Virus record (IMG/VR): IMGVR_UViG_3300021958_000042
Location: 20,668-84,667 of that record
DNA: 64,000 nt
Strand: one strand, 5' to 3'
Source of the DNA: a virus
Lineage: Duplodnaviria > Caudoviricetes
Made by a program: the position numbers and the translations under genes. The notes beneath the pieces were generated by a model. The model had not been told where the DNA came from. It was given only the letters and a program-made list of their open reading frames with translations, and did no database searches. Below, one piece after another: positions 1-64,000 of this stretch (position 1 is the stretch's first letter; each line of letters begins with the position of its first letter).

Positions 1-1715
1 ACACTACCAAGTTTTGTTTGTACTCTAGCATCAGTATAGTAAAGATTGGAGCCTTCTGCCAAATCACCAGTATCTTTTGTTGCTATATTTGCATCAACTC
101 TTGCTTCTGTATAGTATAGGTTAATAGAACCTTCGGAAAGTTCGTCCGTATCCTTAGAGCTTAAATCTAAATTGGAACCTGATTGCAATGCAATTCTTGC
201 ATCTGTTCTAGCATCTGTATAATAAAGATTAGACCCTTCTGTAACCTGTGTAGTATTTGCAGGAATACTGAATGTTCCAGTGGCGCTATCATATCCTGCT
301 GGGCCTGTTGTAGCACTAATTGCGGCTCTTACTCTTGTATCCGTGTAATAAAGATTTGTACCCTCAGTCAAATCTGTTGTAGATTTTCCGGCGAAATCTG
401 TATCAAAATCAGAAGATGAATATGTTACGATAGAATCTATCTGAGATTGAAGATTTATATCAGCCTGTTCTCTGTCATAAATCTCATCATCCAAATCTGA
501 CTGTAGAGAACCAATCTGTGCTGCAACCTGTTGTGTTACTGTAGATACAGTTGCATAATTATTATTAGTTAAATATGTCTGTACTCTAGCATCAGTATAG
601 TAAAGATTAGAACCTTCCGCCAAATCACCAGTATCTTTGGATGCGATATTCGCATCTACTCTGGCATCTGTGTAGTATAGGTTGGTAGAACCTTCAGATA
701 GATCGTCAGTTGTATTATTTGCAAGATTGTCTTCTGTTGCTGATATAGTGAGAGTTCCAGCGATATCATCATATACCAATGAAACATTAGCACCAGCCTG
801 AATTAAATTTGCAACTCTATCATCCACTCTTTCATCAGTGAAATATAGGTTTGTGCCTTCTGTAAGATCTGTAGTAGTTTTATTGCTTAAATCTAAGTTA
901 GAACCAGATTGTAATGCAATTCTTGCATCTGTTCTGGCGTCTGTGTAATAAAGATTTGTTGAACCTTCTGGTATGGCGTCTGTTGACCTTGAAGCCAAAA
1001 ATGTATTCACAGCACCTTCAACAATATCATCAGAGTCGAATTCTGTGAAATTGATTGCAATATCTAAAAGATTTCCAGCATCATCATAGTTTTTGGTTAT
1101 ACCTACACCATCAACAATTAAATCTGCAACTCTATCGTCTACTCTTTCATCTGTATAGTAAAGATTATTAGAACCTTCTACAATTCCATCAGATGTGCCA
1201 GAGATACCAAAATTGCCAATATATCTAGCACCAACTACATATATTTTATTTCCATTAATTCCGCTAGGAAGATTATCTCCAATGAAGTTTAGAACACCTG
1301 ATTGATAATCGAAAAACCATTCGTCATTGTTTCCAGAACCTGCTGCAAATAATTGCGTACCTGTAGACTGCGGATTGGCAGCTCCTGCGCTATCAATATA
1401 AACTTTTACTTGATATGTAGAGCCAAACTCTGGGGGGATCCAATCCGCAGCACCTGTTTTCCATGTTCTATTTGTAGAAGCAGTTAAGTCCGATGTTGTT
1501 TCAGTTGATGTTAATTCGACTTGAGATGTATTTGATGTAGGAATAGTTGCTGGGATATCTCCAGCTTCTGCCCACAACTTATCGCCCCTAATCAAAAGTG
1601 AACTAGGAATACTTTCGTTTGTGGCATTTTTGATTGAGTTTATGTCAGTTTTAGTGACACCATAACCCAATTTTTTCCAAAGAAAGTCTAACTTTTGATT
1701 GTCGTTAATTGCCAT
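1..1715 (-). CDS. Partial tail-fibre-like structural protein with NLYYT repeats (runs off the left edge; absent from the ORF track)
   Basis: ATG at 1713-1715 with GGGAAG upstream. Manual translation gives MAINDNQKLDFLWKKLGYGVTKTD...WIPPEFGSTYQVKVY...DEWFFDYQSGVLNF, then many (D/T)xxEG(S/T)NLYYTD(A/E)RVD repeats, open to position 1. Confidence 0.85.
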   Translation of the reverse strand, partial: MAINDNQKLDFLWKKLGYGVTKTDINSIKNATNESIPSSLLIRGDKLWAEAGDIPATIPTSNTSQVELTSTETTSDLTASTNRTWKTGAADWIPPEFGSTYQVKVYIDSAGAANPQSTGTQLFAAGSGNNDEWFFDYQSGVLNFIGDNLPSGINGNKIYVVGARYIGNFGISGTSDGIVEGSNNLYYTDERVDDRVADLIVDGVGITKNYDDAGNLLDIAINFTEFDSDDIVEGAVNTFLASRSTDAIPEGSTNLYYTDARTDARIALQSGSNLDLSNKTTTDLTEGTNLYFTDERVDDRVANLIQAGANVSLVYDDIAGTLTISATEDNLANNTTDDLSEGSTNLYYTDARVDANIASKDTGDLAEGSNLYYTDARVQTYLTNNNYATVSTVTQQVAAQIGSLQSDLDDEIYDREQADINLQSQIDSIVTYSSSDFDTDFAGKSTTDLTEGTNLYYTDTRVRAAISATTGPAGYDSATGTFSIPANTTQVTEGSNLYYTDARTDARIALQSGSNLDLSSKDTDELSEGSINLYYTEARVDANIATKDTGDLAEGSNLYYTDARVQTKLGS

Positions 1716-1723
1716 GACTTCCC

Positions 1724-4700
1724 CTATGACACACTAAGTGTTGTTACTGATTGCCCCGCATCTAATGCAATTCTAACAAGCGCCACATTGCTAGTAGCAT
1801 TTGTTAGGTTTTCAGTTCCAAGGGTCATGGTATAATTACCACTCAGAGAAGTATTTGATGTTATTCTATCCGAACCAGTTGAAGCACATCCATCACTTCC
1901 GTTTCCACCGCTTCCAGTATTTCCGCCAGGCACACCAGCCCCAGCATACTGAACTCCACAATTTAACCACCCATTTATAGAACTAGAATTGTCTATAGAA
2001 GTTCCTGGCGCGGCAATCCAAACGCCTGCAACACCAGAGGCACTTGTTATATTTATATTGAAGTTTGCTGTGACAGTTCGCCTGAATGCAAAGGTAAAAT
2101 ATTGCGTTCCTGTGTCTCCAGAACGATCTGGGCCTGTTGGTAAATATCCAGTACTATAGTCATTTACATTGTGTTCTATTCTACCAATTCTCAATGTTGC
2201 TTCTTTAGTTCCAGCCACTCCCAGATCACTAGATTCTGTATATGGGTTATTTGTATAGAAATTAGTAGAACCATTGAAAGATGGATTATTTATTGTTTCT
2301 GAACTAAAATCAAATATACGAACACCATCATCATTAAATCCCGAACCAAGAGAAGAAGATACATCTATAGAAGTTTCTGAAATTCCGCTCTGCGCAGCAG
2401 TATGCACTTGTATTGCTGTGGTATTTTGAGACATACTTCCACTTCCGTTTACATTATTTGCTATTACTCCAATTCGTTCAATAGTTCTTACACTAGAACT
2501 AGTGATACTAACATTTAGGTCTCCTAATGTATATGGAGTACCATTTCCAGTATTTGCATTTGGTATTCCGCCAGTTAAGAAAGTAGGTGAACCATCGATT
2601 TCAGAATAGTTATAGTTTTGGGTTGAAATTGCAGAACTACTTGTTCCTTCTTGATTTGTTCCACTACTTATAGTCACGACACTTGAAGTATTTCTATAAG
2701 TTTGGCCAATAAAATTATCAACAGTAATACCGCTCCAAATTAAAGAAGAACCTGAAGTATAATAAGGAATTCCTGAAATATATCTATAATTGCCCACATT
2801 CTCTGTTATTGTACCAGATGTTGTGGTAGGAGTCGATGTCAAATCATCTTTTACAAATTGTACTAGATTTGTGTCTCCAGTATCCGAATGTGAAAGTTTA
2901 AAGGAGTTTACACCCACACTGACAGCAGCTGCAGTCTTTTCAACGTGGGCCCTAAAACCTTTATATAAATCTGGATGATATATACTAGAAGAGAAAGAAG
3001 TGGAAGACCCAGAAGAATTTAGTAAATTGTAATCACTTTCTGCGTCTATGACAAGACTAGTGTATGTTCCTTGCTGTCCACCAGTTGTCAAAGTAACAAC
3101 CCCATCTACACTACCGTTGACAATCGCAGAAAGTGTTCCAGAATCTGCATTATATGCATATGTAGAGAATGTAGTTGTTTCTATTGTACCAGATGTTTTT
3201 GTAGTTCTGTCCACATCTTGTCCGCCAGATAATGAAGTTCCGCCAGAATTGTCAGTAAATCCTGCAGCCAATCTTGGCGATGTTCCTGTATCTCCAGTAA
3301 AACTGATAGATTTTGAGCTCAGCCCAGCTGGCGCTGATATATTAGGATCATATACCTTGAGTGTAGAAGTAACATCATCAGGAATTACAGCAGGGTTTGC
3401 TGTGCTGTGAGAATCTAGAGTTAGTCTTAAAGTATCTCTGCCAGTTCCAGTGTCTGTATTTGCACCCCATGTATGTTGAAGTCTTGTTCCCGATACACCG
3501 CCCGCTGCGCTATCAGATGCAATAGTGTCATTTGCTGTTCCATCACCCCAATTCATATTGTAAGTGACATCTGCCATAGTCGTATTTGTTGTTAAATTTT
3601 GAAGATATAGACTATCTCCTTCAATAACATATAAATCATTTCCACTGAGGGATGATCCACCAGTTGCATTTCTATAGAGTGCGAACGCGGCGTTAGGGTC
3701 GGCTGTATATATGATGATGTAATCTGTGTTAGTTGCACTTGCCTCGCTCCCAGCACCAGACCCTGAGTTATTATATGCTCTTACAGTGACGGTGTATGGA
3801 CTTCCACTATTACTTGTATATGTATGACTTGGAGTCGAATCTGTTGTACCGTTTGTATTTGAACCATCACCCCAATCAATGTCATATCTATTTGGAGAAC
3901 CATCTACATTTAATGATAGTGTTACTGTAGTTCCTTCACCACCAGCTGTTGGAGAGCCAGTAAAGGAAACACTTCTAACAAAAACACCTATTCTAATATT
4001 ATTTAATGCTTCATTTAATTCGTCAATTGCATCTGCAGTTTTATCAGTAGATTCTAGGACAATCGCACCATCGCTTAAACTGCCGTCAGTGGCAGTTCCA
4101 AGTTCTATATCAGACGCTTTTTTATTATTAAATGCATTATCAAAATCTGATTGACTAAATGTTACGCCGGGCACAAAATTAGTACCATCCCATACTAATG
4201 CATCTCCATTGTTTGGTGCAGCAGTTGTTGTATCTACATCCGAAAGATCATCTACGACTGCAGCTGCAATTCTCGCATCTGCTCTTGCATTTGTATAATA
4301 AAGATTGGTGGTTCCTTCTGCAATATCATCCGTAGTTCTATTTGCAAGGAAAGTATTTACCGTACCCTCTACAATATCATCTGAATCGAATTCAGCAAAA
4401 TTGATTGCAATATCTAAAAGATTTCCAGCATCATCATAATTTTTGGTGATACCAACACCATCTTGAATGAGAGCTGCAACTCTATCATCTACTCGCTCAG
4501 CGGTGAAAAATAAATTAGTGGAACCTTCATTAATAGTATCGCTATCACCCTGAGTGAAGCTGAATACGCCAGTAGCACTATCGTAGTTTATACTACCAGT
4601 AGCGCTTACCGCATTTCTAACTCTTGTATCTGTGTAATATAAATTATTCGAACCTTCTGATATGTCATCAGTAGTTCTTGATGCTAAAAATGTGTTAACA

Positions 4701-5290
4701 GAACCTTCAACGATATCGTCGGTATCAAACTCGGCAAAATTGATTGAAATATCTAAAAGATTTCCAGCATCATCGTAGTTTTTAGTAATCCCTACGCCAT
4801 CTTGAATTAACGCGGCAACTCTATCATCTACTCTTTCATTTGTATAATAGAGATTTGTTCCCTCTGGAATATCTGTAGTTGTTCTACTTGCAAGGAAAGT
4901 ATTAACTGCGCCTTCGACAATATCATCAGAGTCGAATTCGCTAAAATCTATAGAAATTGTTAGGAGATTACCAGCATCGTCATATACTTTGTTGATACCA
5001 GTTCCATCAACAAATAAAGATGCAACTCTATCATCCACCCTTTCAGATGTAAAGTATAAATTAGAAGTGCCTTCGGGGATTTGATCAGTATCTGGTTTGT
5101 TGAGAAGGTCAGCCCAACTACCAGATTCGGCAATGTCTGCAAGACCAAGATTTGTTCTTGCACCTTGTGCGGTTGTTGCACCTGTACCGCCGTGTAGTAG
5201 TCCTAAAGTTTCTCCTGTTAAAAATTCACTTAAACCAGTAGTGTCTCCAGAACCATCTACAACAACTCTTATTGGAATTACATTAGACAT
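1724..5290 (-). CDS. 1188-aa virion structural/fibre protein: NLYYT repeats, two PKD-like domains, C-terminal YFTFAFRR domain
   Basis: Repeated EGxxNLY(Y/F)TxERVDDRV, PKD-like motifs YDIDWGDG...PSHTY and YNMNWGDG, and C-terminal QYFTFAFRRT, which I recognise from marine T4-like phage structural proteins. Confidence 0.75.
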   Translation of the reverse strand: MSNVIPIRVVVDGSGDTTGLSEFLTGETLGLLHGGTGATTAQGARTNLGLADIAESGSWADLLNKPDTDQIPEGTSNLYFTSERVDDRVASLFVDGTGINKVYDDAGNLLTISIDFSEFDSDDIVEGAVNTFLASRTTTDIPEGTNLYYTNERVDDRVAALIQDGVGITKNYDDAGNLLDISINFAEFDTDDIVEGSVNTFLASRTTDDISEGSNNLYYTDTRVRNAVSATGSINYDSATGVFSFTQGDSDTINEGSTNLFFTAERVDDRVAALIQDGVGITKNYDDAGNLLDIAINFAEFDSDDIVEGTVNTFLANRTTDDIAEGTTNLYYTNARADARIAAAVVDDLSDVDTTTAAPNNGDALVWDGTNFVPGVTFSQSDFDNAFNNKKASDIELGTATDGSLSDGAIVLESTDKTADAIDELNEALNNIRIGVFVRSVSFTGSPTAGGEGTTVTLSLNVDGSPNRYDIDWGDGSNTNGTTDSTPSHTYTSNSGSPYTVTVRAYNNSGSGAGSEASATNTDYIIIYTADPNAAFALYRNATGGSSLSGNDLYVIEGDSLYLQNLTTNTTMADVTYNMNWGDGTANDTIASDSAAGGVSGTRLQHTWGANTDTGTGRDTLRLTLDSHSTANPAVIPDDVTSTLKVYDPNISAPAGLSSKSISFTGDTGTSPRLAAGFTDNSGGTSLSGGQDVDRTTKTSGTIETTTFSTYAYNADSGTLSAIVNGSVDGVVTLTTGGQQGTYTSLVIDAESDYNLLNSSGSSTSFSSSIYHPDLYKGFRAHVEKTAAAVSVGVNSFKLSHSDTGDTNLVQFVKDDLTSTPTTTSGTITENVGNYRYISGIPYYTSGSSLIWSGITVDNFIGQTYRNTSSVVTISSGTNQEGTSSSAISTQNYNYSEIDGSPTFLTGGIPNANTGNGTPYTLGDLNVSITSSSVRTIERIGVIANNVNGSGSMSQNTTAIQVHTAAQSGISETSIDVSSSLGSGFNDDGVRIFDFSSETINNPSFNGSTNFYTNNPYTESSDLGVAGTKEATLRIGRIEHNVNDYSTGYLPTGPDRSGDTGTQYFTFAFRRTVTANFNINITSASGVAGVWIAAPGTSIDNSSSINGWLNCGVQYAGAGVPGGNTGSGGNGSDGCASTGSDRITSNTSLSGNYTMTLGTENLTNATSNVALVRIALDAGQSVTTLSVS

Positions 5291-5308
5291 TAAAGAACCT
5301 CTTTTTAC

Positions 5309-5315
5309 TATTTAG
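5309..5315 (-). promoter_or_regulatory. Candidate late promoter variant CTAAATA
   Basis: Minus strand reads CCTAAATAG about 20 nt upstream of the 5290 start, followed by an AGAGG RBS. The same CCTAAATAG occurs on the plus strand at 60551-60559. Confidence 0.5.
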
Positions 5316-5357
5316 GAAGACTTTAAGACCCCTTTTGATGGTCTGCAAAGTCTTCCT
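5314..5357. other. Intergenic inverted repeat/hairpin (11-bp outer stem, 5-bp inner stem)
   Basis: AGGAAGACTTT (5314-5324) pairs perfectly with AAAGTCTTCCT (5347-5357); AGACC (5326-5330) pairs with GGTCT (5340-5344). Confidence 0.75.
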
Positions 5358-5370
5358 TAATAATTCACTA

Positions 5371-8300
5371 TTAAGAGGTAAGAAGAGATGTATCTACATC
5401 AGTTGTATTGATTCCGTTACCACCTACCAATTGTAGAATTCTCATTCCATTACCATTGGCTTGAGTACTCATCATACCTTTATATATTCTTCTTTTATCA
5501 TTTGTTCCAGTAGAACTAAATCTATCACTTGATATGAGAGTATCTTGACCAACCGCTCCAGCTGCACAGAAAGATACAAGGTCTAATTCAGTTCCTGTAT
5601 ATAAGAACCTTTGAGTTCCTAATCTGTTTGGAAATTGAATTACTAATTGTCCAGCATCATTTAAAGATAACTGTTCCAGTGGATTTAGAACTGCATGTGA
5701 ATCGACTTCGTTAATACCAGCAAACACATGTCTATCCCATGGTTTTAATACATCCTTTTCTCTCACAACAAATCTTCTAAATCTTCCTTGAATATCTAAA
5801 TTCATTGCCTGTAGCTCTTCATCTTTTAATTCATCAATTTTGAATTCTGTCAAATAATTTCCAGAAATATCATAAACTCCTTGATATGCTAAAGAAGCGG
5901 TTCTTTCAGTAGTTTTTGAATTGAAATATGGAGTAAAATCTGAGAACAATATTGGAGATTCTGACGATTGATATAGACAATGAATTGGTTGTTGATCAGA
6001 AGTAAAATCTGGAGCGCCAGTCGTTGCATCTACATGTCTTTGAACAACAAAGAATGCATTATCATCTGATTGATTTGTAGATGCCTGATCTTTTAGATAC
6101 ATTGCCATACCATGATCTGCTATTGTTATAGTATATGCCATTGGATATTGACTTGCAATTGCTGGATTAGTTTTTCCAGTTCTTCTAAACCAACCCTTTT
6201 GCATTCTCAATTTACCATCATTGAATGGTGTATCTGCAACAAGTTCAGACGAAGTTCCAGACAAAAAGCTTTCCTCATATCTATATTCATTATCTAATAG
6301 TATACCTTTCGTAAGCGTTATACTTACTGGTATCGTTGGATTTGTAATTGTTGCCGAGTTTGTAAACGCAGTTGATAAACCAGTTTTGAGACCACCACCA
6401 CTCTCATAATGGGCCTCTCCAACTCTTCCAGCACGAATATTAAATCCGCTTTTAAGCTGCGAATCTAATTCAGCCCTATTGACAAACGGATTAATTAGAT
6501 GAGTAACAGATTCTTGATATCCATTAAATTGAGTTCTAATTCCACCCAAAAATCCTGGCTCTCTCAAATTCCCAGCTTTGATTCCATCTCGGCCTTCTAC
6601 TTGAGCAATGTTTCCATCCGAATTCAATTGAAATTCAGTTGCAACATGAACATTAAGATATTCAAAATTATTTGTCGCAATTGCTGCATCTCCGCTTGAA
6701 CTCGAAAGCTGTAAATGTGTAGTATTGATATATGGAGATGTTTCATTAACTTCTATGCCCCTAGATACATTAAATCTCACTCTCCAAGGCTGGTCTCCGT
6801 TATTACCAGAAATTGGTAAAGTTCTATCAGTTTCAAATACAAGAGGACCCATACTACGATCAGTAATATATTCGAAAGATTCTATTTTGAGTTCTTTGCT
6901 AAAGGTAGAAAACTCACTCCAATGTGTCAATCCGCGATTTGCCAAACCGTGTGTCGTATTTGGATGTATTTGAGATGCATCTTGATCAAAAGAAATTTGC
7001 GGGCCCAAAGGTCTATCATCAGCAGATACTACTTGTTGATAATATGAAACAAAATATGATGTTGCATTGTTTTCATCCAACCCAGTAAAAACTGACCAAG
7101 TTCCATTTACTGGATTTGCAAATGTTCCCAAGTCTCTAGATAGAGGAAATTGTAAACGGACTGCCGAAACATCTGTTGTGACGCCAAGTTGAATTTCAGC
7201 CAGATCTAGATCCAATGGATCTGCAACTCCGGCATTGCTTGCATCGATGAGAACATCTTCTGTGTAAAAATTAGAAACATCAGCAACAAATGCTGCTCTT
7301 GCTGGAAGGTCTGCAACTAAGAAACCGTTCAATCCATATTCTGCAGAAGTTGTATCTCCGATATTAACAGTAGTTGCTGTAAATGCCGAAGAATCTGTGC
7401 CTAAGAACCCATGAGTTTTTGATGTATCAGAAATTTTCATATAAGCAGTAGAGTTTCTATTATATTTAAGTGAAATGTAATTAGAACCAGCAACAACAGT
7501 CATATATGAGTTTATATAAGAATTTCCTCTCAATGCATTTGCAATATTTTCGGATAATTGCGCAGCATTTAAATTTTTAGGAGATGTATATGAAACTGTA
7601 ACATTTTTTACTGCTGCGGTATTTGTCAATTTATCTGCAGCTGCTTCGTCAATAACTCCAGTTAAGGTGATTTCAAACGTATCGGCAATATTTGATCCGT
7701 CTAAACCACGAATTTGAACTTCATGTACATATCCATTTGTATATGTGCTTCCAGTTATTTCTGTAGAACCGTCTGTTACTGTAGATGATGCGGTTGCTTG
7801 GGGAACAGTAAATATTGTTGGAGTATTTGAAAAAGAGGTTGTTGGTCTTTCAGTTCTTGTAACAGTACAAGTAAGATTGTGACCTATTTCCCTAGATTCA
7901 AATTCAAGTACTCCTACTCTATCTGGGTCTAAAACGACTTCAAATAATCCACCTTTAGGATCTGCAATATTAGTTTTCACCAATTCATCCAACACAGTTC
8001 TCGTAAATCCTTCAACTGAAGAATCGTTGCCAACTGTTACTGGAACTTGATATGTAACATTAGGAGCAGGAGATATTGAAGAATGAACAAATGAAAATGT
8101 GTAAATGTCTCCAATTTGGAAATTATTTTCTGTAAACGCCTGATCGAACCCAATCAAGAGTTCTCCTTTGTATTTTGATGGTTCAACAGTTCCTGATGGA
8201 AAAAAGAATTGATCTTTTAGATTTGAAATCCAAAAAGCATGCTTTACAGCTCCATCTGGCTGGACATCTCTTTTATAATGTCTCAATTCTGCTTTTGTAT

Positions 8301-9249
8301 TGACACCGCTTTCGGCGGCAGGTAAAAAAGAGACTCCTCTTCCTACTTTAGTGAGAAGTGCTAAAATTTTATTATATTCATTTTCATAAACTTTTTGAGA
8401 TAATGAAGGAAGTCCAACATATCCTGGCTGTGGCGCTTCGCCATCTCCTGTTTTTAGTTTAGTAGGCTTCGCCTTTTTCTTTAAAAAGTGGCCATTCGGT
8501 TGGTCTGAAGGCCTATCAAGAGTTGCTGCAGGGTCTCCAAACTTAACAACATCATCTACGGCTAAAGTTTGTGCAGAAGAAAGAGTTATCTGCGTGCCAG
8601 AGTTAATTGAAACGATAGTTGGGCCTGATGATACCACAGTTCCATTAATTTCTAATAAAGTTTCCCCAACGGATAATTGAGCTGTATTATAGAAATGTAC
8701 TACTGTATCGCTGGTAACTGCCGATTTAGAAAATACTGTTGTTTTCCAAACTGGAGAACCCCCCCGAAGGGCTGGATGTGGATTTAAGTATGCAAATAAT
8801 TCTGCATTTGGCCCAAGAATTTTTGTAAAATCTAATGATCCGGTGTATTCGTTTGGTTTCGCAATTTCCGTAGAAATTTCATCATGCCAATCAATATCAT
8901 TATATAAATCTTCAATAGCTTTAATTCTTCTGCTATATTCTCCATCCAATTTAAAATCTGTATAGGTTGGATTTGCTGTTAGTGCTGTAGGTTTATCTAC
9001 GCCGAAAGCGCCCGCAGATTGTGTCTGTGTTGAAGAATCATAATGCCATACAATAAATTCATCGATGAATTTTGTTAACTCTTCTTCTGTTATTACTAAT
9101 TTTGTTATTTGTGGGCCAACATCCACAAAGCCATTTGCAAGAAGATCATCAGACAACTGTACTAATAATGGCTTGAAAACTTCTCTTGTTGGGTCGTAAT
9201 TATATCCATCTAAATGGACTACTTCGTTTCTTGTTATTGATACGGACAT
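5371..9249 (-). CDS. 1292-aa virion structural protein, paralog family member P1
   Basis: Shares GRDGIK, GWFRR..YP.AY..DHG, FVVQRHV, PIHCLY, RFVVRE.DV.KPWD, EQLS, TQRF.Y..ELDL and GNGMRI blocks with the ORFs at 22470, 26999 and 31223. Confidence 0.7.
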   Translation of the reverse strand: MSVSITRNEVVHLDGYNYDPTREVFKPLLVQLSDDLLANGFVDVGPQITKLVITEEELTKFIDEFIVWHYDSSTQTQSAGAFGVDKPTALTANPTYTDFKLDGEYSRRIKAIEDLYNDIDWHDEISTEIAKPNEYTGSLDFTKILGPNAELFAYLNPHPALRGGSPVWKTTVFSKSAVTSDTVVHFYNTAQLSVGETLLEINGTVVSSGPTIVSINSGTQITLSSAQTLAVDDVVKFGDPAATLDRPSDQPNGHFLKKKAKPTKLKTGDGEAPQPGYVGLPSLSQKVYENEYNKILALLTKVGRGVSFLPAAESGVNTKAELRHYKRDVQPDGAVKHAFWISNLKDQFFFPSGTVEPSKYKGELLIGFDQAFTENNFQIGDIYTFSFVHSSISPAPNVTYQVPVTVGNDSSVEGFTRTVLDELVKTNIADPKGGLFEVVLDPDRVGVLEFESREIGHNLTCTVTRTERPTTSFSNTPTIFTVPQATASSTVTDGSTEITGSTYTNGYVHEVQIRGLDGSNIADTFEITLTGVIDEAAADKLTNTAAVKNVTVSYTSPKNLNAAQLSENIANALRGNSYINSYMTVVAGSNYISLKYNRNSTAYMKISDTSKTHGFLGTDSSAFTATTVNIGDTTSAEYGLNGFLVADLPARAAFVADVSNFYTEDVLIDASNAGVADPLDLDLAEIQLGVTTDVSAVRLQFPLSRDLGTFANPVNGTWSVFTGLDENNATSYFVSYYQQVVSADDRPLGPQISFDQDASQIHPNTTHGLANRGLTHWSEFSTFSKELKIESFEYITDRSMGPLVFETDRTLPISGNNGDQPWRVRFNVSRGIEVNETSPYINTTHLQLSSSSGDAAIATNNFEYLNVHVATEFQLNSDGNIAQVEGRDGIKAGNLREPGFLGGIRTQFNGYQESVTHLINPFVNRAELDSQLKSGFNIRAGRVGEAHYESGGGLKTGLSTAFTNSATITNPTIPVSITLTKGILLDNEYRYEESFLSGTSSELVADTPFNDGKLRMQKGWFRRTGKTNPAIASQYPMAYTITIADHGMAMYLKDQASTNQSDDNAFFVVQRHVDATTGAPDFTSDQQPIHCLYQSSESPILFSDFTPYFNSKTTERTASLAYQGVYDISGNYLTEFKIDELKDEELQAMNLDIQGRFRRFVVREKDVLKPWDRHVFAGINEVDSHAVLNPLEQLSLNDAGQLVIQFPNRLGTQRFLYTGTELDLVSFCAAGAVGQDTLISSDRFSSTGTNDKRRIYKGMMSTQANGNGMRILQLVGGNGINTTDVDTSLLTS

Positions 9250-9290
9250 TATTAATCAACTCCTATTAATTTATTAAAGCGTTTTTGTAT

Positions 9291-9298
9291 TATTTATA
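9291..9298 (-). promoter_or_regulatory. T4-type late promoter TATAAATA (for P1)
   Basis: Perfect TATAAATA on the minus strand in the intergenic gap, with an AGGAG RBS downstream. Confidence 0.75.
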
Positions 9299-9307
9299 AA
9301 AAAAAGA

Positions 9308-10240
9308 TTATACACCGTTAGTTATTATATCGATGCTATCTTGAGTTCCATTTTGAAAAGTAAAAGCAACAGTACCGCTAATTAGATTATTTCCTTGAAA
9401 CGTTGTGGTTAGTGGAATATCATCTCTAGTACCTGTAGTTTTTTTAAACTTTATAAATCCACCTACTCCAAAATTAGTTTCTGGGCGAAATTTTCCAGTA
9501 CCCGCATCATATGCCAACCCTACTATATTTGCCCCACTAACATCAGATGCAGAATGTCCAGCATATTCAAAGTTTTGTAAATTATCTTCTATAGTATTTA
9601 TATCTGTTAAAATGCCACCTTCCACAGAGATAGCTCTGGTTCTTTCTGCTGCAATTGCTGTATCTAACAATTCGACTGCGCTTACAACAGATGTAGATGT
9701 ATCTATATAATTTGTACCAGATGGTGTAATATAAGAGCCGTCTGTATTTAATCCAACTGCAAGCTCAATGGTATCTAATTCATTATATATTGGAGTTAGA
9801 TTTACGCTAACTGATGTTATTAGAGTGTTAGGATCGAATGATGTTTCTAATCCCCCACCGAATTCTATCTCTCCAGTAATGTTTCCACCGACAGTTAAAG
9901 CAGTTCCTACTGCCAACCATGCTTCGCCTGTTCCATAATAAAATGTTTTGAGAGATGTATCTATTGCAAATCTTCCAATGCTTGGAGTTTGCGCGTTTAG
10001 TGTTGCATAATCTGCATATTGGTCAAATCTATTAAGATTGAAATTATCACGCATTGTACTTTTAATAGAATCTAAAATTTCTTCATTAGATGCTGTATCT
10101 GGTAGGCCATTTGCGCTAGCGTCACCACCAGCACCAATTCCACCATCCAAAATTCCTACAAAGTCAGATTCTAAAAATTCTGCAAGTACTACATCACCAG
10201 TTGGTTGTACAACCGCCTTTACTGGAAACGCCTGTGCCAT
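9308..10240 (-). CDS. 310-aa structural protein with a short coiled-coil/loop module
   Basis: N-terminus resembles that of the 1724..5290 protein (PVKAVV..GD..LAEF...GG.GA). Contains the GLNTDGSY...NYI..STSV..AV.LLD module also seen in 37002..38165. Confidence 0.65.
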   Translation of the reverse strand: MAQAFPVKAVVQPTGDVVLAEFLESDFVGILDGGIGAGGDASANGLPDTASNEEILDSIKSTMRDNFNLNRFDQYADYATLNAQTPSIGRFAIDTSLKTFYYGTGEAWLAVGTALTVGGNITGEIEFGGGLETSFDPNTLITSVSVNLTPIYNELDTIELAVGLNTDGSYITPSGTNYIDTSTSVVSAVELLDTAIAAERTRAISVEGGILTDINTIEDNLQNFEYAGHSASDVSGANIVGLAYDAGTGKFRPETNFGVGGFIKFKKTTGTRDDIPLTTTFQGNNLISGTVAFTFQNGTQDSIDIITNGV

Positions 10241-10259
10241 TTATTTCTCCTATTTCTTA

Positions 10260-10267
10260 TATTTATC
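10260..10267 (-). promoter_or_regulatory. Candidate late promoter GATAAATA
   Basis: ATAAATA core in the gap between the PAAR gene and the 310-aa gene, with a GGAGAA RBS downstream. Confidence 0.55.
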
Positions 10268-10268
10268 T

Positions 10269-10559
10269 TCAACCGCCAGCAAATACATTACCAGAACCAT
10301 TGGCAACAGCAGATCCGCAAGCAACTGGATCTCCTATTCTTCCTATAGGTTTTCCGTTTGCATAGACAGTGCTTGAGCCACCACCAAGAACAGAACCATG
10401 ACACGAAGGTCGGGGATTGCAATGCACAGCCCACCCATCACCTTTTCTATGTACACCAATTCCATTGACAAATACATTTCCACTTCCGCCTGTATTATTT
10501 CTTGGCGGATATGCACCATGTCCTGTGCATGTGTCTCCTAATCTAGTTACAGCTGGCAT
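10269..10559 (-). CDS. gp5.4: PAAR-repeat spike tip protein (T4 gp5.4-like)
   Basis: MPAVTRLGD.CTGHG..., VFVNGIGVHRKGD...HC, VYANGKPIGRIGDPVACGS..A.GS.NVFAG: classic PAAR repeats with Cys/His metal ligands. Confidence 0.93.
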   Translation of the reverse strand: MPAVTRLGDTCTGHGAYPPRNNTGGSGNVFVNGIGVHRKGDGWAVHCNPRPSCHGSVLGGGSSTVYANGKPIGRIGDPVACGSAVANGSGNVFAGG

Positions 10560-13500
10560 AAACTGGATACCCCCTTATTTCTCTTATATCATCTGTGTTA
10601 TCGTAAAATGTTTTCTCATCTACATTAAAATTACAATTCAATTTAAAGTTTCCATTTTCATCTGATATATCTTCAAGGTATTTAAATCTATTGTCTTGTG
10701 TAATATCAATTGGAAATGTTTTCTTAAAATATTCTAAATCAATTGAATTTAAAACTCTATTATTTACAATATAATTATTAGAAAATTTAGTTTCTTTGAA
10801 CACAACTGAGTCTATAAATGCTTCATAATCATTTCTCTGTTCCAAATCGTTATATTCTCTAATTCCGATTAATAAATTCTTTTTATACAAATAATCTACA
10901 ATATCGATTTTGGAATCCCTATAGTCTTTTATTATCTCTAACATTTCTTCATCTATACTAGAATTATTTATATTAGGATCATATCTAAATTGTTCATCTT
11001 TTCTTCTAGACTCTAACCATTCACGCCGCGAGGCAAAATCAGTATCATCTATATCATCAGATTTATGTAAAAATAAATCTCTATCAAATGAGAAATTATT
11101 ATAAATCTTAAATAATACTGTAATTTCTTTTACTACTGCACCAGAATTATCTATCACAAAATCATCTACATAAAATGTTAAGTTATCTTCATTTTTAACA
11201 ACTTCTAAAACAACACTTTCGGATGTAGTAACTCTGGCAATAACTTCATTATCTATTCCTGTAGAATTGATATTGTCTAAAAGAGATTGATTGCTATCTC
11301 TTTTTTCGATCAATACTTCTTTTTCTTGAATAGTTTCGGCAAAAATTATTTGATTATCTAAATTTGCTATATTATTTGATAAAATAGAACTAGATGTGAT
11401 AGATACATCTTCTACTGTTCTCTCGACACGATTTATGTCTATATCTCCTATCAATCTTTCTATTTCATGTCTAATTATTGTTACTACTTCAGTTCCAGAA
11501 CCCAAATTAACTGATCTTTGAAATTCTCCTAACTTTGCTCCAACAAAAAAAGTAGTATCTCCTTGTGTAATCTCTTGGCCCGCAACAAATTCTCTTCCAC
11601 TATTATCAGTAGGAATTAAATCAATTGTTCCTTTTGTGATGTTTGTTCCAAGAATTTTTACAGAAAATTCTCTAGGAGAAATTGGATTGAAATCTGTATA
11701 ATCGTAATCTAAGCTTTCGTTGTGGGATATAAAGTTGCCTTCATTATCCGTAAACCCCTGTGTCTTTGTCCAATCTTCAAATGCATATTCTCTCAAAAAT
11801 TTATCTGTCTCTGATAGTGTACCAGATATAACCCCCTCTGTAGACAATTTAAGACAATCTGGTAATCTTCCAGAAGATTCATCAATTTCATATATGAAGT
11901 TGAAGTTTGAATTTTCTCTATTAAATCCCCACACTTCATTTTTAGTACTGGCCAAATCCAGATCCCATTCGACATCAGAAAACTCAAACAAAAAGCTTGA
12001 GTTTATATCAGTTACTTCTTGAGTTTCCTTGTATATTCCTGTCTCATGTCTACCAGAACGGCCTGGAGCAGCGAATCCTTCATTTTCTTTTCCATAATCA
12101 ATCTTTGAAGCTTTCATGAAATTGATGTTGAAACCACCCATGGGAATTGTCTCGTGGCCATAGGCATTTGAACCATCAGATCTAATATGTCCAGAGGTAA
12201 TTTTATCATAAAATGTTGGCTGGAATTTATTAACATCAAATATATTAGAAGATATTCCAATGAAAGAATCGAAGAAAAATTCTATCACTCTGTCAATTAC
12301 CCTAAAGTTTGGACGGAATATTTCTTCTAACATCTGTTTTCCAAAAATATTCGTTTTTGGCGGAACGATTGCAGAAGTATGTAAAAAGAATTGTTCTATC
12401 ATATAAGAAACATCAGTATTCTCAAGTTCAAAATTGCTAAATTTTAAATTAGAATTCCACATATCGATATCAACAAAAAACAATTTATGTATATATGTTT
12501 TATCTAAAGTTTCAGTATAGTATGGTAAAACTTTAAACTGCATATCTTTTGTATGTTCGAAGAATAATCCTTTCGCCAATTCGTATTCAATCATAGATAC
12601 GCTTCGATATAAACTCTTATCTAAAATATTAAATGTTTGTTTAAATTCATAAAATGGAGAAGGTGTAAATTCAGCTGCGTCAAAAGTTCTCGAATATTCT
12701 CTATTATCGAATGCAAAATCTTTTGCAATTTCCGAAAATCTTTTGAAATTGTCGGCAGAGTCTATATATTTTTGAAACCCATAATTAATTGGGATAGTTT
12801 TATCTCTTGGTTTTCCGATATAAAGTGATTTTGTAATATCTCTTAAATAATCAACAGGTCTAAAGAAATATAATCCTTTCTGAGTATCTAAAACTAGATC
12901 TTGTTCTGATAAGATATTTTTAGAAGAATTTAATTCATAACCATATTTTTTAGTTGTATTTAAGTCTGCCATACCAACAAACTCAGACAGAGTTAAATCT
13001 TTTAATCCAAAATCTATCCCTCCAACAAAATCATTTTGTTGATACTCAAAACTATATTTTATGTTCATCAACGAAACATCTATGGTGTTATCTATTATAC
13101 TTTCCTTAATAGAAAGACCGTCTGATTGACTTTCTATAATGGAAGAAGTTTTAGTAAACGATTCTATAAATTGTTTAAAAGTATCTGCCCCATCAATATT
13201 CTCAATAATTTTTTGTCTGTCAAACATTTCTGATGACGCTGAATTAAATTCCGATATAACATTGATTAAACTGAGGCCGCCATATAATTGTATATCAATA
13301 TTTTCTGTAAGATATTCTTGTCGAGCACCAGTAAATGGAGAAAACTCAAATGTAGTTTTCTTGGGCATCAAAATCATATCTAAATTTGTATATTCTAGAA
13401 TAGTTCCGCCATATAAAGAAGGCCTAATAAGATCAACAAAATCTTGATTGTCTTCTTCTGCATTATAGAGTTCGAATGTGTATGTTTTATATTTTTCAAC

Positions 13501-15411
13501 AACAACATCATTTCCATTTTCTATAAAATATCTTTCTGCTGTAATTGATTCTATAAATTCGAAATTTTCTTTTGGATTTCTTGTGTAAGTTTCTACTGCT
13601 GCTTGTTCCATGGCAAAACCACCAACAAACAGCTGTCCTTGTTTGACAGTACTTAAAGAAACTCCACCTTCTAATAATGGATCGAAATTAATATTACTGA
13701 AAGATGCATTTCTTTGAGAGAAAGTTGAAAACCCAAATCTAGAATTAATAAACCTTTTAGTATCTTCATAATCATTCAAATCTATTTCTATGACAGTTTG
13801 AAGGTCAATATTAGTAGAATTCATTTGACTTGTATATACTTTTACAATATTTTGATTTTTTTCTACTCTTATCTTAGAACCAGTTGGACTTTGATCCCAT
13901 CCCCCAGCAGTATCTAGAGGGTTTGCTGGTGGTAATTCATTAGTCCACATATGACTACTTACATGATTTGATATAATGTTACCACTAAAATTGATAGACT
14001 GGCCGATGTTTGTAGCTAACATCCAAGTTTCTCCACCAAACATGCCTCCCTGAGTTCTGACAGCACTCAAAGTATACTCATAATCATCTTCTTTTACATA
14101 ACCAACTATCACGCCAATAGTATCATCGTCCTGAGCAGATGAATTAATATCTACTTCCAGATTAAAAGAATCGATGGGAGATGGAGAAACAAATCCAATA
14201 TACGACCTAGAATTTTCAGTAGATTTTATATCGTCATTAGAATCTACTGTCCAAGAATCTAATTCGCTTGGTCTATTTGGATATGTTGCGATTCCATTTG
14301 TCGGTAATGGGCCATGGGAAAACCTATGCCAAGAATTTAAAATACCATATGAATTTACGCCAGTTGTTCTAGGCTGCACATCCAATACACCATTTGTTAA
14401 ACCGTCCAGTGAAGTTAGAAATGTTATTTCTAGTTTTCTAGTAATTTCTCTATGTTTTACTAGTCTATATGTAAAATCAGTTTCATGTAATAATTGAACT
14501 CCATCTATCTCAATAGTAAATGGTCTAGTATTAATATTATCATTATCAATCCAATCGTCGATTGAACTAACCCATATATTAGATGAATATACTCCATCAT
14601 TAACAACATGAAAATTTTCTGTATATTCTCCCGAATTGATATCAAATGGATTTTCTATTATATCTGGAATTCTTTCAAACCCAAACCAAAGTAAACATCT
14701 TCCAGCTGGAATATCGATGTCTCTGATGTTTATAGATAAATTATTCCAACCAACATCATTTTCAACATCAAAGTCATAAGAAGCTACTAATTGAGAAGAA
14801 AGTCCAGAATGAAATTCGTCTAAATTGTTTATTGCATCTTCATATTCATCAAGACTTCTATATACATGTATACGCAATCTTGGATTTGAAGTTTGAATAT
14901 TTGTTGCATTTATCGAAAAATGAAAAGCATCATTTACAGTCTCTTCAACTAACTGATAATCTTGAACATGTTCAACAGGTTTGGTTGCAGTTTTTCTAAA
15001 ATCTCCTTCCAATACGATGAATGACGCAGATTCTTCATTTTTTTGATTTTGTCTTGATTGCCATTGTCCAGCATACATTTCATCAAAAAGAGAAATATAT
15101 GAATTTGGATCTGGAGCTTCAATATTAGAATAATTTTCTGAAGTTTCCGTTCCTACTTGAACATAATTACTAGTGCTTGCTTCTCTATAATCAACTTCTA
15201 GATAATTATAAATTAAATTGGATCGTATAACCTTGTATGGCTTATACATCTGCAGAGGATCTAATGCATTTGAATTTCCTCTATCATTCTCTGGATAATA
15301 ATAATTTATATACTGCAACTCAACTTCAGTTGCAGAATCAAAAATTATATTGTCTACTCTTCTCGTACTGGCCTTTACTGCTGGCCCACCACGAATTGTA
15401 ATTTGAGGCAT
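10543..15411 (-). CDS. 1622-aa putative virion protein with a lectin-like (TSP_C-like) domain and an Ig-like repeat
   Basis: Long ORF in the structural cluster. Internal SSAQDDDTIGVIVGY...TLSAVRTQGG resembles the thrombospondin C-terminal DDD-x-x-G motif; LPDCLKLSTEGVISGTL resembles He_PIG/Ig-like repeats. Confidence 0.55.
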   Translation of the reverse strand: MPQITIRGGPAVKASTRRVDNIIFDSATEVELQYINYYYPENDRGNSNALDPLQMYKPYKVIRSNLIYNYLEVDYREASTSNYVQVGTETSENYSNIEAPDPNSYISLFDEMYAGQWQSRQNQKNEESASFIVLEGDFRKTATKPVEHVQDYQLVEETVNDAFHFSINATNIQTSNPRLRIHVYRSLDEYEDAINNLDEFHSGLSSQLVASYDFDVENDVGWNNLSINIRDIDIPAGRCLLWFGFERIPDIIENPFDINSGEYTENFHVVNDGVYSSNIWVSSIDDWIDNDNINTRPFTIEIDGVQLLHETDFTYRLVKHREITRKLEITFLTSLDGLTNGVLDVQPRTTGVNSYGILNSWHRFSHGPLPTNGIATYPNRPSELDSWTVDSNDDIKSTENSRSYIGFVSPSPIDSFNLEVDINSSAQDDDTIGVIVGYVKEDDYEYTLSAVRTQGGMFGGETWMLATNIGQSINFSGNIISNHVSSHMWTNELPPANPLDTAGGWDQSPTGSKIRVEKNQNIVKVYTSQMNSTNIDLQTVIEIDLNDYEDTKRFINSRFGFSTFSQRNASFSNINFDPLLEGGVSLSTVKQGQLFVGGFAMEQAAVETYTRNPKENFEFIESITAERYFIENGNDVVVEKYKTYTFELYNAEEDNQDFVDLIRPSLYGGTILEYTNLDMILMPKKTTFEFSPFTGARQEYLTENIDIQLYGGLSLINVISEFNSASSEMFDRQKIIENIDGADTFKQFIESFTKTSSIIESQSDGLSIKESIIDNTIDVSLMNIKYSFEYQQNDFVGGIDFGLKDLTLSEFVGMADLNTTKKYGYELNSSKNILSEQDLVLDTQKGLYFFRPVDYLRDITKSLYIGKPRDKTIPINYGFQKYIDSADNFKRFSEIAKDFAFDNREYSRTFDAAEFTPSPFYEFKQTFNILDKSLYRSVSMIEYELAKGLFFEHTKDMQFKVLPYYTETLDKTYIHKLFFVDIDMWNSNLKFSNFELENTDVSYMIEQFFLHTSAIVPPKTNIFGKQMLEEIFRPNFRVIDRVIEFFFDSFIGISSNIFDVNKFQPTFYDKITSGHIRSDGSNAYGHETIPMGGFNINFMKASKIDYGKENEGFAAPGRSGRHETGIYKETQEVTDINSSFLFEFSDVEWDLDLASTKNEVWGFNRENSNFNFIYEIDESSGRLPDCLKLSTEGVISGTLSETDKFLREYAFEDWTKTQGFTDNEGNFISHNESLDYDYTDFNPISPREFSVKILGTNITKGTIDLIPTDNSGREFVAGQEITQGDTTFFVGAKLGEFQRSVNLGSGTEVVTIIRHEIERLIGDIDINRVERTVEDVSITSSSILSNNIANLDNQIIFAETIQEKEVLIEKRDSNQSLLDNINSTGIDNEVIARVTTSESVVLEVVKNEDNLTFYVDDFVIDNSGAVVKEITVLFKIYNNFSFDRDLFLHKSDDIDDTDFASRREWLESRRKDEQFRYDPNINNSSIDEEMLEIIKDYRDSKIDIVDYLYKKNLLIGIREYNDLEQRNDYEAFIDSVVFKETKFSNNYIVNNRVLNSIDLEYFKKTFPIDITQDNRFKYLEDISDENGNFKLNCNFNVDEKTFYDNTDDIREIRGYPVYASCN

Positions 15412-15417
15412 GTTTAA

Positions 15418-18400
15418 TTATCCAAAAAATCTATTACTATCATTTCTATCTATAAAGGGTCCAATTGGTTGATTTGTATTTTTATCTAATATAGGAACCA
15501 ATGTATATAATTTATCTTCTCCAGTTCTCATTATAATTATTCCTTTTTCGGAACTAAAGTCATCTAGTGCTTCTGAAATTGGTGGAGACAACTCCGGCAA
15601 TTCACTTTCATTTCCACCACCTATTGGTGCTGAAGATATTGGATCTTCTGCTGGTGGTTGTACAACAACAGGATTTTGATCTGCTTCTTCGCTTGGTGGT
15701 GAATTGATAAACTCCTCTGTCTCAGTTTCATCTGTTGCAACATTGTTTAAAGTACTCTCAGTTTCAGTTTCATCGACTGAGGGCCGCAATTCTATTGCCG
15801 CATCTACAGAAATATCCACAGATAATCTTGGTCTTGTATCCTGATCCTCTGGTTCGTCAATACTTGTTGTTGGTGGTAGAGTTGCATCTTCAGAATCATC
15901 ACTCAATTCAACTACTTCTACGCTAGATGTATCCGTATCGTCTTCCGACAGCACGGCCGGAACCGTAGAATCTCCAAGATCAGTGTCTCCAATAGAAGAA
16001 ACAGTATTGTCTGAAATGCTATCTTCGTCAGCTGACGATATAACTGCACCTTGATCTAAAGATTCATCATCATCCGATACAAATTGTATCGATTCTTGAT
16101 CGCTTTCATCTTCACCAGTGAGCGTAGATGTGCCCTCATCTGCTGGAGTTTCTTCCACGACACCTGTAGCTTGGGATATTTCTTGCTGTTCGTCTACAGA
16201 TGATGCAAAAGGAACATCGGCATTGTCTTGGGAGTCTTGATCGCTTGAAAGTTTTAAATCCTCATCATCAGCAATCTCAGAACCTTCTTCTGATACTAGC
16301 TCTGTTATTTCTACCACATTTCCATCTGTTACTGGTGGGATCGTATTATCTACTTCGGGTGTATCTGTTAAAATACCAACATCCGTATCATCAAGGCCTT
16401 CATCTTCTAATATTTGTGTAGCTTCTGTATCATTCTCTTCGCTAAAGGCTTGGGATTGTGATGGATCTGTGGCATCAGTTCTACCATCAGTTAAGGCCTC
16501 AACCGCATCAGTATCATCAATTCGTTCATCAACAAGCGCACCAACGGCATCCGTAGAATCGACTCTATCATCCGTCAATCCTTCTACAGCATCAGTATCA
16601 TCAAGTCTTTCATCAACAAGTGCTCCGATAGAATCGGTGCCATCTGTCCGTTCATCTTCTAGTGCTATTACTCCTTCACTAACATCCGTTCTATCATCTG
16701 TTAGTGCGCCTACTGAATCGGTATCATCAGTTCTATCATCTGTTAGTGCGCCTACTGAATCGGTATCATCAGTCCTTTCATCGGTAAGCGCCTCTACAGA
16801 ATCTGTAGAATCTACTCTATCATCTGTTAGTGCGCCTACTGAATCGGTATCATCAGTCCTTTCATCGGTAAGCGCCTCTACAGAATCTGTAGAATCTACT
16901 CTATCATCTGTTAGTGCAGCAACTGCATCTGTATCTTCTGTTCTAGCATCATCTTGTGATCCTAAAATTGTAACTTCGTCCTGACTATCATCAGTAAGTG
17001 TAGCTATAGAATCTGTATCATCCAATCTCTGGTCGGTTTGTGCTTCGATAGAATCTGTATTATCCTGTCTTTCGTCAGAATTTAATGTAGATGGGTCAGA
17101 AGTATCTTCTGTGGATGTTTCTGTAGAACCAACTGGTAATGTATTATCATCTGTTTCTGTGCTACTCAAGACACTTTCTGCTGAAGTATCGCCTAAATCA
17201 TCAGTTCCTGATAGCCCAATAATACTATCATCAATATTATCTGAAACGCCTGTTGTTATTGCAGTAGTATCATCTATATTATCATCTGTTACGGTGCTAA
17301 CAATAGAAGATTCATCTACTCTTACATCAATATCAACTTCAATAAAATCAGACTCGTCTGTTGGTATTTCTGAAGAAACATCCGTAATAATTAATTGGTC
17401 AGAAACATTTTCATCTGCTGCCGCAATTGCATCAGTATCGTCTATAGAACCTTGCTCGCCCTCTATACCGACAGATGTATCATCTTCTTCGGTTTCATCT
17501 CCCGATACTGATATTGTAGAATTATCGATAGAATCATTATCTGTAGCTGCAACAGCATCAGTTCCATCTCCTATACCATCTCCATCAATAAGAACTTCGC
17601 CCTGAGCATCTGTAGGAATTTCTGTAGGAATTACTCCCTGCCCACTTGCATCTGCCGGAATTTCTGATATAGAAGACACTGCTATAGATTCTTCATCACT
17701 CTCATCTGAGTCGATAGAAATATCCACTGAAGAATCTATAGTAGTAGCTGATACGGAAGAAGTCTCTGCTGCAGAATCTTCTGCAGATTCATTATCTGAT
17801 TGTAATATATCAGAATTGTCTTCTGAAATTTCTGCGCTAACTAAGTTATCCTGAGAACTATCTTCTGGAGTTTCGTCTGATATTTGCAAATCAACTAATG
17901 TATCATCTACAACATTGCCATCTGTCAAAGATACATCTGAAGTATCTACCTCTGATTCTGATGCAGAAAGTATCGCATCAGTATCATCGACTGCAGAAAC
18001 AGTTGCAGTTTCAATTGCATCAGTATCATCAGGAGTTTCCGTATCGGTAGACTTTGCAATATCAATTTCATCCAACAATTGATCTGAATCTGTTACATCT
18101 TCTGTAGATAATTCTTCTATATTCTCAGCTGAGGTAGATTTGACTGTTTCACTATCACCAATATTTTCAGTTGTTGTTGATATATCTCCAGATAATTCCA
18201 ATACTTCTTCACCGTCTGCCAAAACAGCTGTAGATGTGTCATCGATAGAATCGATATCACCCACAAGCAAGGAAGAGTTTTCTTCTACCTCTTCTCTATC
18301 AATCTGACCTATTGCAGAACTATCTTCAGGTGTCGCAGAATCTGAAAAAATATTATCTGTTGTTTCTTCTACATTTTCATCTGCGATAGTTAATACTGAT

Positions 18401-21400
18401 GTGTTATCGCCAACTTCTTCAGATGTTGATAAAATCCCTTCGTTGGTTTCTCCAACTTCTTCCGCGGCCGCAGCTGATGGGGATGTGTCATCTAGTGACC
18501 CTATATCATTTACTGATAAGGTTTCTGGAATATCTTCTACTTGTTCATCATCAACTATAGATATTTCAGAAACATCGCTCGTTTCTTCAGAAGATAATGA
18601 TAAAGATTCTGAACTATCTTCTACATCTGCACTATCACCAGCAATAATCGCAGAAGTATCTTCTGCCGCCTCTGCAGTTACCTCTATGGATTCTGAACTA
18701 TCGGCAACTTCTGCACTATCACCAGCAATAATCGCAGAAGTATCTTCTGGTGCTTCTATAGAAGTTTCTATAGATTCTGAACTATCTTCTACATCTGCAC
18801 TATCACCAGCAATAATCGCAGAAGTATCTTCTGGTGCTTCTATAGAAGTTTCTATAGATTCTGAACTATCTTCTACGCCTATAGAATCTCCAATAGAGAT
18901 TGTAGAAGTATCTTCTGGTGCTTCTACAGTTACCTCTATGGATTCTGAACTATCCTCTAAGCCTATAGAATCTCCAATAGAGATTGTAGAAGTATCTTCT
19001 GGCGCTTCTGTTGGGGGTGTTTTAGATTCTGAACTATCATCTACATCTGTGGCCACGGTTGGTGTGGTAGATGAAGAGTCTTCGGGTACATTGCTAGTAA
19101 GAAGTGAAGATTCAGTACTGTCAGTTGGAAGTTCTGATGCTGCTTGGGCGTTCACTGTGAGATCGGCGGTGGCTTCGGTTGCTAAAACTGAAGGATCAGT
19201 GTTATCTTGTACGTTGTTTGCGGCTGCTAATAGAGTTTCAGTATCATCTTCTGATGTTTGAGAAGCGAGTATAAATTCTCCAGATTCATCAGGGACTTCA
19301 TCAACAGTAGAAGCTGTTTCAAAAGACGAATCTTGTGGTATTTCTGAATTTAAAATTTCATTTTCAGTTATGTCTGGTATATTTTCTGATGTATCAGAAG
19401 TTTGAGAAATATCATCCTGATTGACATTAGTTGATGTGACAAAATCGAATGAAGAATCATCAGAAATATTTGAAGGTGCTTCGATGGCATCTGTTGTATC
19501 TAAACTTTCACCCACCTGTCCAGCCGAAATGAATGAATCTTCATCTACATTTTCTGAATCTATAGCGGATGGTATAGAATCGTCTGGAACTTCTCCACTA
19601 GAAGAAATATTTTCTGCAGAATTTTCATCTACATTTTCTGAATCTATAGCGGATGGTATAGAATCGTCTGGAACTTCTCCACTAGAAGAAATATTTTCTG
19701 CAGAATTTTCATCTACATTTTCGTCTGCAACTACGATAATATTAGATTGATCAGTGTCATCATTAGCAGATGAAGAAACGATAAAACTATCCTCATCAAC
19801 ATTTTCTGATGCCACACCTAAAGCAATGTCGTTATCTTGAACATTTTCTGAAGATGTTAAACTTTCTGTTGTAACTTCGGGAGTAGTATCTTCTCCCAAT
19901 GTTGATGCTACTGCAAGGTCTTCTACTTGATCGGAACTAGCAACAATAGAATCTGTTGAATCTTCTGGAACTTCGGCATCTTCATTTGAAATAGTAGATG
20001 TATCATTGCTTTCGGAATCAGAAACTGATATAAATGAAGAAGAATCTTCGGAAACTTCTGTAGCTATAGTTATTTCTGGAGAAAAATCATCCGATGTCTC
20101 TGTAGACCCAACAACGAAATCTGTATTATCTACTGTATCATCCGCACCAGCGTTAATTTCTACACTACCAGTTATTTTGTCTTGGGCTTCAGCAATATCT
20201 ACGCTTTCACTAGTTTCTCTAACATCTAGAAAGCTAGCAATTTCTTCTTGTTCTGTTTGTTGAAGTGCAGTTTCGACAAAAGTTTCGATATCTTCTACAA
20301 GTGACTTATCTTGTAAATTAAAAGTTTCTACAATTTCAGATATTGGAGTATCTAAAAGGGTATTTACAAATACATCTGTAAAATAATTTTGTGTAGTAGT
20401 AGATATATTTTCAGTTATGGACTGGACCGTTAAATCCTGTAAAGCTTCTATCTCTGCAACACTCTGAACACTATTTTCGATAAAAAACTGTAATTCTGTG
20501 ATTGATAATATATTTGTATTTTTTAATTCATCAACATCAATAAAATTAGATAGATTTTGAATAATAAAATCAATAGTTAATTTTTCACTAAAACTTTCCA
20601 ACTGAGTTAGGAAAGAACTTTCAGTCTGTTCGATTAAATCTGCTAACTTTAGCTCAGAATTTTCTGACAACTCTCCTATTAGTTGCTCTATAAGATTTGT
20701 TTTTTCAAGATCTTCATCGTATTCTGAATTTAGTGTGGATTCTGTTTCTATATTTTCTGTGGGGGTTATTTTGGATAATGATTGGGCCTCAGAAAATTCT
20801 GTTAAATCTACAGTCGATTGTTCTTCTATTTCAGTAGAACTTACAAAATTCGCATCGGAAGAGGTAATATTTTCAACAACTTCAGTAGAAGAGACTTCAG
20901 AAATGGATATAGTTTCGCTAGTTTCTGTCGCAGATGTTTCTTTTGTATCTGTAGTTTCAGAAACTTCGGTAGCAGATGTTTCTTTTTTATCTGTAGTTTC
21001 AGAAACTTCGGTAGCAGATGTTTCTTTTTTATCTGTAGTTTCAGAAACTTCGGTAGAAGAAATATCAGAAAATAATATAGTTTCACTAGTTTCTGTCGCA
21101 AATGTTTCTTTTGTATCAGCCGTTTCACTAGTCTCTTCTCTTTCAATTTCTGATACATCACTTATATCTGCGATTTCGGTAGATTTTAAATTTGAAGCTT
21201 CAATAGTCTCAATGTTTTCTAGTGATGTTATCTGAGAAATATCCAGCTCGTCGATAGTTTCAGTAACATCTACCCCAATAGTAGAATTAGATTCATTTTC
21301 TTCAATTTTATCAAGATCGCCAATCGCCTGTGTTTCCACAGCATCCGTAATCTTTTGTTCTTCTGTAGATGCGATTTCTGATTCTTCAATAGTTTCGATA

Positions 21401-22395
21401 TCTGAAATTGCAATAATTTCAGCGGTTTCTGTTGCCGTAAGGTCAGATAATCCCAATTCTTCAGTTTCTTCTATAGAAACTATAGAAGAAGTTTCAGTAA
21501 CTTCATCGTCTTCGGTAATTTCAACATCCGTATCATCAGTAGTTTCTTCTGGTGCAGAATATACTAATGTTTTTAATTCAGTATCTTGTAGATATGCCAG
21601 AACAAACTGCCGCAAACTAACCATATCATCATCTGTGATATATTTTGACCGTCTTGTAAGTTCTGTTATTTTTTCAGAAGTAAATTCTAATTCGGATAGA
21701 TCTGGGGCAATTACTAAATTACCCACATTTTCAGCAACAAATTTTTGTAAAATTTCTTTTACTTCTGTTACATCTTCTTCAAATGTGTCAATTCTCTTTA
21801 CAACATTTGAATATAATTGTGAAGTTGCAGCCGAAATAGTTTTTGCAGAAAAATCTTTTGATATATTGTCAGAAATATTAGTTGTTTTTTGTGCGTCTTG
21901 TACAACTTGATCTGCCACATTGACAATAATATCCTGAACTTCTCTTTCAGGTTCTGCTGCTAAAGTTAATGTTTTAGTAACTTCCACATCATAATTAGCA
22001 GTCTGAGGATCATTCAATTCCACATTAAATTCTAATGCAGTTCCATCAACATCGAATGTGTAATTATTTGTAGAATTTAATGTGGGATTTGTTACAGATA
22101 ATCTAACAATATCTCCGTTTGAAACAGATACACTTGTACCACTATCTACACCATTTTTTATAATTTTTCCAGAAGAAAATGTTACTGTAGATGGATCTGT
22201 TGTCAATCCACTAACAAATATTTGGTTTGTCTGAGTAGTTATGTTCCAAGATGTAGTAGATGCATCATAAACATAAGTTAGACTACCCTCAGTGACGCTC
22301 TGTCCGTCTGTGGGGTTGGTTACACCTGCCGGCGAACCTATTCCAATCTTTACTTTAATTATATCTCTGAATAAGAATATGTTTGTGACTGACAT
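15418..22395 (-). CDS. 2325-aa extremely acidic (D/E/S/T-rich) repeat protein, probably virion-associated
   Basis: Long ORF with a fibre-like N-terminal motif (NPTDGQSVT...TYVYD....W), followed by about 1500+ residues of acidic 14/28-aa repeats. Confidence 0.75.
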   Translation of the reverse strand: MSVTNIFLFRDIIKVKIGIGSPAGVTNPTDGQSVTEGSLTYVYDASTTSWNITTQTNQIFVSGLTTDPSTVTFSSGKIIKNGVDSGTSVSVSNGDIVRLSVTNPTLNSTNNYTFDVDGTALEFNVELNDPQTANYDVEVTKTLTLAAEPEREVQDIIVNVADQVVQDAQKTTNISDNISKDFSAKTISAATSQLYSNVVKRIDTFEEDVTEVKEILQKFVAENVGNLVIAPDLSELEFTSEKITELTRRSKYITDDDMVSLRQFVLAYLQDTELKTLVYSAPEETTDDTDVEITEDDEVTETSSIVSIEETEELGLSDLTATETAEIIAISDIETIEESEIASTEEQKITDAVETQAIGDLDKIEENESNSTIGVDVTETIDELDISQITSLENIETIEASNLKSTEIADISDVSEIEREETSETADTKETFATETSETILFSDISSTEVSETTDKKETSATEVSETTDKKETSATEVSETTDTKETSATETSETISISEVSSTEVVENITSSDANFVSSTEIEEQSTVDLTEFSEAQSLSKITPTENIETESTLNSEYDEDLEKTNLIEQLIGELSENSELKLADLIEQTESSFLTQLESFSEKLTIDFIIQNLSNFIDVDELKNTNILSITELQFFIENSVQSVAEIEALQDLTVQSITENISTTTQNYFTDVFVNTLLDTPISEIVETFNLQDKSLVEDIETFVETALQQTEQEEIASFLDVRETSESVDIAEAQDKITGSVEINAGADDTVDNTDFVVGSTETSDDFSPEITIATEVSEDSSSFISVSDSESNDTSTISNEDAEVPEDSTDSIVASSDQVEDLAVASTLGEDTTPEVTTESLTSSENVQDNDIALGVASENVDEDSFIVSSSANDDTDQSNIIVVADENVDENSAENISSSGEVPDDSIPSAIDSENVDENSAENISSSGEVPDDSIPSAIDSENVDEDSFISAGQVGESLDTTDAIEAPSNISDDSSFDFVTSTNVNQDDISQTSDTSENIPDITENEILNSEIPQDSSFETASTVDEVPDESGEFILASQTSEDDTETLLAAANNVQDNTDPSVLATEATADLTVNAQAASELPTDSTESSLLTSNVPEDSSSTTPTVATDVDDSSESKTPPTEAPEDTSTISIGDSIGLEDSSESIEVTVEAPEDTSTISIGDSIGVEDSSESIETSIEAPEDTSAIIAGDSADVEDSSESIETSIEAPEDTSAIIAGDSAEVADSSESIEVTAEAAEDTSAIIAGDSADVEDSSESLSLSSEETSDVSEISIVDDEQVEDIPETLSVNDIGSLDDTSPSAAAAEEVGETNEGILSTSEEVGDNTSVLTIADENVEETTDNIFSDSATPEDSSAIGQIDREEVEENSSLLVGDIDSIDDTSTAVLADGEEVLELSGDISTTTENIGDSETVKSTSAENIEELSTEDVTDSDQLLDEIDIAKSTDTETPDDTDAIETATVSAVDDTDAILSASESEVDTSDVSLTDGNVVDDTLVDLQISDETPEDSSQDNLVSAEISEDNSDILQSDNESAEDSAAETSSVSATTIDSSVDISIDSDESDEESIAVSSISEIPADASGQGVIPTEIPTDAQGEVLIDGDGIGDGTDAVAATDNDSIDNSTISVSGDETEEDDTSVGIEGEQGSIDDTDAIAAADENVSDQLIITDVSSEIPTDESDFIEVDIDVRVDESSIVSTVTDDNIDDTTAITTGVSDNIDDSIIGLSGTDDLGDTSAESVLSSTETDDNTLPVGSTETSTEDTSDPSTLNSDERQDNTDSIEAQTDQRLDDTDSIATLTDDSQDEVTILGSQDDARTEDTDAVAALTDDRVDSTDSVEALTDERTDDTDSVGALTDDRVDSTDSVEALTDERTDDTDSVGALTDDRTDDTDSVGALTDDRTDVSEGVIALEDERTDGTDSIGALVDERLDDTDAVEGLTDDRVDSTDAVGALVDERIDDTDAVEALTDGRTDATDPSQSQAFSEENDTEATQILEDEGLDDTDVGILTDTPEVDNTIPPVTDGNVVEITELVSEEGSEIADDEDLKLSSDQDSQDNADVPFASSVDEQQEISQATGVVEETPADEGTSTLTGEDESDQESIQFVSDDDESLDQGAVISSADEDSISDNTVSSIGDTDLGDSTVPAVLSEDDTDTSSVEVVELSDDSEDATLPPTTSIDEPEDQDTRPRLSVDISVDAAIELRPSVDETETESTLNNVATDETETEEFINSPPSEEADQNPVVVQPPAEDPISSAPIGGGNESELPELSPPISEALDDFSSEKGIIIMRTGEDKLYTLVPILDKNTNQPIGPFIDRNDSNRFFG
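16460..16930 (-). repeat. Coding tandem repeat, 42-bp unit with an exact 84-bp duplication
   Basis: The 84-bp unit starting at 16741 recurs exactly at 16825; encodes LTD(D/E)R(T/V)D(D/S)TDSV(G/E)A. Confidence 0.9.
18605..19045 (-). repeat. Coding tandem repeat with six 84-bp-spaced unit anchors
   Basis: GATTCTGAAC recurs at 18605, 18689, 18773, 18857, 18941 and 19025; encodes EDSSESIE..(I/V)EAPEDTS.I..GDS. Confidence 0.9.
19541..19722 (-). repeat. Coding 84-bp tandem duplication
   Basis: TCATCTACAT recurs at 19541, 19625 and 19709; encodes ENVDENSAENISSSGEVPDDSIPSAIDS. Confidence 0.9.
20946..21055 (-). repeat. Coding 42-bp tandem repeat (about 3 copies)
   Basis: TATCTGTAGTTTCAGAAACTTCGGTAG recurs at 20946, 20988 and 21030; encodes KKETSATEVSETTD. 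Confidence 0.9.
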
Positions 22396-22406
22396 CGTAT
22401 CTCTAT

Positions 22407-22436
22407 AAAAAATAAGGGGAAGCTAATGCCTCCCCT
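22407..22436 (-). terminator. Rho-independent terminator
   Basis: Minus strand AGGGGAGGC-ATTA-GCTTCCCCT followed by TATTTTTT, lying between the P2 stop and the start of the acidic giant. Confidence 0.75.
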
Positions 22437-22437
22437 A

Positions 22438-22445
22438 TATTTATT
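22438..22445 (-). promoter_or_regulatory. Candidate late promoter AATAAATA
   Basis: ATAAATA core immediately 5' of the terminator hairpin on the minus strand. Confidence 0.45.
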
Positions 22446-22469
22446 TCAAATTTTAATCTTTAGAGATTA

Positions 22470-25400
22470 TCAAGAAAAAGTATTGTCTGCAATCGCTGCA
22501 ATATCTCTTGGAGTATAATCACTATATTGTGGTCTGATAGGTCCGCCTCTGGTTAAGAGGAAGATTCTCATACCATTGCCAAATGGTTTAGTTGACATCA
22601 TACCAACATATGTTCTGTGTGTTGCATTTGTTGTCGTATCAAACGCATCCGCACCATCTCTAAATGCAGTAGATGCAGTTGTAGCGGCCGCACCCTGTTT
22701 TGCATTATGCCAAGTATATGGCTGACGGAAGTTGAGCTTATCTCCATTTGAAGATACATGTTCAGCTCCAGGCGTATGTCCTGTTTCTAATGTACTTTCT
22801 TGTGCAGAGTCTAAGTCATACTTGGTTGCAGATGTTTTAATAATACCACCTTGAGTAGAACTATCAGCACCAGCCACACAAATCAAATCCATTTCTGCGT
22901 CACTATAGATAAATCTCTGTGATGCAAGTGGAGTTGGGAAGTTAAAGATAACTGTTTTATCTTGTGTGATAGATAACTGTTCAACAGGGTTGATACATGC
23001 AGGGCTGTCGACCTGTGGAATAACAGCAGAAACATGATAATCCCAAGGTTTAAACACATCATTTTCACGAACAACAAATCTATAGATGCCTTTAGCAACT
23101 TTATGAATGTCATTCCAGATAGAAGGAATATCTCTATCTTCTGGAACTGATACTAAGTATGTTGACTTACCTGTATCTCTTTCTTCAACATCATTATAGT
23201 TTTCATAAGAAAGTTTTACAACTGTGCCATTTTCGATTGGTTGGTTAAATGTCCATGTATCATCTGTAAGAGAATATGCATACATTGGTTTTTCAACACC
23301 AAAATATTCCAAACTGATATTTGTAGTACCAAATTCAACATTACCATCAGCATTAATAGTATAGTTTTGTCCAAGAACGGCAGCATCTGCTTCCGAACCA
23401 TCCACGAATACTTTAAGTCTGTTGATTTCGAACAATGGATTTGAGGCAGTTCCGCTTCTTCCATAGAAGTTTGTATACTGATTATTAAACCCAGCGCCTT
23501 GCCACGCATATTCATAGATAAATGTATCGTCTTCTGGGAATGTATCAATAACTGCTTCAATTCTCATGGCCTCACAAGTTGCCGAGGCATTTAAAGTGCC
23601 AGAAGTTTCGACAAGCGCCGCCTGATCTGCAGTAGTTACGATATCGCCGACTTTCATACTAATTACACCAGTGCCTGGCGTAGTCCACATTGTGAACACA
23701 CTGGTACTACCTACTGTTTGAGTTTCAAACCCGCTTTTCCCCGTAACAGCGGCTCCAGCCTGATCGGCATAATCGGTAAGAAATCCACTTGTAGCACCCC
23801 TTTGAGAATGTTGAGGTAATGGTACAATTTCTGCATCTGCCGAGGTGGTTGGTGGAGTTGTTAACGCATTTGGAGTTGCAGCAACAGCGCTTATAGAAGC
23901 ACCACCAGCATCAACTGTTGCAGTCATTAAAGTGTAGTGAACAACTTGAACTCTTCTTGAGCTAACCAAAGTTAGCGATTCTGGGGAAGTTGGAGTAAAC
24001 AAAGCAACACTTGATGCGATAGGAAGCTCTCTTGCGTCACCAGATGCACTTGTTGCTGGAGCTAACTCAGTTTTATCTAGAATTTTTATATCAGTTCTAG
24101 GATCTAAGTATGTATCAACTCCAGTAGAAGAACGATGTCTAACTCTATATACAGACAATCCAAGTCTTGCAGGGCCCTGCATTTGGTTTCTAGCAGCATT
24201 AAAGTTTGCTAAACTACCAGTAGTGAATGAGCCAGGATCGCCAACAGCCGCTGTTACAGAAGAATGTACATCTGAAGTCGCAGTTCTCGCGGCAACGGTA
24301 TTATCGAAAGCCGTAATATGCTGTCCGACTGGTACAAAAGTAGTTCCAAACGCGGAACCATAATTTAAAGGAAATTCAGTTCTTTGAGCGATATCTGTCG
24401 CGGTGGAGAAGTTTGAAATCTGCGCCGCGCTGGCAATTTCTGCATAATTCTGCTTAATGAGTGATGGTAGTGTTACCTGATCGTTAATAACTGTATATCC
24501 AGTAGTTGAGTTTGTTCCGAGGCTGCCAGCATCAGTCAACGGAATACCCGCTGTTGCTGATGTAGTTTTATATCCTGGCCCACCCTGATATGCTTGTTGA
24601 ATAACTTCAATTGGATTTGAGTCTGTTAAAATAGACTGTTCTACTGGAAGGCCTGCCTTCAGCTGTCTTCCATTCACATCAAACACTTGTAATTCGTCCA
24701 AAGCTTTTGATGTAATTGTAGTTTGTCCTGTTGCAGTATCAAAGTCTTCACTCACCTCTGCAAAGAAACCAACATTATAATTTGATGTTTCTTCTGGGCG
24801 AGTTGATGGAGAATATAAACAATGGACTGGTGATTTACCATCTTCAAATTCAATTCTACCTGATACATTGTTAACATGTCTCTGTACAACAAACCATGCA
24901 TAGTCATCATCTTGATCTACTGATGCTTGGTCAAACAAGAACAATCCAGTACCATGGTCAGTACATGTCAAACGATATGCGAGTGGATAACCACTTTCGA
25001 TATCATCTGTTGTTTTACCTTGTCTACGGAACCAACCAGATTTTGCTTTGTTTGTATCGTTAGAGAAGTTATAATAGATTTCGCTAAGTTCGCCAGGCTG
25101 TCTAAATACCGCCTGTTTAATACCGTCACGACCTTGTCCTTTTGTCAAATCTCCATTATCTTTGATTTGTAGTGCAGTTGCAATATTAACATAAAGATAC
25201 TCATCTCTACGGTCATAGAAGAAACGCATTCTCCATTTTTGAGGTTTACGCGCATCCTTGACTGGTTGAGTTAATGAAACTGTTGATGGAATGGCAACTG
25301 TTGCAGAGTTTACATCAGCTTTTGATGATAAAAGGTCTGTCGCTTTTTCAGATTCGACAATAAACATATCACCAATTCTATTAAGACAATCTTTTACTGC

Positions 25401-26930
25401 TCTATGGTCTTGTTGTCCATTTACAGCAATTGGAATTGGTTCTGATGAATCTGCATCTTGGAATGGATATATGATATTATATGGCTGAGATTCGAAATCA
25501 GACTTATTAATTGCCATTCTCCATTCGCCCTTTACATATACTGTTTTAGATGCACTATTAAAAGCATTTACATCTATTGTATCTTCCGTTGCACTATCTA
25601 ATTTTACAGTAACAACACCAGTAACTTCATCGACAGAAGAAATTAGTGCAGCACCTTTACCATTAGGTTCGATGATGCGTTTACCAACATCGGCAGAAGA
25701 CAAACCTCCAGCGACTGGATTTGCGGCTGTAGCATTGTCAAAATCACCAACTAAGGTTTTTCCAGAAATATCTGTTAATGTAAAAGTTCCATCTGCAGCG
25801 GCGGAACCGACAGTAGGGGCAGCTGCCCATGTCAATGTTGCGTTCTGCTGTTGTACAGATGTCCATGCAGAACTATAATAGTTTCCATATGGGTGTAAAC
25901 ATAAGTCTGTTGCAAGTGTTCTTAAAACACCATTTTGTGCTTTAGGGTCTTTAACAGTATCTACGAAATATTCTAATACGACTGTATCTCCAACTGAAAA
26001 AGATTCACTTCTCCAAGTTACTGTTCCGTAGTCTAATGCAAGCTGTTCTGCATCAACAACTGAACTTACTTTAATAACTAGATCTGGAGCAGAACCACCA
26101 ATATTACCCAATTGTGCTTCTGAGATTGTGATTTCATTTCCTACCAGATAGTCTTGGCCAAAGGTCAAAGGAACAACTTTAGTCACATTTCCTACTGCAT
26201 CGACAAACACTTGAAAAGACCCACCAGTTCCCGAAGAACCATTTACAACACCGTCTGGATCATTTCCTACTGCAACAGAAGTTGGAGTGACTAAATATAC
26301 CCCCCCACGATGTCCAGTAGTTCCAGAATCTGTTTCAACACCAGTTACAGCTCCAACGCCATCGTAAAAGGAGACAAAAAATTGATTTTTCGCCGGAGAC
26401 TCATCAACAACTGCAGTTGTAGGAATGGTAGAAGGATCATATCCTTGTCCAGAAACAGAAACATCTACAGAAACTACTCGTCCACTACCGTCAGTAGTAG
26501 CAGTTGCAGTCGCCTGTTTAAATGTACCAGTTGCTGGTTGGCCACCCCTAATTGTGACATTGAAAGTAGTGGATGGAGCATAACCCAAACCACCAGATAA
26601 TACTGAGATGGATTCGATACCACCAGTATTTGTGTAGGTGAAACCACCCAAGCTTGCTGGCTGGTTTCCATTCCTATATGTCTGTGTTAGTGGTGAAGTT
26701 ACTGTGGTAACTGTTCCACCAATAAACTGTCTTCTTTGCGAAGATAAAGAATATGGAGAAATTCTATCAAATTCTCCTTGAGCAGGGCGGCCTAGCCTTG
26801 TGAATGTTTGGTTAAAACTATTCAAAAATTGAAATTTCTGTTGATGCTTCTGTTGTTGCATCGAAACCATTTCATTTCTCTGAATAGAGAATCCACCTGA
26901 CATAAATTCTGTAGATAATGAAGTAGTCAT
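22470..26930 (-). CDS. 1486-aa virion structural protein, paralog family member P2
   Basis: FSIQRNE N-terminal motif, LATDLCLHP, KPQKWRMRF, GRDGIK, GWFRR, TDHG, DQDDDYAWFVVQRHV, PVHCLYS, RFVVRENDVFKPWDYHV, GNGMRI. Confidence 0.7.
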   Translation of the reverse strand: MTTSLSTEFMSGGFSIQRNEMVSMQQQKHQQKFQFLNSFNQTFTRLGRPAQGEFDRISPYSLSSQRRQFIGGTVTTVTSPLTQTYRNGNQPASLGGFTYTNTGGIESISVLSGGLGYAPSTTFNVTIRGGQPATGTFKQATATATTDGSGRVVSVDVSVSGQGYDPSTIPTTAVVDESPAKNQFFVSFYDGVGAVTGVETDSGTTGHRGGVYLVTPTSVAVGNDPDGVVNGSSGTGGSFQVFVDAVGNVTKVVPLTFGQDYLVGNEITISEAQLGNIGGSAPDLVIKVSSVVDAEQLALDYGTVTWRSESFSVGDTVVLEYFVDTVKDPKAQNGVLRTLATDLCLHPYGNYYSSAWTSVQQQNATLTWAAAPTVGSAAADGTFTLTDISGKTLVGDFDNATAANPVAGGLSSADVGKRIIEPNGKGAALISSVDEVTGVVTVKLDSATEDTIDVNAFNSASKTVYVKGEWRMAINKSDFESQPYNIIYPFQDADSSEPIPIAVNGQQDHRAVKDCLNRIGDMFIVESEKATDLLSSKADVNSATVAIPSTVSLTQPVKDARKPQKWRMRFFYDRRDEYLYVNIATALQIKDNGDLTKGQGRDGIKQAVFRQPGELSEIYYNFSNDTNKAKSGWFRRQGKTTDDIESGYPLAYRLTCTDHGTGLFLFDQASVDQDDDYAWFVVQRHVNNVSGRIEFEDGKSPVHCLYSPSTRPEETSNYNVGFFAEVSEDFDTATGQTTITSKALDELQVFDVNGRQLKAGLPVEQSILTDSNPIEVIQQAYQGGPGYKTTSATAGIPLTDAGSLGTNSTTGYTVINDQVTLPSLIKQNYAEIASAAQISNFSTATDIAQRTEFPLNYGSAFGTTFVPVGQHITAFDNTVAARTATSDVHSSVTAAVGDPGSFTTGSLANFNAARNQMQGPARLGLSVYRVRHRSSTGVDTYLDPRTDIKILDKTELAPATSASGDARELPIASSVALFTPTSPESLTLVSSRRVQVVHYTLMTATVDAGGASISAVAATPNALTTPPTTSADAEIVPLPQHSQRGATSGFLTDYADQAGAAVTGKSGFETQTVGSTSVFTMWTTPGTGVISMKVGDIVTTADQAALVETSGTLNASATCEAMRIEAVIDTFPEDDTFIYEYAWQGAGFNNQYTNFYGRSGTASNPLFEINRLKVFVDGSEADAAVLGQNYTINADGNVEFGTTNISLEYFGVEKPMYAYSLTDDTWTFNQPIENGTVVKLSYENYNDVEERDTGKSTYLVSVPEDRDIPSIWNDIHKVAKGIYRFVVRENDVFKPWDYHVSAVIPQVDSPACINPVEQLSITQDKTVIFNFPTPLASQRFIYSDAEMDLICVAGADSSTQGGIIKTSATKYDLDSAQESTLETGHTPGAEHVSSNGDKLNFRQPYTWHNAKQGAAATTASTAFRDGADAFDTTTNATHRTYVGMMSTKPFGNGMRIFLLTRGGPIRPQYSDYTPRDIAAIADNTFS

Positions 26931-26972
26931 TTATTGATCTCCTTTAGATGTATTATAATTTTGTTTTCTTTT

Positions 26973-26980
26973 TATTTATA
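26973..26980 (-). promoter_or_regulatory. T4-type late promoter TATAAATA (for P2)
   Basis: Perfect octamer in the intergenic gap, with an AAGGAG RBS downstream. Confidence 0.75.
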
Positions 26981-26998
26981 AAAACTTTTCTTTGTAAA

Positions 26999-29900
26999 TT
27001 ATTCACCAAGTACCGAGCCTGGAGCCTTTCCTTCAGTAACATCACTATATCTAATACTAGATCCTGTTACTTGCATGAAAATTCTCATACCATTTCCATC
27101 TGGAAGAGTTGAAACCATACCTTCATATTTTCTGGCATCTTTTCTCCAAATATATTTTGTTTGGTCAGGCCCATTATGTCCAGCATATCTAGTTGTTTGA
27201 TTTGCTGGCATTGCTGGAGTGGTAGTTGGAATATATTCTCCATTACCAAAACCCCCTGCAGGCCCGTTGATACCATCACTATCTCCATATTTGTTAATTT
27301 CAACATGTCCTGCTTGTGTAGAGAAGTCTGCTGAAGAAACACAAATCAAATCTAGTTCACTCTGAGGATAATAAAATCTTTGAGATGTGATTTGAGTTGG
27401 GAAGGAGAAAACAAAATTTCTGTCTTGTGTAATTGATAACTGTTCTTGTGGGTTAATAATAGCATGAGAGTCTATTTCATGCATTGTTGCTGATACATGA
27501 TAATCCCATGGTTTTAAAACATCCTGCTCACGAACAATAAATCTGTTGATAGTTTTAACTTCATTCATATTTGTCTCAGGAAAATTTCTATCTTCTGGCG
27601 TAGAAATTATATATGTATTTTGAGATGGATTCGAAGATGTATAGTTAACTAATGAAATAGAGAAGTTAGACATAGCTCTTGGTGCATGTTTAAATACTAA
27701 AGTTTTATTCATGAAATCGTAAATATATTCTTGAACTGTACTATCTGCATCTGTCCATACTATATCGCCAGGCAATAAACTAGTATATGCTTGTTTATTC
27801 GAAGATTTAGTAAGATTGCTTGTTGTGATAGTATAGCTTCCTGCATCTTTGTCTAAGAAAAATGCTCTTCCAGTTGCAGAGTTTACTATATTATTGTCAA
27901 TAGTTCCTGTTGAAGATTCTCCTAACAAATTAGGTACAACTGCAGCATCCTCTGCTGGTAGTTTGAAGTTCGAACCTAAAGTTTCTACTCCTGCTGCCTC
28001 GAGCATTTCCAAGAATCTACCTGCAGTAGTTGGATCTCCATTGACTACCCAATCATCATATGTTAGAACATATGCGGCGTTATCTCTTCTAACTTCCACA
28101 TCATCTAAAGTAACAACCATAGATTCCATTACCTTTGCAGCATTATTCTGCTGTGCATTATATAAAATATCTAACAGTGCAGAATCGCCTTCGGTGTAGT
28201 CGGATATAGAAATCGCATCTGGCACAGGCGGCACGCCCGGCGAGCCCGTGGTCGATGCGGATGCTTTAGCAAATGTTGAAACTCTATCTAAGAAGTTTTC
28301 TGGGAAAATTACATTTCTAGATGGTGATGGAGCCATATCATTTTGCTGAATCCAACTCGCAATCGGAGCTGTAGATGAAGTTTGTTCACTTCCATCAAGT
28401 GAAATTTCGAACAATCCATCGGCCGGGCTGGTTACGGACGGATCGCGATCAAGAGCATTTGGTGAATTAGATGCACCCATAGTGAATGCTGTTGCTCTTC
28501 TTCGTGGAAGACTATTAAATCCAGTGATTGCCAAATCAGTTGGTACTCTTGTTCTAGACATAATCATATCGCTGGAACTGCCTGGCAGGTCCGCGATGTT
28601 TGCGGTGTTGATGCCCGTTTGAGTAAAATCGTTGTTTGATGTTACATTTCCTGTTGCACTAGTTCCAATCAGAATTTGATCGCCAGGGTTCAGAAGGTTA
28701 AATCCTGTAGATGGATCTGCAGATGAAGTAAATGTCAATTCACCAGACACATTATTCCAACTCACAACGCGGCCTCCATTGTATTGAATATTTGGTGCCG
28801 AGCCTGTGCTCTCGGCAATAAACATGCCTGGAATAAGTTCCAACGCGGTAACTGAAGTTGGATCTAAATATATCACATATACAGTTTGTGACCAAAGAGT
28901 TTCAGACGCAGAACCCTGTGCGCCGGTAATACCTCTATAAAGATCTGATTTTACATCCGTATTATATACACCACCCCCATATCCAGATGCACCAGCCGAA
29001 TATCCAAAACTATTGAAGTCGATAGCATTTACCAATCCATTAAATATAGATTTGCTCTTATCAATCCATACAGTCGGGCCTTCTGTCTTGAAAATAGTTC
29101 CCAACGAATTCGCTACCGGCGCAGCAGGAGACAAATCTGCTAAATCGTCAGTCGAATAGTAATTACTTATAGAACTGATATCAACAGGGCGCTTCGCCGG
29201 AGAATACACACAGTGAACTGGGGTTTTCTCAGTAAATTCTGGTTGTCCTGTTGTTTGGTCAACGTGGCGCTGCACAACAAACCATGCATAGTCATCATCT
29301 TGATCTACTGCACTCTGGCCGTATAAAAACAATCCCATACCATGATCGGTACAAGTTATTCTATATGACATAGGATAAGTTTGCGTAATCTCATCAACTA
29401 CTTGAGGTCTTCTAAACCATTGAGATTTTGCAGTAGATATAGATAAATTTGCGCCTTTACCGATTGCCGGTTCTTTATATACATCACACAATTCTCCTGG
29501 CTCTCTATAAACTGGAGATTTGATACCATCTCTACCCTGTGGTTGTGATATGGACATATCATCTTTCAATTGGTAATCTGTCGCAACGTTAACTTTAATT
29601 TCATTGCTATTTTCCAACCAATCAAAACGAATTCTCCATTTCTGAGGTTTTCTTGACGCTGCTGGAGATAGACTATTTAAGAAATTTAAATTACTATCTG
29701 ATAACAAATCTACACCCTTTTCGGATTCTACCAGAAAATTATTTGTAATTCTTCTAAGCGCTGCCTTTACATCATCTAAGTGGTTGCTTGCAGGCATTGG
29801 ATGAATTAATCTAAAAGGTGTTGCAAACTCATCATTCTCTTGGAATGTTAAATTAAATACATCACCTTCTGTTATTGTAGACAATGCAGCTTTTCTTGCA

Positions 29901-31153
29901 TCTGTTGGTAATTCAATATCACTTCCCGATATGCTTTGAGCAGTCGTGATATTTGGTACTCCGCCCGTCTGTGGCCATATAACAAATCCATTCAATCCTG
30001 TAACACCATCTGATGCGAGTTGTGGAGCGCTATAATCCCAAACCGTATTTGAACCAAGGGAATCTATTTTCGGCCAAGAATTTGTGCCAGGCTGATCTGG
30101 GCCCAAACCTTTTGGCCCCACTAGAGCTCCATATGGAACATCAATTGTTTTTCCCCAATGATAAGCAATAACAAGATTTACAGCTGCCATGTCAGTAATC
30201 CATGTCATAGGCGTAGTAGAAGGATCTCTCTTTAATTTAAAAGTTGATGTTCTTGTAGCAACATCGCTGGATACTACATAATCATCTTTTGGTAAAACTC
30301 TACCATTCAAAGATACTCTAAATTCACCACTACCTAAATCACCTTCAATCAATGGAAAATCATCCATTAAAGTGATGTATGTGGTATCATCGGCCGGATC
30401 AATCGCTGAAAACCCAGTTCCAGCAACCGCGCCACTCATATCTTTTGTAGCAGTTTCCCGATGTTCAGTAACAACTTTCCACAACTGATCTGCCTGTCTT
30501 TGTGTTGGGAGTACTGTAGAACCATCATTGCCAAAATCGTGGTTATATCTTACTGAAACTGTATTTTTAAATCCTTCTCCTACATAATCTCCTTCGTTTA
30601 TTTCTTGGTCGCCAGTTGGACTTGCTGCAACAAAATCAGTATTATTAGAGAATTTTGATCTGAAGATTTCTGGAGTTTCGAATGGATGAATACACAAGTC
30701 GTGAGCTAATTGAAAAAATAATCCACCATCATTACCAGTAAATTTTTCCATTGCCTCAATATAATTAATGTTTAAAGTTTCGCCGGTGATAGGTTTTGCT
30801 GTTTCGCTAAACACTAAGGCACCAAATTCACCGATACCAGAAACATATTTTATGCTCCCTTCTCCTGCTAAAATCGAACCTTCTTCATATGAGTTTGCAG
30901 CCCACTCTTGAATTTCAGTAAAGTTTGCAGTCAAATTATTTTTGAGTATGTTTTTACCTTGGGTTCTGTCCAAAAACAGTCTCACACCACCCAATCTGAT
31001 ATCCCAATCCCAAGTCTTATCTGTGAAATCTGGTTTAGATCTCAACAAATATGTGTCTGTGCCGGAATTGGCATTATGTATTTCTTTCTGTGATCTATGA
31101 ATGACATCAACAATGTCATTTCTCTGAACACTAAATCCACTGGCAATAGGCAT
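26999..31153 (-). CDS. 1384-aa virion structural protein, paralog family member P3
   Basis: FSVQRND, LAHDLCIHP, KPQKWRIRF, GRDGIK, TDHG, DQDDDYAWFVVQRHV, PVHCVYS, RFIVREQDVLKPWDYHV, GNGMRI. Closest to P2. Confidence 0.7.
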   Translation of the reverse strand: MPIASGFSVQRNDIVDVIHRSQKEIHNANSGTDTYLLRSKPDFTDKTWDWDIRLGGVRLFLDRTQGKNILKNNLTANFTEIQEWAANSYEEGSILAGEGSIKYVSGIGEFGALVFSETAKPITGETLNINYIEAMEKFTGNDGGLFFQLAHDLCIHPFETPEIFRSKFSNNTDFVAASPTGDQEINEGDYVGEGFKNTVSVRYNHDFGNDGSTVLPTQRQADQLWKVVTEHRETATKDMSGAVAGTGFSAIDPADDTTYITLMDDFPLIEGDLGSGEFRVSLNGRVLPKDDYVVSSDVATRTSTFKLKRDPSTTPMTWITDMAAVNLVIAYHWGKTIDVPYGALVGPKGLGPDQPGTNSWPKIDSLGSNTVWDYSAPQLASDGVTGLNGFVIWPQTGGVPNITTAQSISGSDIELPTDARKAALSTITEGDVFNLTFQENDEFATPFRLIHPMPASNHLDDVKAALRRITNNFLVESEKGVDLLSDSNLNFLNSLSPAASRKPQKWRIRFDWLENSNEIKVNVATDYQLKDDMSISQPQGRDGIKSPVYREPGELCDVYKEPAIGKGANLSISTAKSQWFRRPQVVDEITQTYPMSYRITCTDHGMGLFLYGQSAVDQDDDYAWFVVQRHVDQTTGQPEFTEKTPVHCVYSPAKRPVDISSISNYYSTDDLADLSPAAPVANSLGTIFKTEGPTVWIDKSKSIFNGLVNAIDFNSFGYSAGASGYGGGVYNTDVKSDLYRGITGAQGSASETLWSQTVYVIYLDPTSVTALELIPGMFIAESTGSAPNIQYNGGRVVSWNNVSGELTFTSSADPSTGFNLLNPGDQILIGTSATGNVTSNNDFTQTGINTANIADLPGSSSDMIMSRTRVPTDLAITGFNSLPRRRATAFTMGASNSPNALDRDPSVTSPADGLFEISLDGSEQTSSTAPIASWIQQNDMAPSPSRNVIFPENFLDRVSTFAKASASTTGSPGVPPVPDAISISDYTEGDSALLDILYNAQQNNAAKVMESMVVTLDDVEVRRDNAAYVLTYDDWVVNGDPTTAGRFLEMLEAAGVETLGSNFKLPAEDAAVVPNLLGESSTGTIDNNIVNSATGRAFFLDKDAGSYTITTSNLTKSSNKQAYTSLLPGDIVWTDADSTVQEYIYDFMNKTLVFKHAPRAMSNFSISLVNYTSSNPSQNTYIISTPEDRNFPETNMNEVKTINRFIVREQDVLKPWDYHVSATMHEIDSHAIINPQEQLSITQDRNFVFSFPTQITSQRFYYPQSELDLICVSSADFSTQAGHVEINKYGDSDGINGPAGGFGNGEYIPTTTPAMPANQTTRYAGHNGPDQTKYIWRKDARKYEGMVSTLPDGNGMRIFMQVTGSSIRYSDVTEGKAPGSVLGE

Positions 31154-31181
31154 TAAAATCTCCTTTGTGTATTTTTCTTTA

Positions 31182-31189
31182 TATTTATA
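31182..31189 (-). promoter_or_regulatory. T4-type late promoter TATAAATA (for P3)
   Basis: Perfect octamer in the intergenic gap, with an AAGGAG RBS downstream. Confidence 0.75.
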
Positions 31190-31222
31190 AAAAAAAATTA
31201 GTCTTTATTTGTTTATTTTTTA

Positions 31223-33274
31223 TTATGTTCCAGAACCAACTGGATCATTTGAATCTATATTCGTGTCTGAATTAAAAATGTACTGGCCATTTACTAAAAC
31301 CATTATACGCATACCATTACCGAATGCTGCTGTTGAACGCATCCCCTGATACCTTCTTTTATCGTTATTTACACCATCATATAAATAAGTTGTCATAGGA
31401 ATATTGCTGCTCTCTGCGACCACCTCGGCAGAAGAGAAACAAATTAAATCTGTTTCTTCTTTTGGATACATAAATCTCTGCGTTGTCAATCCAGTTGGAA
31501 ATGTGATTACAAATCTATTTTCATCTGTGATGGATAATTGTTCAAGTGGATTTATAATTGCATTGCTATCTATTTGATGTCTTGTTGCAAACTTATGAAC
31601 ATCAGAAGGTTTTAAAATATCAAATTCTCTAACAACAAATCTCCAAATATTTTTGGCAGCTGCCTCATCACCTAAATAATCTTCTCTATCATGAGGGCTT
31701 AAAATATAAAAAGTTCTTGCATTATCTACTGAGTTTATATGATATGAGTTTCCCTGATCGTCAAATATTGTATCTATTTGATCAGCAGCAGTCTGTAAAT
31801 TTGCAGCCTGACTAGAAAAATAAACTCCAGCATCACTAGAATATGAAGATTCTCTAGAACATGAATATAAACAATGGACAGGAAATTTAGAACCTTCATC
31901 GTTTCTAGGCAATCCAGTTTCATTGTTTACAGTTCTTTGCAGTGCAAACCATGCATAATCATCTGCTTGATCTCCAGCAGCATCATCATACATGTAAAGA
32001 ATTAATCCTCTTTCTGTCATCGTAAGTCTATACGAAAACGGATATGTTCCTTCTAGTGTTGGATCAGTTTTTGGATATCTCTTGAACCATCCACCGCCTT
32101 TTTTCTTATTTCTAAATCTTATAGAACGATTATTAATATATTTGGTATAATTAGAAACATCTGCAGGCGCAGTAGCTTGTGCAGTGCTTCGCCCTGTTGT
32201 TGGCATATAAAATGTTGCTAGTGGATATTCAGAAAAAGTAAATGATGTAGATGTACCAGAACCACCATTCGCGGTGTCTCTTGTATTTGCAGCTGTTTGG
32301 TCAAGATAAAGAGGATAATAAAACGCTGGTACAGTTCCATATGTGTTTGTATCTGTTTCGGTTCCATATACATAATATGGCCCACTATTTGCAGGGTCTG
32401 CAGAAATTACAATATCTTCAAAGGTTAAATCTACCATTTCGCCAGGATTTCTTACAACTGAAGTATCAACTGTGGCTCCATTTTCTAATGTTATGATTCC
32501 GTCAGAAGAGAGTTGTGGAGATGTGATACTACCATCATTTAAAATTTGAGATGATGTTCCAGCATTTACTTTTAACCATCCATACATTGGATTTGGGATT
32601 CCCGAACTATTTTCCCAACCAGCAGATAATATTCCATTAAAAGTATAGCCAGGATGATATTGGTCAGGCACAAATGTTGTCTCATCAATTGTATTACCTG
32701 CTGAATATTGTGTTCCGCCTCGAGCAGACATTCTAAGATTTAATTGATATAACTCTTGAGAAAATTCTTTATCTCCAGTATTACCAGCAACATCATAATA
32801 CAATCTAGGGCGCAAATCAAGTTCAAACCTAATTCTATAATTCTGGTCAATACCTCTTGCTACTGCTCCACTCTTTGGAAGAATATCATCAGACGATTCG
32901 AATACCATAACATGTTGTTCTGGATCGATTCCTGCATTTTTTTGACTAAAATTAGCAACTCCAGAATATGGCCCAGAACCTGCTCCATTAGATGTAGATG
33001 GACGATTTAGAGAAACTTGTGTAAAAAATTGTTTATTAATATATGTGACAGGATTTGCAATTGTACTATCGACAAGTTCATTTCCAGCTATAGGATTTCC
33101 ATTATACATCGTCCAACTTGAAGTTAAATCTTGGGCCAGTGCCATCATTGCGCCACCAGACACAACTTCGCCACTGGATATCTCGCCAGCACCTTGTAGT
33201 GTAGTAAAAGAACTTCTTTGCCTCGACATACCATAACTAGTGAGTGTCGATGGGTCTACAAATCTTTGCGCCAT
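31223..33274 (-). CDS. 683-aa virion structural protein, paralog family member P4 (near-minimal scaffold)
   Basis: LAQDL, YRIRF, GWFKR..YPFSYRLT, DDYAWFALQR, PVHCLYS, RFVVREFDILKP, INPLEQLSIT, TQRFMY..ETDLIC, GNGMRI. Confidence 0.7.
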   Translation of the reverse strand: MAQRFVDPSTLTSYGMSRQRSSFTTLQGAGEISSGEVVSGGAMMALAQDLTSSWTMYNGNPIAGNELVDSTIANPVTYINKQFFTQVSLNRPSTSNGAGSGPYSGVANFSQKNAGIDPEQHVMVFESSDDILPKSGAVARGIDQNYRIRFELDLRPRLYYDVAGNTGDKEFSQELYQLNLRMSARGGTQYSAGNTIDETTFVPDQYHPGYTFNGILSAGWENSSGIPNPMYGWLKVNAGTSSQILNDGSITSPQLSSDGIITLENGATVDTSVVRNPGEMVDLTFEDIVISADPANSGPYYVYGTETDTNTYGTVPAFYYPLYLDQTAANTRDTANGGSGTSTSFTFSEYPLATFYMPTTGRSTAQATAPADVSNYTKYINNRSIRFRNKKKGGGWFKRYPKTDPTLEGTYPFSYRLTMTERGLILYMYDDAAGDQADDYAWFALQRTVNNETGLPRNDEGSKFPVHCLYSCSRESSYSSDAGVYFSSQAANLQTAADQIDTIFDDQGNSYHINSVDNARTFYILSPHDREDYLGDEAAAKNIWRFVVREFDILKPSDVHKFATRHQIDSNAIINPLEQLSITDENRFVITFPTGLTTQRFMYPKEETDLICFSSAEVVAESSNIPMTTYLYDGVNNDKRRYQGMRSTAAFGNGMRIMVLVNGQYIFNSDTNIDSNDPVGSGT

Positions 33275-33277
33275 TAC

Positions 33278-36200
33278 CTATTCCTTTTCCAAATCTTTTA
33301 GCCAATCATTTTCCAAAACTCTAACCATATTCTTATATGTTAGATATGCTTTTTCATCTTCTTGTCTATTTATATGAGAAATAGATAGGTCAATTTGTTC
33401 TCCAATCCAATTCCACACGGCATGTGTCTTTGGAATTGCCGCAACAATTTTAGGAGCTATGTCGTAATATTCTTCAATTTCATTTGGATAATTTTTCAAC
33501 AAGAAATTATCTCTGTATATACGCAATGTATTGAGAGTAGTTCCATCATCTGCCTCGCCGCGCATTTCTACTACAGCAGTAGTCAAGAAACACCCACCGC
33601 CACTACTTTGACTGGACACATCACCCCCACCGCTGTCGTTTATATTGTCATCTCGTATTGGGCCAGTGTTCCCGACCCCTGTATTATTACTGAAAACGCC
33701 ATCTGGTTGCTGTGCGCGAAGATCTTGAATCTGTGCGTGAGTCATTCCTGTTGAGAAAGTAGTTGTTGTGCCAGTAGAAGGTTCATAATGTGAATAAAAT
33801 GAACCAGAACTTCCCCCACCATCATTATCATTATTACTTGCCGATGGAGTAGTTGGAGTAGGTACTGCAACTGCAAAAGATGCTGATGTTCCTTCTGTAG
33901 TTCCACTTGAAGTTTCTTTAGAGCAGCTCCAATATGTAATTCCGTCTTGAACATAAAAGTTTCCATGTCTCTCTGAAGAATTGCTGGAACTAAAAGCAGT
34001 TGCTGAAAGTTTTATAGAACTAAAATTGTCATGTCCAACTTGAAGCTCTCCGTCTTTTGATCTAGTTTTGATAGTAACTGTTTTATTTGGACTAATTCCA
34101 ATTCCAGAAGTTACTAGTTTGTATATCTCATCATATCCAACTTCAACTGTTAAATCACCAGAACCCGATTTAATAGCAAGCTCTTGTGGCCCGACCTCTG
34201 CATCAGATGATGCAACTTTTTTAAATAGTAACTGATGTGCAGTACTTCCTGAATCTGAAATATCAAATTTAACATTACATTTTCTGATGAACCAATTAGG
34301 AACATCTTCTAAGTCTGGGCCATCTCGTACACCCTTAGTTCCAATTGCAATCTCATCTGCAGAATGCCAATCAGGTTCGTGGTATAATGATTGCACTGGC
34401 AATTCGTTTGCAGTATCTACATAATTTGGTGTGATATTAATAGTTGCCCCAGGCGATTTAAATCCCATTTTTGTTTGGAATTTTCCATTCTTTTTAATTC
34501 TTGCAGTATATCCAATATAGTATCTTCTAGGATTTTCTGGGTCGTCTGAGCCAGGCAATAAAACATTTAATGTATTAGTTCTGTTAGGTAAGTCTGTATT
34601 AGTACCCTTATCCGAAACTCCATTGGTGACTAGAGATTTTAATACTCTTCCCGTATCATCCATTAAAACAATACCAGCATGAGACATCATAGAGAATGAT
34701 GGGCCGTGCTGTCCATATATTTGCACAATCCCATCACCGCCCCTATCTGATTTAGATACAAATCTTTCGCCCTCATTATTATATACATCTGTATATTCAT
34801 TCCTAGAAGCTTTGCCTCCTTGAGGAACCTTGATAGTAATAATTTCGCCTGGCGCAGTTTCAAAATCTCCAAGATATGCAGTCGCAGCAGCATACCCCCC
34901 ATATGTATTCGTCCAACCAAGAGAATTGCTTCCTCTACCACCATGTTGGCCTGGCCCGCCGCCGGCACCAAACGCAGGGGTTCCCGAAGGCCCAGAAAGG
35001 TTTGGATATTCCGCTGCTGCTTCTGTTCCTGAGCCATATAGAGAATGTCCACCGCGGCCGTTGCTTCCAGCGGCACTATGAACCCTACCCTGTGCAAGGC
35101 CCCATCTAAAGAACATATTAATCGGATGTTTTCCTACTCCAAAATCTGAAAGTGCCTCTTCGCCTCTTACAGTGTCCGCTGCATTAACCACCAATTGAGC
35201 AGCATATACTGCCTCGTCTGGAAATTCTGCAAGTCTTTTTCCCTCACCTTTTTCTGTTTTTTCTCCACCCACAACTTTCATTATATCACTACGCGCAACC
35301 GTCCAATTTGGATCGTTTGATAGCGAAGGATTATCAGAAATCCCAGAATCTGCAACAATAGGAGTTCTTAATACAGCATAATATCGTATTCCATTTGCGG
35401 TTGATATCTGACTTTGCGTTTCGTACTGCCAATTAGTAGTTTCTAGTTCGTGTTTACTAGATCCAGCATGGCGATTCGAAAAGAAACTTCCTTTAACTGC
35501 GTTGTTCCAATAAAACTGTACATTAAAGTTTTTATTAGATGTCATTTGAGATTTTACTTTTACATATCCATTTCCACCTTTACCACCAGCTCCCGCTTGG
35601 GTCGAACCGCCATCTCTTGGGCCTCCGGCACCACCTTGGCCAATACTAGTTACCAATAATGTAACATCAGATTTTCCTGTTAGATCTATCACAAATGTGT
35701 TTGAAGCGCCTGCTTTACCACCTTCACCACCATAACCAGTACGCCAAAATTGAGCACCAGAACCGCCGCCACCGCCGGCCCCTATTCCGCCAGATTGGCC
35801 TGGGTTTCCATGGTCTCTACCGCCGGTTACAGTTATAGCTCCACCAGCTCCTCCAGTTCCAACTGAACTATTCTCACCTTTTTGTCCGTTTGGTCTATAA
35901 CTCTCGTTTTCGAACAATGTCGCAGAACCCCCAGAGGCCTTTCCTCTCTTACCCCCGCGGCCTCCAGCGCCGCCGGTTGCAGTTTTAGTATTACTATCCC
36001 ATTGTACTATAGTTCCAGTTCCTGCCGCGCCCGCTGTACCCTGACCTTTCCAGTCATCGCCGCCGGAGCCACCGCCGCCGCCACCACCTACAATGGTGAT
36101 AGTGTGTTTCATATTGCCTTGTAATGTAAAAGGAGTTTCGGATGTAATTGCTGGATGGTCAACTTCAGTTGGAGTTATTTTTACGAAATCTCCTGTTACA

Positions 36201-36979
36201 GTTCCATCATTTCTAACAGTATGTTGACCCTGTTCTGGAACTATTTGTGTATCTGGAACCCCATCTGGATCTTGGCCGCCTGGTGCTCCATATAATTCGA
36301 CAGTTCCATTTTCTGAAATAATTCTTGCATCCCCACCCTTATATCCAGATTCTTCTGTAGCAGGCAATGTCGTATCCAATAAAAAGTCACCACTCAATTC
36401 AGTTTTCTGAACACTTCCAGAACCACCACCAGCTGTCGCAACAATTCTAAATCTTGTAAACTTAGCAGGAATTGTCAAAGACCATTCACCGAATTCAAAG
36501 TAATCTTTATTTTCTTGAGTATTTCTAAGAAGTTTTTCAAAATTACTACTAGCACCAACTTCTGTTTCTAAATCAACTTCAACACCTTTTGTTGCGTTTC
36601 CGCTCCAAACTTCAACCAATGCAGCAGGAGAACGAATGTCAACTGCAACAGCATGTCTATCATTAATGCGTGTTACGTGTTGTCTCCAATTATCTTGAAT
36701 ATCTGACCAATTATTTACTTCAGCAGTTTCTTGCCAAAAATCGTCAACGTCGATCGGAGGCAGTGTAGCGCTATTAGGGCGAACTTGATCACTCGAACCA
36801 TAGAAATCGCTAAAACAAATAGTTCCTCTTGTTGGAACTCCATTGTTTTCAACTATGTCGGGAACATTTGTACCATCTCTATAGTATTCACTGATACAAT
36901 GTGGCGCTGAATTGCTTCCTGGCCTAAATTCGCCTTGGATTTGTGCTAATGTTACTCTGCCCGTCTTAGGTATTGTCAT
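33278..36979 (-). CDS. 1233-aa glycine-rich putative fibre-tip adhesin with a C-terminal CFI-box-CTERM-like domain
   Basis: N-terminal G.VTL.QIQGEF...ISEYY...VP..G.I.FSDFYG motif typical of genes following phage fibres, several polyglycine segments, and C-terminal GGGCFLTTA...DDG..L..LR.YRD..L......EYY..AP.IV. Confidence 0.7.
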   Translation of the reverse strand: MTIPKTGRVTLAQIQGEFRPGSNSAPHCISEYYRDGTNVPDIVENNGVPTRGTICFSDFYGSSDQVRPNSATLPPIDVDDFWQETAEVNNWSDIQDNWRQHVTRINDRHAVAVDIRSPAALVEVWSGNATKGVEVDLETEVGASSNFEKLLRNTQENKDYFEFGEWSLTIPAKFTRFRIVATAGGGSGSVQKTELSGDFLLDTTLPATEESGYKGGDARIISENGTVELYGAPGGQDPDGVPDTQIVPEQGQHTVRNDGTVTGDFVKITPTEVDHPAITSETPFTLQGNMKHTITIVGGGGGGGSGGDDWKGQGTAGAAGTGTIVQWDSNTKTATGGAGGRGGKRGKASGGSATLFENESYRPNGQKGENSSVGTGGAGGAITVTGGRDHGNPGQSGGIGAGGGGGSGAQFWRTGYGGEGGKAGASNTFVIDLTGKSDVTLLVTSIGQGGAGGPRDGGSTQAGAGGKGGNGYVKVKSQMTSNKNFNVQFYWNNAVKGSFFSNRHAGSSKHELETTNWQYETQSQISTANGIRYYAVLRTPIVADSGISDNPSLSNDPNWTVARSDIMKVVGGEKTEKGEGKRLAEFPDEAVYAAQLVVNAADTVRGEEALSDFGVGKHPINMFFRWGLAQGRVHSAAGSNGRGGHSLYGSGTEAAAEYPNLSGPSGTPAFGAGGGPGQHGGRGSNSLGWTNTYGGYAAATAYLGDFETAPGEIITIKVPQGGKASRNEYTDVYNNEGERFVSKSDRGGDGIVQIYGQHGPSFSMMSHAGIVLMDDTGRVLKSLVTNGVSDKGTNTDLPNRTNTLNVLLPGSDDPENPRRYYIGYTARIKKNGKFQTKMGFKSPGATINITPNYVDTANELPVQSLYHEPDWHSADEIAIGTKGVRDGPDLEDVPNWFIRKCNVKFDISDSGSTAHQLLFKKVASSDAEVGPQELAIKSGSGDLTVEVGYDEIYKLVTSGIGISPNKTVTIKTRSKDGELQVGHDNFSSIKLSATAFSSSNSSERHGNFYVQDGITYWSCSKETSSGTTEGTSASFAVAVPTPTTPSASNNDNDGGGSSGSFYSHYEPSTGTTTTFSTGMTHAQIQDLRAQQPDGVFSNNTGVGNTGPIRDDNINDSGGGDVSSQSSGGGCFLTTAVVEMRGEADDGTTLNTLRIYRDNFLLKNYPNEIEEYYDIAPKIVAAIPKTHAVWNWIGEQIDLSISHINRQEDEKAYLTYKNMVRVLENDWLKDLEKE

Positions 36980-37001
36980 CGAAATACTCTTTTATTAAAT
37001 G

Positions 37002-38165
37002 TTAAAATTGTACATATGCACAAACATCACCAGAACTTCTAATTGCATTATTCTGAGAACCATTGACTTCCAAATCTCCACCATTGATAGATAGTGTTCC
37101 TGTCATTGTATCTCCACTTCTTCTAACAAATGGAGTCGAATCTGCGCCGGCAAGCAATGGAGCTAGTAATGAATATAAAGAATTTATCGCTGCAACAATA
37201 TTAGAAATATCTCCAATATTACCGTCTAGTGCTGATAAATTACCAATGGTTACTTTATCTTCTTTAGTTGCAATGTCCGTCACTAGTGTTGCAATTTGTG
37301 TATCGATATCAGTTTCTAATTTAGAATCCAAAGATTTTATTTTATCATCCAACAATTTAATATTGTATCTAACTTCAGTACCAACGGCATAATCATTTGC
37401 CAAGTCTGCGGCAAGAATACCCTGAGAATTTAATCCCACTGAATCTAAAATATTTTCAACTTTTGTATTGATAGCATCAATAGAATTTACATTTACAACA
37501 ATATTATCGCTGTTTACTTTTACTTGGCTATCTAATTCAATAAGATTTGTTTTTACGGCAGCATTCCCATTGGTTGCTGACATATAATTTACATTATCTC
37601 CATTATAATTAAATGTACCATTTGCATTAGTTCCGATAGTAGCTCTAAGAGTATCTACCATGTCGGATTCATCTTTTAAGCCAGTGTCTAAAGCGTTTAA
37701 TGCTTGCATCACTGTACTTGATGTGTTGATATAAGTTGCTCCAGTTGGAAAAGAGACCGTTCCGTTTGCTGCAAATCCTAATGTTGTTTGTGTTAAATCT
37801 AATTCTGATTGTAACGCATTGTCTTTAGTCAATCTAATTAATGCTTCAGCAGCTACTGCATCTGTAGTATATTTTTCGTGATATGCTACCGCAGCGTTCA
37901 AAGTATCTACGATGGTAGATCTTATAATCTTACCATCAATTTCTGTCATTGGCCCAATATTTGCAGTATTGGTATCTGCATGAGTATCTACTTCATTGAT
38001 TGCATCTACTATTGTTGATTGTCCGTCAGTGTTAAGAAAATTCAAATTTCCTACATTCTGGGCAGCTGCCTCAGTATGTGCAATCATAGAGTTGGTTTTA
38101 ACTCTCCACTCTTCGAATGTATCTGTTTGTATTACACTGACAAGTGTTGGATATTCTACTGCCAT
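37002..38165 (-). CDS. 387-aa coiled-coil fibre (fibritin/whisker or tail-fibre-like)
   Basis: N-terminal TDTFEEWRVKTN, heptad-like segments with looped inserts, C-terminal FVRRSGDTMTGTL and SSGDVCAY fibre motifs. Confidence 0.65.
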   Translation of the reverse strand: MAVEYPTLVSVIQTDTFEEWRVKTNSMIAHTEAAAQNVGNLNFLNTDGQSTIVDAINEVDTHADTNTANIGPMTEIDGKIIRSTIVDTLNAAVAYHEKYTTDAVAAEALIRLTKDNALQSELDLTQTTLGFAANGTVSFPTGATYINTSSTVMQALNALDTGLKDESDMVDTLRATIGTNANGTFNYNGDNVNYMSATNGNAAVKTNLIELDSQVKVNSDNIVVNVNSIDAINTKVENILDSVGLNSQGILAADLANDYAVGTEVRYNIKLLDDKIKSLDSKLETDIDTQIATLVTDIATKEDKVTIGNLSALDGNIGDISNIVAAINSLYSLLAPLLAGADSTPFVRRSGDTMTGTLSINGGDLEVNGSQNNAIRSSGDVCAYVQF

Positions 38166-38372
38166 TTAAATTCTCTCCAATATTATGTTTAATATTTTTT
38201 TAATCTCATCCATTTCAGATTTCAGGTCTTTTATTTCTTCATCTCTTCTTTTGATAGAATGCATTTTATTCATATGATCTCTGTATGCATTATTATCAGT
38301 ATTTATTATAGCCTTCGAATGCATATCTCTCTGTAATGTTTTATTTTCTTTTACAATATGTCTGTTTGTCAT
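38166..38372 (-). CDS. 68-aa conserved T4-like phage protein (coiled coil)
   Basis: RD..SKAIINTD...Y...EI..LK.EM.EIK.IL pattern, which I recognise as following DUF4815 genes. Abuts both neighbours. Confidence 0.7.
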   Translation of the reverse strand: MTNRHIVKENKTLQRDMHSKAIINTDNNAYRDHMNKMHSIKRRDEEIKDLKSEMDEIKKILNIILERI

Positions 38373-41300
38373 CTAACTCGCCAATGCAATCACTCTAAAA
38401 TCTTTTACTTTTGGTACAATAGAAGAATTATTTGTTTTCAAAACAATTTTGATAGAAACGGATGTAAATTCTGACAATCCTCTCAAATCAAAATCAAACT
38501 CTTTATAATCTTCTGGGCCAGTTGAAGCAATGTTATATGCAGCAGGGCGACTCATTAATGTATATGAAAGTTTAGAAAATAATTGATCTTCTGATGTTTT
38601 CACTCTATAATAAAAGTCAACATCACAACCATCCTGTCTATTCACTGATGCTAATACTCTCAGAGATGTTGCTGGTTGGTCTAATGTGACTTCTCTTGTC
38701 ATATATTTAGTCGCAACAGAACCACCAGCTGCAGAAGTTTCATCAACAAATCCAGTATTAACATGTCCAATAACTCCATCTGCTACATTAGCAGGACTAT
38801 TAGTTTGATTTGATATCAAGATTGCGCTCATACGTTGAGTGTCAATAATAGGAGATAAGTTGTCAACTTCTGTTCTCATTCCCACTCTAAATACCAAAGA
38901 TTTCTTATCTATAGGTGAAGAATCTGTATTAAATTCGTTTTCATTAAAGTATGTTGCAACCATCTTTGGGGATGTCAATTCATAATTTGTATTTGGAACA
39001 AATCCAGAATAAATTGGATCTTTTATGCCAGGAACTTGAGTAGAGTCTTGTGATGTTCCACTCAATCCTCTCATACCGAATGTCATCGAAGTTTTTGGTA
39101 ATTCGATATTTTGTATAATCGGTTTGATTAAATCATACTTAAAGTTTGAAGAAACTGTTGGAGGCGATGCAGTATTAGATTTTGGACTGAATAAATCATC
39201 CGTAGTTGGCAAAACACTACCATTATATGCAACTTGAGATGTAGAACTACCAATTGGATAAAAAGGATTTCTCAAATCAATTGTAAAACTATTATATGTT
39301 GTATCTGTAACCAAATGCGTTCCATTGAATGATTCTGAAGGAAATACTCCATAGGTTCCAAAGAAATTTTTCAAAGTAACATAATTATATCCATTTGATT
39401 GCCAAAATTTAGTTGCAACCATGCCGCCGCTATCTGATATAGAAAATGTTACTTTCGTTTCTCCGTTGAAAACTTTTAAAGAGTTTCTATTGAGCTTTTC
39501 TGCCCATAGATCATTTCCATTATCATCTCTTTCGCTATTTTGTAGATAGATTTCTGCTTGAGTATTCGTATCAAACTTTGCTCGCGAAACTCTAAACTTC
39601 AAATCTTCCATTTGATCGGCAGTCCATGTAGATGCGTTCTGAGACTTAAAGAAGACGCCCGCATATGGCTGTTGTGATATCTTACCACTACCGTCTAGAG
39701 AATCTTCTCCCATTCTTGCTACATGACATCTATATCCCTGCGTGTCTGCCATAATTACGATACAATATTCTGTCTCATCTTGTACATATATCGGCGATGG
39801 GAAAACAAAAGATGTTGGAAGAGTACCATCATCAGAAACCGCAGCGTTTTCTGGATACACAATAGACTGTCCTAATATTTTCGGGCCAGGATATCCATTA
39901 ACAGTTTGTCTTATCTGAACTGTTACTGGTTTTGTGGCATCTTTTGTTGAGAAAAATAATTCGACTGCAGTAATAAAACATCCACCATCTTGATTGATCA
40001 TGATAGTTTGTGCAAGAGGATCATACCAACCGCCTGCAGTAACTGTAGTGTTTATACTTGTATCTGTAATTGCCTCAGAATCACTAACCTCTCTAGTAGA
40101 GAAGTCTGGAAGTCTAGTGAGAATAATTTGATCTGCAACCGTTTCGATTGTGCCAGACGCAACATAAGTTGTCTGAGCTTCAGTATCGGTGTCCTGTGAA
40201 TTATTAGGCTGGTCAGACATCTTAAAGATTCTTTCACCAGTTTTGAATTTAATATTGTCTGAATTTGGAATAGAGAAAATACCAGAAACAAATCCAGAAG
40301 AGTCTGAAATTATAGAATCGCTTCCAGAAACAATCCCTGAAGCTTTCCATGTTCCAATATTTCTACTTCTTTCACCAGTTCCCTGATCTGGGTCTGGATA
40401 TACAATAAATATAGTCTCTCCTTCAGAAAACCCAAGAGAATCTGCATCCGTCTGCAAATGCAATCGCAAACTTCTGGCAGCAAGATAATTTATATCATAA
40501 ATTCTTGCCTCAGTATTAGTTGTTCCGCCGCGGATAAACACTTGCCCCAGATTATCTCTAACCAAACTTGGATTTTCTCTTCTCCATGTTGCAGTTGCAG
40601 CTGGAGTATCGGTGGTAGTAAGTTTTACGGTTGTTTTACAAAACTCAGAAACATCTACTCCATCAAAATATTGATATAGTTTTGTGTTTGGTTTTAATTT
40701 CTCTCCACTGAAATATACATCTCTGGCTCTGATAAACGGTATAATTTCTGTGCTTACAGTCCTAGTTCCAACACTCTCTCTATCATCTCGCATAGAAACT
40801 AATTGCTCTGTACCAGTTCTAGTTTTTTGTCCTGTCAGAGTAGTTGTAGTGATAGTTGTAGTTTCTTGTCTCACCAAACCAGCAGAGGCAACAATTGGAG
40901 TAACAACACTTGCAGTAGCGTTACTTCTATTTACTCTTCTAGTAGAAGCTGTAGAAGAATCATCTCTACCTGTCCAATTTTCTTCCCAACCATTCCACAT
41001 GGTTCCCATTACACCATCTTCTGGCAAAAGGGCTCCAAAGATATTATCATATTGTTCTCTTCTATCTGTAACAATATCTGGGGCCTGCTTTGTTTCTTTC
41101 CATTCGTCGGTTGAAGGGAACATAGAAATGCTTCCTCTAAATGTGAAGATTGCGAATGGGTTAACATTCACTGTTTTAGAAGATTTTTCTTGAGTAATTA
41201 AATATTCGCTAGTATATGGCAAATGGATTTTTTGTTCTTTGATAGCATAACCACTAGAGCTTCTTGCATCTAATGTCATATTTACCAATTTTTCTGAGAA

Positions 41301-44300
41301 GAATGGACGTAGAACACCTTCAGTTTTACTGATAGAGACTTTGTAATCTGGGTCAAATACATTACCAACTGTATGGTCTACAAACCTATCTACGATAAAT
41401 CCATTTTTAAATCTATCGTTTCCATTTTCATCCCTTACTGCCAAATCCATTGTATCTTTTTCTAGCATATTCAGAGATGTATAGTATTCTAGATTTTCAA
41501 TTCTTTTTTCTAACTTACCGATATCACGCATTGTATATCGTTTATTATCGCGCATCTTAGTTGCAACTGCCTTGGGCCCGACAGTATACGGATCAGATTC
41601 TAATTCATATAATACCATACCCTCTGATGGATCTTCAGGCATCGATGGATTTTCTGCTGGTGAACCATATTTCAATCTAACTCTTCCAAGCTTGTCCATG
41701 AATAGTTTATCTTTTCTCGCAAGGTAAACTCTGAGATCAGCACTCACTGCAGTACCATCAATTGGATAATCCGTTGCTGAGGAAACCATACCTCTTCCAA
41801 ATGGATATCCTGTAGTTTGTATATAGCTGGCAACAGGACGGAAATCTAAGACATCTGAAAGTCTATCAGAACCATAATATCCAATACTTGCATATCCATC
41901 AACATATGAGTCTACAGATGCATAATCTCCAACTCCATGGTTATAATATGAATATATTGCTATTGGTCTACCACCACAAGGAAGACTTCCTGGCTTCAGA
42001 TCCAATTCGCCCAATTGAATGATAGATGGTTTTTGTCCATCGAATAGATCATATCTGTCTGTGATATCATTGAGTTTAACAGGAACTTCTGTAGGATTTG
42101 TAATCAAATTTCCATTAGTCCAAGCATTATTGATTTCTGTAGTAAATGGATTTTGAATTCCGTCAACAACAAGCAATAATGCCAATTCCGTAAGAGAAGT
42201 TGTGACAGAGTTGTCTAAATTTATATTAAATGGAGACTGTCCAGTTTGTTCATAAAATTCATACGCCTTAAATGCAAATTCAAAATCTGCTGCAGTCATC
42301 TCATGAATGAATTTTTTGTTATCTGAGACAACTCCAGTTCTATATGCAACATTATTTACATTACATGTGTCATATAATTTTATCAACTCTCTAACATCTG
42401 CGTTCTGTAGTTGCAAATTAGATAAACTCATACTAACATCGCTATTTGCTCCAACAGAAAAACTAGGATTGACAGTTCCAGTGGATGCGCTACTATTGAC
42501 TCCCAATACATCTGCATCATATGAACTGGCTGTGTCATTAACGGCACCAACAGTATTATCATAATTGGCAGAATTGATTGCAGAACCTTCGATTCCAATA
42601 AGACTTAATGGAAGTTCGATATAATTTTTTACTAGAGTTTTTGTTTTTTCTTTTGCATTAGTCTTTTTCATGGGAACTAGTGCAGTAAATCCAGAAGTAA
42701 TAGCACCAGTACCTGTTACATCAAAAGAAACCGTTCTCAAGTCTGCAGCAAACGATAGGTTTTGTATGTATCCAACAAGTCCAGCAGTATCGCTTGAATT
42801 TGCACTAGAAAATATGCTATACAGTGCTGGAATATTTTCAAAATATGTATCTGCCTCTGTGGCAATTAGAGTAACAGTACCAGCAGGAAATGAAACTGAA
42901 TTGAATTGCTTCATCACAGAATATTGAGTGTCAATTGATGAAACACCTGTCAATTCATTTATGTTTCTTGCAGTCCGTACCCATTTTTTTCCAGTATCAA
43001 CTAAACTAGATCCGCTAGTGTTATGTAAAACAGATTTACTAAAAATTCTGGCAAGGACATTTCCAGTATCGGCCGTTTGAGAATTATTCCATGAAGCTGC
43101 ATTTGTAGTTGAAGTATCCGTAGAAGGTATTGCCTCGCTGATTAGTTCATTTGTTGTAAATGAGGCGGATGGTAATACTCCAGAACCTTCTGCTCCGGCA
43201 GTAATATTTCCAGAGTTTAAAGGTTTTATCAGCATGGTATTGGTTATATTATTGTGGTAATAATTAATACCTCTAAAGTTTACATTATATCTGTCGAATA
43301 TTAAACTCTTAGGAGTAAATCCACCCTGCACTTCAGTTAATTCTAATTGTGTCAGAATATTTCCGGCATTTTCATATATATCAGAACCAGAGTTGGAAAC
43401 TGTTGTTTCACTCACAATAGACCTTGCGTCGATCATCGTGTATGGTTGTGTTGTTCTAGGATTTAATTCATATTCAATATCATATAGATATACTTTGTAA
43501 ATTGCAGATTCTTTTGATTGTTCAATATCATCTGTTGGTCTGTAATTAGATTGTAGATAGTTGTTTAATCTTGCACTATCAGAAGACTCTGAAAAATATT
43601 CTACAGCTTTTACTTTTGCGGTTGCAATCACATCAGCACCATAAATGTTTGTTCCTAGAGTTGTTCCACCACCTTGGAAAAATACAGAAGTTGGGTTATA
43701 TGTTATTGTATGTAGATAATCTGCTTCACCAGAATCTATATTAGAATCTATGTTAATAAATTGATTAGATCCACTTTGTGACGAATGTACATTTACAAGG
43801 TTGACTGATTCATCAATTTTAAACAAACCTTTAGTATCTGTAACATATATGAACGCACCTAAGTTCACAGGCATGTACTTATTATTGATTTGATAGTTAT
43901 TTCTAGATTTATCAAATATTACATACTTAGATTGATTTGATGATGGTTTTCTTTCAATTTCATATCCTCGTACATATGCTTTACCGGCTTCCACCCCTAC
44001 CGCTAGTTTATCTCTAATTGCATCTAAAAGATTTTCATGGGTCTGGCCAGGATAGTATAACAATCCAGTGTTATCTAAAGTTTGTTCTGAATATGTAGTT
44101 AAATCTATAGTGGAAATTGTATGGGCTTGTCCTTCACCATTAACAACCATCCCCAAATCATCTGGAAAATTTTGCAGTGCAAAATCTTTGGCTGCTACCT
44201 CAGTTTCAAAAACTAAATCCGACATCGTATATACGCCGCCGTTATTATTTTCCTTGAAATATTCTCTAATATCTAATTTAAATGGACGAACTGTATAATC

Positions 44301-45314
44301 ACCAGACTCGTCATATGTTCTTCTAGCTAGTGTTTTCATCAATACAGAATAATCTGTAGAAGAAACATAATTACTAACAAATCCATTTCTGACTGCAATC
44401 AATTCAACAAAATTTGTAGTGTCAATTGCATCGTAATCTCTCTTAGTAAGAGTTAACTGAACTTTATATCTATCAGCGCCAGGAGAATTATAGTTAGTTG
44501 TTCCTAATGAATTATCTAAAAGGCTCGGATCGTCATTGTAATTAACTACAGATTCTGATATTTCTAAACCAATTTTATATGATGGTGTGTTTGAGTATTT
44601 GTCAAGAATCAAACTCTGAGATGAAACTCGTACCAGATTTCCATTGACATAATACACGCCCTCTTCGATAAACGCTTGCGAGCCGATTCCAATTGGATTT
44701 TGTACAGTTGAAGATGTTTGAACCGTACAAACTAAATTCACCCCATCAGTTGTTGTTGCAACGAGCTCTTCTCCCTCAACGAAAGTGGAAGTCTGCCCTT
44801 CAGAAATTGTTACAGTTTCTCCATTTACAGTAAATGATGCAGTACCACCATCTAGTATGTTTACTGTTGTTCCATCACTAAATGTTGTAGAACCAGAAGT
44901 TGTACCGTCCAAATACTTCAAGTATAATGTTGTAAACTCATCATTATCACCATCAATAACATCATCATTATTCAAATCAACTTCATCAGAATAATTGACA
45001 ACCAATGCACGTATGCCTGTGCTTTTTCCCTGTACTATCTTTCCCACAAAACCATTGGCAGTAGAAAGTGTTCCGTTAAGAGAAACTTTGACATAATTTG
45101 CCTTTAAGTCCAACGCGGCCTGGCCAGGAATTACCATTGCTCCTTCTTTGAAGAAATGGTCTGATAAATTTGATATTTGCCCCTGCAAAATACTTTGCAG
45201 TTGGGTCATCTCTCTTGCCTGAACAGAATTGCCGGGCTTGAATAGTATTTTTAGATAACCCTTATTTACGTCAAAATCATCAAAATAGGGGGTGACATTA
45301 AGATTTAAGGCCAT
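38373..45314 (-). CDS. 2313-aa DUF4815/VrlC-like baseplate-associated structural protein
   Basis: NLNVTPYFDDFD...LFKPG..VQARE.TQLQSILQ.QI, LARRTYDESGDY.V, GKAYVRGYEI, RYTMRDIGKLEKRIENLEYYTSL, RFKNGFIVD, VNPFAIF, DPLAQT, FFKSQNASTWT.DQ.EDLKF. Confidence 0.9.
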   Translation of the reverse strand: MALNLNVTPYFDDFDVNKGYLKILFKPGNSVQAREMTQLQSILQGQISNLSDHFFKEGAMVIPGQAALDLKANYVKVSLNGTLSTANGFVGKIVQGKSTGIRALVVNYSDEVDLNNDDVIDGDNDEFTTLYLKYLDGTTSGSTTFSDGTTVNILDGGTASFTVNGETVTISEGQTSTFVEGEELVATTTDGVNLVCTVQTSSTVQNPIGIGSQAFIEEGVYYVNGNLVRVSSQSLILDKYSNTPSYKIGLEISESVVNYNDDPSLLDNSLGTTNYNSPGADRYKVQLTLTKRDYDAIDTTNFVELIAVRNGFVSNYVSSTDYSVLMKTLARRTYDESGDYTVRPFKLDIREYFKENNNGGVYTMSDLVFETEVAAKDFALQNFPDDLGMVVNGEGQAHTISTIDLTTYSEQTLDNTGLLYYPGQTHENLLDAIRDKLAVGVEAGKAYVRGYEIERKPSSNQSKYVIFDKSRNNYQINNKYMPVNLGAFIYVTDTKGLFKIDESVNLVNVHSSQSGSNQFINIDSNIDSGEADYLHTITYNPTSVFFQGGGTTLGTNIYGADVIATAKVKAVEYFSESSDSARLNNYLQSNYRPTDDIEQSKESAIYKVYLYDIEYELNPRTTQPYTMIDARSIVSETTVSNSGSDIYENAGNILTQLELTEVQGGFTPKSLIFDRYNVNFRGINYYHNNITNTMLIKPLNSGNITAGAEGSGVLPSASFTTNELISEAIPSTDTSTTNAASWNNSQTADTGNVLARIFSKSVLHNTSGSSLVDTGKKWVRTARNINELTGVSSIDTQYSVMKQFNSVSFPAGTVTLIATEADTYFENIPALYSIFSSANSSDTAGLVGYIQNLSFAADLRTVSFDVTGTGAITSGFTALVPMKKTNAKEKTKTLVKNYIELPLSLIGIEGSAINSANYDNTVGAVNDTASSYDADVLGVNSSASTGTVNPSFSVGANSDVSMSLSNLQLQNADVRELIKLYDTCNVNNVAYRTGVVSDNKKFIHEMTAADFEFAFKAYEFYEQTGQSPFNINLDNSVTTSLTELALLLVVDGIQNPFTTEINNAWTNGNLITNPTEVPVKLNDITDRYDLFDGQKPSIIQLGELDLKPGSLPCGGRPIAIYSYYNHGVGDYASVDSYVDGYASIGYYGSDRLSDVLDFRPVASYIQTTGYPFGRGMVSSATDYPIDGTAVSADLRVYLARKDKLFMDKLGRVRLKYGSPAENPSMPEDPSEGMVLYELESDPYTVGPKAVATKMRDNKRYTMRDIGKLEKRIENLEYYTSLNMLEKDTMDLAVRDENGNDRFKNGFIVDRFVDHTVGNVFDPDYKVSISKTEGVLRPFFSEKLVNMTLDARSSSGYAIKEQKIHLPYTSEYLITQEKSSKTVNVNPFAIFTFRGSISMFPSTDEWKETKQAPDIVTDRREQYDNIFGALLPEDGVMGTMWNGWEENWTGRDDSSTASTRRVNRSNATASVVTPIVASAGLVRQETTTITTTTLTGQKTRTGTEQLVSMRDDRESVGTRTVSTEIIPFIRARDVYFSGEKLKPNTKLYQYFDGVDVSEFCKTTVKLTTTDTPAATATWRRENPSLVRDNLGQVFIRGGTTNTEARIYDINYLAARSLRLHLQTDADSLGFSEGETIFIVYPDPDQGTGERSRNIGTWKASGIVSGSDSIISDSSGFVSGIFSIPNSDNIKFKTGERIFKMSDQPNNSQDTDTEAQTTYVASGTIETVADQIILTRLPDFSTREVSDSEAITDTSINTTVTAGGWYDPLAQTIMINQDGGCFITAVELFFSTKDATKPVTVQIRQTVNGYPGPKILGQSIVYPENAAVSDDGTLPTSFVFPSPIYVQDETEYCIVIMADTQGYRCHVARMGEDSLDGSGKISQQPYAGVFFKSQNASTWTADQMEDLKFRVSRAKFDTNTQAEIYLQNSERDDNGNDLWAEKLNRNSLKVFNGETKVTFSISDSGGMVATKFWQSNGYNYVTLKNFFGTYGVFPSESFNGTHLVTDTTYNSFTIDLRNPFYPIGSSTSQVAYNGSVLPTTDDLFSPKSNTASPPTVSSNFKYDLIKPIIQNIELPKTSMTFGMRGLSGTSQDSTQVPGIKDPIYSGFVPNTNYELTSPKMVATYFNENEFNTDSSPIDKKSLVFRVGMRTEVDNLSPIIDTQRMSAILISNQTNSPANVADGVIGHVNTGFVDETSAAGGSVATKYMTREVTLDQPATSLRVLASVNRQDGCDVDFYYRVKTSEDQLFSKLSYTLMSRPAAYNIASTGPEDYKEFDFDLRGLSEFTSVSIKIVLKTNNSSIVPKVKDFRVIALAS

Positions 45315-45335
45315 ATTTTCTTTCTCTCAATTTAA

Positions 45336-47006
45336 TTAAAATTCAAAGACAACTTTGATATCTTCGATCTGGTCGATTGCTCTAGCCACTGGCTGTCTGT
45401 TTTCTGTATAAAGTACTTTGCCAGAACCAGTCAAAATATCAAATGGTTCTTCGTCGGCAGTTCCAAAATCTGGGTGTTTTGGTCCTCTGTAAGATTCTTC
45501 AGTTGCTGGTGGATTATCAGTAGTTGCCTCTTGAGGATCGGCCACAATTGCGATTTGTCTGAACTGAGCCTCATCACCAGAAACAGGGAAGATAACTTTG
45601 GTTTCAGAATTTCCTAAACTATTGTCTCTAGTCGATTGTTCGTCATATTCCAACCGCATAGAAATCATAACATAATACCCAGCCAGTTCTTCTATTGCAT
45701 TATATCCATGGCCATAATCTGGAGAAATGATCGGTTTCACTTTACATGCATTCACATTTGGATTTCCATTGCTATCCACTGCGGGCACATTAGAAGTATC
45801 GATGTCTGCAGAATCTACTGCGCTCCAGTTTGCACCTTTAGCAGTGATTACCATGCTAGAAATTTTATCAATAGTAACAATACCATATGCGCTGAATCCT
45901 GCACCATTGCCGGCAACTGAAACGCCAGGCGCAATGATAACATTTCTATCAGCGCCACCAGTAAAGGAACCATTGACTGTTACTGCTGCTGTAGTTCCAG
46001 TTATGTTCCACTGTGTGATTTCAAACTGTTCATTATTTCCCAAATCGATTACAAAATATTTTGTGTAATCAAGAGATGTATTAGATATATTAGGAATAGA
46101 TAAAGTATTTCCTGTTAATGCTATTCCAGTTTTATTAATATTCGGGTGATATCCAGACCCCCCAGATACAGCACCACCCACTTCATTTGGTTCGATTTTG
46201 ATCCACTCAATTTCGCCATCTACTCCGGCAGCATTTTGTTGAATTTGCCATTGCACATATTCTGCACTAGAAACATCCACTGGCTCATATAAAATTGTAT
46301 CAACTGGAATATAATCTTTTGTTAAAAACTTTAATGCATCCGACAGTTCAATTGAATACATGTACTTCCAAACATATCCATCAGAAGTTTCTTGAAATTC
46401 AGTAGTAGAGGTTGAAGTAGGTTTGACAGTAGATGCAACCGTTTGCACACCTACAGCATCATCTACATATGCTCTGTTATTAATACATTTATACACATTA
46501 TATTGATTTCCAGAATCTGTTACAACATAATTGTTTGGAATGATTTCTTCTGGGGAATCATGTTCGAACATAGTATAAACTCTACCAGAAGTCCAATTAA
46601 TTCTTGGAATTGCAAGAGTCATATCTGCATAGTTTACTTTTTTCATAGCGATAGTATCTGCGTTCACACTATAACCATAACCAATAGAATCTTGTGGAGT
46701 TGGTGGATTTGCATCATTAGTCCATGGAGTATGTTTTGCAACTGACATATACAAATTATTGTACACTGCCAGACCTTGATGTATCCATGTAACTGTACCA
46801 TCAGTCAATGAAGATGGTGTCGGGCCGGTTCCAGTTGCCGCTGAAGTGCCTGTAGCCACTGCGACAAAGAGATTTCTATTGTTTACAACCGAATCGCCAG
46901 CACTATATGATTGGTTAGTATTCCAAACTGGGGCTGAACGATTTATTGATTGCAAAAATTCTTGAGCGTTAAAAATTCTCAATTTATTTGTGATAATTGC
47001 TGCCAT
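45336..47006 (-). CDS. gp8: Baseplate wedge subunit gp8
   Basis: MAAIIT..LRI.NA..F, IPRINWTSG..Y, YNVYKCI.N, DGYVWKYMYSI, GSGY, GHG..A..EL, FRQIAIV.DP, SGKVLY.ENR.PV.RA.DQ.EDIKVV.EF. Confidence 0.92.
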   Translation of the reverse strand: MAAIITNKLRIFNAQEFLQSINRSAPVWNTNQSYSAGDSVVNNRNLFVAVATGTSAATGTGPTPSSLTDGTVTWIHQGLAVYNNLYMSVAKHTPWTNDANPPTPQDSIGYGYSVNADTIAMKKVNYADMTLAIPRINWTSGRVYTMFEHDSPEEIIPNNYVVTDSGNQYNVYKCINNRAYVDDAVGVQTVASTVKPTSTSTTEFQETSDGYVWKYMYSIELSDALKFLTKDYIPVDTILYEPVDVSSAEYVQWQIQQNAAGVDGEIEWIKIEPNEVGGAVSGGSGYHPNINKTGIALTGNTLSIPNISNTSLDYTKYFVIDLGNNEQFEITQWNITGTTAAVTVNGSFTGGADRNVIIAPGVSVAGNGAGFSAYGIVTIDKISSMVITAKGANWSAVDSADIDTSNVPAVDSNGNPNVNACKVKPIISPDYGHGYNAIEELAGYYVMISMRLEYDEQSTRDNSLGNSETKVIFPVSGDEAQFRQIAIVADPQEATTDNPPATEESYRGPKHPDFGTADEEPFDILTGSGKVLYTENRQPVARAIDQIEDIKVVFEF

Positions 47007-47039
47007 GTTTTTACCTTTTGAATCTTTGTAAGTTTGTAC

Positions 47040-47047
47040 TATTTATA
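47040..47047 (-). promoter_or_regulatory. T4-type late promoter TATAAATA (for gp8 and downstream genes)
   Basis: Perfect octamer in the gp7-gp8 gap. Confidence 0.7.
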
Positions 47048-47053
47048 ATCTTT

Positions 47054-50000
47054 TTAATCGACTAAAGTAGAACTTATTATAATATTTAATTCCTCTACAC
47101 TAGAAGGAGATGAATTGTATGTTACAATATTGGATTCCGATGCAAAATTAGATTTATCATGCAGTCCGCCAGGAACTGCATACTTCCCAAAAGTATTTAA
47201 ATATAGTTCATTTTCATCAAAATCTATTCTGTCAACATTATAATCCAACATCTGTACCTTCTCATTAAACTTTGCCCTTTCAACTGATAAGTTAGTTGGG
47301 CCCATTCTTTTTCTTGTACTAGAATTTGGTTCTTCTTCACTCATGACCAAATAAACGGGATTTAAATCTACATGTGAATCTAATACTGCTCTGTATTTTC
47401 TATCCGATTTTTCAGTTATTTCTGATATTCTAGTATTCGTCCATTTATGATCTGTTCCATCTGTATTCGCAATCCATTCATCATCACCATCTACTTCTAC
47501 TGGCAAGAAATACCACATATTATATTGTGTTGGTCTTCTTGCAACATGTGTCAAAGTATTACCTTGTATCAATTTTCTTCTATTTAGCCACGGAGATGTA
47601 TACATTTCTGCCTGTGGACTGAACAAATATGGAGAAAGGTTTTGCCAAGGAAAAGATGCAGTAAAGTAAAACTTAAATCTTTCTAGAGAACGGTAAGTTG
47701 TGTGTAGAGTTGGAACATCTCCTTCTTTATTATTGTTATATCTTCCAGAAATATTTATGATCATTTTTTCATCTCTTGGATTGGCACCATCTGCCGTAGA
47801 ACCTATCCAATGATTTGGTTGTCTATCAACATTTCCTCTAAATATATTATCCCATCTGAACTCCACTCTATTTTCTGGAGATAGATTTGGCATAGTCTTA
47901 TAATGTCGTAAGTATTTAACGCTAAGAATTGCATATCTATCTTCAACATCATCATCAAATTCTACAGAAGTAACTTCATATTTACCCCAAGGCCGAGTAT
48001 TCAACCATTCATCACTTGTAATATTTGCATCTGAAGTATCATATACAGTAAAGTTATTTCCAATGATTTCAGATTCATAATAATTTGCATTATCGGTGCC
48101 GAAGGCATCTTTATAATTCAATGCAATTTTTTCCACTAAATTCCAATCTAGGGCATCTGCATTTGAGCTATCTAAAAGTGCATATCTACCCGAGCCGGTA
48201 TCGACAGATGCAGCGCCAATAGTATCATCAGATATTTCGCCAGTACCAACACCGGCATATAATCCATCAATCATACTATCGATTGTTGGTTGTCTATTGT
48301 CATATGTAACTCGTATTCCATGCGAATTTAAATTGTTTGTATCTTGAACATCAGAGTGTCCATAAGTCCATCTTCCCAAACCATCCATATTTTTGACTTT
48401 AAGATTAATATTTTTGATAATCTCATAAATCAACTGACTCCATGCAGAGTTTGTAGTTCTTCTCAGGCCTGCCGTAGTAGTTATAGAATATTCACCAAAC
48501 ATCATCATACCAGCTGGGTGTAGAACCTTTTTAACTATTTTTCTCCACTCATCAATATATCTTCCAACTTTTATAACATAAGAATAGTCTTGCCATAGAT
48601 AACTATCCGTAATTCTATTATTATCAGATAAGAACCCTTGATCGTTTATATATGCACCCTCTCTTACACAAAGAGGGCCTGTCTTGACTGTTACTTGTGC
48701 ATCTCCATTACCTATGCTTGAAAGGTCTATCGTGGGTGCTGTGTCATATCCTACTCCAAAGCCATCATATTCATCTTGGATATCACTTTCAAATATCTTT
48801 ACCTTACTAATTCCACCAATAGAACTTCCCATACCTTTGAAAAATGCTCCATCGCCCTGTGAGGAATAACTTAGAGTTTTATTCCTCACATAACCATATG
48901 GTTGTCTAATATAATTAGCACCTTTGCTTATAAGTCTTGTTCCAGAAACTCCAGCAGGAGGCCGCGCAGAATATTTAACTCTTAACGAATGGCCATCTGG
49001 TAAGTTGTATGTAGAATATATTCCAGTAGCATCAGCATGACGCAGTGAAATTTTATTACCAGCAGCTGCGTTTGTGTTGTCGTATATAATATATTCAACA
49101 TCATCTTCAATATTAGAATATGAAGAAACTTTTACTATGTCACCCTCAGATAGTCCACTATTAAAAATTATCTGCTCACCGTCTGTTGCAGTAAAGTTTG
49201 TATTTGATACATCATTAACTAATATATTGACTTGGAGTGATGCATCATATTCAAGGGCGAATATGGTCTGGCCCTGATCTGCTGTAAAAGTATTTTGCTG
49301 TTGTGTAGAGTTTCTTATAGTTCTATAACTAGGAACAGGATTTACATGAATAGGATTTAATCCGTTACCACTTATTGGATTTTCTGTACCCCTATCTTCA
49401 ACTAAGATATCTCCATCTCCATTTATTGGCTGTTCTTCATATCTCTGTCCTTTGGTAAATCTCATACTACCAAAGAAACCTAGAGTATAATCGAACATAA
49501 CATAATCTGCACTCACTTCTTGTCTTGCGCCAACATAAAAGTTAGTTCCAGATGAATACTGTAACATATTAACACTTGAAATTGTGTCTTCTTTTTTGCC
49601 ATCTACATATAATGTAGTACTGACATTCGAGAAATGAATAGCGATATGATGCCACTTTCCAAATTCCAATTGGGCAGAAGTTAATTGATTTCCGTTACCA
49701 TCTTCCAATAATAATGTTCCGTCTGGGCGTTGCCAGAGAATTGATTTCTGTTCTCCAGTATCTTCAACATTAAAAGAGAATAAAGTTCCGCCCGGCGATG
49801 ATAGATCGGTAACTGATACCGATTTTCTAAAATACCAAAAGTCCAGTGTCAATTCACCAGAAGTTAATTTTTCATCCAGTAATACATCAATATCATTGGT
49901 TCTCGTATAGCCAAAATCTGTGAATAGTGCGTTATCACCCACTCTAGATAATCCGGCTACAAAATTATCTTTAATCCACTGATATCCCAATCTTTGTCCA

Positions 50001-52912
50001 GAAATAGTTAAAGTTTGACCTATTTCATATCCAGAACCAGCAAAACTAGAAGAAACTACTGCAGAAAAGTTTCCAGAGTTTATCGATACATCGAATTTTG
50101 CCCCGCGACCTTTACCGTTCAATACACTTAAATTTAAATAACTGTCTGAGTTTGCAGCAGTTCCGTTTAACACAGACAACTTTCGGACTTGTCCAGAAAC
50201 AAATGATCCATCAACATTTCCGTCTACAGTTTCATCAATTCGTATCGACAAATCATTAGTGCCATCAACACCACCTAGTTCCGAACCTAAAACAGTTATA
50301 ATAGAACCAACCACATAATTGCTTCCTCTGTCTTTGCCAAACGGATCAACTGTTTCATATGAATTGCCAATCTTGTTTACAGAAAATCTCAAACCAGAAC
50401 CACCAGATACATCTACAGAATATGCTGGAGAAAAGTAAGAATTTACAGAATTTGGCATTGCCTTGGCTGGATCCATTAATTGGAATGTAGATATCTGTCC
50501 ACCTTGAGGGCGGCCGATTGTGTCGAAATCATTAATTCTACCACTATCGTCAACTTCTGTCACCTGTATCACCAAATCATGCTCTGGAGTGCTTCCGCCA
50601 ATTAAAGTGCCTGGGATTGAAAAGGTATCGCCCACTACATATCCTGTAGTTGGAGATGGGTTGTTATTCGAATCTGCGTCACTCAAAAGAACAGAAATAA
50701 GTTTTGGATATGTTGCCTGCGTTGTGTCTATATCCCAAACAGCACCAGTACCATTTTCAGATGTTGTAGTATATTGCGTATCATCAATATCAGTAACAAC
50801 AACTCCACCAGTTACTGCAGTAATTTTTACAAATACATCGTGAGTAATATCTTCGCCCAGTGGAGCAAAATCGCTACCAGATATTTTAACAACATCATTG
50901 ACTGAATATAATTGAGAATTGTCTGTGGATGAAAGGCTGATATTGCTGATAATATTATTTGTAATTACAACATCAAAATTCGCACCAAATCCTAATCCAT
51001 TATTTAATACTGCGTCTTGTCTCTGCAGGTCTACTGTTGCAGGGAATATAGAAGTGGTATCAGCTGTAGTATTTATTACTGACACTCCAGTAATCTCTCC
51101 ATCCGCACCCACTGATGTAATTGATAAATCTAAATCTTGTCTAACTCTTGTTTCTGTTAGATCGCCTTGATTTATATTGACAATATTCCCCAAAGGAAAT
51201 TCCACGGGCATCATTGAAGATTTGTGTCTATATGAAAGTGCATTTGCCTTTTTATCTAAAAAATAACCTTGATATTGATTATCATTTCTAAATAAGATTT
51301 GATCGGTTCCGAGAAATGCTTCATAATCATATAGAATGAAAACATCATCATATTTTGTGTCTATATTTTCTATAGAAACTATAGTGTTTGTTGAATTTGC
51401 TGGATATATATCTCCGCTCAAAGAAATATCAAAAACAGTCATAGGATATTCTAGAGACTCAGGGTTTTGATTAAATATAACTTCATAATTTGTTGTAGTT
51501 GAACTTATATCAGCAACTTCGCCAAGACCACCAGAACCCAATGTTCCAGTATCTGCAAATTCAATCTGTTCTCCAGTAATATATCCTTCACCAGCACCAA
51601 CAATTTCAATTTCTTCTATGTGGCCAGGCGTAGTGTGTTCTATAAGAGCAGAGAACCCTGTGCCAGAACCGGCAGACGAAATATATGGGGTCAGTCCACG
51701 ATTTCTTGGATAGTCTGTGCCTGGGCTTGTTATTTCAAATCCAACAACACATTCATATAATTCTTCTTCATAACTTGTATTATTTGTTTGAAAAATTTCA
51801 ATTTTTTCTTTACTAGAAAATTCTCCAATAATATTAGTTATAAAATATTCTCTAACTGAATTATTTCCCAATTTAAAATCTTTATAGTATTCTACAATAC
51901 CTTCCGCTTTGGAAGTTTTTCCAACGACTTTATATGGAGTTTCTATTTTTGGATCTGTAGGAACACTTCTAGTATATGGAATTGCTCTAAGACTTTTATT
52001 AGAATCCCAAACATTATTACTCAACTTAAATATATTTGTTTTGGGGTAGTAAATATCAATATCTTCATTAAATATAGCACGAAATAAAAACTTAAAAGAT
52101 GGTTCTGTACCTTTTGATTGGTAGAACTCTTTCATAAACTTTAAAAAATTCTTCTGATTTGTGTAGCTGGTTTTTTTAACTGAAGCATCACTAACAATTT
52201 TCTTTACAGCATCTTCTGTGTCTGCAGTAGCAGTTGTTGCCAACAAAGACTGGATATAAAATCTAACTTTTATTAAGTCGTTACTAGTTGGTTTTTGTGG
52301 ATCACCATTACTGTCTATGAATTTTATTTGATTATTATCTAAAATATAATCAACATTTTCTACTAACTCAACATAACTGCCCAATGCCCCACCAGACTGT
52401 AGTTCAGGATCGGTGAGATGTTCTACAATTGCATCTAAAGTAGTTCCTGTTCCTCTGGCAGACCCAGCTGCATTAGAAAAAACTCTAATATCAACAACAG
52501 AACTATCGTCATTTGGATTGCCAAGATAATATATAGGACTGAAATAATTTAATTTAAAAGTATGGTTATTTCCATCTGCAAAAAAGTGCTGATCAGATGT
52601 AGTTTCAGTTAAAGATTGAGTATCTGCTTCTACATTTTCATCTGAAAACTGTAAACCTTTTATTCTTGTAATATTTGGGAAACTATCAGCAAGTTCACTT
52701 TTAAACATTGAAACGAATAAATCAAGAGTTTGATCTAGGTCAGTATAATCTACGATTTTATTAGTAACTTGTGATACATTACTTTCTTTAGCCATCCACT
52801 CATAATAAAGTTCTAAAAACTTAACAAACTTACCATATTCTTCATCACTAGAAATATAGAAAGGAAGTTGTTCTCTGATGTAGGCTGATATGTTTTTAAT
52901 ATTTTCTTGCAT
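47054..52912 (-). CDS. gp7: Baseplate wedge initiator gp7-like, expanded with repeats and a LamG-like domain
   Basis: QLP.YI...Y.KFV.FLE.YYEW, KEFYQSKGTE.SFKFLFR.IF.E...IYYP, GFLSD...I.DS..WQDYSYVIK....I.EWR..VKK.LHPAGM..FGE. Confidence 0.85.
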   Translation of the reverse strand: MQENIKNISAYIREQLPFYISSDEEYGKFVKFLELYYEWMAKESNVSQVTNKIVDYTDLDQTLDLFVSMFKSELADSFPNITRIKGLQFSDENVEADTQSLTETTSDQHFFADGNNHTFKLNYFSPIYYLGNPNDDSSVVDIRVFSNAAGSARGTGTTLDAIVEHLTDPELQSGGALGSYVELVENVDYILDNNQIKFIDSNGDPQKPTSNDLIKVRFYIQSLLATTATADTEDAVKKIVSDASVKKTSYTNQKNFLKFMKEFYQSKGTEPSFKFLFRAIFNEDIDIYYPKTNIFKLSNNVWDSNKSLRAIPYTRSVPTDPKIETPYKVVGKTSKAEGIVEYYKDFKLGNNSVREYFITNIIGEFSSKEKIEIFQTNNTSYEEELYECVVGFEITSPGTDYPRNRGLTPYISSAGSGTGFSALIEHTTPGHIEEIEIVGAGEGYITGEQIEFADTGTLGSGGLGEVADISSTTTNYEVIFNQNPESLEYPMTVFDISLSGDIYPANSTNTIVSIENIDTKYDDVFILYDYEAFLGTDQILFRNDNQYQGYFLDKKANALSYRHKSSMMPVEFPLGNIVNINQGDLTETRVRQDLDLSITSVGADGEITGVSVINTTADTTSIFPATVDLQRQDAVLNNGLGFGANFDVVITNNIISNISLSSTDNSQLYSVNDVVKISGSDFAPLGEDITHDVFVKITAVTGGVVVTDIDDTQYTTTSENGTGAVWDIDTTQATYPKLISVLLSDADSNNNPSPTTGYVVGDTFSIPGTLIGGSTPEHDLVIQVTEVDDSGRINDFDTIGRPQGGQISTFQLMDPAKAMPNSVNSYFSPAYSVDVSGGSGLRFSVNKIGNSYETVDPFGKDRGSNYVVGSIITVLGSELGGVDGTNDLSIRIDETVDGNVDGSFVSGQVRKLSVLNGTAANSDSYLNLSVLNGKGRGAKFDVSINSGNFSAVVSSSFAGSGYEIGQTLTISGQRLGYQWIKDNFVAGLSRVGDNALFTDFGYTRTNDIDVLLDEKLTSGELTLDFWYFRKSVSVTDLSSPGGTLFSFNVEDTGEQKSILWQRPDGTLLLEDGNGNQLTSAQLEFGKWHHIAIHFSNVSTTLYVDGKKEDTISSVNMLQYSSGTNFYVGARQEVSADYVMFDYTLGFFGSMRFTKGQRYEEQPINGDGDILVEDRGTENPISGNGLNPIHVNPVPSYRTIRNSTQQQNTFTADQGQTIFALEYDASLQVNILVNDVSNTNFTATDGEQIIFNSGLSEGDIVKVSSYSNIEDDVEYIIYDNTNAAAGNKISLRHADATGIYSTYNLPDGHSLRVKYSARPPAGVSGTRLISKGANYIRQPYGYVRNKTLSYSSQGDGAFFKGMGSSIGGISKVKIFESDIQDEYDGFGVGYDTAPTIDLSSIGNGDAQVTVKTGPLCVREGAYINDQGFLSDNNRITDSYLWQDYSYVIKVGRYIDEWRKIVKKVLHPAGMMMFGEYSITTTAGLRRTTNSAWSQLIYEIIKNINLKVKNMDGLGRWTYGHSDVQDTNNLNSHGIRVTYDNRQPTIDSMIDGLYAGVGTGEISDDTIGAASVDTGSGRYALLDSSNADALDWNLVEKIALNYKDAFGTDNANYYESEIIGNNFTVYDTSDANITSDEWLNTRPWGKYEVTSVEFDDDVEDRYAILSVKYLRHYKTMPNLSPENRVEFRWDNIFRGNVDRQPNHWIGSTADGANPRDEKMIINISGRYNNNKEGDVPTLHTTYRSLERFKFYFTASFPWQNLSPYLFSPQAEMYTSPWLNRRKLIQGNTLTHVARRPTQYNMWYFLPVEVDGDDEWIANTDGTDHKWTNTRISEITEKSDRKYRAVLDSHVDLNPVYLVMSEEEPNSSTRKRMGPTNLSVERAKFNEKVQMLDYNVDRIDFDENELYLNTFGKYAVPGGLHDKSNFASESNIVTYNSSPSSVEELNIIISSTLVD

Positions 52913-52914
52913 TT

Positions 52915-54954
52915 TTAGTAACCACTACCACTACTGGAGCTTGATCCGCTCGATCCGGCAGATGTTTGAGAACTATCACCATATACTCTAGTTATTGAGC
53001 CACTGCTTCCACTGGATATAGAAGCAGAGTTTGTATTGTAAGAAGTAGAAACATTTCTAGAAACCACGACCCTCTGTGTTGAGATGTCATAGTTTTCATT
53101 GAATTCGTCCGTATCTTCAATAAGATTAACTTCCAATTCATCCATATCAATATAAATTATTTGATTTCTTACAGGAAAAATATCATTTGACGCTGGAGTA
53201 CATGCAATTCCTATCATATCACCACCCAAAACTCCTGTAACATTTAAGTCTGGAATATCAACCAATCCTGTTGTGTAATTTACAGTACCGATAGAATTTA
53301 ATGCATAAATTCTTGTTCCAAAATTATTTATGTTATACATTCTAATACTTCCAAGGCCGTTATCGTCTATATAAAATGGAAGTTCGTTTCCAGAAATATA
53401 AAATGCGTTTGAGTATATGGAATTTGGAGAAATATTATTACTAAAATTAAAAGAATATTTACTTGATGTATTTACTGTTGCGGATTGTTCATTTATCATT
53501 ATAATTGTAGTTAAGTTATTGGTAATACTCTCATCTGTTTGGTCAATCTTAGCAAGAAATTGAGAATACCTAAAATAACTGTTAAAATCATTCAAGAATT
53601 TACTATTATAATCTATGATAGAATTTTTAACAGCAGCTGTCAGATCTGCAGTTTCTAATAAGGTAGATTCGTTATCATATTTCACTTGAGTATTGATTTT
53701 TAATTTAATAAAGTCTGGATCAACAATATCTGGAGTAAGTCCTAAAACAGAATAATTTTTAACTAAAGAATTCTTTACAGAAACTTTTTCTTGCTCAGAC
53801 AGATATAATCCACTATTTGGTTTAATAGAAATAAATATTCTACCATATTGTGGAGGGTCATTATCTTCGCCGCCCCAAACATTCATTGAAGCTGTCTGTG
53901 GATAAATTTTTGGAATAATTGTCATGTAATCTCTAGAAGTTACTGCACGATTTTGTCCTTCAAAAGTTCTTGGAGCATAAAATTTAATCGATTCTATACT
54001 CTCTTTATCAGAACCGCCATAAGTTCTACCAATTATAGATAAATTATTTGGAAAAACAGTAGGGGTTGCTGCCCGTATATTATCAGGAACATCTTTTCCT
54101 AGCATTGTCATCTGGCCAGTAAGTCCATTTACTGCAGCGCCTGCAGAAGTAATATATCTAATAGTAAGTTCATTTCCAGATACTAGATTTTTTCCAAGAA
54201 CTCCATCTCCAAACAAAACTTCATAATTTCCATCAGCAGATTCTTGTAAAAAATATCTAGTGGAAACATCAGTCAATGACATCGTATCATCATTTAATGT
54301 ATACTCTTCTATGAAATCACTAAATTTATTTTCTTTAACAAAAACTTTCAATGTTGAAGTATCAACATTTGGATTTGATATCAAAAATCTTTGGTTTACA
54401 TCAGAAGTATCTACAATATAACTTTCAGTTACTAAACTACCTTGGATTACTTCAAGGTCAAATATTTCGTAAATGTGTCTAAACTGTCCATTTCCAATAT
54501 CAATTGGATCTTGTGAACGATTGACTACTCTCGAAACTGACGGTACAAATCTATAGTCAACTCCGTCAACTGATAACTTAAATACAAAATTACTATCAAT
54601 TTTAATATTTGCAAACTTAGTATTTGATTTATCTCCAATTCTATTCTCAATCATAAAAACTGACGATAATGTTGCCTTTGCAGATCTTGTAGAGGTTGGA
54701 GTATATCCGAGCAATTTTGCTTTGGATACCACATTGTCTCTAATTCTGGCAGTGTCTAAAAACATTTCATTTGCCATCATATTCAAATAGAATGAGTTAT
54801 AATATGTATTATATCCTAAGATATCTGTAAGAGTATCTAGTGCAGAACCTTCAAAGTTATAATCTCTAAAAGTTTCATCCGATTTCATATAATCTTTTAT
54901 AGAGGATTTTATAGCCTCAAAATCTAATTCAGATATATTAATGTTTTTTGCCAT
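52915..54954 (-). CDS. gp6: Baseplate wedge subunit gp6
   Basis: ELDF..IK.S...Y......F.DYNFEGS....L.DIL.YNTYYN...NM.ANE.FLD.A..R..VVS.AK.LGY.P, KESIESIKF.AP, QNRAVT..DY, VWGGEDN.PPQYG.IFISIKP. Confidence 0.95.
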   Translation of the reverse strand: MAKNINISELDFEAIKSSIKDYMKSDETFRDYNFEGSALDTLTDILGYNTYYNSFYLNMMANEMFLDTARIRDNVVSKAKLLGYTPTSTRSAKATLSSVFMIENRIGDKSNTKFANIKIDSNFVFKLSVDGVDYRFVPSVSRVVNRSQDPIDIGNGQFRHIYEIFDLEVIQGSLVTESYIVDTSDVNQRFLISNPNVDTSTLKVFVKENKFSDFIEEYTLNDDTMSLTDVSTRYFLQESADGNYEVLFGDGVLGKNLVSGNELTIRYITSAGAAVNGLTGQMTMLGKDVPDNIRAATPTVFPNNLSIIGRTYGGSDKESIESIKFYAPRTFEGQNRAVTSRDYMTIIPKIYPQTASMNVWGGEDNDPPQYGRIFISIKPNSGLYLSEQEKVSVKNSLVKNYSVLGLTPDIVDPDFIKLKINTQVKYDNESTLLETADLTAAVKNSIIDYNSKFLNDFNSYFRYSQFLAKIDQTDESITNNLTTIIMINEQSATVNTSSKYSFNFSNNISPNSIYSNAFYISGNELPFYIDDNGLGSIRMYNINNFGTRIYALNSIGTVNYTTGLVDIPDLNVTGVLGGDMIGIACTPASNDIFPVRNQIIYIDMDELEVNLIEDTDEFNENYDISTQRVVVSRNVSTSYNTNSASISSGSSGSITRVYGDSSQTSAGSSGSSSSSGSGY

Positions 54955-55413
54955 CTATCTTACTCTTTTTACTTTTAAAGTATAGTCAAATACTTCTGTT
55001 GCCGGTGGTACTTTATATTTAATTTCAATATTCAACTGATTATTATCAGTTGCCCTAGTCACAGAACCTTTTCCATATCTGTTTTTTCCATCACCAACAA
55101 ATTGAACATCTGTAACCACAACTCTAGGTTCATATTCTGCTATAGTCAATCTTATAGTTTCTTTTATATTTATTTCGTCTGGAATGGACATATATTCAAT
55201 ATCTGATATCAATTCAAAAAGATTTCCGTACATATTACCACCAAAATTCTGAAAGAAAGGTTTTTCGCCTTTATTGGTAAGTAAAATATTCACAAGACTC
55301 TGTTCAATTGCAGGGAATTTATTTTGCTCGGGAATATCCTTTTTAATCTTTATATCTCCAGAAGACATTCTGGTAAATTTTAAATCAAAATCTTTATTAG
55401 TTACTAGTGTCAT
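54955..55413 (-). CDS. gp25: Baseplate wedge subunit gp25
   Basis: DFDL.F...., AI.QSL.NILLT..GEKPF...FG......LFE, I..YEPRV. Confidence 0.92.
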   Translation of the reverse strand: MTLVTNKDFDLKFTRMSSGDIKIKKDIPEQNKFPAIEQSLVNILLTNKGEKPFFQNFGGNMYGNLFELISDIEYMSIPDEINIKETIRLTIAEYEPRVVVTDVQFVGDGKNRYGKGSVTRATDNNQLNIEIKYKVPPATEVFDYTLKVKRVR

Positions 55414-55421
55414 TTTTCTTC

Positions 55422-57698
55422 CTATGGATTTAAATCAATTTTCGGGGCTTTAATCGTAGTATTCCCACCAGATTCGGTATCTAGAGTTTTTCCTATTTTT
55501 GCGTCCACTGCACCAGTAACATTAATATTGACATCTTTATCTACAACAATATTTAGGTTTCCTTTTACATAAATATTATTATCGCCAAAAACAATTTCAT
55601 AATTGTCTTTTACTATCTTAGTGACCATACTACCATCTGGATGCATTTCTTGAAAAGTTCCAGTTTTATGCATTACATTAATTCTTTCAGCCCCCGGCGT
55701 ATCATCAAACTCTTGGACATGACCAGACTCTGTAAATAATACTTTATTGTGGGGATATTTCGCCGCGTATGGATTTTCTGGTTCTTCGAATAAGTCGGTT
55801 TTATCTCTAGTCTTTTCTTTTTGTTGTACTGAATATGGTTTATCTTCAGTGGCGATTCCAGACGCACCAGAACCCTTTGCGTTTGTTGTATAACCATCTG
55901 TAGTGGTCGCAGCTGCTGCCTCTGCAGCATCCTTCTGTGCATTCACAGAAGACTCTTGAACACTATCAGGTGCAATTTCCCACAACACCGTACCATCTGT
56001 CAAATTAGAAGTTCTGGGGCCGCCATCAGTTCCAGAAGTTCCTGCTTTTTTTGCAATATAAACTTTTTGTTCTATAAAAGTAGATTCTCCAGCGCCTTTA
56101 AGAAGTCTATTGGCGTTTACTTCATGTCCAGCCATTTGATTATTTACTTTATCTCTGACTGTTCCGGCAGCACCACCATTATTTGCATCAGTTCTACCAT
56201 AATACTTTTCACCAACGCCGCCAGCATTGATTGCAGAATAAACTTCCAATCTTCCCATGCCAGATCTAACACCAGCACCTTTGAGATATTTTACAACAGC
56301 ACCATTAGGCCCAAGTTGGGAATCTAATGCAGTTTGTTCTGTTGAAAAATTTACTCCATATTGTCTGGCTTGCGGTTCTCCAAATTGTATCAGTCCTCTA
56401 TGCTGCCCCCATTGAGTAGTTGGGCCTTTCTTGCGTGGATCAAAAGTACCACCTGTTTCATATGATATCACTGTTGCTAAATCTGTTGCAGATATACCCA
56501 GAGAGGCAGCAGAAGAAATAATACCAGTTTTCAATGTAAAGGGTGGGCCACCAACTGAGTTTTGGCCTTCTTGCAACTTTGGGCCCTTGACCAAGTCTCC
56601 AACTGCATATGATGTTTTTTCGTTCCAATCGCTAACATCTAATGTGGGTTTGGGTTGTGTTTTTGCACCAGTTCCCGATGGAGTTGAATATGTAGAACCA
56701 GTAATTGGTGCTGAGCTACCAACAATTGCACTTTGATTTCCACTTGCATCTGGAACAATACCATTGCGCTTTAGACGAACTGTGCCGCGCTCTCCACTTG
56801 CCATACTGAAATGCATCGTATCTTTTTTAGAGCTCCAGTCACCACCCCAACCCAGACCATATTTCTTAGCGATTGCAGATGTGTTTGATGGCATGTCAGT
56901 AATAAATCTATCACTATAAGGATTTTCCGCTGGATTAATATCTATCGACGCACCCGATGCATGATAACTCCACTTGCCGTTTCCAGCTGCAGATTTTCTA
57001 TAAACATAACCACCAATACTGTAAATAGTATATCCGTTAGGATGATTTGGAGATGGCGTCTTTTCTAATTCATTAATGAAACCTTGAAAATTGTCCTTGA
57101 ATACTGTGGCCACCCATGCACTCTTACCATTTTTAGTTGTAACTTTAGATATGCGTTTTCTGTTTTCTTCGTCTGAAGATGTTCCAGATTGATCTACATC
57201 TTCGCTGTAATGCTTACCATGCCCACCATCATCTGGCCCAGAAGAATCTACGGCGGTTCCAGAAGAACCAGTATCTGGAGGAACGCCCTGAGCAAGTCTG
57301 TTAACATCAGTCTCGTTAGTCGTAGATGCGCCTGGCACCCTCTCTTCCGTAGATGGATATGAACCATCATCGGCCCCTGTAGAGGTTTCGTTCGGCCGTC
57401 CATATACTGTTCCCCATATGATAGGGTCTTGGCCGGATTGTCCATCTCTAAAGAACCCCATAACCCATGCGCCTGGCAATGCACCAGTTGGAGATTGTCC
57501 TACACCAGCAATTGCGGCAGAGGTGATAGGCATTATCGGGGATGCCCAAGGAAGCTTTACTGTTGGTAATAATGACTTGTCTGCGTTATGAAATCCAAAG
57601 ATTCTAACTCTAACTCTACCTAATGCTTCGGGATCGTTTACATCTTCGACAATTCCTTGCCACCAAACCAATCCTTCTTTACCACTAAAAAAATCCAT
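55422..57698 (-). CDS. gp5: Baseplate central spike gp5 with M15 peptidase and lysozyme-like domains
   Basis: N-terminal OB fold (WWQGIVEDV.DP..LGRVRVRIFG.H...LPWA...G.WV.GFFRDG...Q.P.I.G), SYHASGASID...WGGDW...DTMHF (M15), SYETG...RGLIQF (lysozyme/SLT-like), and C-terminal YP.NKV..TESGHV.EFDDTPGAERI...H.TGTF.E beta-helix start. Confidence 0.92.
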   Translation of the reverse strand: MDFFSGKEGLVWWQGIVEDVNDPEALGRVRVRIFGFHNADKSLLPTVKLPWASPIMPITSAAIAGVGQSPTGALPGAWVMGFFRDGQSGQDPIIWGTVYGRPNETSTGADDGSYPSTEERVPGASTTNETDVNRLAQGVPPDTGSSGTAVDSSGPDDGGHGKHYSEDVDQSGTSSDEENRKRISKVTTKNGKSAWVATVFKDNFQGFINELEKTPSPNHPNGYTIYSIGGYVYRKSAAGNGKWSYHASGASIDINPAENPYSDRFITDMPSNTSAIAKKYGLGWGGDWSSKKDTMHFSMASGERGTVRLKRNGIVPDASGNQSAIVGSSAPITGSTYSTPSGTGAKTQPKPTLDVSDWNEKTSYAVGDLVKGPKLQEGQNSVGGPPFTLKTGIISSAASLGISATDLATVISYETGGTFDPRKKGPTTQWGQHRGLIQFGEPQARQYGVNFSTEQTALDSQLGPNGAVVKYLKGAGVRSGMGRLEVYSAINAGGVGEKYYGRTDANNGGAAGTVRDKVNNQMAGHEVNANRLLKGAGESTFIEQKVYIAKKAGTSGTDGGPRTSNLTDGTVLWEIAPDSVQESSVNAQKDAAEAAAATTTDGYTTNAKGSGASGIATEDKPYSVQQKEKTRDKTDLFEEPENPYAAKYPHNKVLFTESGHVQEFDDTPGAERINVMHKTGTFQEMHPDGSMVTKIVKDNYEIVFGDNNIYVKGNLNIVVDKDVNINVTGAVDAKIGKTLDTESGGNTTIKAPKIDLNP

Positions 57699-58999
57699 TA
57701 TCTACCGCCTCCACCATAGCCACCGGGCCCAACAAGTTGCGGAACAGGAGATGGCAAAGCTTCGTTGAATGAATCTTTTACTAATTCTAAATCCATGATA
57801 TATCTCCCACCCTGTATTCTATGTCTCAATGCAAATATTATATATTTTCCGCTATAATATTCGTCCTTTTTATCTGGATCGGTTGAACTAAACAAGGGAA
57901 CATTTAATTCAAGACAATCACCAGTAACTAAATCACTATCTCCATACACTGTAATTGTGCATTTAATATTTTCCATCAATTGTTTATAAAACATTCTACT
58001 TAAAAATATCTTCTCTTGGTTGTATAGCGGTTTACCAGCAGTCAATTCGACTTCTGGAAGGAGATAATAGGATTCTGGGCGATACTGTCTCCCCTGCCCG
58101 CTTACATCTTGGATAGGCCCATCATTCATATACTGATAGTCTGTAGAGTCATCCCAATATGAATGAGTAAAGGTTTTTGTATTTCTTGTAACCATATCTA
58201 CCGTAGTGAGGTTTCCGACATACATACCCTTTGCAATATTATCTAAAACAGAAAAGTTTGAATTGAAAGAATATGTTATTACTTTTTTGTTTTCCGAATT
58301 TGGATCTAAAAAAGCATCAGGAGCTCCAGATCCAGTATTTTTCAAATCTCCTAAAAAGAACTCATTTCTCTTTTCGCCTTGTGCCATAGATTCTATAGAT
58401 TTCAATTTATAACCTTTTGTTGTTTCAAAAAATACATAGGATGAGCTTTTATATGATTCTGAATATGCTCTGTCACACAGAAAATTTATTGCTCGCATAG
58501 GAGTCATATTAGGAATTATAATTCCAGTTTCTTGATCGTATCTATCATCACTTGGTTCAACATCAAATGTCTTAGATGAATTAATTCTTTCAAAACATTT
58601 TTGAGCTATTTCAGTAGCACTTCCCTCAAAGTGTTCAGATATTCTGGTTTCAAAATTAGAGATCATGTCTTCAGTAACCAATTCTAAATTATAACTTTGT
58701 GCTAAATTTTCATTAGAAACTGATGATATTTTATGTATTACCATATTAAGAGAAATTTGAGTTTCGCCACCGCGTGTTTTAAACTGGATATCGACCTTTT
58801 CCTGTCCTATAACTGGCAAATAGTTCATTAAACCAGTATCGTCTAATATAGTAATTCTTGCTGTAATACTAGAGGAAAATAAATCTTCATATATTTGAAT
58901 AGAAGAAGCAAGCGTTATCACACTTTGTTTAAATCCATTATGAGAAGTTATTTCTAATTTAGATAACTCATAATCTCCTAGTTTAGTAAAATCAGACAT
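57698..58999 (-). CDS. Baseplate hub protein (gp27-like)
   Basis: I.IYEDLFSS.IT..I.I.D....L...P.IGQE, IIPN..P..AI..L, Y.FFET..G..L.SIE, V.GD..L..GD..E...P...SGKY.I..LRH; located between gp53 and gp5. Confidence 0.75.
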   Translation of the reverse strand: MSDFTKLGDYELSKLEITSHNGFKQSVITLASSIQIYEDLFSSSITARITILDDTGLMNYLPVIGQEKVDIQFKTRGGETQISLNMVIHKISSVSNENLAQSYNLELVTEDMISNFETRISEHFEGSATEIAQKCFERINSSKTFDVEPSDDRYDQETGIIIPNMTPMRAINFLCDRAYSESYKSSSYVFFETTKGYKLKSIESMAQGEKRNEFFLGDLKNTGSGAPDAFLDPNSENKKVITYSFNSNFSVLDNIAKGMYVGNLTTVDMVTRNTKTFTHSYWDDSTDYQYMNDGPIQDVSGQGRQYRPESYYLLPEVELTAGKPLYNQEKIFLSRMFYKQLMENIKCTITVYGDSDLVTGDCLELNVPLFSSTDPDKKDEYYSGKYIIFALRHRIQGGRYIMDLELVKDSFNEALPSPVPQLVGPGGYGGGGR

Positions 59000-59748
59000 T
59001 ATTTAGAAGCCTCTTCCCAATCTTTCAAAAAATCATTAATCAAATCTGCGCGTAATAGTTTTATTCTTCTATTCTTTTCATTATTATCAAAAGTATTATC
59101 CCAAACTGAATACAATTTATATTGTTTCTTTTTTTGTATATCAAGATTTGCATAAGAACTATTTGAAATCTTATGAGTATCATCAACAGACATATACCAC
59201 ACTGGAAGTTTTTTTGAAATGTCCAATGCTATTATCTTATCATCTGATGTAAGTTTATCCCAAGAAGTTAAGAAATTATTCTGGTTCTCTTGTATTTCTC
59301 TACCATTCCAAATATAAAAATCTCCATCGACCTTAGCAAGTTGCCCAACAGTTCTAGCACTTCTTTGTTGTAGAGAATCCTTATCCAATTCATTATTTTC
59401 TTTTTGAGGAATTGCATTTTTTCTCTTCAAATTCAAATATGGAAGAATTTCTGGATTATAGGTTTTCTTTATTGAATTGACGAGCTCTGTTTCTGTTCTT
59501 GGCCACTCCGAATATCTATCCTTTATATCATTCACCAACAAAATAATCCAAGACAATTTAGAATCTTTGTAGTAATTGTATGCAATTTTTTCTGGAGTTT
59601 CGGTATCACTGACTGTATGGTCGAAAGTAGAAAGTGGATTGCTTTTATATTCTTGCATTACATAAGAATATTTAAAAATATTCTTTACCTCTCTAGATTG
59701 TCCGTTAAGGTTTATGTCATATTTTATATTCTTTAATCTATCAAACAT
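58999..59748 (-). CDS. gp53: Baseplate wedge subunit gp53
   Basis: ETPEKIAY.YY.DS.L.WIILLVN.I.D.Y.EWP LysM-like motif and C-terminal NE..RRIKLLR. Confidence 0.88.
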   Translation of the reverse strand: MFDRLKNIKYDINLNGQSREVKNIFKYSYVMQEYKSNPLSTFDHTVSDTETPEKIAYNYYKDSKLSWIILLVNDIKDRYSEWPRTETELVNSIKKTYNPEILPYLNLKRKNAIPQKENNELDKDSLQQRSARTVGQLAKVDGDFYIWNGREIQENQNNFLTSWDKLTSDDKIIALDISKKLPVWYMSVDDTHKISNSSYANLDIQKKKQYKLYSVWDNTFDNNEKNRRIKLLRADLINDFLKDWEEASK

Positions 59749-59749
59749 A

Positions 59750-60538
59750 TTAATATCCTGCCTTTACATCACTTCTGGTTATCAATTGTACTTCTTGGAA
59801 AGTCATACTCAGGTTTACAACCGATGGAGCTCCACTAGATGCAAACATTCCAAACGAACCATTTCCACCAAATTCAACATCAAAGTCAGTTAATACACAT
59901 GGTTTTATTTTATTTAAATGTTTAGATTCTACGCCATCTATCATATATTTTAATTCAAAGTAATTTGGGGGAGTAAAAAAGTTACCAGCGTTTCCAGACA
60001 ATTCTGGAGACATATTCATTCTAAAAAATTCTATTATGTTGGTAAGTACATCCGATTCTTTTTCTGACTTGGGCATTAAATTATACGCATAAGAAAAACT
60101 TCTATATTCTGGGCCCTGATACAAAGTATGTCTATTTGCAGCTGCTGTCGATCTACCTAATGCTTGTGCAGCAAGTGTTGCGGATTCTCCACCGGCACCA
60201 AGACTAGCAGTTAGTGCATCTGTTGCGCCTCCGGTAATTCCTTTTATTGTTTTTAATAACCCAGACATTTCTGGTGGATTATCGGCGTTTCCCTGTTCAA
60301 AGATATTTGCAATTCCCGACAGCGCAGTACCATCGTTAGTATTTTGAAAATTTTGTTTTGTCGTATTTTTAATATTTTCTGGAAGAAACAACTGAACAGT
60401 ACCGACTACTTCCTGTGAAGGTTGGTCATCTCTGGATTTAACTTTTGTATATCCAGCAACTCGCCCCGAATATGCAGTAAACAATAAATGATCTCCGGCG
60501 TTTGGGCCAGATTCAATTGGATAGGTGTAACCTGCCAT
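59750..60538 (-). CDS. gp48: Baseplate tail-tube cap gp48
   Basis: LYQGPEYRSFSY.Y.L.PKSEKES..L..II.FF, F..P.YF...Y, HL.KIKPCVLT...V. Confidence 0.85.
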   Translation of the reverse strand: MAGYTYPIESGPNAGDHLLFTAYSGRVAGYTKVKSRDDQPSQEVVGTVQLFLPENIKNTTKQNFQNTNDGTALSGIANIFEQGNADNPPEMSGLLKTIKGITGGATDALTASLGAGGESATLAAQALGRSTAAANRHTLYQGPEYRSFSYAYNLMPKSEKESDVLTNIIEFFRMNMSPELSGNAGNFFTPPNYFELKYMIDGVESKHLNKIKPCVLTDFDVEFGGNGSFGMFASSGAPSVVNLSMTFQEVQLITRSDVKAGY

Positions 60539-60551
60539 ATTAAAAATTCTC

Positions 60552-60558
60552 CTAAATA
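60552..60558 (+). promoter_or_regulatory. Candidate late promoter CTAAATA for the rightward gp4-gp2 operon
   Basis: CCTAAATAG in the 45-bp divergent gap; a TTAAATA variant lies at 60560-60566. Confidence 0.45.
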
Positions 60559-60566
60559 GTTAAATA

Positions 60567-60574
60567 TATTTATA
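60567..60574 (-). promoter_or_regulatory. T4-type late promoter TATAAATA for the leftward baseplate operon
   Basis: Perfect octamer on the minus strand upstream of gp48, with a GGAGAA RBS. Confidence 0.75.
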
Positions 60575-60592
60575 AAGGTTTTTTTGATTGAA

Positions 60593-61033
60593 ATGAGAAG
60601 ATTTACATATAAAGGAAAATACAACCCAAAACACCCACAAAAATATGTAGGCAATGTTAAAAATATTGTTTATCGATCCATGTGGGAAAGAAGGTTTATG
60701 AAATACTGTGACAATAATCCAGAAGTCCTTGTTTGGTCAAGTGAAGAGCTCGTAATACCCTATTTATCTCCAATCGATAGAAAGATGCACAGATATTATC
60801 CAGATTTTTTGATAAAGGTGAAAAGAAACGATTCAACACAGACAGTTGTAGTAGAAGTGAAACCAAAAAGAGAAACCAAACCACCAAAAAAGAAACAAAA
60901 AATTACACCTAGATATTTAAGTGAAATGAAAACATGGTCAGTAAATGAAGCAAAATGGAAAGCTGCAAATGAATTTTGTAAAGACAGAAGATGGGAATTT
61001 AAAATTATGACAGAAGATCAGTTAGGAAGATAA
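60593..61033 (+). CDS. gp4: Head completion nuclease gp4 (TnsA-like fold)
   Basis: YKGKY.PK.P.KY.G....IVYRS.WER.FM.YCD.NP.VL.WSSEE..IPY.SP.D...HRYYPDF, VEVKP, N.AKW.AA..FC....W.FKI.TE. ATG at 60593 preferred over the TTG at 60584. Confidence 0.93.
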   Translation: MRRFTYKGKYNPKHPQKYVGNVKNIVYRSMWERRFMKYCDNNPEVLVWSSEELVIPYLSPIDRKMHRYYPDFLIKVKRNDSTQTVVVEVKPKRETKPPKKKQKITPRYLSEMKTWSVNEAKWKAANEFCKDRRWEFKIMTEDQLGR

Positions 61034-61034
61034 T

Positions 61035-61607
61035 ATGGCAAACTTCGCACCACTCTTAGCAAGACTTGCACAAAGAGGAATACAACCAAATACCAATGCA
61101 GCCAGAGAATGGTTCAGAAAAAAGGTAAGAGAAACTAGAATTAGTAGAAATGCGCTTCTATCAGATTCTGATAGAAAGGCTGGCGGACTGCAAGTTGGAC
61201 ATATGTATTGTTACAACTACGATCCGAAATTTGCAAAAAAACTACCATACTATGATGAGTTTCCTCTCATATTTGTGATAGAAAGAACATCTAAAGGATT
61301 TGTAGGAATTAATTTGCATTATGTATCTCCAAGAAATAGAATTGCAATTATGAACGCATTAGATAAGACAGTCCGAGGCAGAAACTATGATGAGAAAACA
61401 AAATTGGCAATTTCTTATAATATCCTAAAAGGTTTGTCTAAATATAACATGATAAAACCATGTGTAAAAAAATATCTATATGGACATGTTAAAGGTAATT
61501 TTGTGAAGATAGATGCAAACGAATGGGATGTTGCATTATTTTTACCAGTACAAAAATTTAGAAAAGCAGCTGCGTCCAAAGTTTGGTCAGATTCTGCAAG
61601 AAGATAG
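61035..61607 (+). CDS. gp2: DNA end protector protein gp2
   Basis: G.MY.Y.YDPK....LPYYD.FPLIF, GF.GINLHY..P..R, KPCVKKYL..HV...F..I...EWD.ALFLP...F.KA....VW.DS. Confidence 0.92.
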   Translation: MANFAPLLARLAQRGIQPNTNAAREWFRKKVRETRISRNALLSDSDRKAGGLQVGHMYCYNYDPKFAKKLPYYDEFPLIFVIERTSKGFVGINLHYVSPRNRIAIMNALDKTVRGRNYDEKTKLAISYNILKGLSKYNMIKPCVKKYLYGHVKGNFVKIDANEWDVALFLPVQKFRKAAASKVWSDSARR

Positions 61608-61614
61608 GATTAAA

Positions 61615-62175
61615 ATGGGAAGTATAACTGATTTTGTTTCCGAAATTAATAGAACTGGATTTTCCAGAGCAAATCGCTATGAAATGATGTTCATAGTGCC
61701 AACTGCAGTAAATGGTTTGTCGCCGGGCCTAAGCAGATCTCTAACATATAGAATAGCATCTGTCAACATACCAAGTAAATCAATCGCAACTACAGAAACC
61801 AAAGTATATGGCCCAGTAAGACAGGCCCCATATTCTACGACATATGACCAATTAACTTTTAGTATGTATCTCAGTAAAGATTTGCGCGAGAGAAAATCTA
61901 TGGAAAACTGGATGCATTATATTGTGGATTATGATAATCATAAAATAAGATATTTAAATGAATATAAGGGATCAATATATTTGTCAGTTTTTGATGAACA
62001 GGATAATAGAACAGCATACTACCATTTCATGGAGGCATTTCCACTATCAATTGGAGAGGTTGCGTTAGCATACGCAAATGAAGATGTAGCACAATGTCAG
62101 ATAACAATGTCATATAGAAAATATATAGAAACTGACTCAAAACAGTGGCAGGCTGCTAATGGAAGCTATTATTAA
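61615..62175 (+). CDS. Tail-tube-family protein (gp54/gp19-like tube initiator)
   Basis: GFSRANRYE..F..P, SVNIP.K.I.T.E...YG.....PY...Y..LT..MY, E.FPL.I..V.L.Y....V....ITM.YR. Start placed at the ATG at 61615, after the gp2 stop. Confidence 0.8.
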   Translation: MGSITDFVSEINRTGFSRANRYEMMFIVPTAVNGLSPGLSRSLTYRIASVNIPSKSIATTETKVYGPVRQAPYSTTYDQLTFSMYLSKDLRERKSMENWMHYIVDYDNHKIRYLNEYKGSIYLSVFDEQDNRTAYYHFMEAFPLSIGEVALAYANEDVAQCQITMSYRKYIETDSKQWQAANGSYY

Positions 62176-62177
62176 GA

Positions 62178-62185
62178 GATAAATA
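62178..62185 (+). promoter_or_regulatory. Candidate late promoter GATAAATA
   Basis: ATAAATA core upstream of gp26, with a GAGGA RBS. Confidence 0.55.
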
Positions 62186-62223
62186 AACAGAAGTATTATA
62201 ATATTAATTTATGAGGAATAATT

Positions 62224-62949
62224 ATGTTACCAAGAATTGATACACCCACGTATGAATTGACATTACCATCAACTAAGAAGAAACTAAAATTCAGACCATT
62301 CTTAGTAAAAGAAGAGAAGATTCTTCTGATGGCACAAGAAGGAGATACATCAGAAGAAAAAATTGATGCTGTTAAACAGATTATAAGAAATTGTATTTTA
62401 CAAGATATCGATGTAGATAGATTATCAACATTTGATATTGAATATATTTTCATCCAATTGAGATCAAAATCAGTTGGAAATATTATACAGCTAAACTATA
62501 AAAGAGAAAATTGTGCAGATAAGGAAGATGGGGCAGGGGATTGTCAAATACCTTTTCTTTTAAACTTAGACGATACTAAGATTGAAAATATGACACAAGA
62601 TCACTCAAATGAAATAGTTTTAACAGATGATATTTCAATTTTAATGAAATATCCAGATTTTTCTTTGATGAATCAGTTGGTAGATGCAGAATCATACGAT
62701 GATTTGGTTGAATTGATTGCTAATTGTATAGAGTTTATAAAAGACTCTGACGAAATGCATAATGTGTCTGACTACACTAGTCAGGATGTGAAAGATTTTA
62801 TTGAGAATTTGACACAGAATCAATTTGAGAAAATTAATGAATTTTTTGAAAACATGCCAGAAACAACTTGTGACGTAAATATCACCTGTTCAAAATGTGG
62901 CTTTAAAAAAGAAATGAAAGTGAGGGGTATTTCCGATTTTTTTTCCTAA
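62224..62949 (+). CDS. gp26: Baseplate hub assembly protein gp26
   Basis: MLP.I.TP.YEL.LPST...KFRPFLVKEEKILLMA, L.TFDIEYIF.QLRSKSVG, MKYP, QF.KI..FF..MP, C..CG......G...FF. Confidence 0.92.
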   Translation: MLPRIDTPTYELTLPSTKKKLKFRPFLVKEEKILLMAQEGDTSEEKIDAVKQIIRNCILQDIDVDRLSTFDIEYIFIQLRSKSVGNIIQLNYKRENCADKEDGAGDCQIPFLLNLDDTKIENMTQDHSNEIVLTDDISILMKYPDFSLMNQLVDAESYDDLVELIANCIEFIKDSDEMHNVSDYTSQDVKDFIENLTQNQFEKINEFFENMPETTCDVNITCSKCGFKKEMKVRGISDFFS

Positions 62950-63131
62950 GCTTAAATCATGAATCCCTGGCGTCTTTGTATAGGAATAATTTTGCGTTAA
63001 TGCACCACCATAAATATAGTTTAACTGAGTTGAATGATATGATTCCTTGGGAAAGAGAAGTATATCTTAATTTATTGATTAGTTATTTAGAAGAAGAAAA
63101 AAGAAGAAAAGAACAACTTAAAAATCAATAA
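62937..63131 (+). CDS. gp51: gp51-like baseplate hub assembly protein, in the -1 frame of gp26 (absent from the ORF track)
   Basis: Frame starting at 62937 reads FFFLSLNHESLASLYRNNFALMHHHKYSLTELNDMIPWEREVYLNLLISYLEEEKRRKEQLKNQ*. NFAL.HH.KYSL.EL..MIPWERE.Y is the short gp51 signature of marine T4-like phages. First in-frame ATG is at 63000. Confidence 0.8.
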   Translation, partial: FFFLSLNHESLASLYRNNFALMHHHKYSLTELNDMIPWEREVYLNLLISYLEEEKRRKEQLKNQ

Positions 63132-63142
63132 GGAACTATAAC

Positions 63143-63466
63143 ATGACCAAAACACTCGAAACCGACAGCGTATTAAATAATGCAGATGCGAATGGAGATA
63201 ATGTTATAAGCAATGATGAATTGGCGAGACATGAAAAAATGTTGAAAATTGAAAATGAAGATAAAAAAGAAGATCAAATTAGATCCATGGCATGGTTTGC
63301 ATTGGCAGGCATGCTGCTATATCCGTTTGCAGTAGTGATTGCAGATTTTGTTGAATTAGATAATGCAGCAAAAATATTAGGTGATATGGCACCAACATAT
63401 TTTGTGTCAGTCGCAGCATTAGTTGCAGCATTCTTCGGCGCACAAGCATATACTAAAGGCAAATAA
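63143..63466 (+). CDS. 107-aa membrane protein with an EF-hand-like loop and two predicted TM helices
   Basis: DANGDNVISNDE loop; hydrophobic stretches AWFALAGMLLYPFAVVI and YFVSVAALVAAFFGA; AGGA RBS. Confidence 0.75.
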   Translation: MTKTLETDSVLNNADANGDNVISNDELARHEKMLKIENEDKKEDQIRSMAWFALAGMLLYPFAVVIADFVELDNAAKILGDMAPTYFVSVAALVAAFFGAQAYTKGK

Positions 63467-64000
63467 ATGGCAGATCTTGCACCAGTAACAGAAAAACTGA
63501 TAAAACAAAATCAAGAAGAACTAGCAAAGTCTGTAAAGGATGCAAGTACGTCCTTACAGTCTGCTGGTGCAAGACAAGCTCTTACAGAAATTGCATCTAT
63601 TTTTGAAGAACAATCTGGAGTGTCAGTAAAAGAATTTAAACAGAGCAGAGATAAAATCACTGCACTGTCATCATCTTTGGATGATATGGATACTGTATCA
63701 AATACTGAAAGAAAAATACTTGAAGATATTCTTAAAAATTCCCAGACAAGTATAAAAGAAAACGCAAACTTCAAAAAAAGCATTGGGGAATTAACATCCA
63801 ATGCAGTTAAGTCTGGACTAGATGGTGTGGGCGGAATGTTAACTGGCGCACTTGCTCAAAGTCCTATTCTGGCTCTTGGTGCAAGTTTTCTTGGAGATCG
63901 TGTAAAACAATTTAGAGAAAGACGGGCGGCCGCCAAAGAAGAAGAAAATCAGAGAATAGAGAGAATAAAACAAGAAACCGAAATCGAGAAAAAAGAATTT
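63467..64000 (+). CDS. Partial probable tape measure protein (gp29-like), runs off the right edge
   Basis: ATG at 63467 abuts the previous stop. Manual translation MADLAPVTEKLIKQNQEELAK...GLDGVGGMLTGALAQSPILALGASFLG...KEEENQRIERIKQE is open, helical and follows gp26/gp51. Confidence 0.6.
   Translation, partial: MADLAPVTEKLIKQNQEELAKSVKDASTSLQSAGARQALTEIASIFEEQSGVSVKEFKQSRDKITALSSSLDDMDTVSNTERKILEDILKNSQTSIKENANFKKSIGELTSNAVKSGLDGVGGMLTGALAQSPILALGASFLGDRVKQFRERRAAAKEEENQRIERIKQETEIEKKEF

Follow-up and report, generated by a model that had tools for sequence, protein, structure and literature searches.

Four paralogous, differently decorated proteins as putative tail-appendage subunits of a marine T4-like phage

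In a 64,000-nt stretch of the viral record IMGVR_UViG_3300021958_000042 (positions 20,668 to 84,667 of that record; hereafter the window), four genes, P1 to P4, encode proteins that share a scaffold of about 330 aa, with inserts placed in five of its loops. We consider it probable that these proteins are four anciently duplicated, non-redundant tail-appendage subunits, which would belong to the baseplate periphery or to a fibre-forming structure. Together the four genes make up about 14.5 kb of the structural operon of the phage. They had been picked out in a sequence-only reading of the window, and the four open reading frames were recovered at exactly the same coordinates, all on the minus strand. 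The features are as follows, in positions of the window.

5371..9249, minus strand: P1, 1292 aa
5389-6231 and 6463-6840, minus strand: core blocks of P1
6841-9093, minus strand: insert of P1, ~750 aa, between the L.DL and WR.RF blocks
9291..9298, minus strand: TATAAATA, 42 nt upstream of the start of P1
22470..26930, minus strand: P2, 1486 aa
22500-23111 and 24792-25250, minus strand: core blocks of P2
23112-24791, minus strand: large insert of P2, the most divergent stretch relative to the nearest relative
25251-26840, minus strand: N-terminal inserts of P2
26973..26980, minus strand: TATAAATA, 43 nt upstream of the start of P2
26999..31153, minus strand: P3, 1384 aa
27032-27580 and 29189-29653, minus strand: core blocks of P3
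27581-29188, minus strand: large insert of P3, between PVHC.Y and RF.VRE
29654-31078, minus strand: N-terminal inserts of P3
31182..31189, minus strand: TATAAATA, 29 nt upstream of the start of P3
31223..33274, minus strand: P4, 683 aa, the least decorated paralog
31256-32092, minus strand: C-terminal core of P4, residues 395-673
N-terminal half of P4: three inserts of about 85-120 aa each

A common core with paralog-specific inserts

The paralogy of P1-P4 is far above chance level, as P4 matched P1 with an E-value of 1.2e-56, P3 with 2.6e-31 and 1.1e-22, and P2 with 5.3e-26 and 1.2e-23. The ten ordered blocks that had been described as common to the four proteins were all found by a regex check, which located the 12 sub-blocks in identical order in 4/4 proteins; the sole exception was the S(I/V)(Q/T)RN motif, already noted as divergent in P4 and absent from that protein. 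The placement of the inserts also agrees with the initial description, in which the large insert of P1 lies early and those of P2 and P3 lie between HC.Y and RF.VRE. Blocks 2 and 3 of P1 are spaced 790 aa apart. Measured start to start, HC.Y and RF.VRE lie 583 aa apart in P2 and 559 aa in P3, versus 71 aa in P1 and 80 aa in P4. P2 and P3 have N-terminal inserts too, which went beyond that description, with spacings of 324 + 227 aa in P2 and 141 + 357 aa in P3. P4 had been regarded as nearly bare, a view that has to be given up because the protein has 683 aa as compared with about 330 aa for the bare core, and holds its three inserts.

The inserts were thought to be unrelated to each other although they occupy equivalent positions, and this was borne out. 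No similarity between inserts of different paralogs was found by blastp, and profile-profile comparison between paralogs picked up nothing but the L.DL block and the edge of the core beside RF.VRE. With regard to orthologues, the inserts of each paralog matched between near and far relatives with an hhalign probability of 100%, in a comparison from which rows that failed the regex were dropped (L029/L030 at P2 site C, L053/L057 at P3 site C, further rows at site A2). The inserts also diverge faster than the core across relatives. Compared with the relative L016, the P3 inserts were 54-55% identical and the core 74-82%, and in a nucleotide comparison with the nearest relative, identity was lowest in bins within the large inserts of P2 and P3 (85.0% and 87.2%, versus 93.3% overall).

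A tree of the core sequences, from which two truncated rows were left out (L057 gene 4 and L051 gene 3), resolved four orthologous groups with support of 0.82-1.0. Exactly four core-bearing ORFs, in fixed order, were present in all five long relatives, two of which are 100% complete, and the P4-P3-P2 tandem was intact in all loci whose flanks were complete. The proposal that the subunits are interchangeable therefore fails, since the orthologous groups are old and in fixed order and the inserts are inherited vertically. Cassette swapping of inserts was likewise considered and rejected. Sequencing runs from 12 studies of marine and estuarine sites contained near-identical DNA. Four RNA libraries, each from a different study, yielded contigs that were at least 95% alike; these indicate presence only and are not proof of transcription, and their uncovered bins carry no meaning.

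The phrog_12249 family and its tail-sheath label

The scaffold had been taken to be undescribed. This does not hold, because the core is PHROG family phrog_12249, which is already present in the cultured jumbo phages Y3, AD1, PaBG, Lu11 and NCTB as proteins of 320-400 aa (for example Y3 gp151 and gp152, and PaBG RefSeq gp225). The phrog_12249 HMM matched P1 (E 8e-38), P2 (3.7e-34), P3 (1.1e-40) and P4 (9.8e-48), and it matched 60/60 short relatives with E-values down to 6e-119; in all of these 60 the core is a free-standing protein of 310-440 aa. The family comprises 394 clusters at 50% identity (E<=1e-3). Copy numbers vary, with two in Y3, two in Afa-NA1, five in NCTB, one in PaBG and four in the marine lineage, and no match at E<=1 was obtained in Melnitz, HTVC008M, S-SM2 or S-SCSM1, the nearest cultured relatives. 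The jumbo-phage proteins resemble P1-P4 over the core from end to end, have all ten motif blocks and are usually encoded as side-by-side paralogs. However, they are bare cores, whereas P1-P4 carry 350-1150 extra residues in loops, and the genome that encodes P1-P4 is that of a T4-like phage of about 200 kb, unlike those jumbo phages.

As the sequence-only reading had stated, no Pfam family could be assigned to the core, either in P1-P4 or in the 60 short members. Pfam, NCBIfam and PHROGs together gave only phrog_12249 for the short members, apart from weak PF10934 matches treated below and the single match mentioned in the next section. In sequence searches of the PDB, P4, the PaBG homologue and alignments A2 and A3 all went unmatched, and ESM Atlas feature matches of P4 were to unnamed viral clusters with scores of at most 0.81. 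A non-exhaustive literature search found no paper on the function of the family.

Both PHROG and RefSeq name phrog_12249 'tail sheath'. If this name were right, P1-P4 would be members of the sheath superfamily, as relatives of the sheath or of the sheath initiator, and would form either a specialised layer where the baseplate meets the sheath or another component of the sheath; we regard this as unlikely. Several sheath paralogs are in use in Afp/Pvc systems. In addition to the label, sub-threshold matches to PF10934 (Sheath_initiator) occurred in 6/60 short members (best E 3.5e-4), one of them mapping to core blocks 8-9, which correspond to P4 residues 565-615, and an arrangement in which both extreme termini are conserved and the inserts nest between them may recall sheath architecture. 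The likeness to the T4 gp18-type sheath (PF04984/PF22671/PF17482) is one of architecture only, in that both termini belong to the core and variable domains sit in loops, and it comes with no Pfam or profile match. The Pfam sheath families PF04984 and PF17482 were found in 0/4 paralogs at E<=0.1 and in 0/60 short members at E<=1, whereas the canonical sheath of a relative showed all three domains. PF10934 had no match in this record at E<=10, and rescans of two sets of 10 members gave one match only, with an E-value of 0.25. By hhalign, the family reached a probability of 0.1% against a T4-type sheath profile, 0.7% against jumbo-phage sheaths and 0.2% against a gp25 set of 11 sequences, as compared with 100% (E 9e-39) for two sheath profiles against each other; the negatives against gp25, jumbo-phage sheaths and JBD30 (see below) are weak because these profiles hold just 4-11 sequences, and a homologue search from the gp25-like ORF of NCTB returned three proteins only. 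Moreover, a separate PF04984 sheath ORF, far from the four paralogs, is present in all three long records that span the region, namely the two complete relatives and one that is 63% complete, and the two sheath proteins of PaBG identified by MS are other genes. Because no Pfam sheath domain was detected, the hhalign probabilities stay at or below 0.7% (control 100%) and relatives have a separate sheath, the 'tail sheath' label is unsupported for this family, and judged from such sequence comparisons the database name appears to be wrong.

Baseplate setting, virion proteins and remaining alternatives

P1-P4 lie in a single late operon on the minus strand, together with gp48, gp53, gp5, gp25, gp6, gp7-like, gp8-like and fibre proteins, in line with the virion baseplate or fibre context first suggested for them. 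The perfect TATAAATA that had been reported for P1, P2 and P3 is present 29-43 nt upstream of each start codon. We take this motif to be the T4 late-promoter consensus and to act as a promoter here, as it does in T4; the window as a whole holds 10 copies against 8.2 expected, which is no enrichment.

The place of P1-P4 in the gene order, after gp6-gp7-gp8, is that of T4 gp9-gp12, whose role the four proteins had been suggested to take over. This suggestion stands in so far as there is room for it: the gp9/10-N and gp11 domains (PF07880 and PF08677) were undetectable in two complete relatives, with a positive T4 control. The part that concerns the takeover itself draws on absence evidence only. 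The same two domains were absent from the Pfam matches of P1-P4 and the 60 short members. Comparisons of the family with single T4 sequences by hhalign were all negative from gp8 to gp19, with probabilities of at most 0.2% for gp8-gp12, single-sequence templates being of low sensitivity. Two fibre proteins encoded in this record, immediately beyond the window, contain a gp9-type connector domain (phrog_677).

A virion protein from the family is indicated for PaBG. In PMC7412058 (Table 1), gp261 of PaBG is one of 14 virion bands detected by Coomassie staining, with a mass of 34,778.16 Da, and PaBG RefSeq gp225, when translation is started at the second Met, has a mass of 34,777.74 Da. The neighbours gp257 and gp263 listed there match by mass too. 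The phrog_12249 homologue thus matches gp261 by mass and gene order, and not through a named accession. Because this homologue matches a virion band, we infer that P1-P4 are incorporated into the virion.

A band abundant enough for Coomassie staining would also suit a whisker-like tail fibre, and P1-P4 might then be the 'hairs' of the 'hairy Myoviridae'. PMC6143709 applies that name to Lu11, Y3 and AD1, and most of the remaining matches are Erwinia, Dickeya and Pseudomonas jumbo phages that belong to this group too. We nevertheless find this improbable. The published description of PaBG is of a typical A1 myovirus whose tail end bears small appendages; Rak2-like hairy phages were absent among the 65 records matched; the correlation comes from one clade alone; and the genes lie among baseplate and fibre genes, not beside the sheath. 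The hairs were rejected as the main reading.

The tail-appendage subunits that we favour can be compared with proteins of the siphovirus JBD30. Its gp47 and gp48 are described in Valentova et al. 2024 (PMC11445458) as 'tail fibre forming proteins' (PDB 8RK3/8RK5, phrog_687) and as 'bricks', which stack as heterodimers in lateral baseplate arms. They are virion baseplate appendage subunits. With 318 and 307 aa, gp47 and gp48 are of similar size to the bare phrog_12249 core, and they are adjacent diverged paralogs, as phrog_12249 proteins are also compact and found in adjacent diverged copies. Unlike P1-P4, the JBD30 bricks lack large inserts. At the sequence level the two families remained apart: hhalign of our family against gp47 and gp48 gave a probability of at most 0.2% (96% for the gp47 and gp48 profiles against each other), phrog_12249 had no match in JBD30, and phrog_687 was found in 0/4 genomes holding phrog_12249 at E<=10, with two ORFs detected in JBD30 as control. 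A JBD30-like order of TMP followed by bricks was not demonstrable in Y3, where gp154 matched only the 'tail protein' family phrog_14098.

According to PMC11445458, JBD30 gp47 has been classified in the nitrilase superfamily, and in our family residues E550, D609 and R656, numbered as in P4, do not vary (202-204 of 202-204 members). Instead of being part of one co-assembled structure, each paralog might be a receptor-binding fibre or spike in its own right, or an enzyme with this triad as its active or metal-binding site, and the inserts are indeed divergence hotspots; we give this little credence, since Pfam and NCBIfam contain no enzyme match other than a FAD-oxidoreductase in 1/60 short members, which looks to be a fusion or an assembly error, 5/5 long relatives keep the whole set of four paralogs, and the invariant charged residues could equally form a buried salt bridge.

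Proposed assembly and its meaning

If P1-P4 are tail-appendage subunits, they would be produced late in infection, and the phrog_12249 core of each, about 330 aa, would make the contacts between subunits and with the baseplate. The four proteins would assemble into a hetero-oligomer, in which the large paralog-specific domains in the five surface loops would point outward and, evolving faster than the core, may serve in outward display or host contact. A further and more tentative possibility is that the gp9-gp12 periphery was replaced, in a large and abundant clade of T4-like marine phages, by a hetero-oligomeric arm or ring of four different 'brick'-type subunits stacked in fixed order. Every brick would have exposed domains of its own, so that each arm would present eight or more independent, fast-evolving surface modules; one building block would then be common to JBD30 among siphoviruses, to PaBG and Y3 among jumbo myoviruses, and to T4-like phages.

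The phrog_12249 family is widespread, yet it has no solved structure and no Pfam model. The 'tail sheath' name spreads into RefSeq, and its correction matters for automatic phage annotation. Should the four paralogs form one decorated appendage, they would provide a compact case of host-contact diversification by loop insertion into a fixed building block, and would also illustrate how an outer baseplate is built without gp9-gp12 in T4-like phages outside the Enterobacteria.

The conserved core and its inserts

In the sequence-only reading, four ORFs, P1 to P4, were described as paralogs sharing one scaffold with different passenger inserts, and this description turned out to be largely accurate and the finding real. 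The ORF coordinates stood, and all twelve sub-blocks of the ordered motifs were found in the same order in P1 to P4, the exception being the S(I/V)(Q/T)RN start, which is absent from P4.

5371-9249, minus strand: P1, 1292 aa
22470-26930, minus strand: P2, 1486 aa
26999-31153, minus strand: P3, 1384 aa
31223-33274, minus strand: P4, 683 aa
about 31307-31627, within P4: residues E550, N575, D609 and R656, conserved in family members

Used as a query, P4 retrieved P1, P2 and P3 at E-values of 1e-23 to 1e-56, and phrog_12249 was matched by P1 to P4 as well as by 60 of 60 short relatives. A search of the family profile against 1.84 billion representatives gave 394 clusters at E<=1e-3, with lengths from about 310 to 2481 aa. 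Since many members of 310-440 aa hold every block, they define the bare scaffold, represented here by an alignment of 357 profile positions (A3). In P4 numbering, E550, D609 and R656 show no variation among the aligned members (202-204 of 202-204), and this Glu/Asp/Arg set may make up a buried salt bridge or else a site for binding or catalysis. The Asn at position 575 is kept in 200 of 202 members. One of the 60 short members matched FAD/NAD-binding oxidoreductase families (e.g. PF13450 at E 3e-10), which probably reflects a gene fusion or contig mis-assembly.

When the A3 profile was mapped onto P1 to P4, five loops were seen to interrupt the scaffold: between blocks 1 and 2, between blocks 2 and 3, within and after block 3, between blocks 6 and 7, and between blocks 9 and 10. 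In P1, blocks 2 and 3 are separated by an insert of ~750 aa, while PVHC.Y and RF.VRE lie about 560 aa apart in P2 and about 536 aa apart in P3, with two additional N-terminal inserts in each. P4, initially regarded as nearly bare, is instead the least decorated paralog, with three inserts of about 85-120 aa each. No similarity between inserts of different paralogs was detected by blastp or by profile-profile comparison of orthologue alignments, in which the sole inter-paralog matches (probability 95-96%) were the L.DL core block and the core edge adjoining RF.VRE. Within each paralog, on the other hand, near and distant orthologues have homologous inserts (hhalign probability 100%, E 1e-47 to 1e-97; some rows were dropped where the motif regular expression failed), which indicates that they are old, paralog-specific parts and not swapped modules. 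The idea of interchangeable inserts was therefore abandoned, as orthologues keep the inserts of their paralog and the four paralogs stand in a fixed order.

Comparison across relatives also confirmed faster evolution in the inserts than in the core. At a distance giving 80% identity for P4, the inserts of P3 are 54-55% identical versus 74-82% for its core, and those of P2 58-68% versus 84-98%. Towards the nearest relative, with an overall nucleotide identity of 93.3%, the 600-nt bins of lowest identity are found within the large P2 insert, at 85.0%, and the large P3 insert, at 87.2%. Identity is also low (87.8%) in the bin at 33300-33899, which covers the C-terminal end of the 1233-aa ORF at 33278-36979, and a divergence hotspot comparable to the large inserts of P2 and P3 suggests an exposed tip domain.

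Four paralogs in a structural operon

Each of five long relatives, two of which are 100% complete by CheckV, has exactly four core-bearing ORFs in the same order and of similar sizes, and the P4-P3-P2 tandem was found in every related locus with full flanks. In a tree of the core (two truncated rows dropped), all marine copies form one clade that is split into four orthologous groups with support of 0.82-1.0, P2 and P3 being sisters. In more distant relatives, either a fifth copy, short and P4-like, or a giant fusion (2436-3398 aa) is present. Among the distant marine loci (L050-L057), the fifth paralog (391-502 aa) directly follows P4; L051, L052 and L055 have the giant ORF instead, in which hmmsearch found the family core and for which P4 was the best blastp match, over ~300 aa.

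The window corresponds to bases 20668-84667 of an 84.7-kb IMG/VR virus record, and its minus strand carries nearly all large ORFs as one structural operon. In the direction of transcription, the gene products are as follows.

Minus strand, 1: tail-tube cap (gp48-like), gp53-like wedge protein, phrog_350 tail protein
Minus strand, 2: gp5 hub/lysozyme, gp25, gp6
Minus strand, 3: gp7-like protein (1952 aa), gp8-like protein
Minus strand, 4: phrog_358 protein (2313 aa), 387-aa protein, 1233-aa protein
Minus strand, 5: P4, P3, P2
Minus strand, 6: acidic repeat protein (2325 aa), fibre-like protein (1622 aa), 310-aa protein
Minus strand, 7: P1, then a structural protein of 1188 aa
2757-4472 and 11843-13465, record bases before the window: two fibre proteins with phrog_677, 'baseplate wedge tail fiber protein connector'

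The P1 to P4 genes are placed between wedge and fibre genes of the late operon, and further fibre-type proteins are encoded downstream, in the remainder of the record. Two of these hold the gp9-type connector domain phrog_677 (C-terminal part; E 5e-20 and 4e-21). Domains of the gp9/10-N and gp11 types were undetectable in the two complete relatives, with a positive T4 control. Judged by gp6, Kyanoviridae (Melnitz, HTVC008M and S-SM2) are the closest cultured relatives, at 35-37% identity. P1, P2 and P3 are each preceded, at 29-43 nt, by the motif TATAAATA; because the window as a whole shows no excess of this motif over chance (10 occurrences versus 8.2 expected), the support for it comes from its placement in short intergenic gaps. 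The 387-aa ORF (37002-38165, minus strand), for which no PHROG match was found, has 99% nucleotide identity to the nearest relative versus the operon average of 93.3%.

The tail sheath label

phrog_12249 is labelled 'tail sheath', and RefSeq puts the same label on 325-390-aa proteins of Y3, AD1, PaBG and Lu11. Nothing in support of this label was found by Pfam, hhalign, the presence of separate sheath genes or PaBG mass spectrometry. Pfam sheath domains were matched by none of the four paralogs at E<=0.1 and by none of 60 short members at E<=1. The hhalign probability of the family profile was 0.1% with the profile of 30 T4-type sheaths and 0.7% with that of four jumbo-phage sheaths, versus 100% (E 9e-39) when the two sheath profiles were compared with each other as a control. 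In three relatives, two of them complete (~200 kb) and one partial, a canonical sheath ORF (PF04984, PF22671, PF17482) is located far away from the paralogs, and the real sheath genes (~550 aa) of Y3, NCTB, PaBG and Afa-NA1 are separate from the family members. Mass spectrometry of PaBG identified two sheath proteins (PMC7412058), neither of which is the family member.

A weak remaining lead, towards a sheath initiator, would be PF10934 ('Sheath_initiator'), which gave sub-threshold matches in six of 60 short members (best E 3.5e-4), located in one of them (E 0.25) to core blocks 8-9, corresponding to P4 residues 565-615. An 11-protein gp25 profile gave nothing against the family, and PF10934 had no match in the record. 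The family, called undescribed at first, is catalogued but uncharacterised and, on these tests, mislabelled.

Occurrence, probable virion presence and possible role

The 65 phage records with the family are all jumbo phages of the Y3/PaBG/Lu11 group, none being T4-like, and four cultured Kyanoviridae had no family match at E<=1. The region inspected in Alcaligenes phage Afa-NA1 (PV550095, 78 kb) encodes two sheath proteins, a tail protein of 1335 aa, two family members and a ligase, a gene content and order matching PaBG-type jumbo phages, so this record may be a partial or chimeric assembly. Salmonella phage Sen-NF (PV359490) gave a tblastn match with a score identical to that of Afa-NA1. In the gp157-gp154 region of Y3 (L009 638-6663), three small proteins (210-231 aa) match parts of the adjoining 1335-aa 'tail protein' family (phrog_14098 or phrog_13325) and look like fragments or paralogs of the neighbouring big gene.

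Near-identical P3-P4 DNA was found in 20 runs from 12 estuarine and marine studies. Four RNA libraries, each from a different study and one of which was DNase-treated, contained contigs at least 95% alike, which fits expression without proving it.

Counted from its second Met, the PaBG family member (RefSeq gp225) has a mass of 34,777.74 Da. Among 14 Coomassie-visible virion bands, the PaBG paper lists gp261 as 'Unknown' with 34,778.16 Da (PMC7412058), and its neighbours gp257 (57,162.97 Da) and gp263 (18,908.47 Da) agree with RefSeq gp229 and gp223 in both mass and spacing. From mass and spacing we infer that gp261 is gp225, and hence that a family member is present in the virion.

With regard to the role, JBD30 gp47 and gp48 offer a comparison. 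These 'tail fibre forming proteins' are described in PMC11445458 as heterodimers that stack into lateral baseplate arms gripping the type IV pilus. They are encoded by adjacent genes (318 and 307 aa) after the tape measure gene, both belong to phrog_687, gp47 is present in PDB 8RK3/8RK5, and their small profiles match each other at 96%. The family resembles them in unit size and in having diverged neighbouring paralogs, which fits the idea of such bricks but is no proof of it. phrog_687 had no match in four family-holding genomes, nor phrog_12249 in JBD30, and hhalign of the family against gp47/gp48 gave a probability of at most 0.2%. By analogy, arms of stacked bricks would be a plausible but tentative mechanism for the family. 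The best-supported reading, which we regard as fairly probable, is that P1 to P4 serve as four non-redundant subunits of an appendage, at the baseplate periphery or of a fibre, and carry exposed, faster-evolving domains in their loops.
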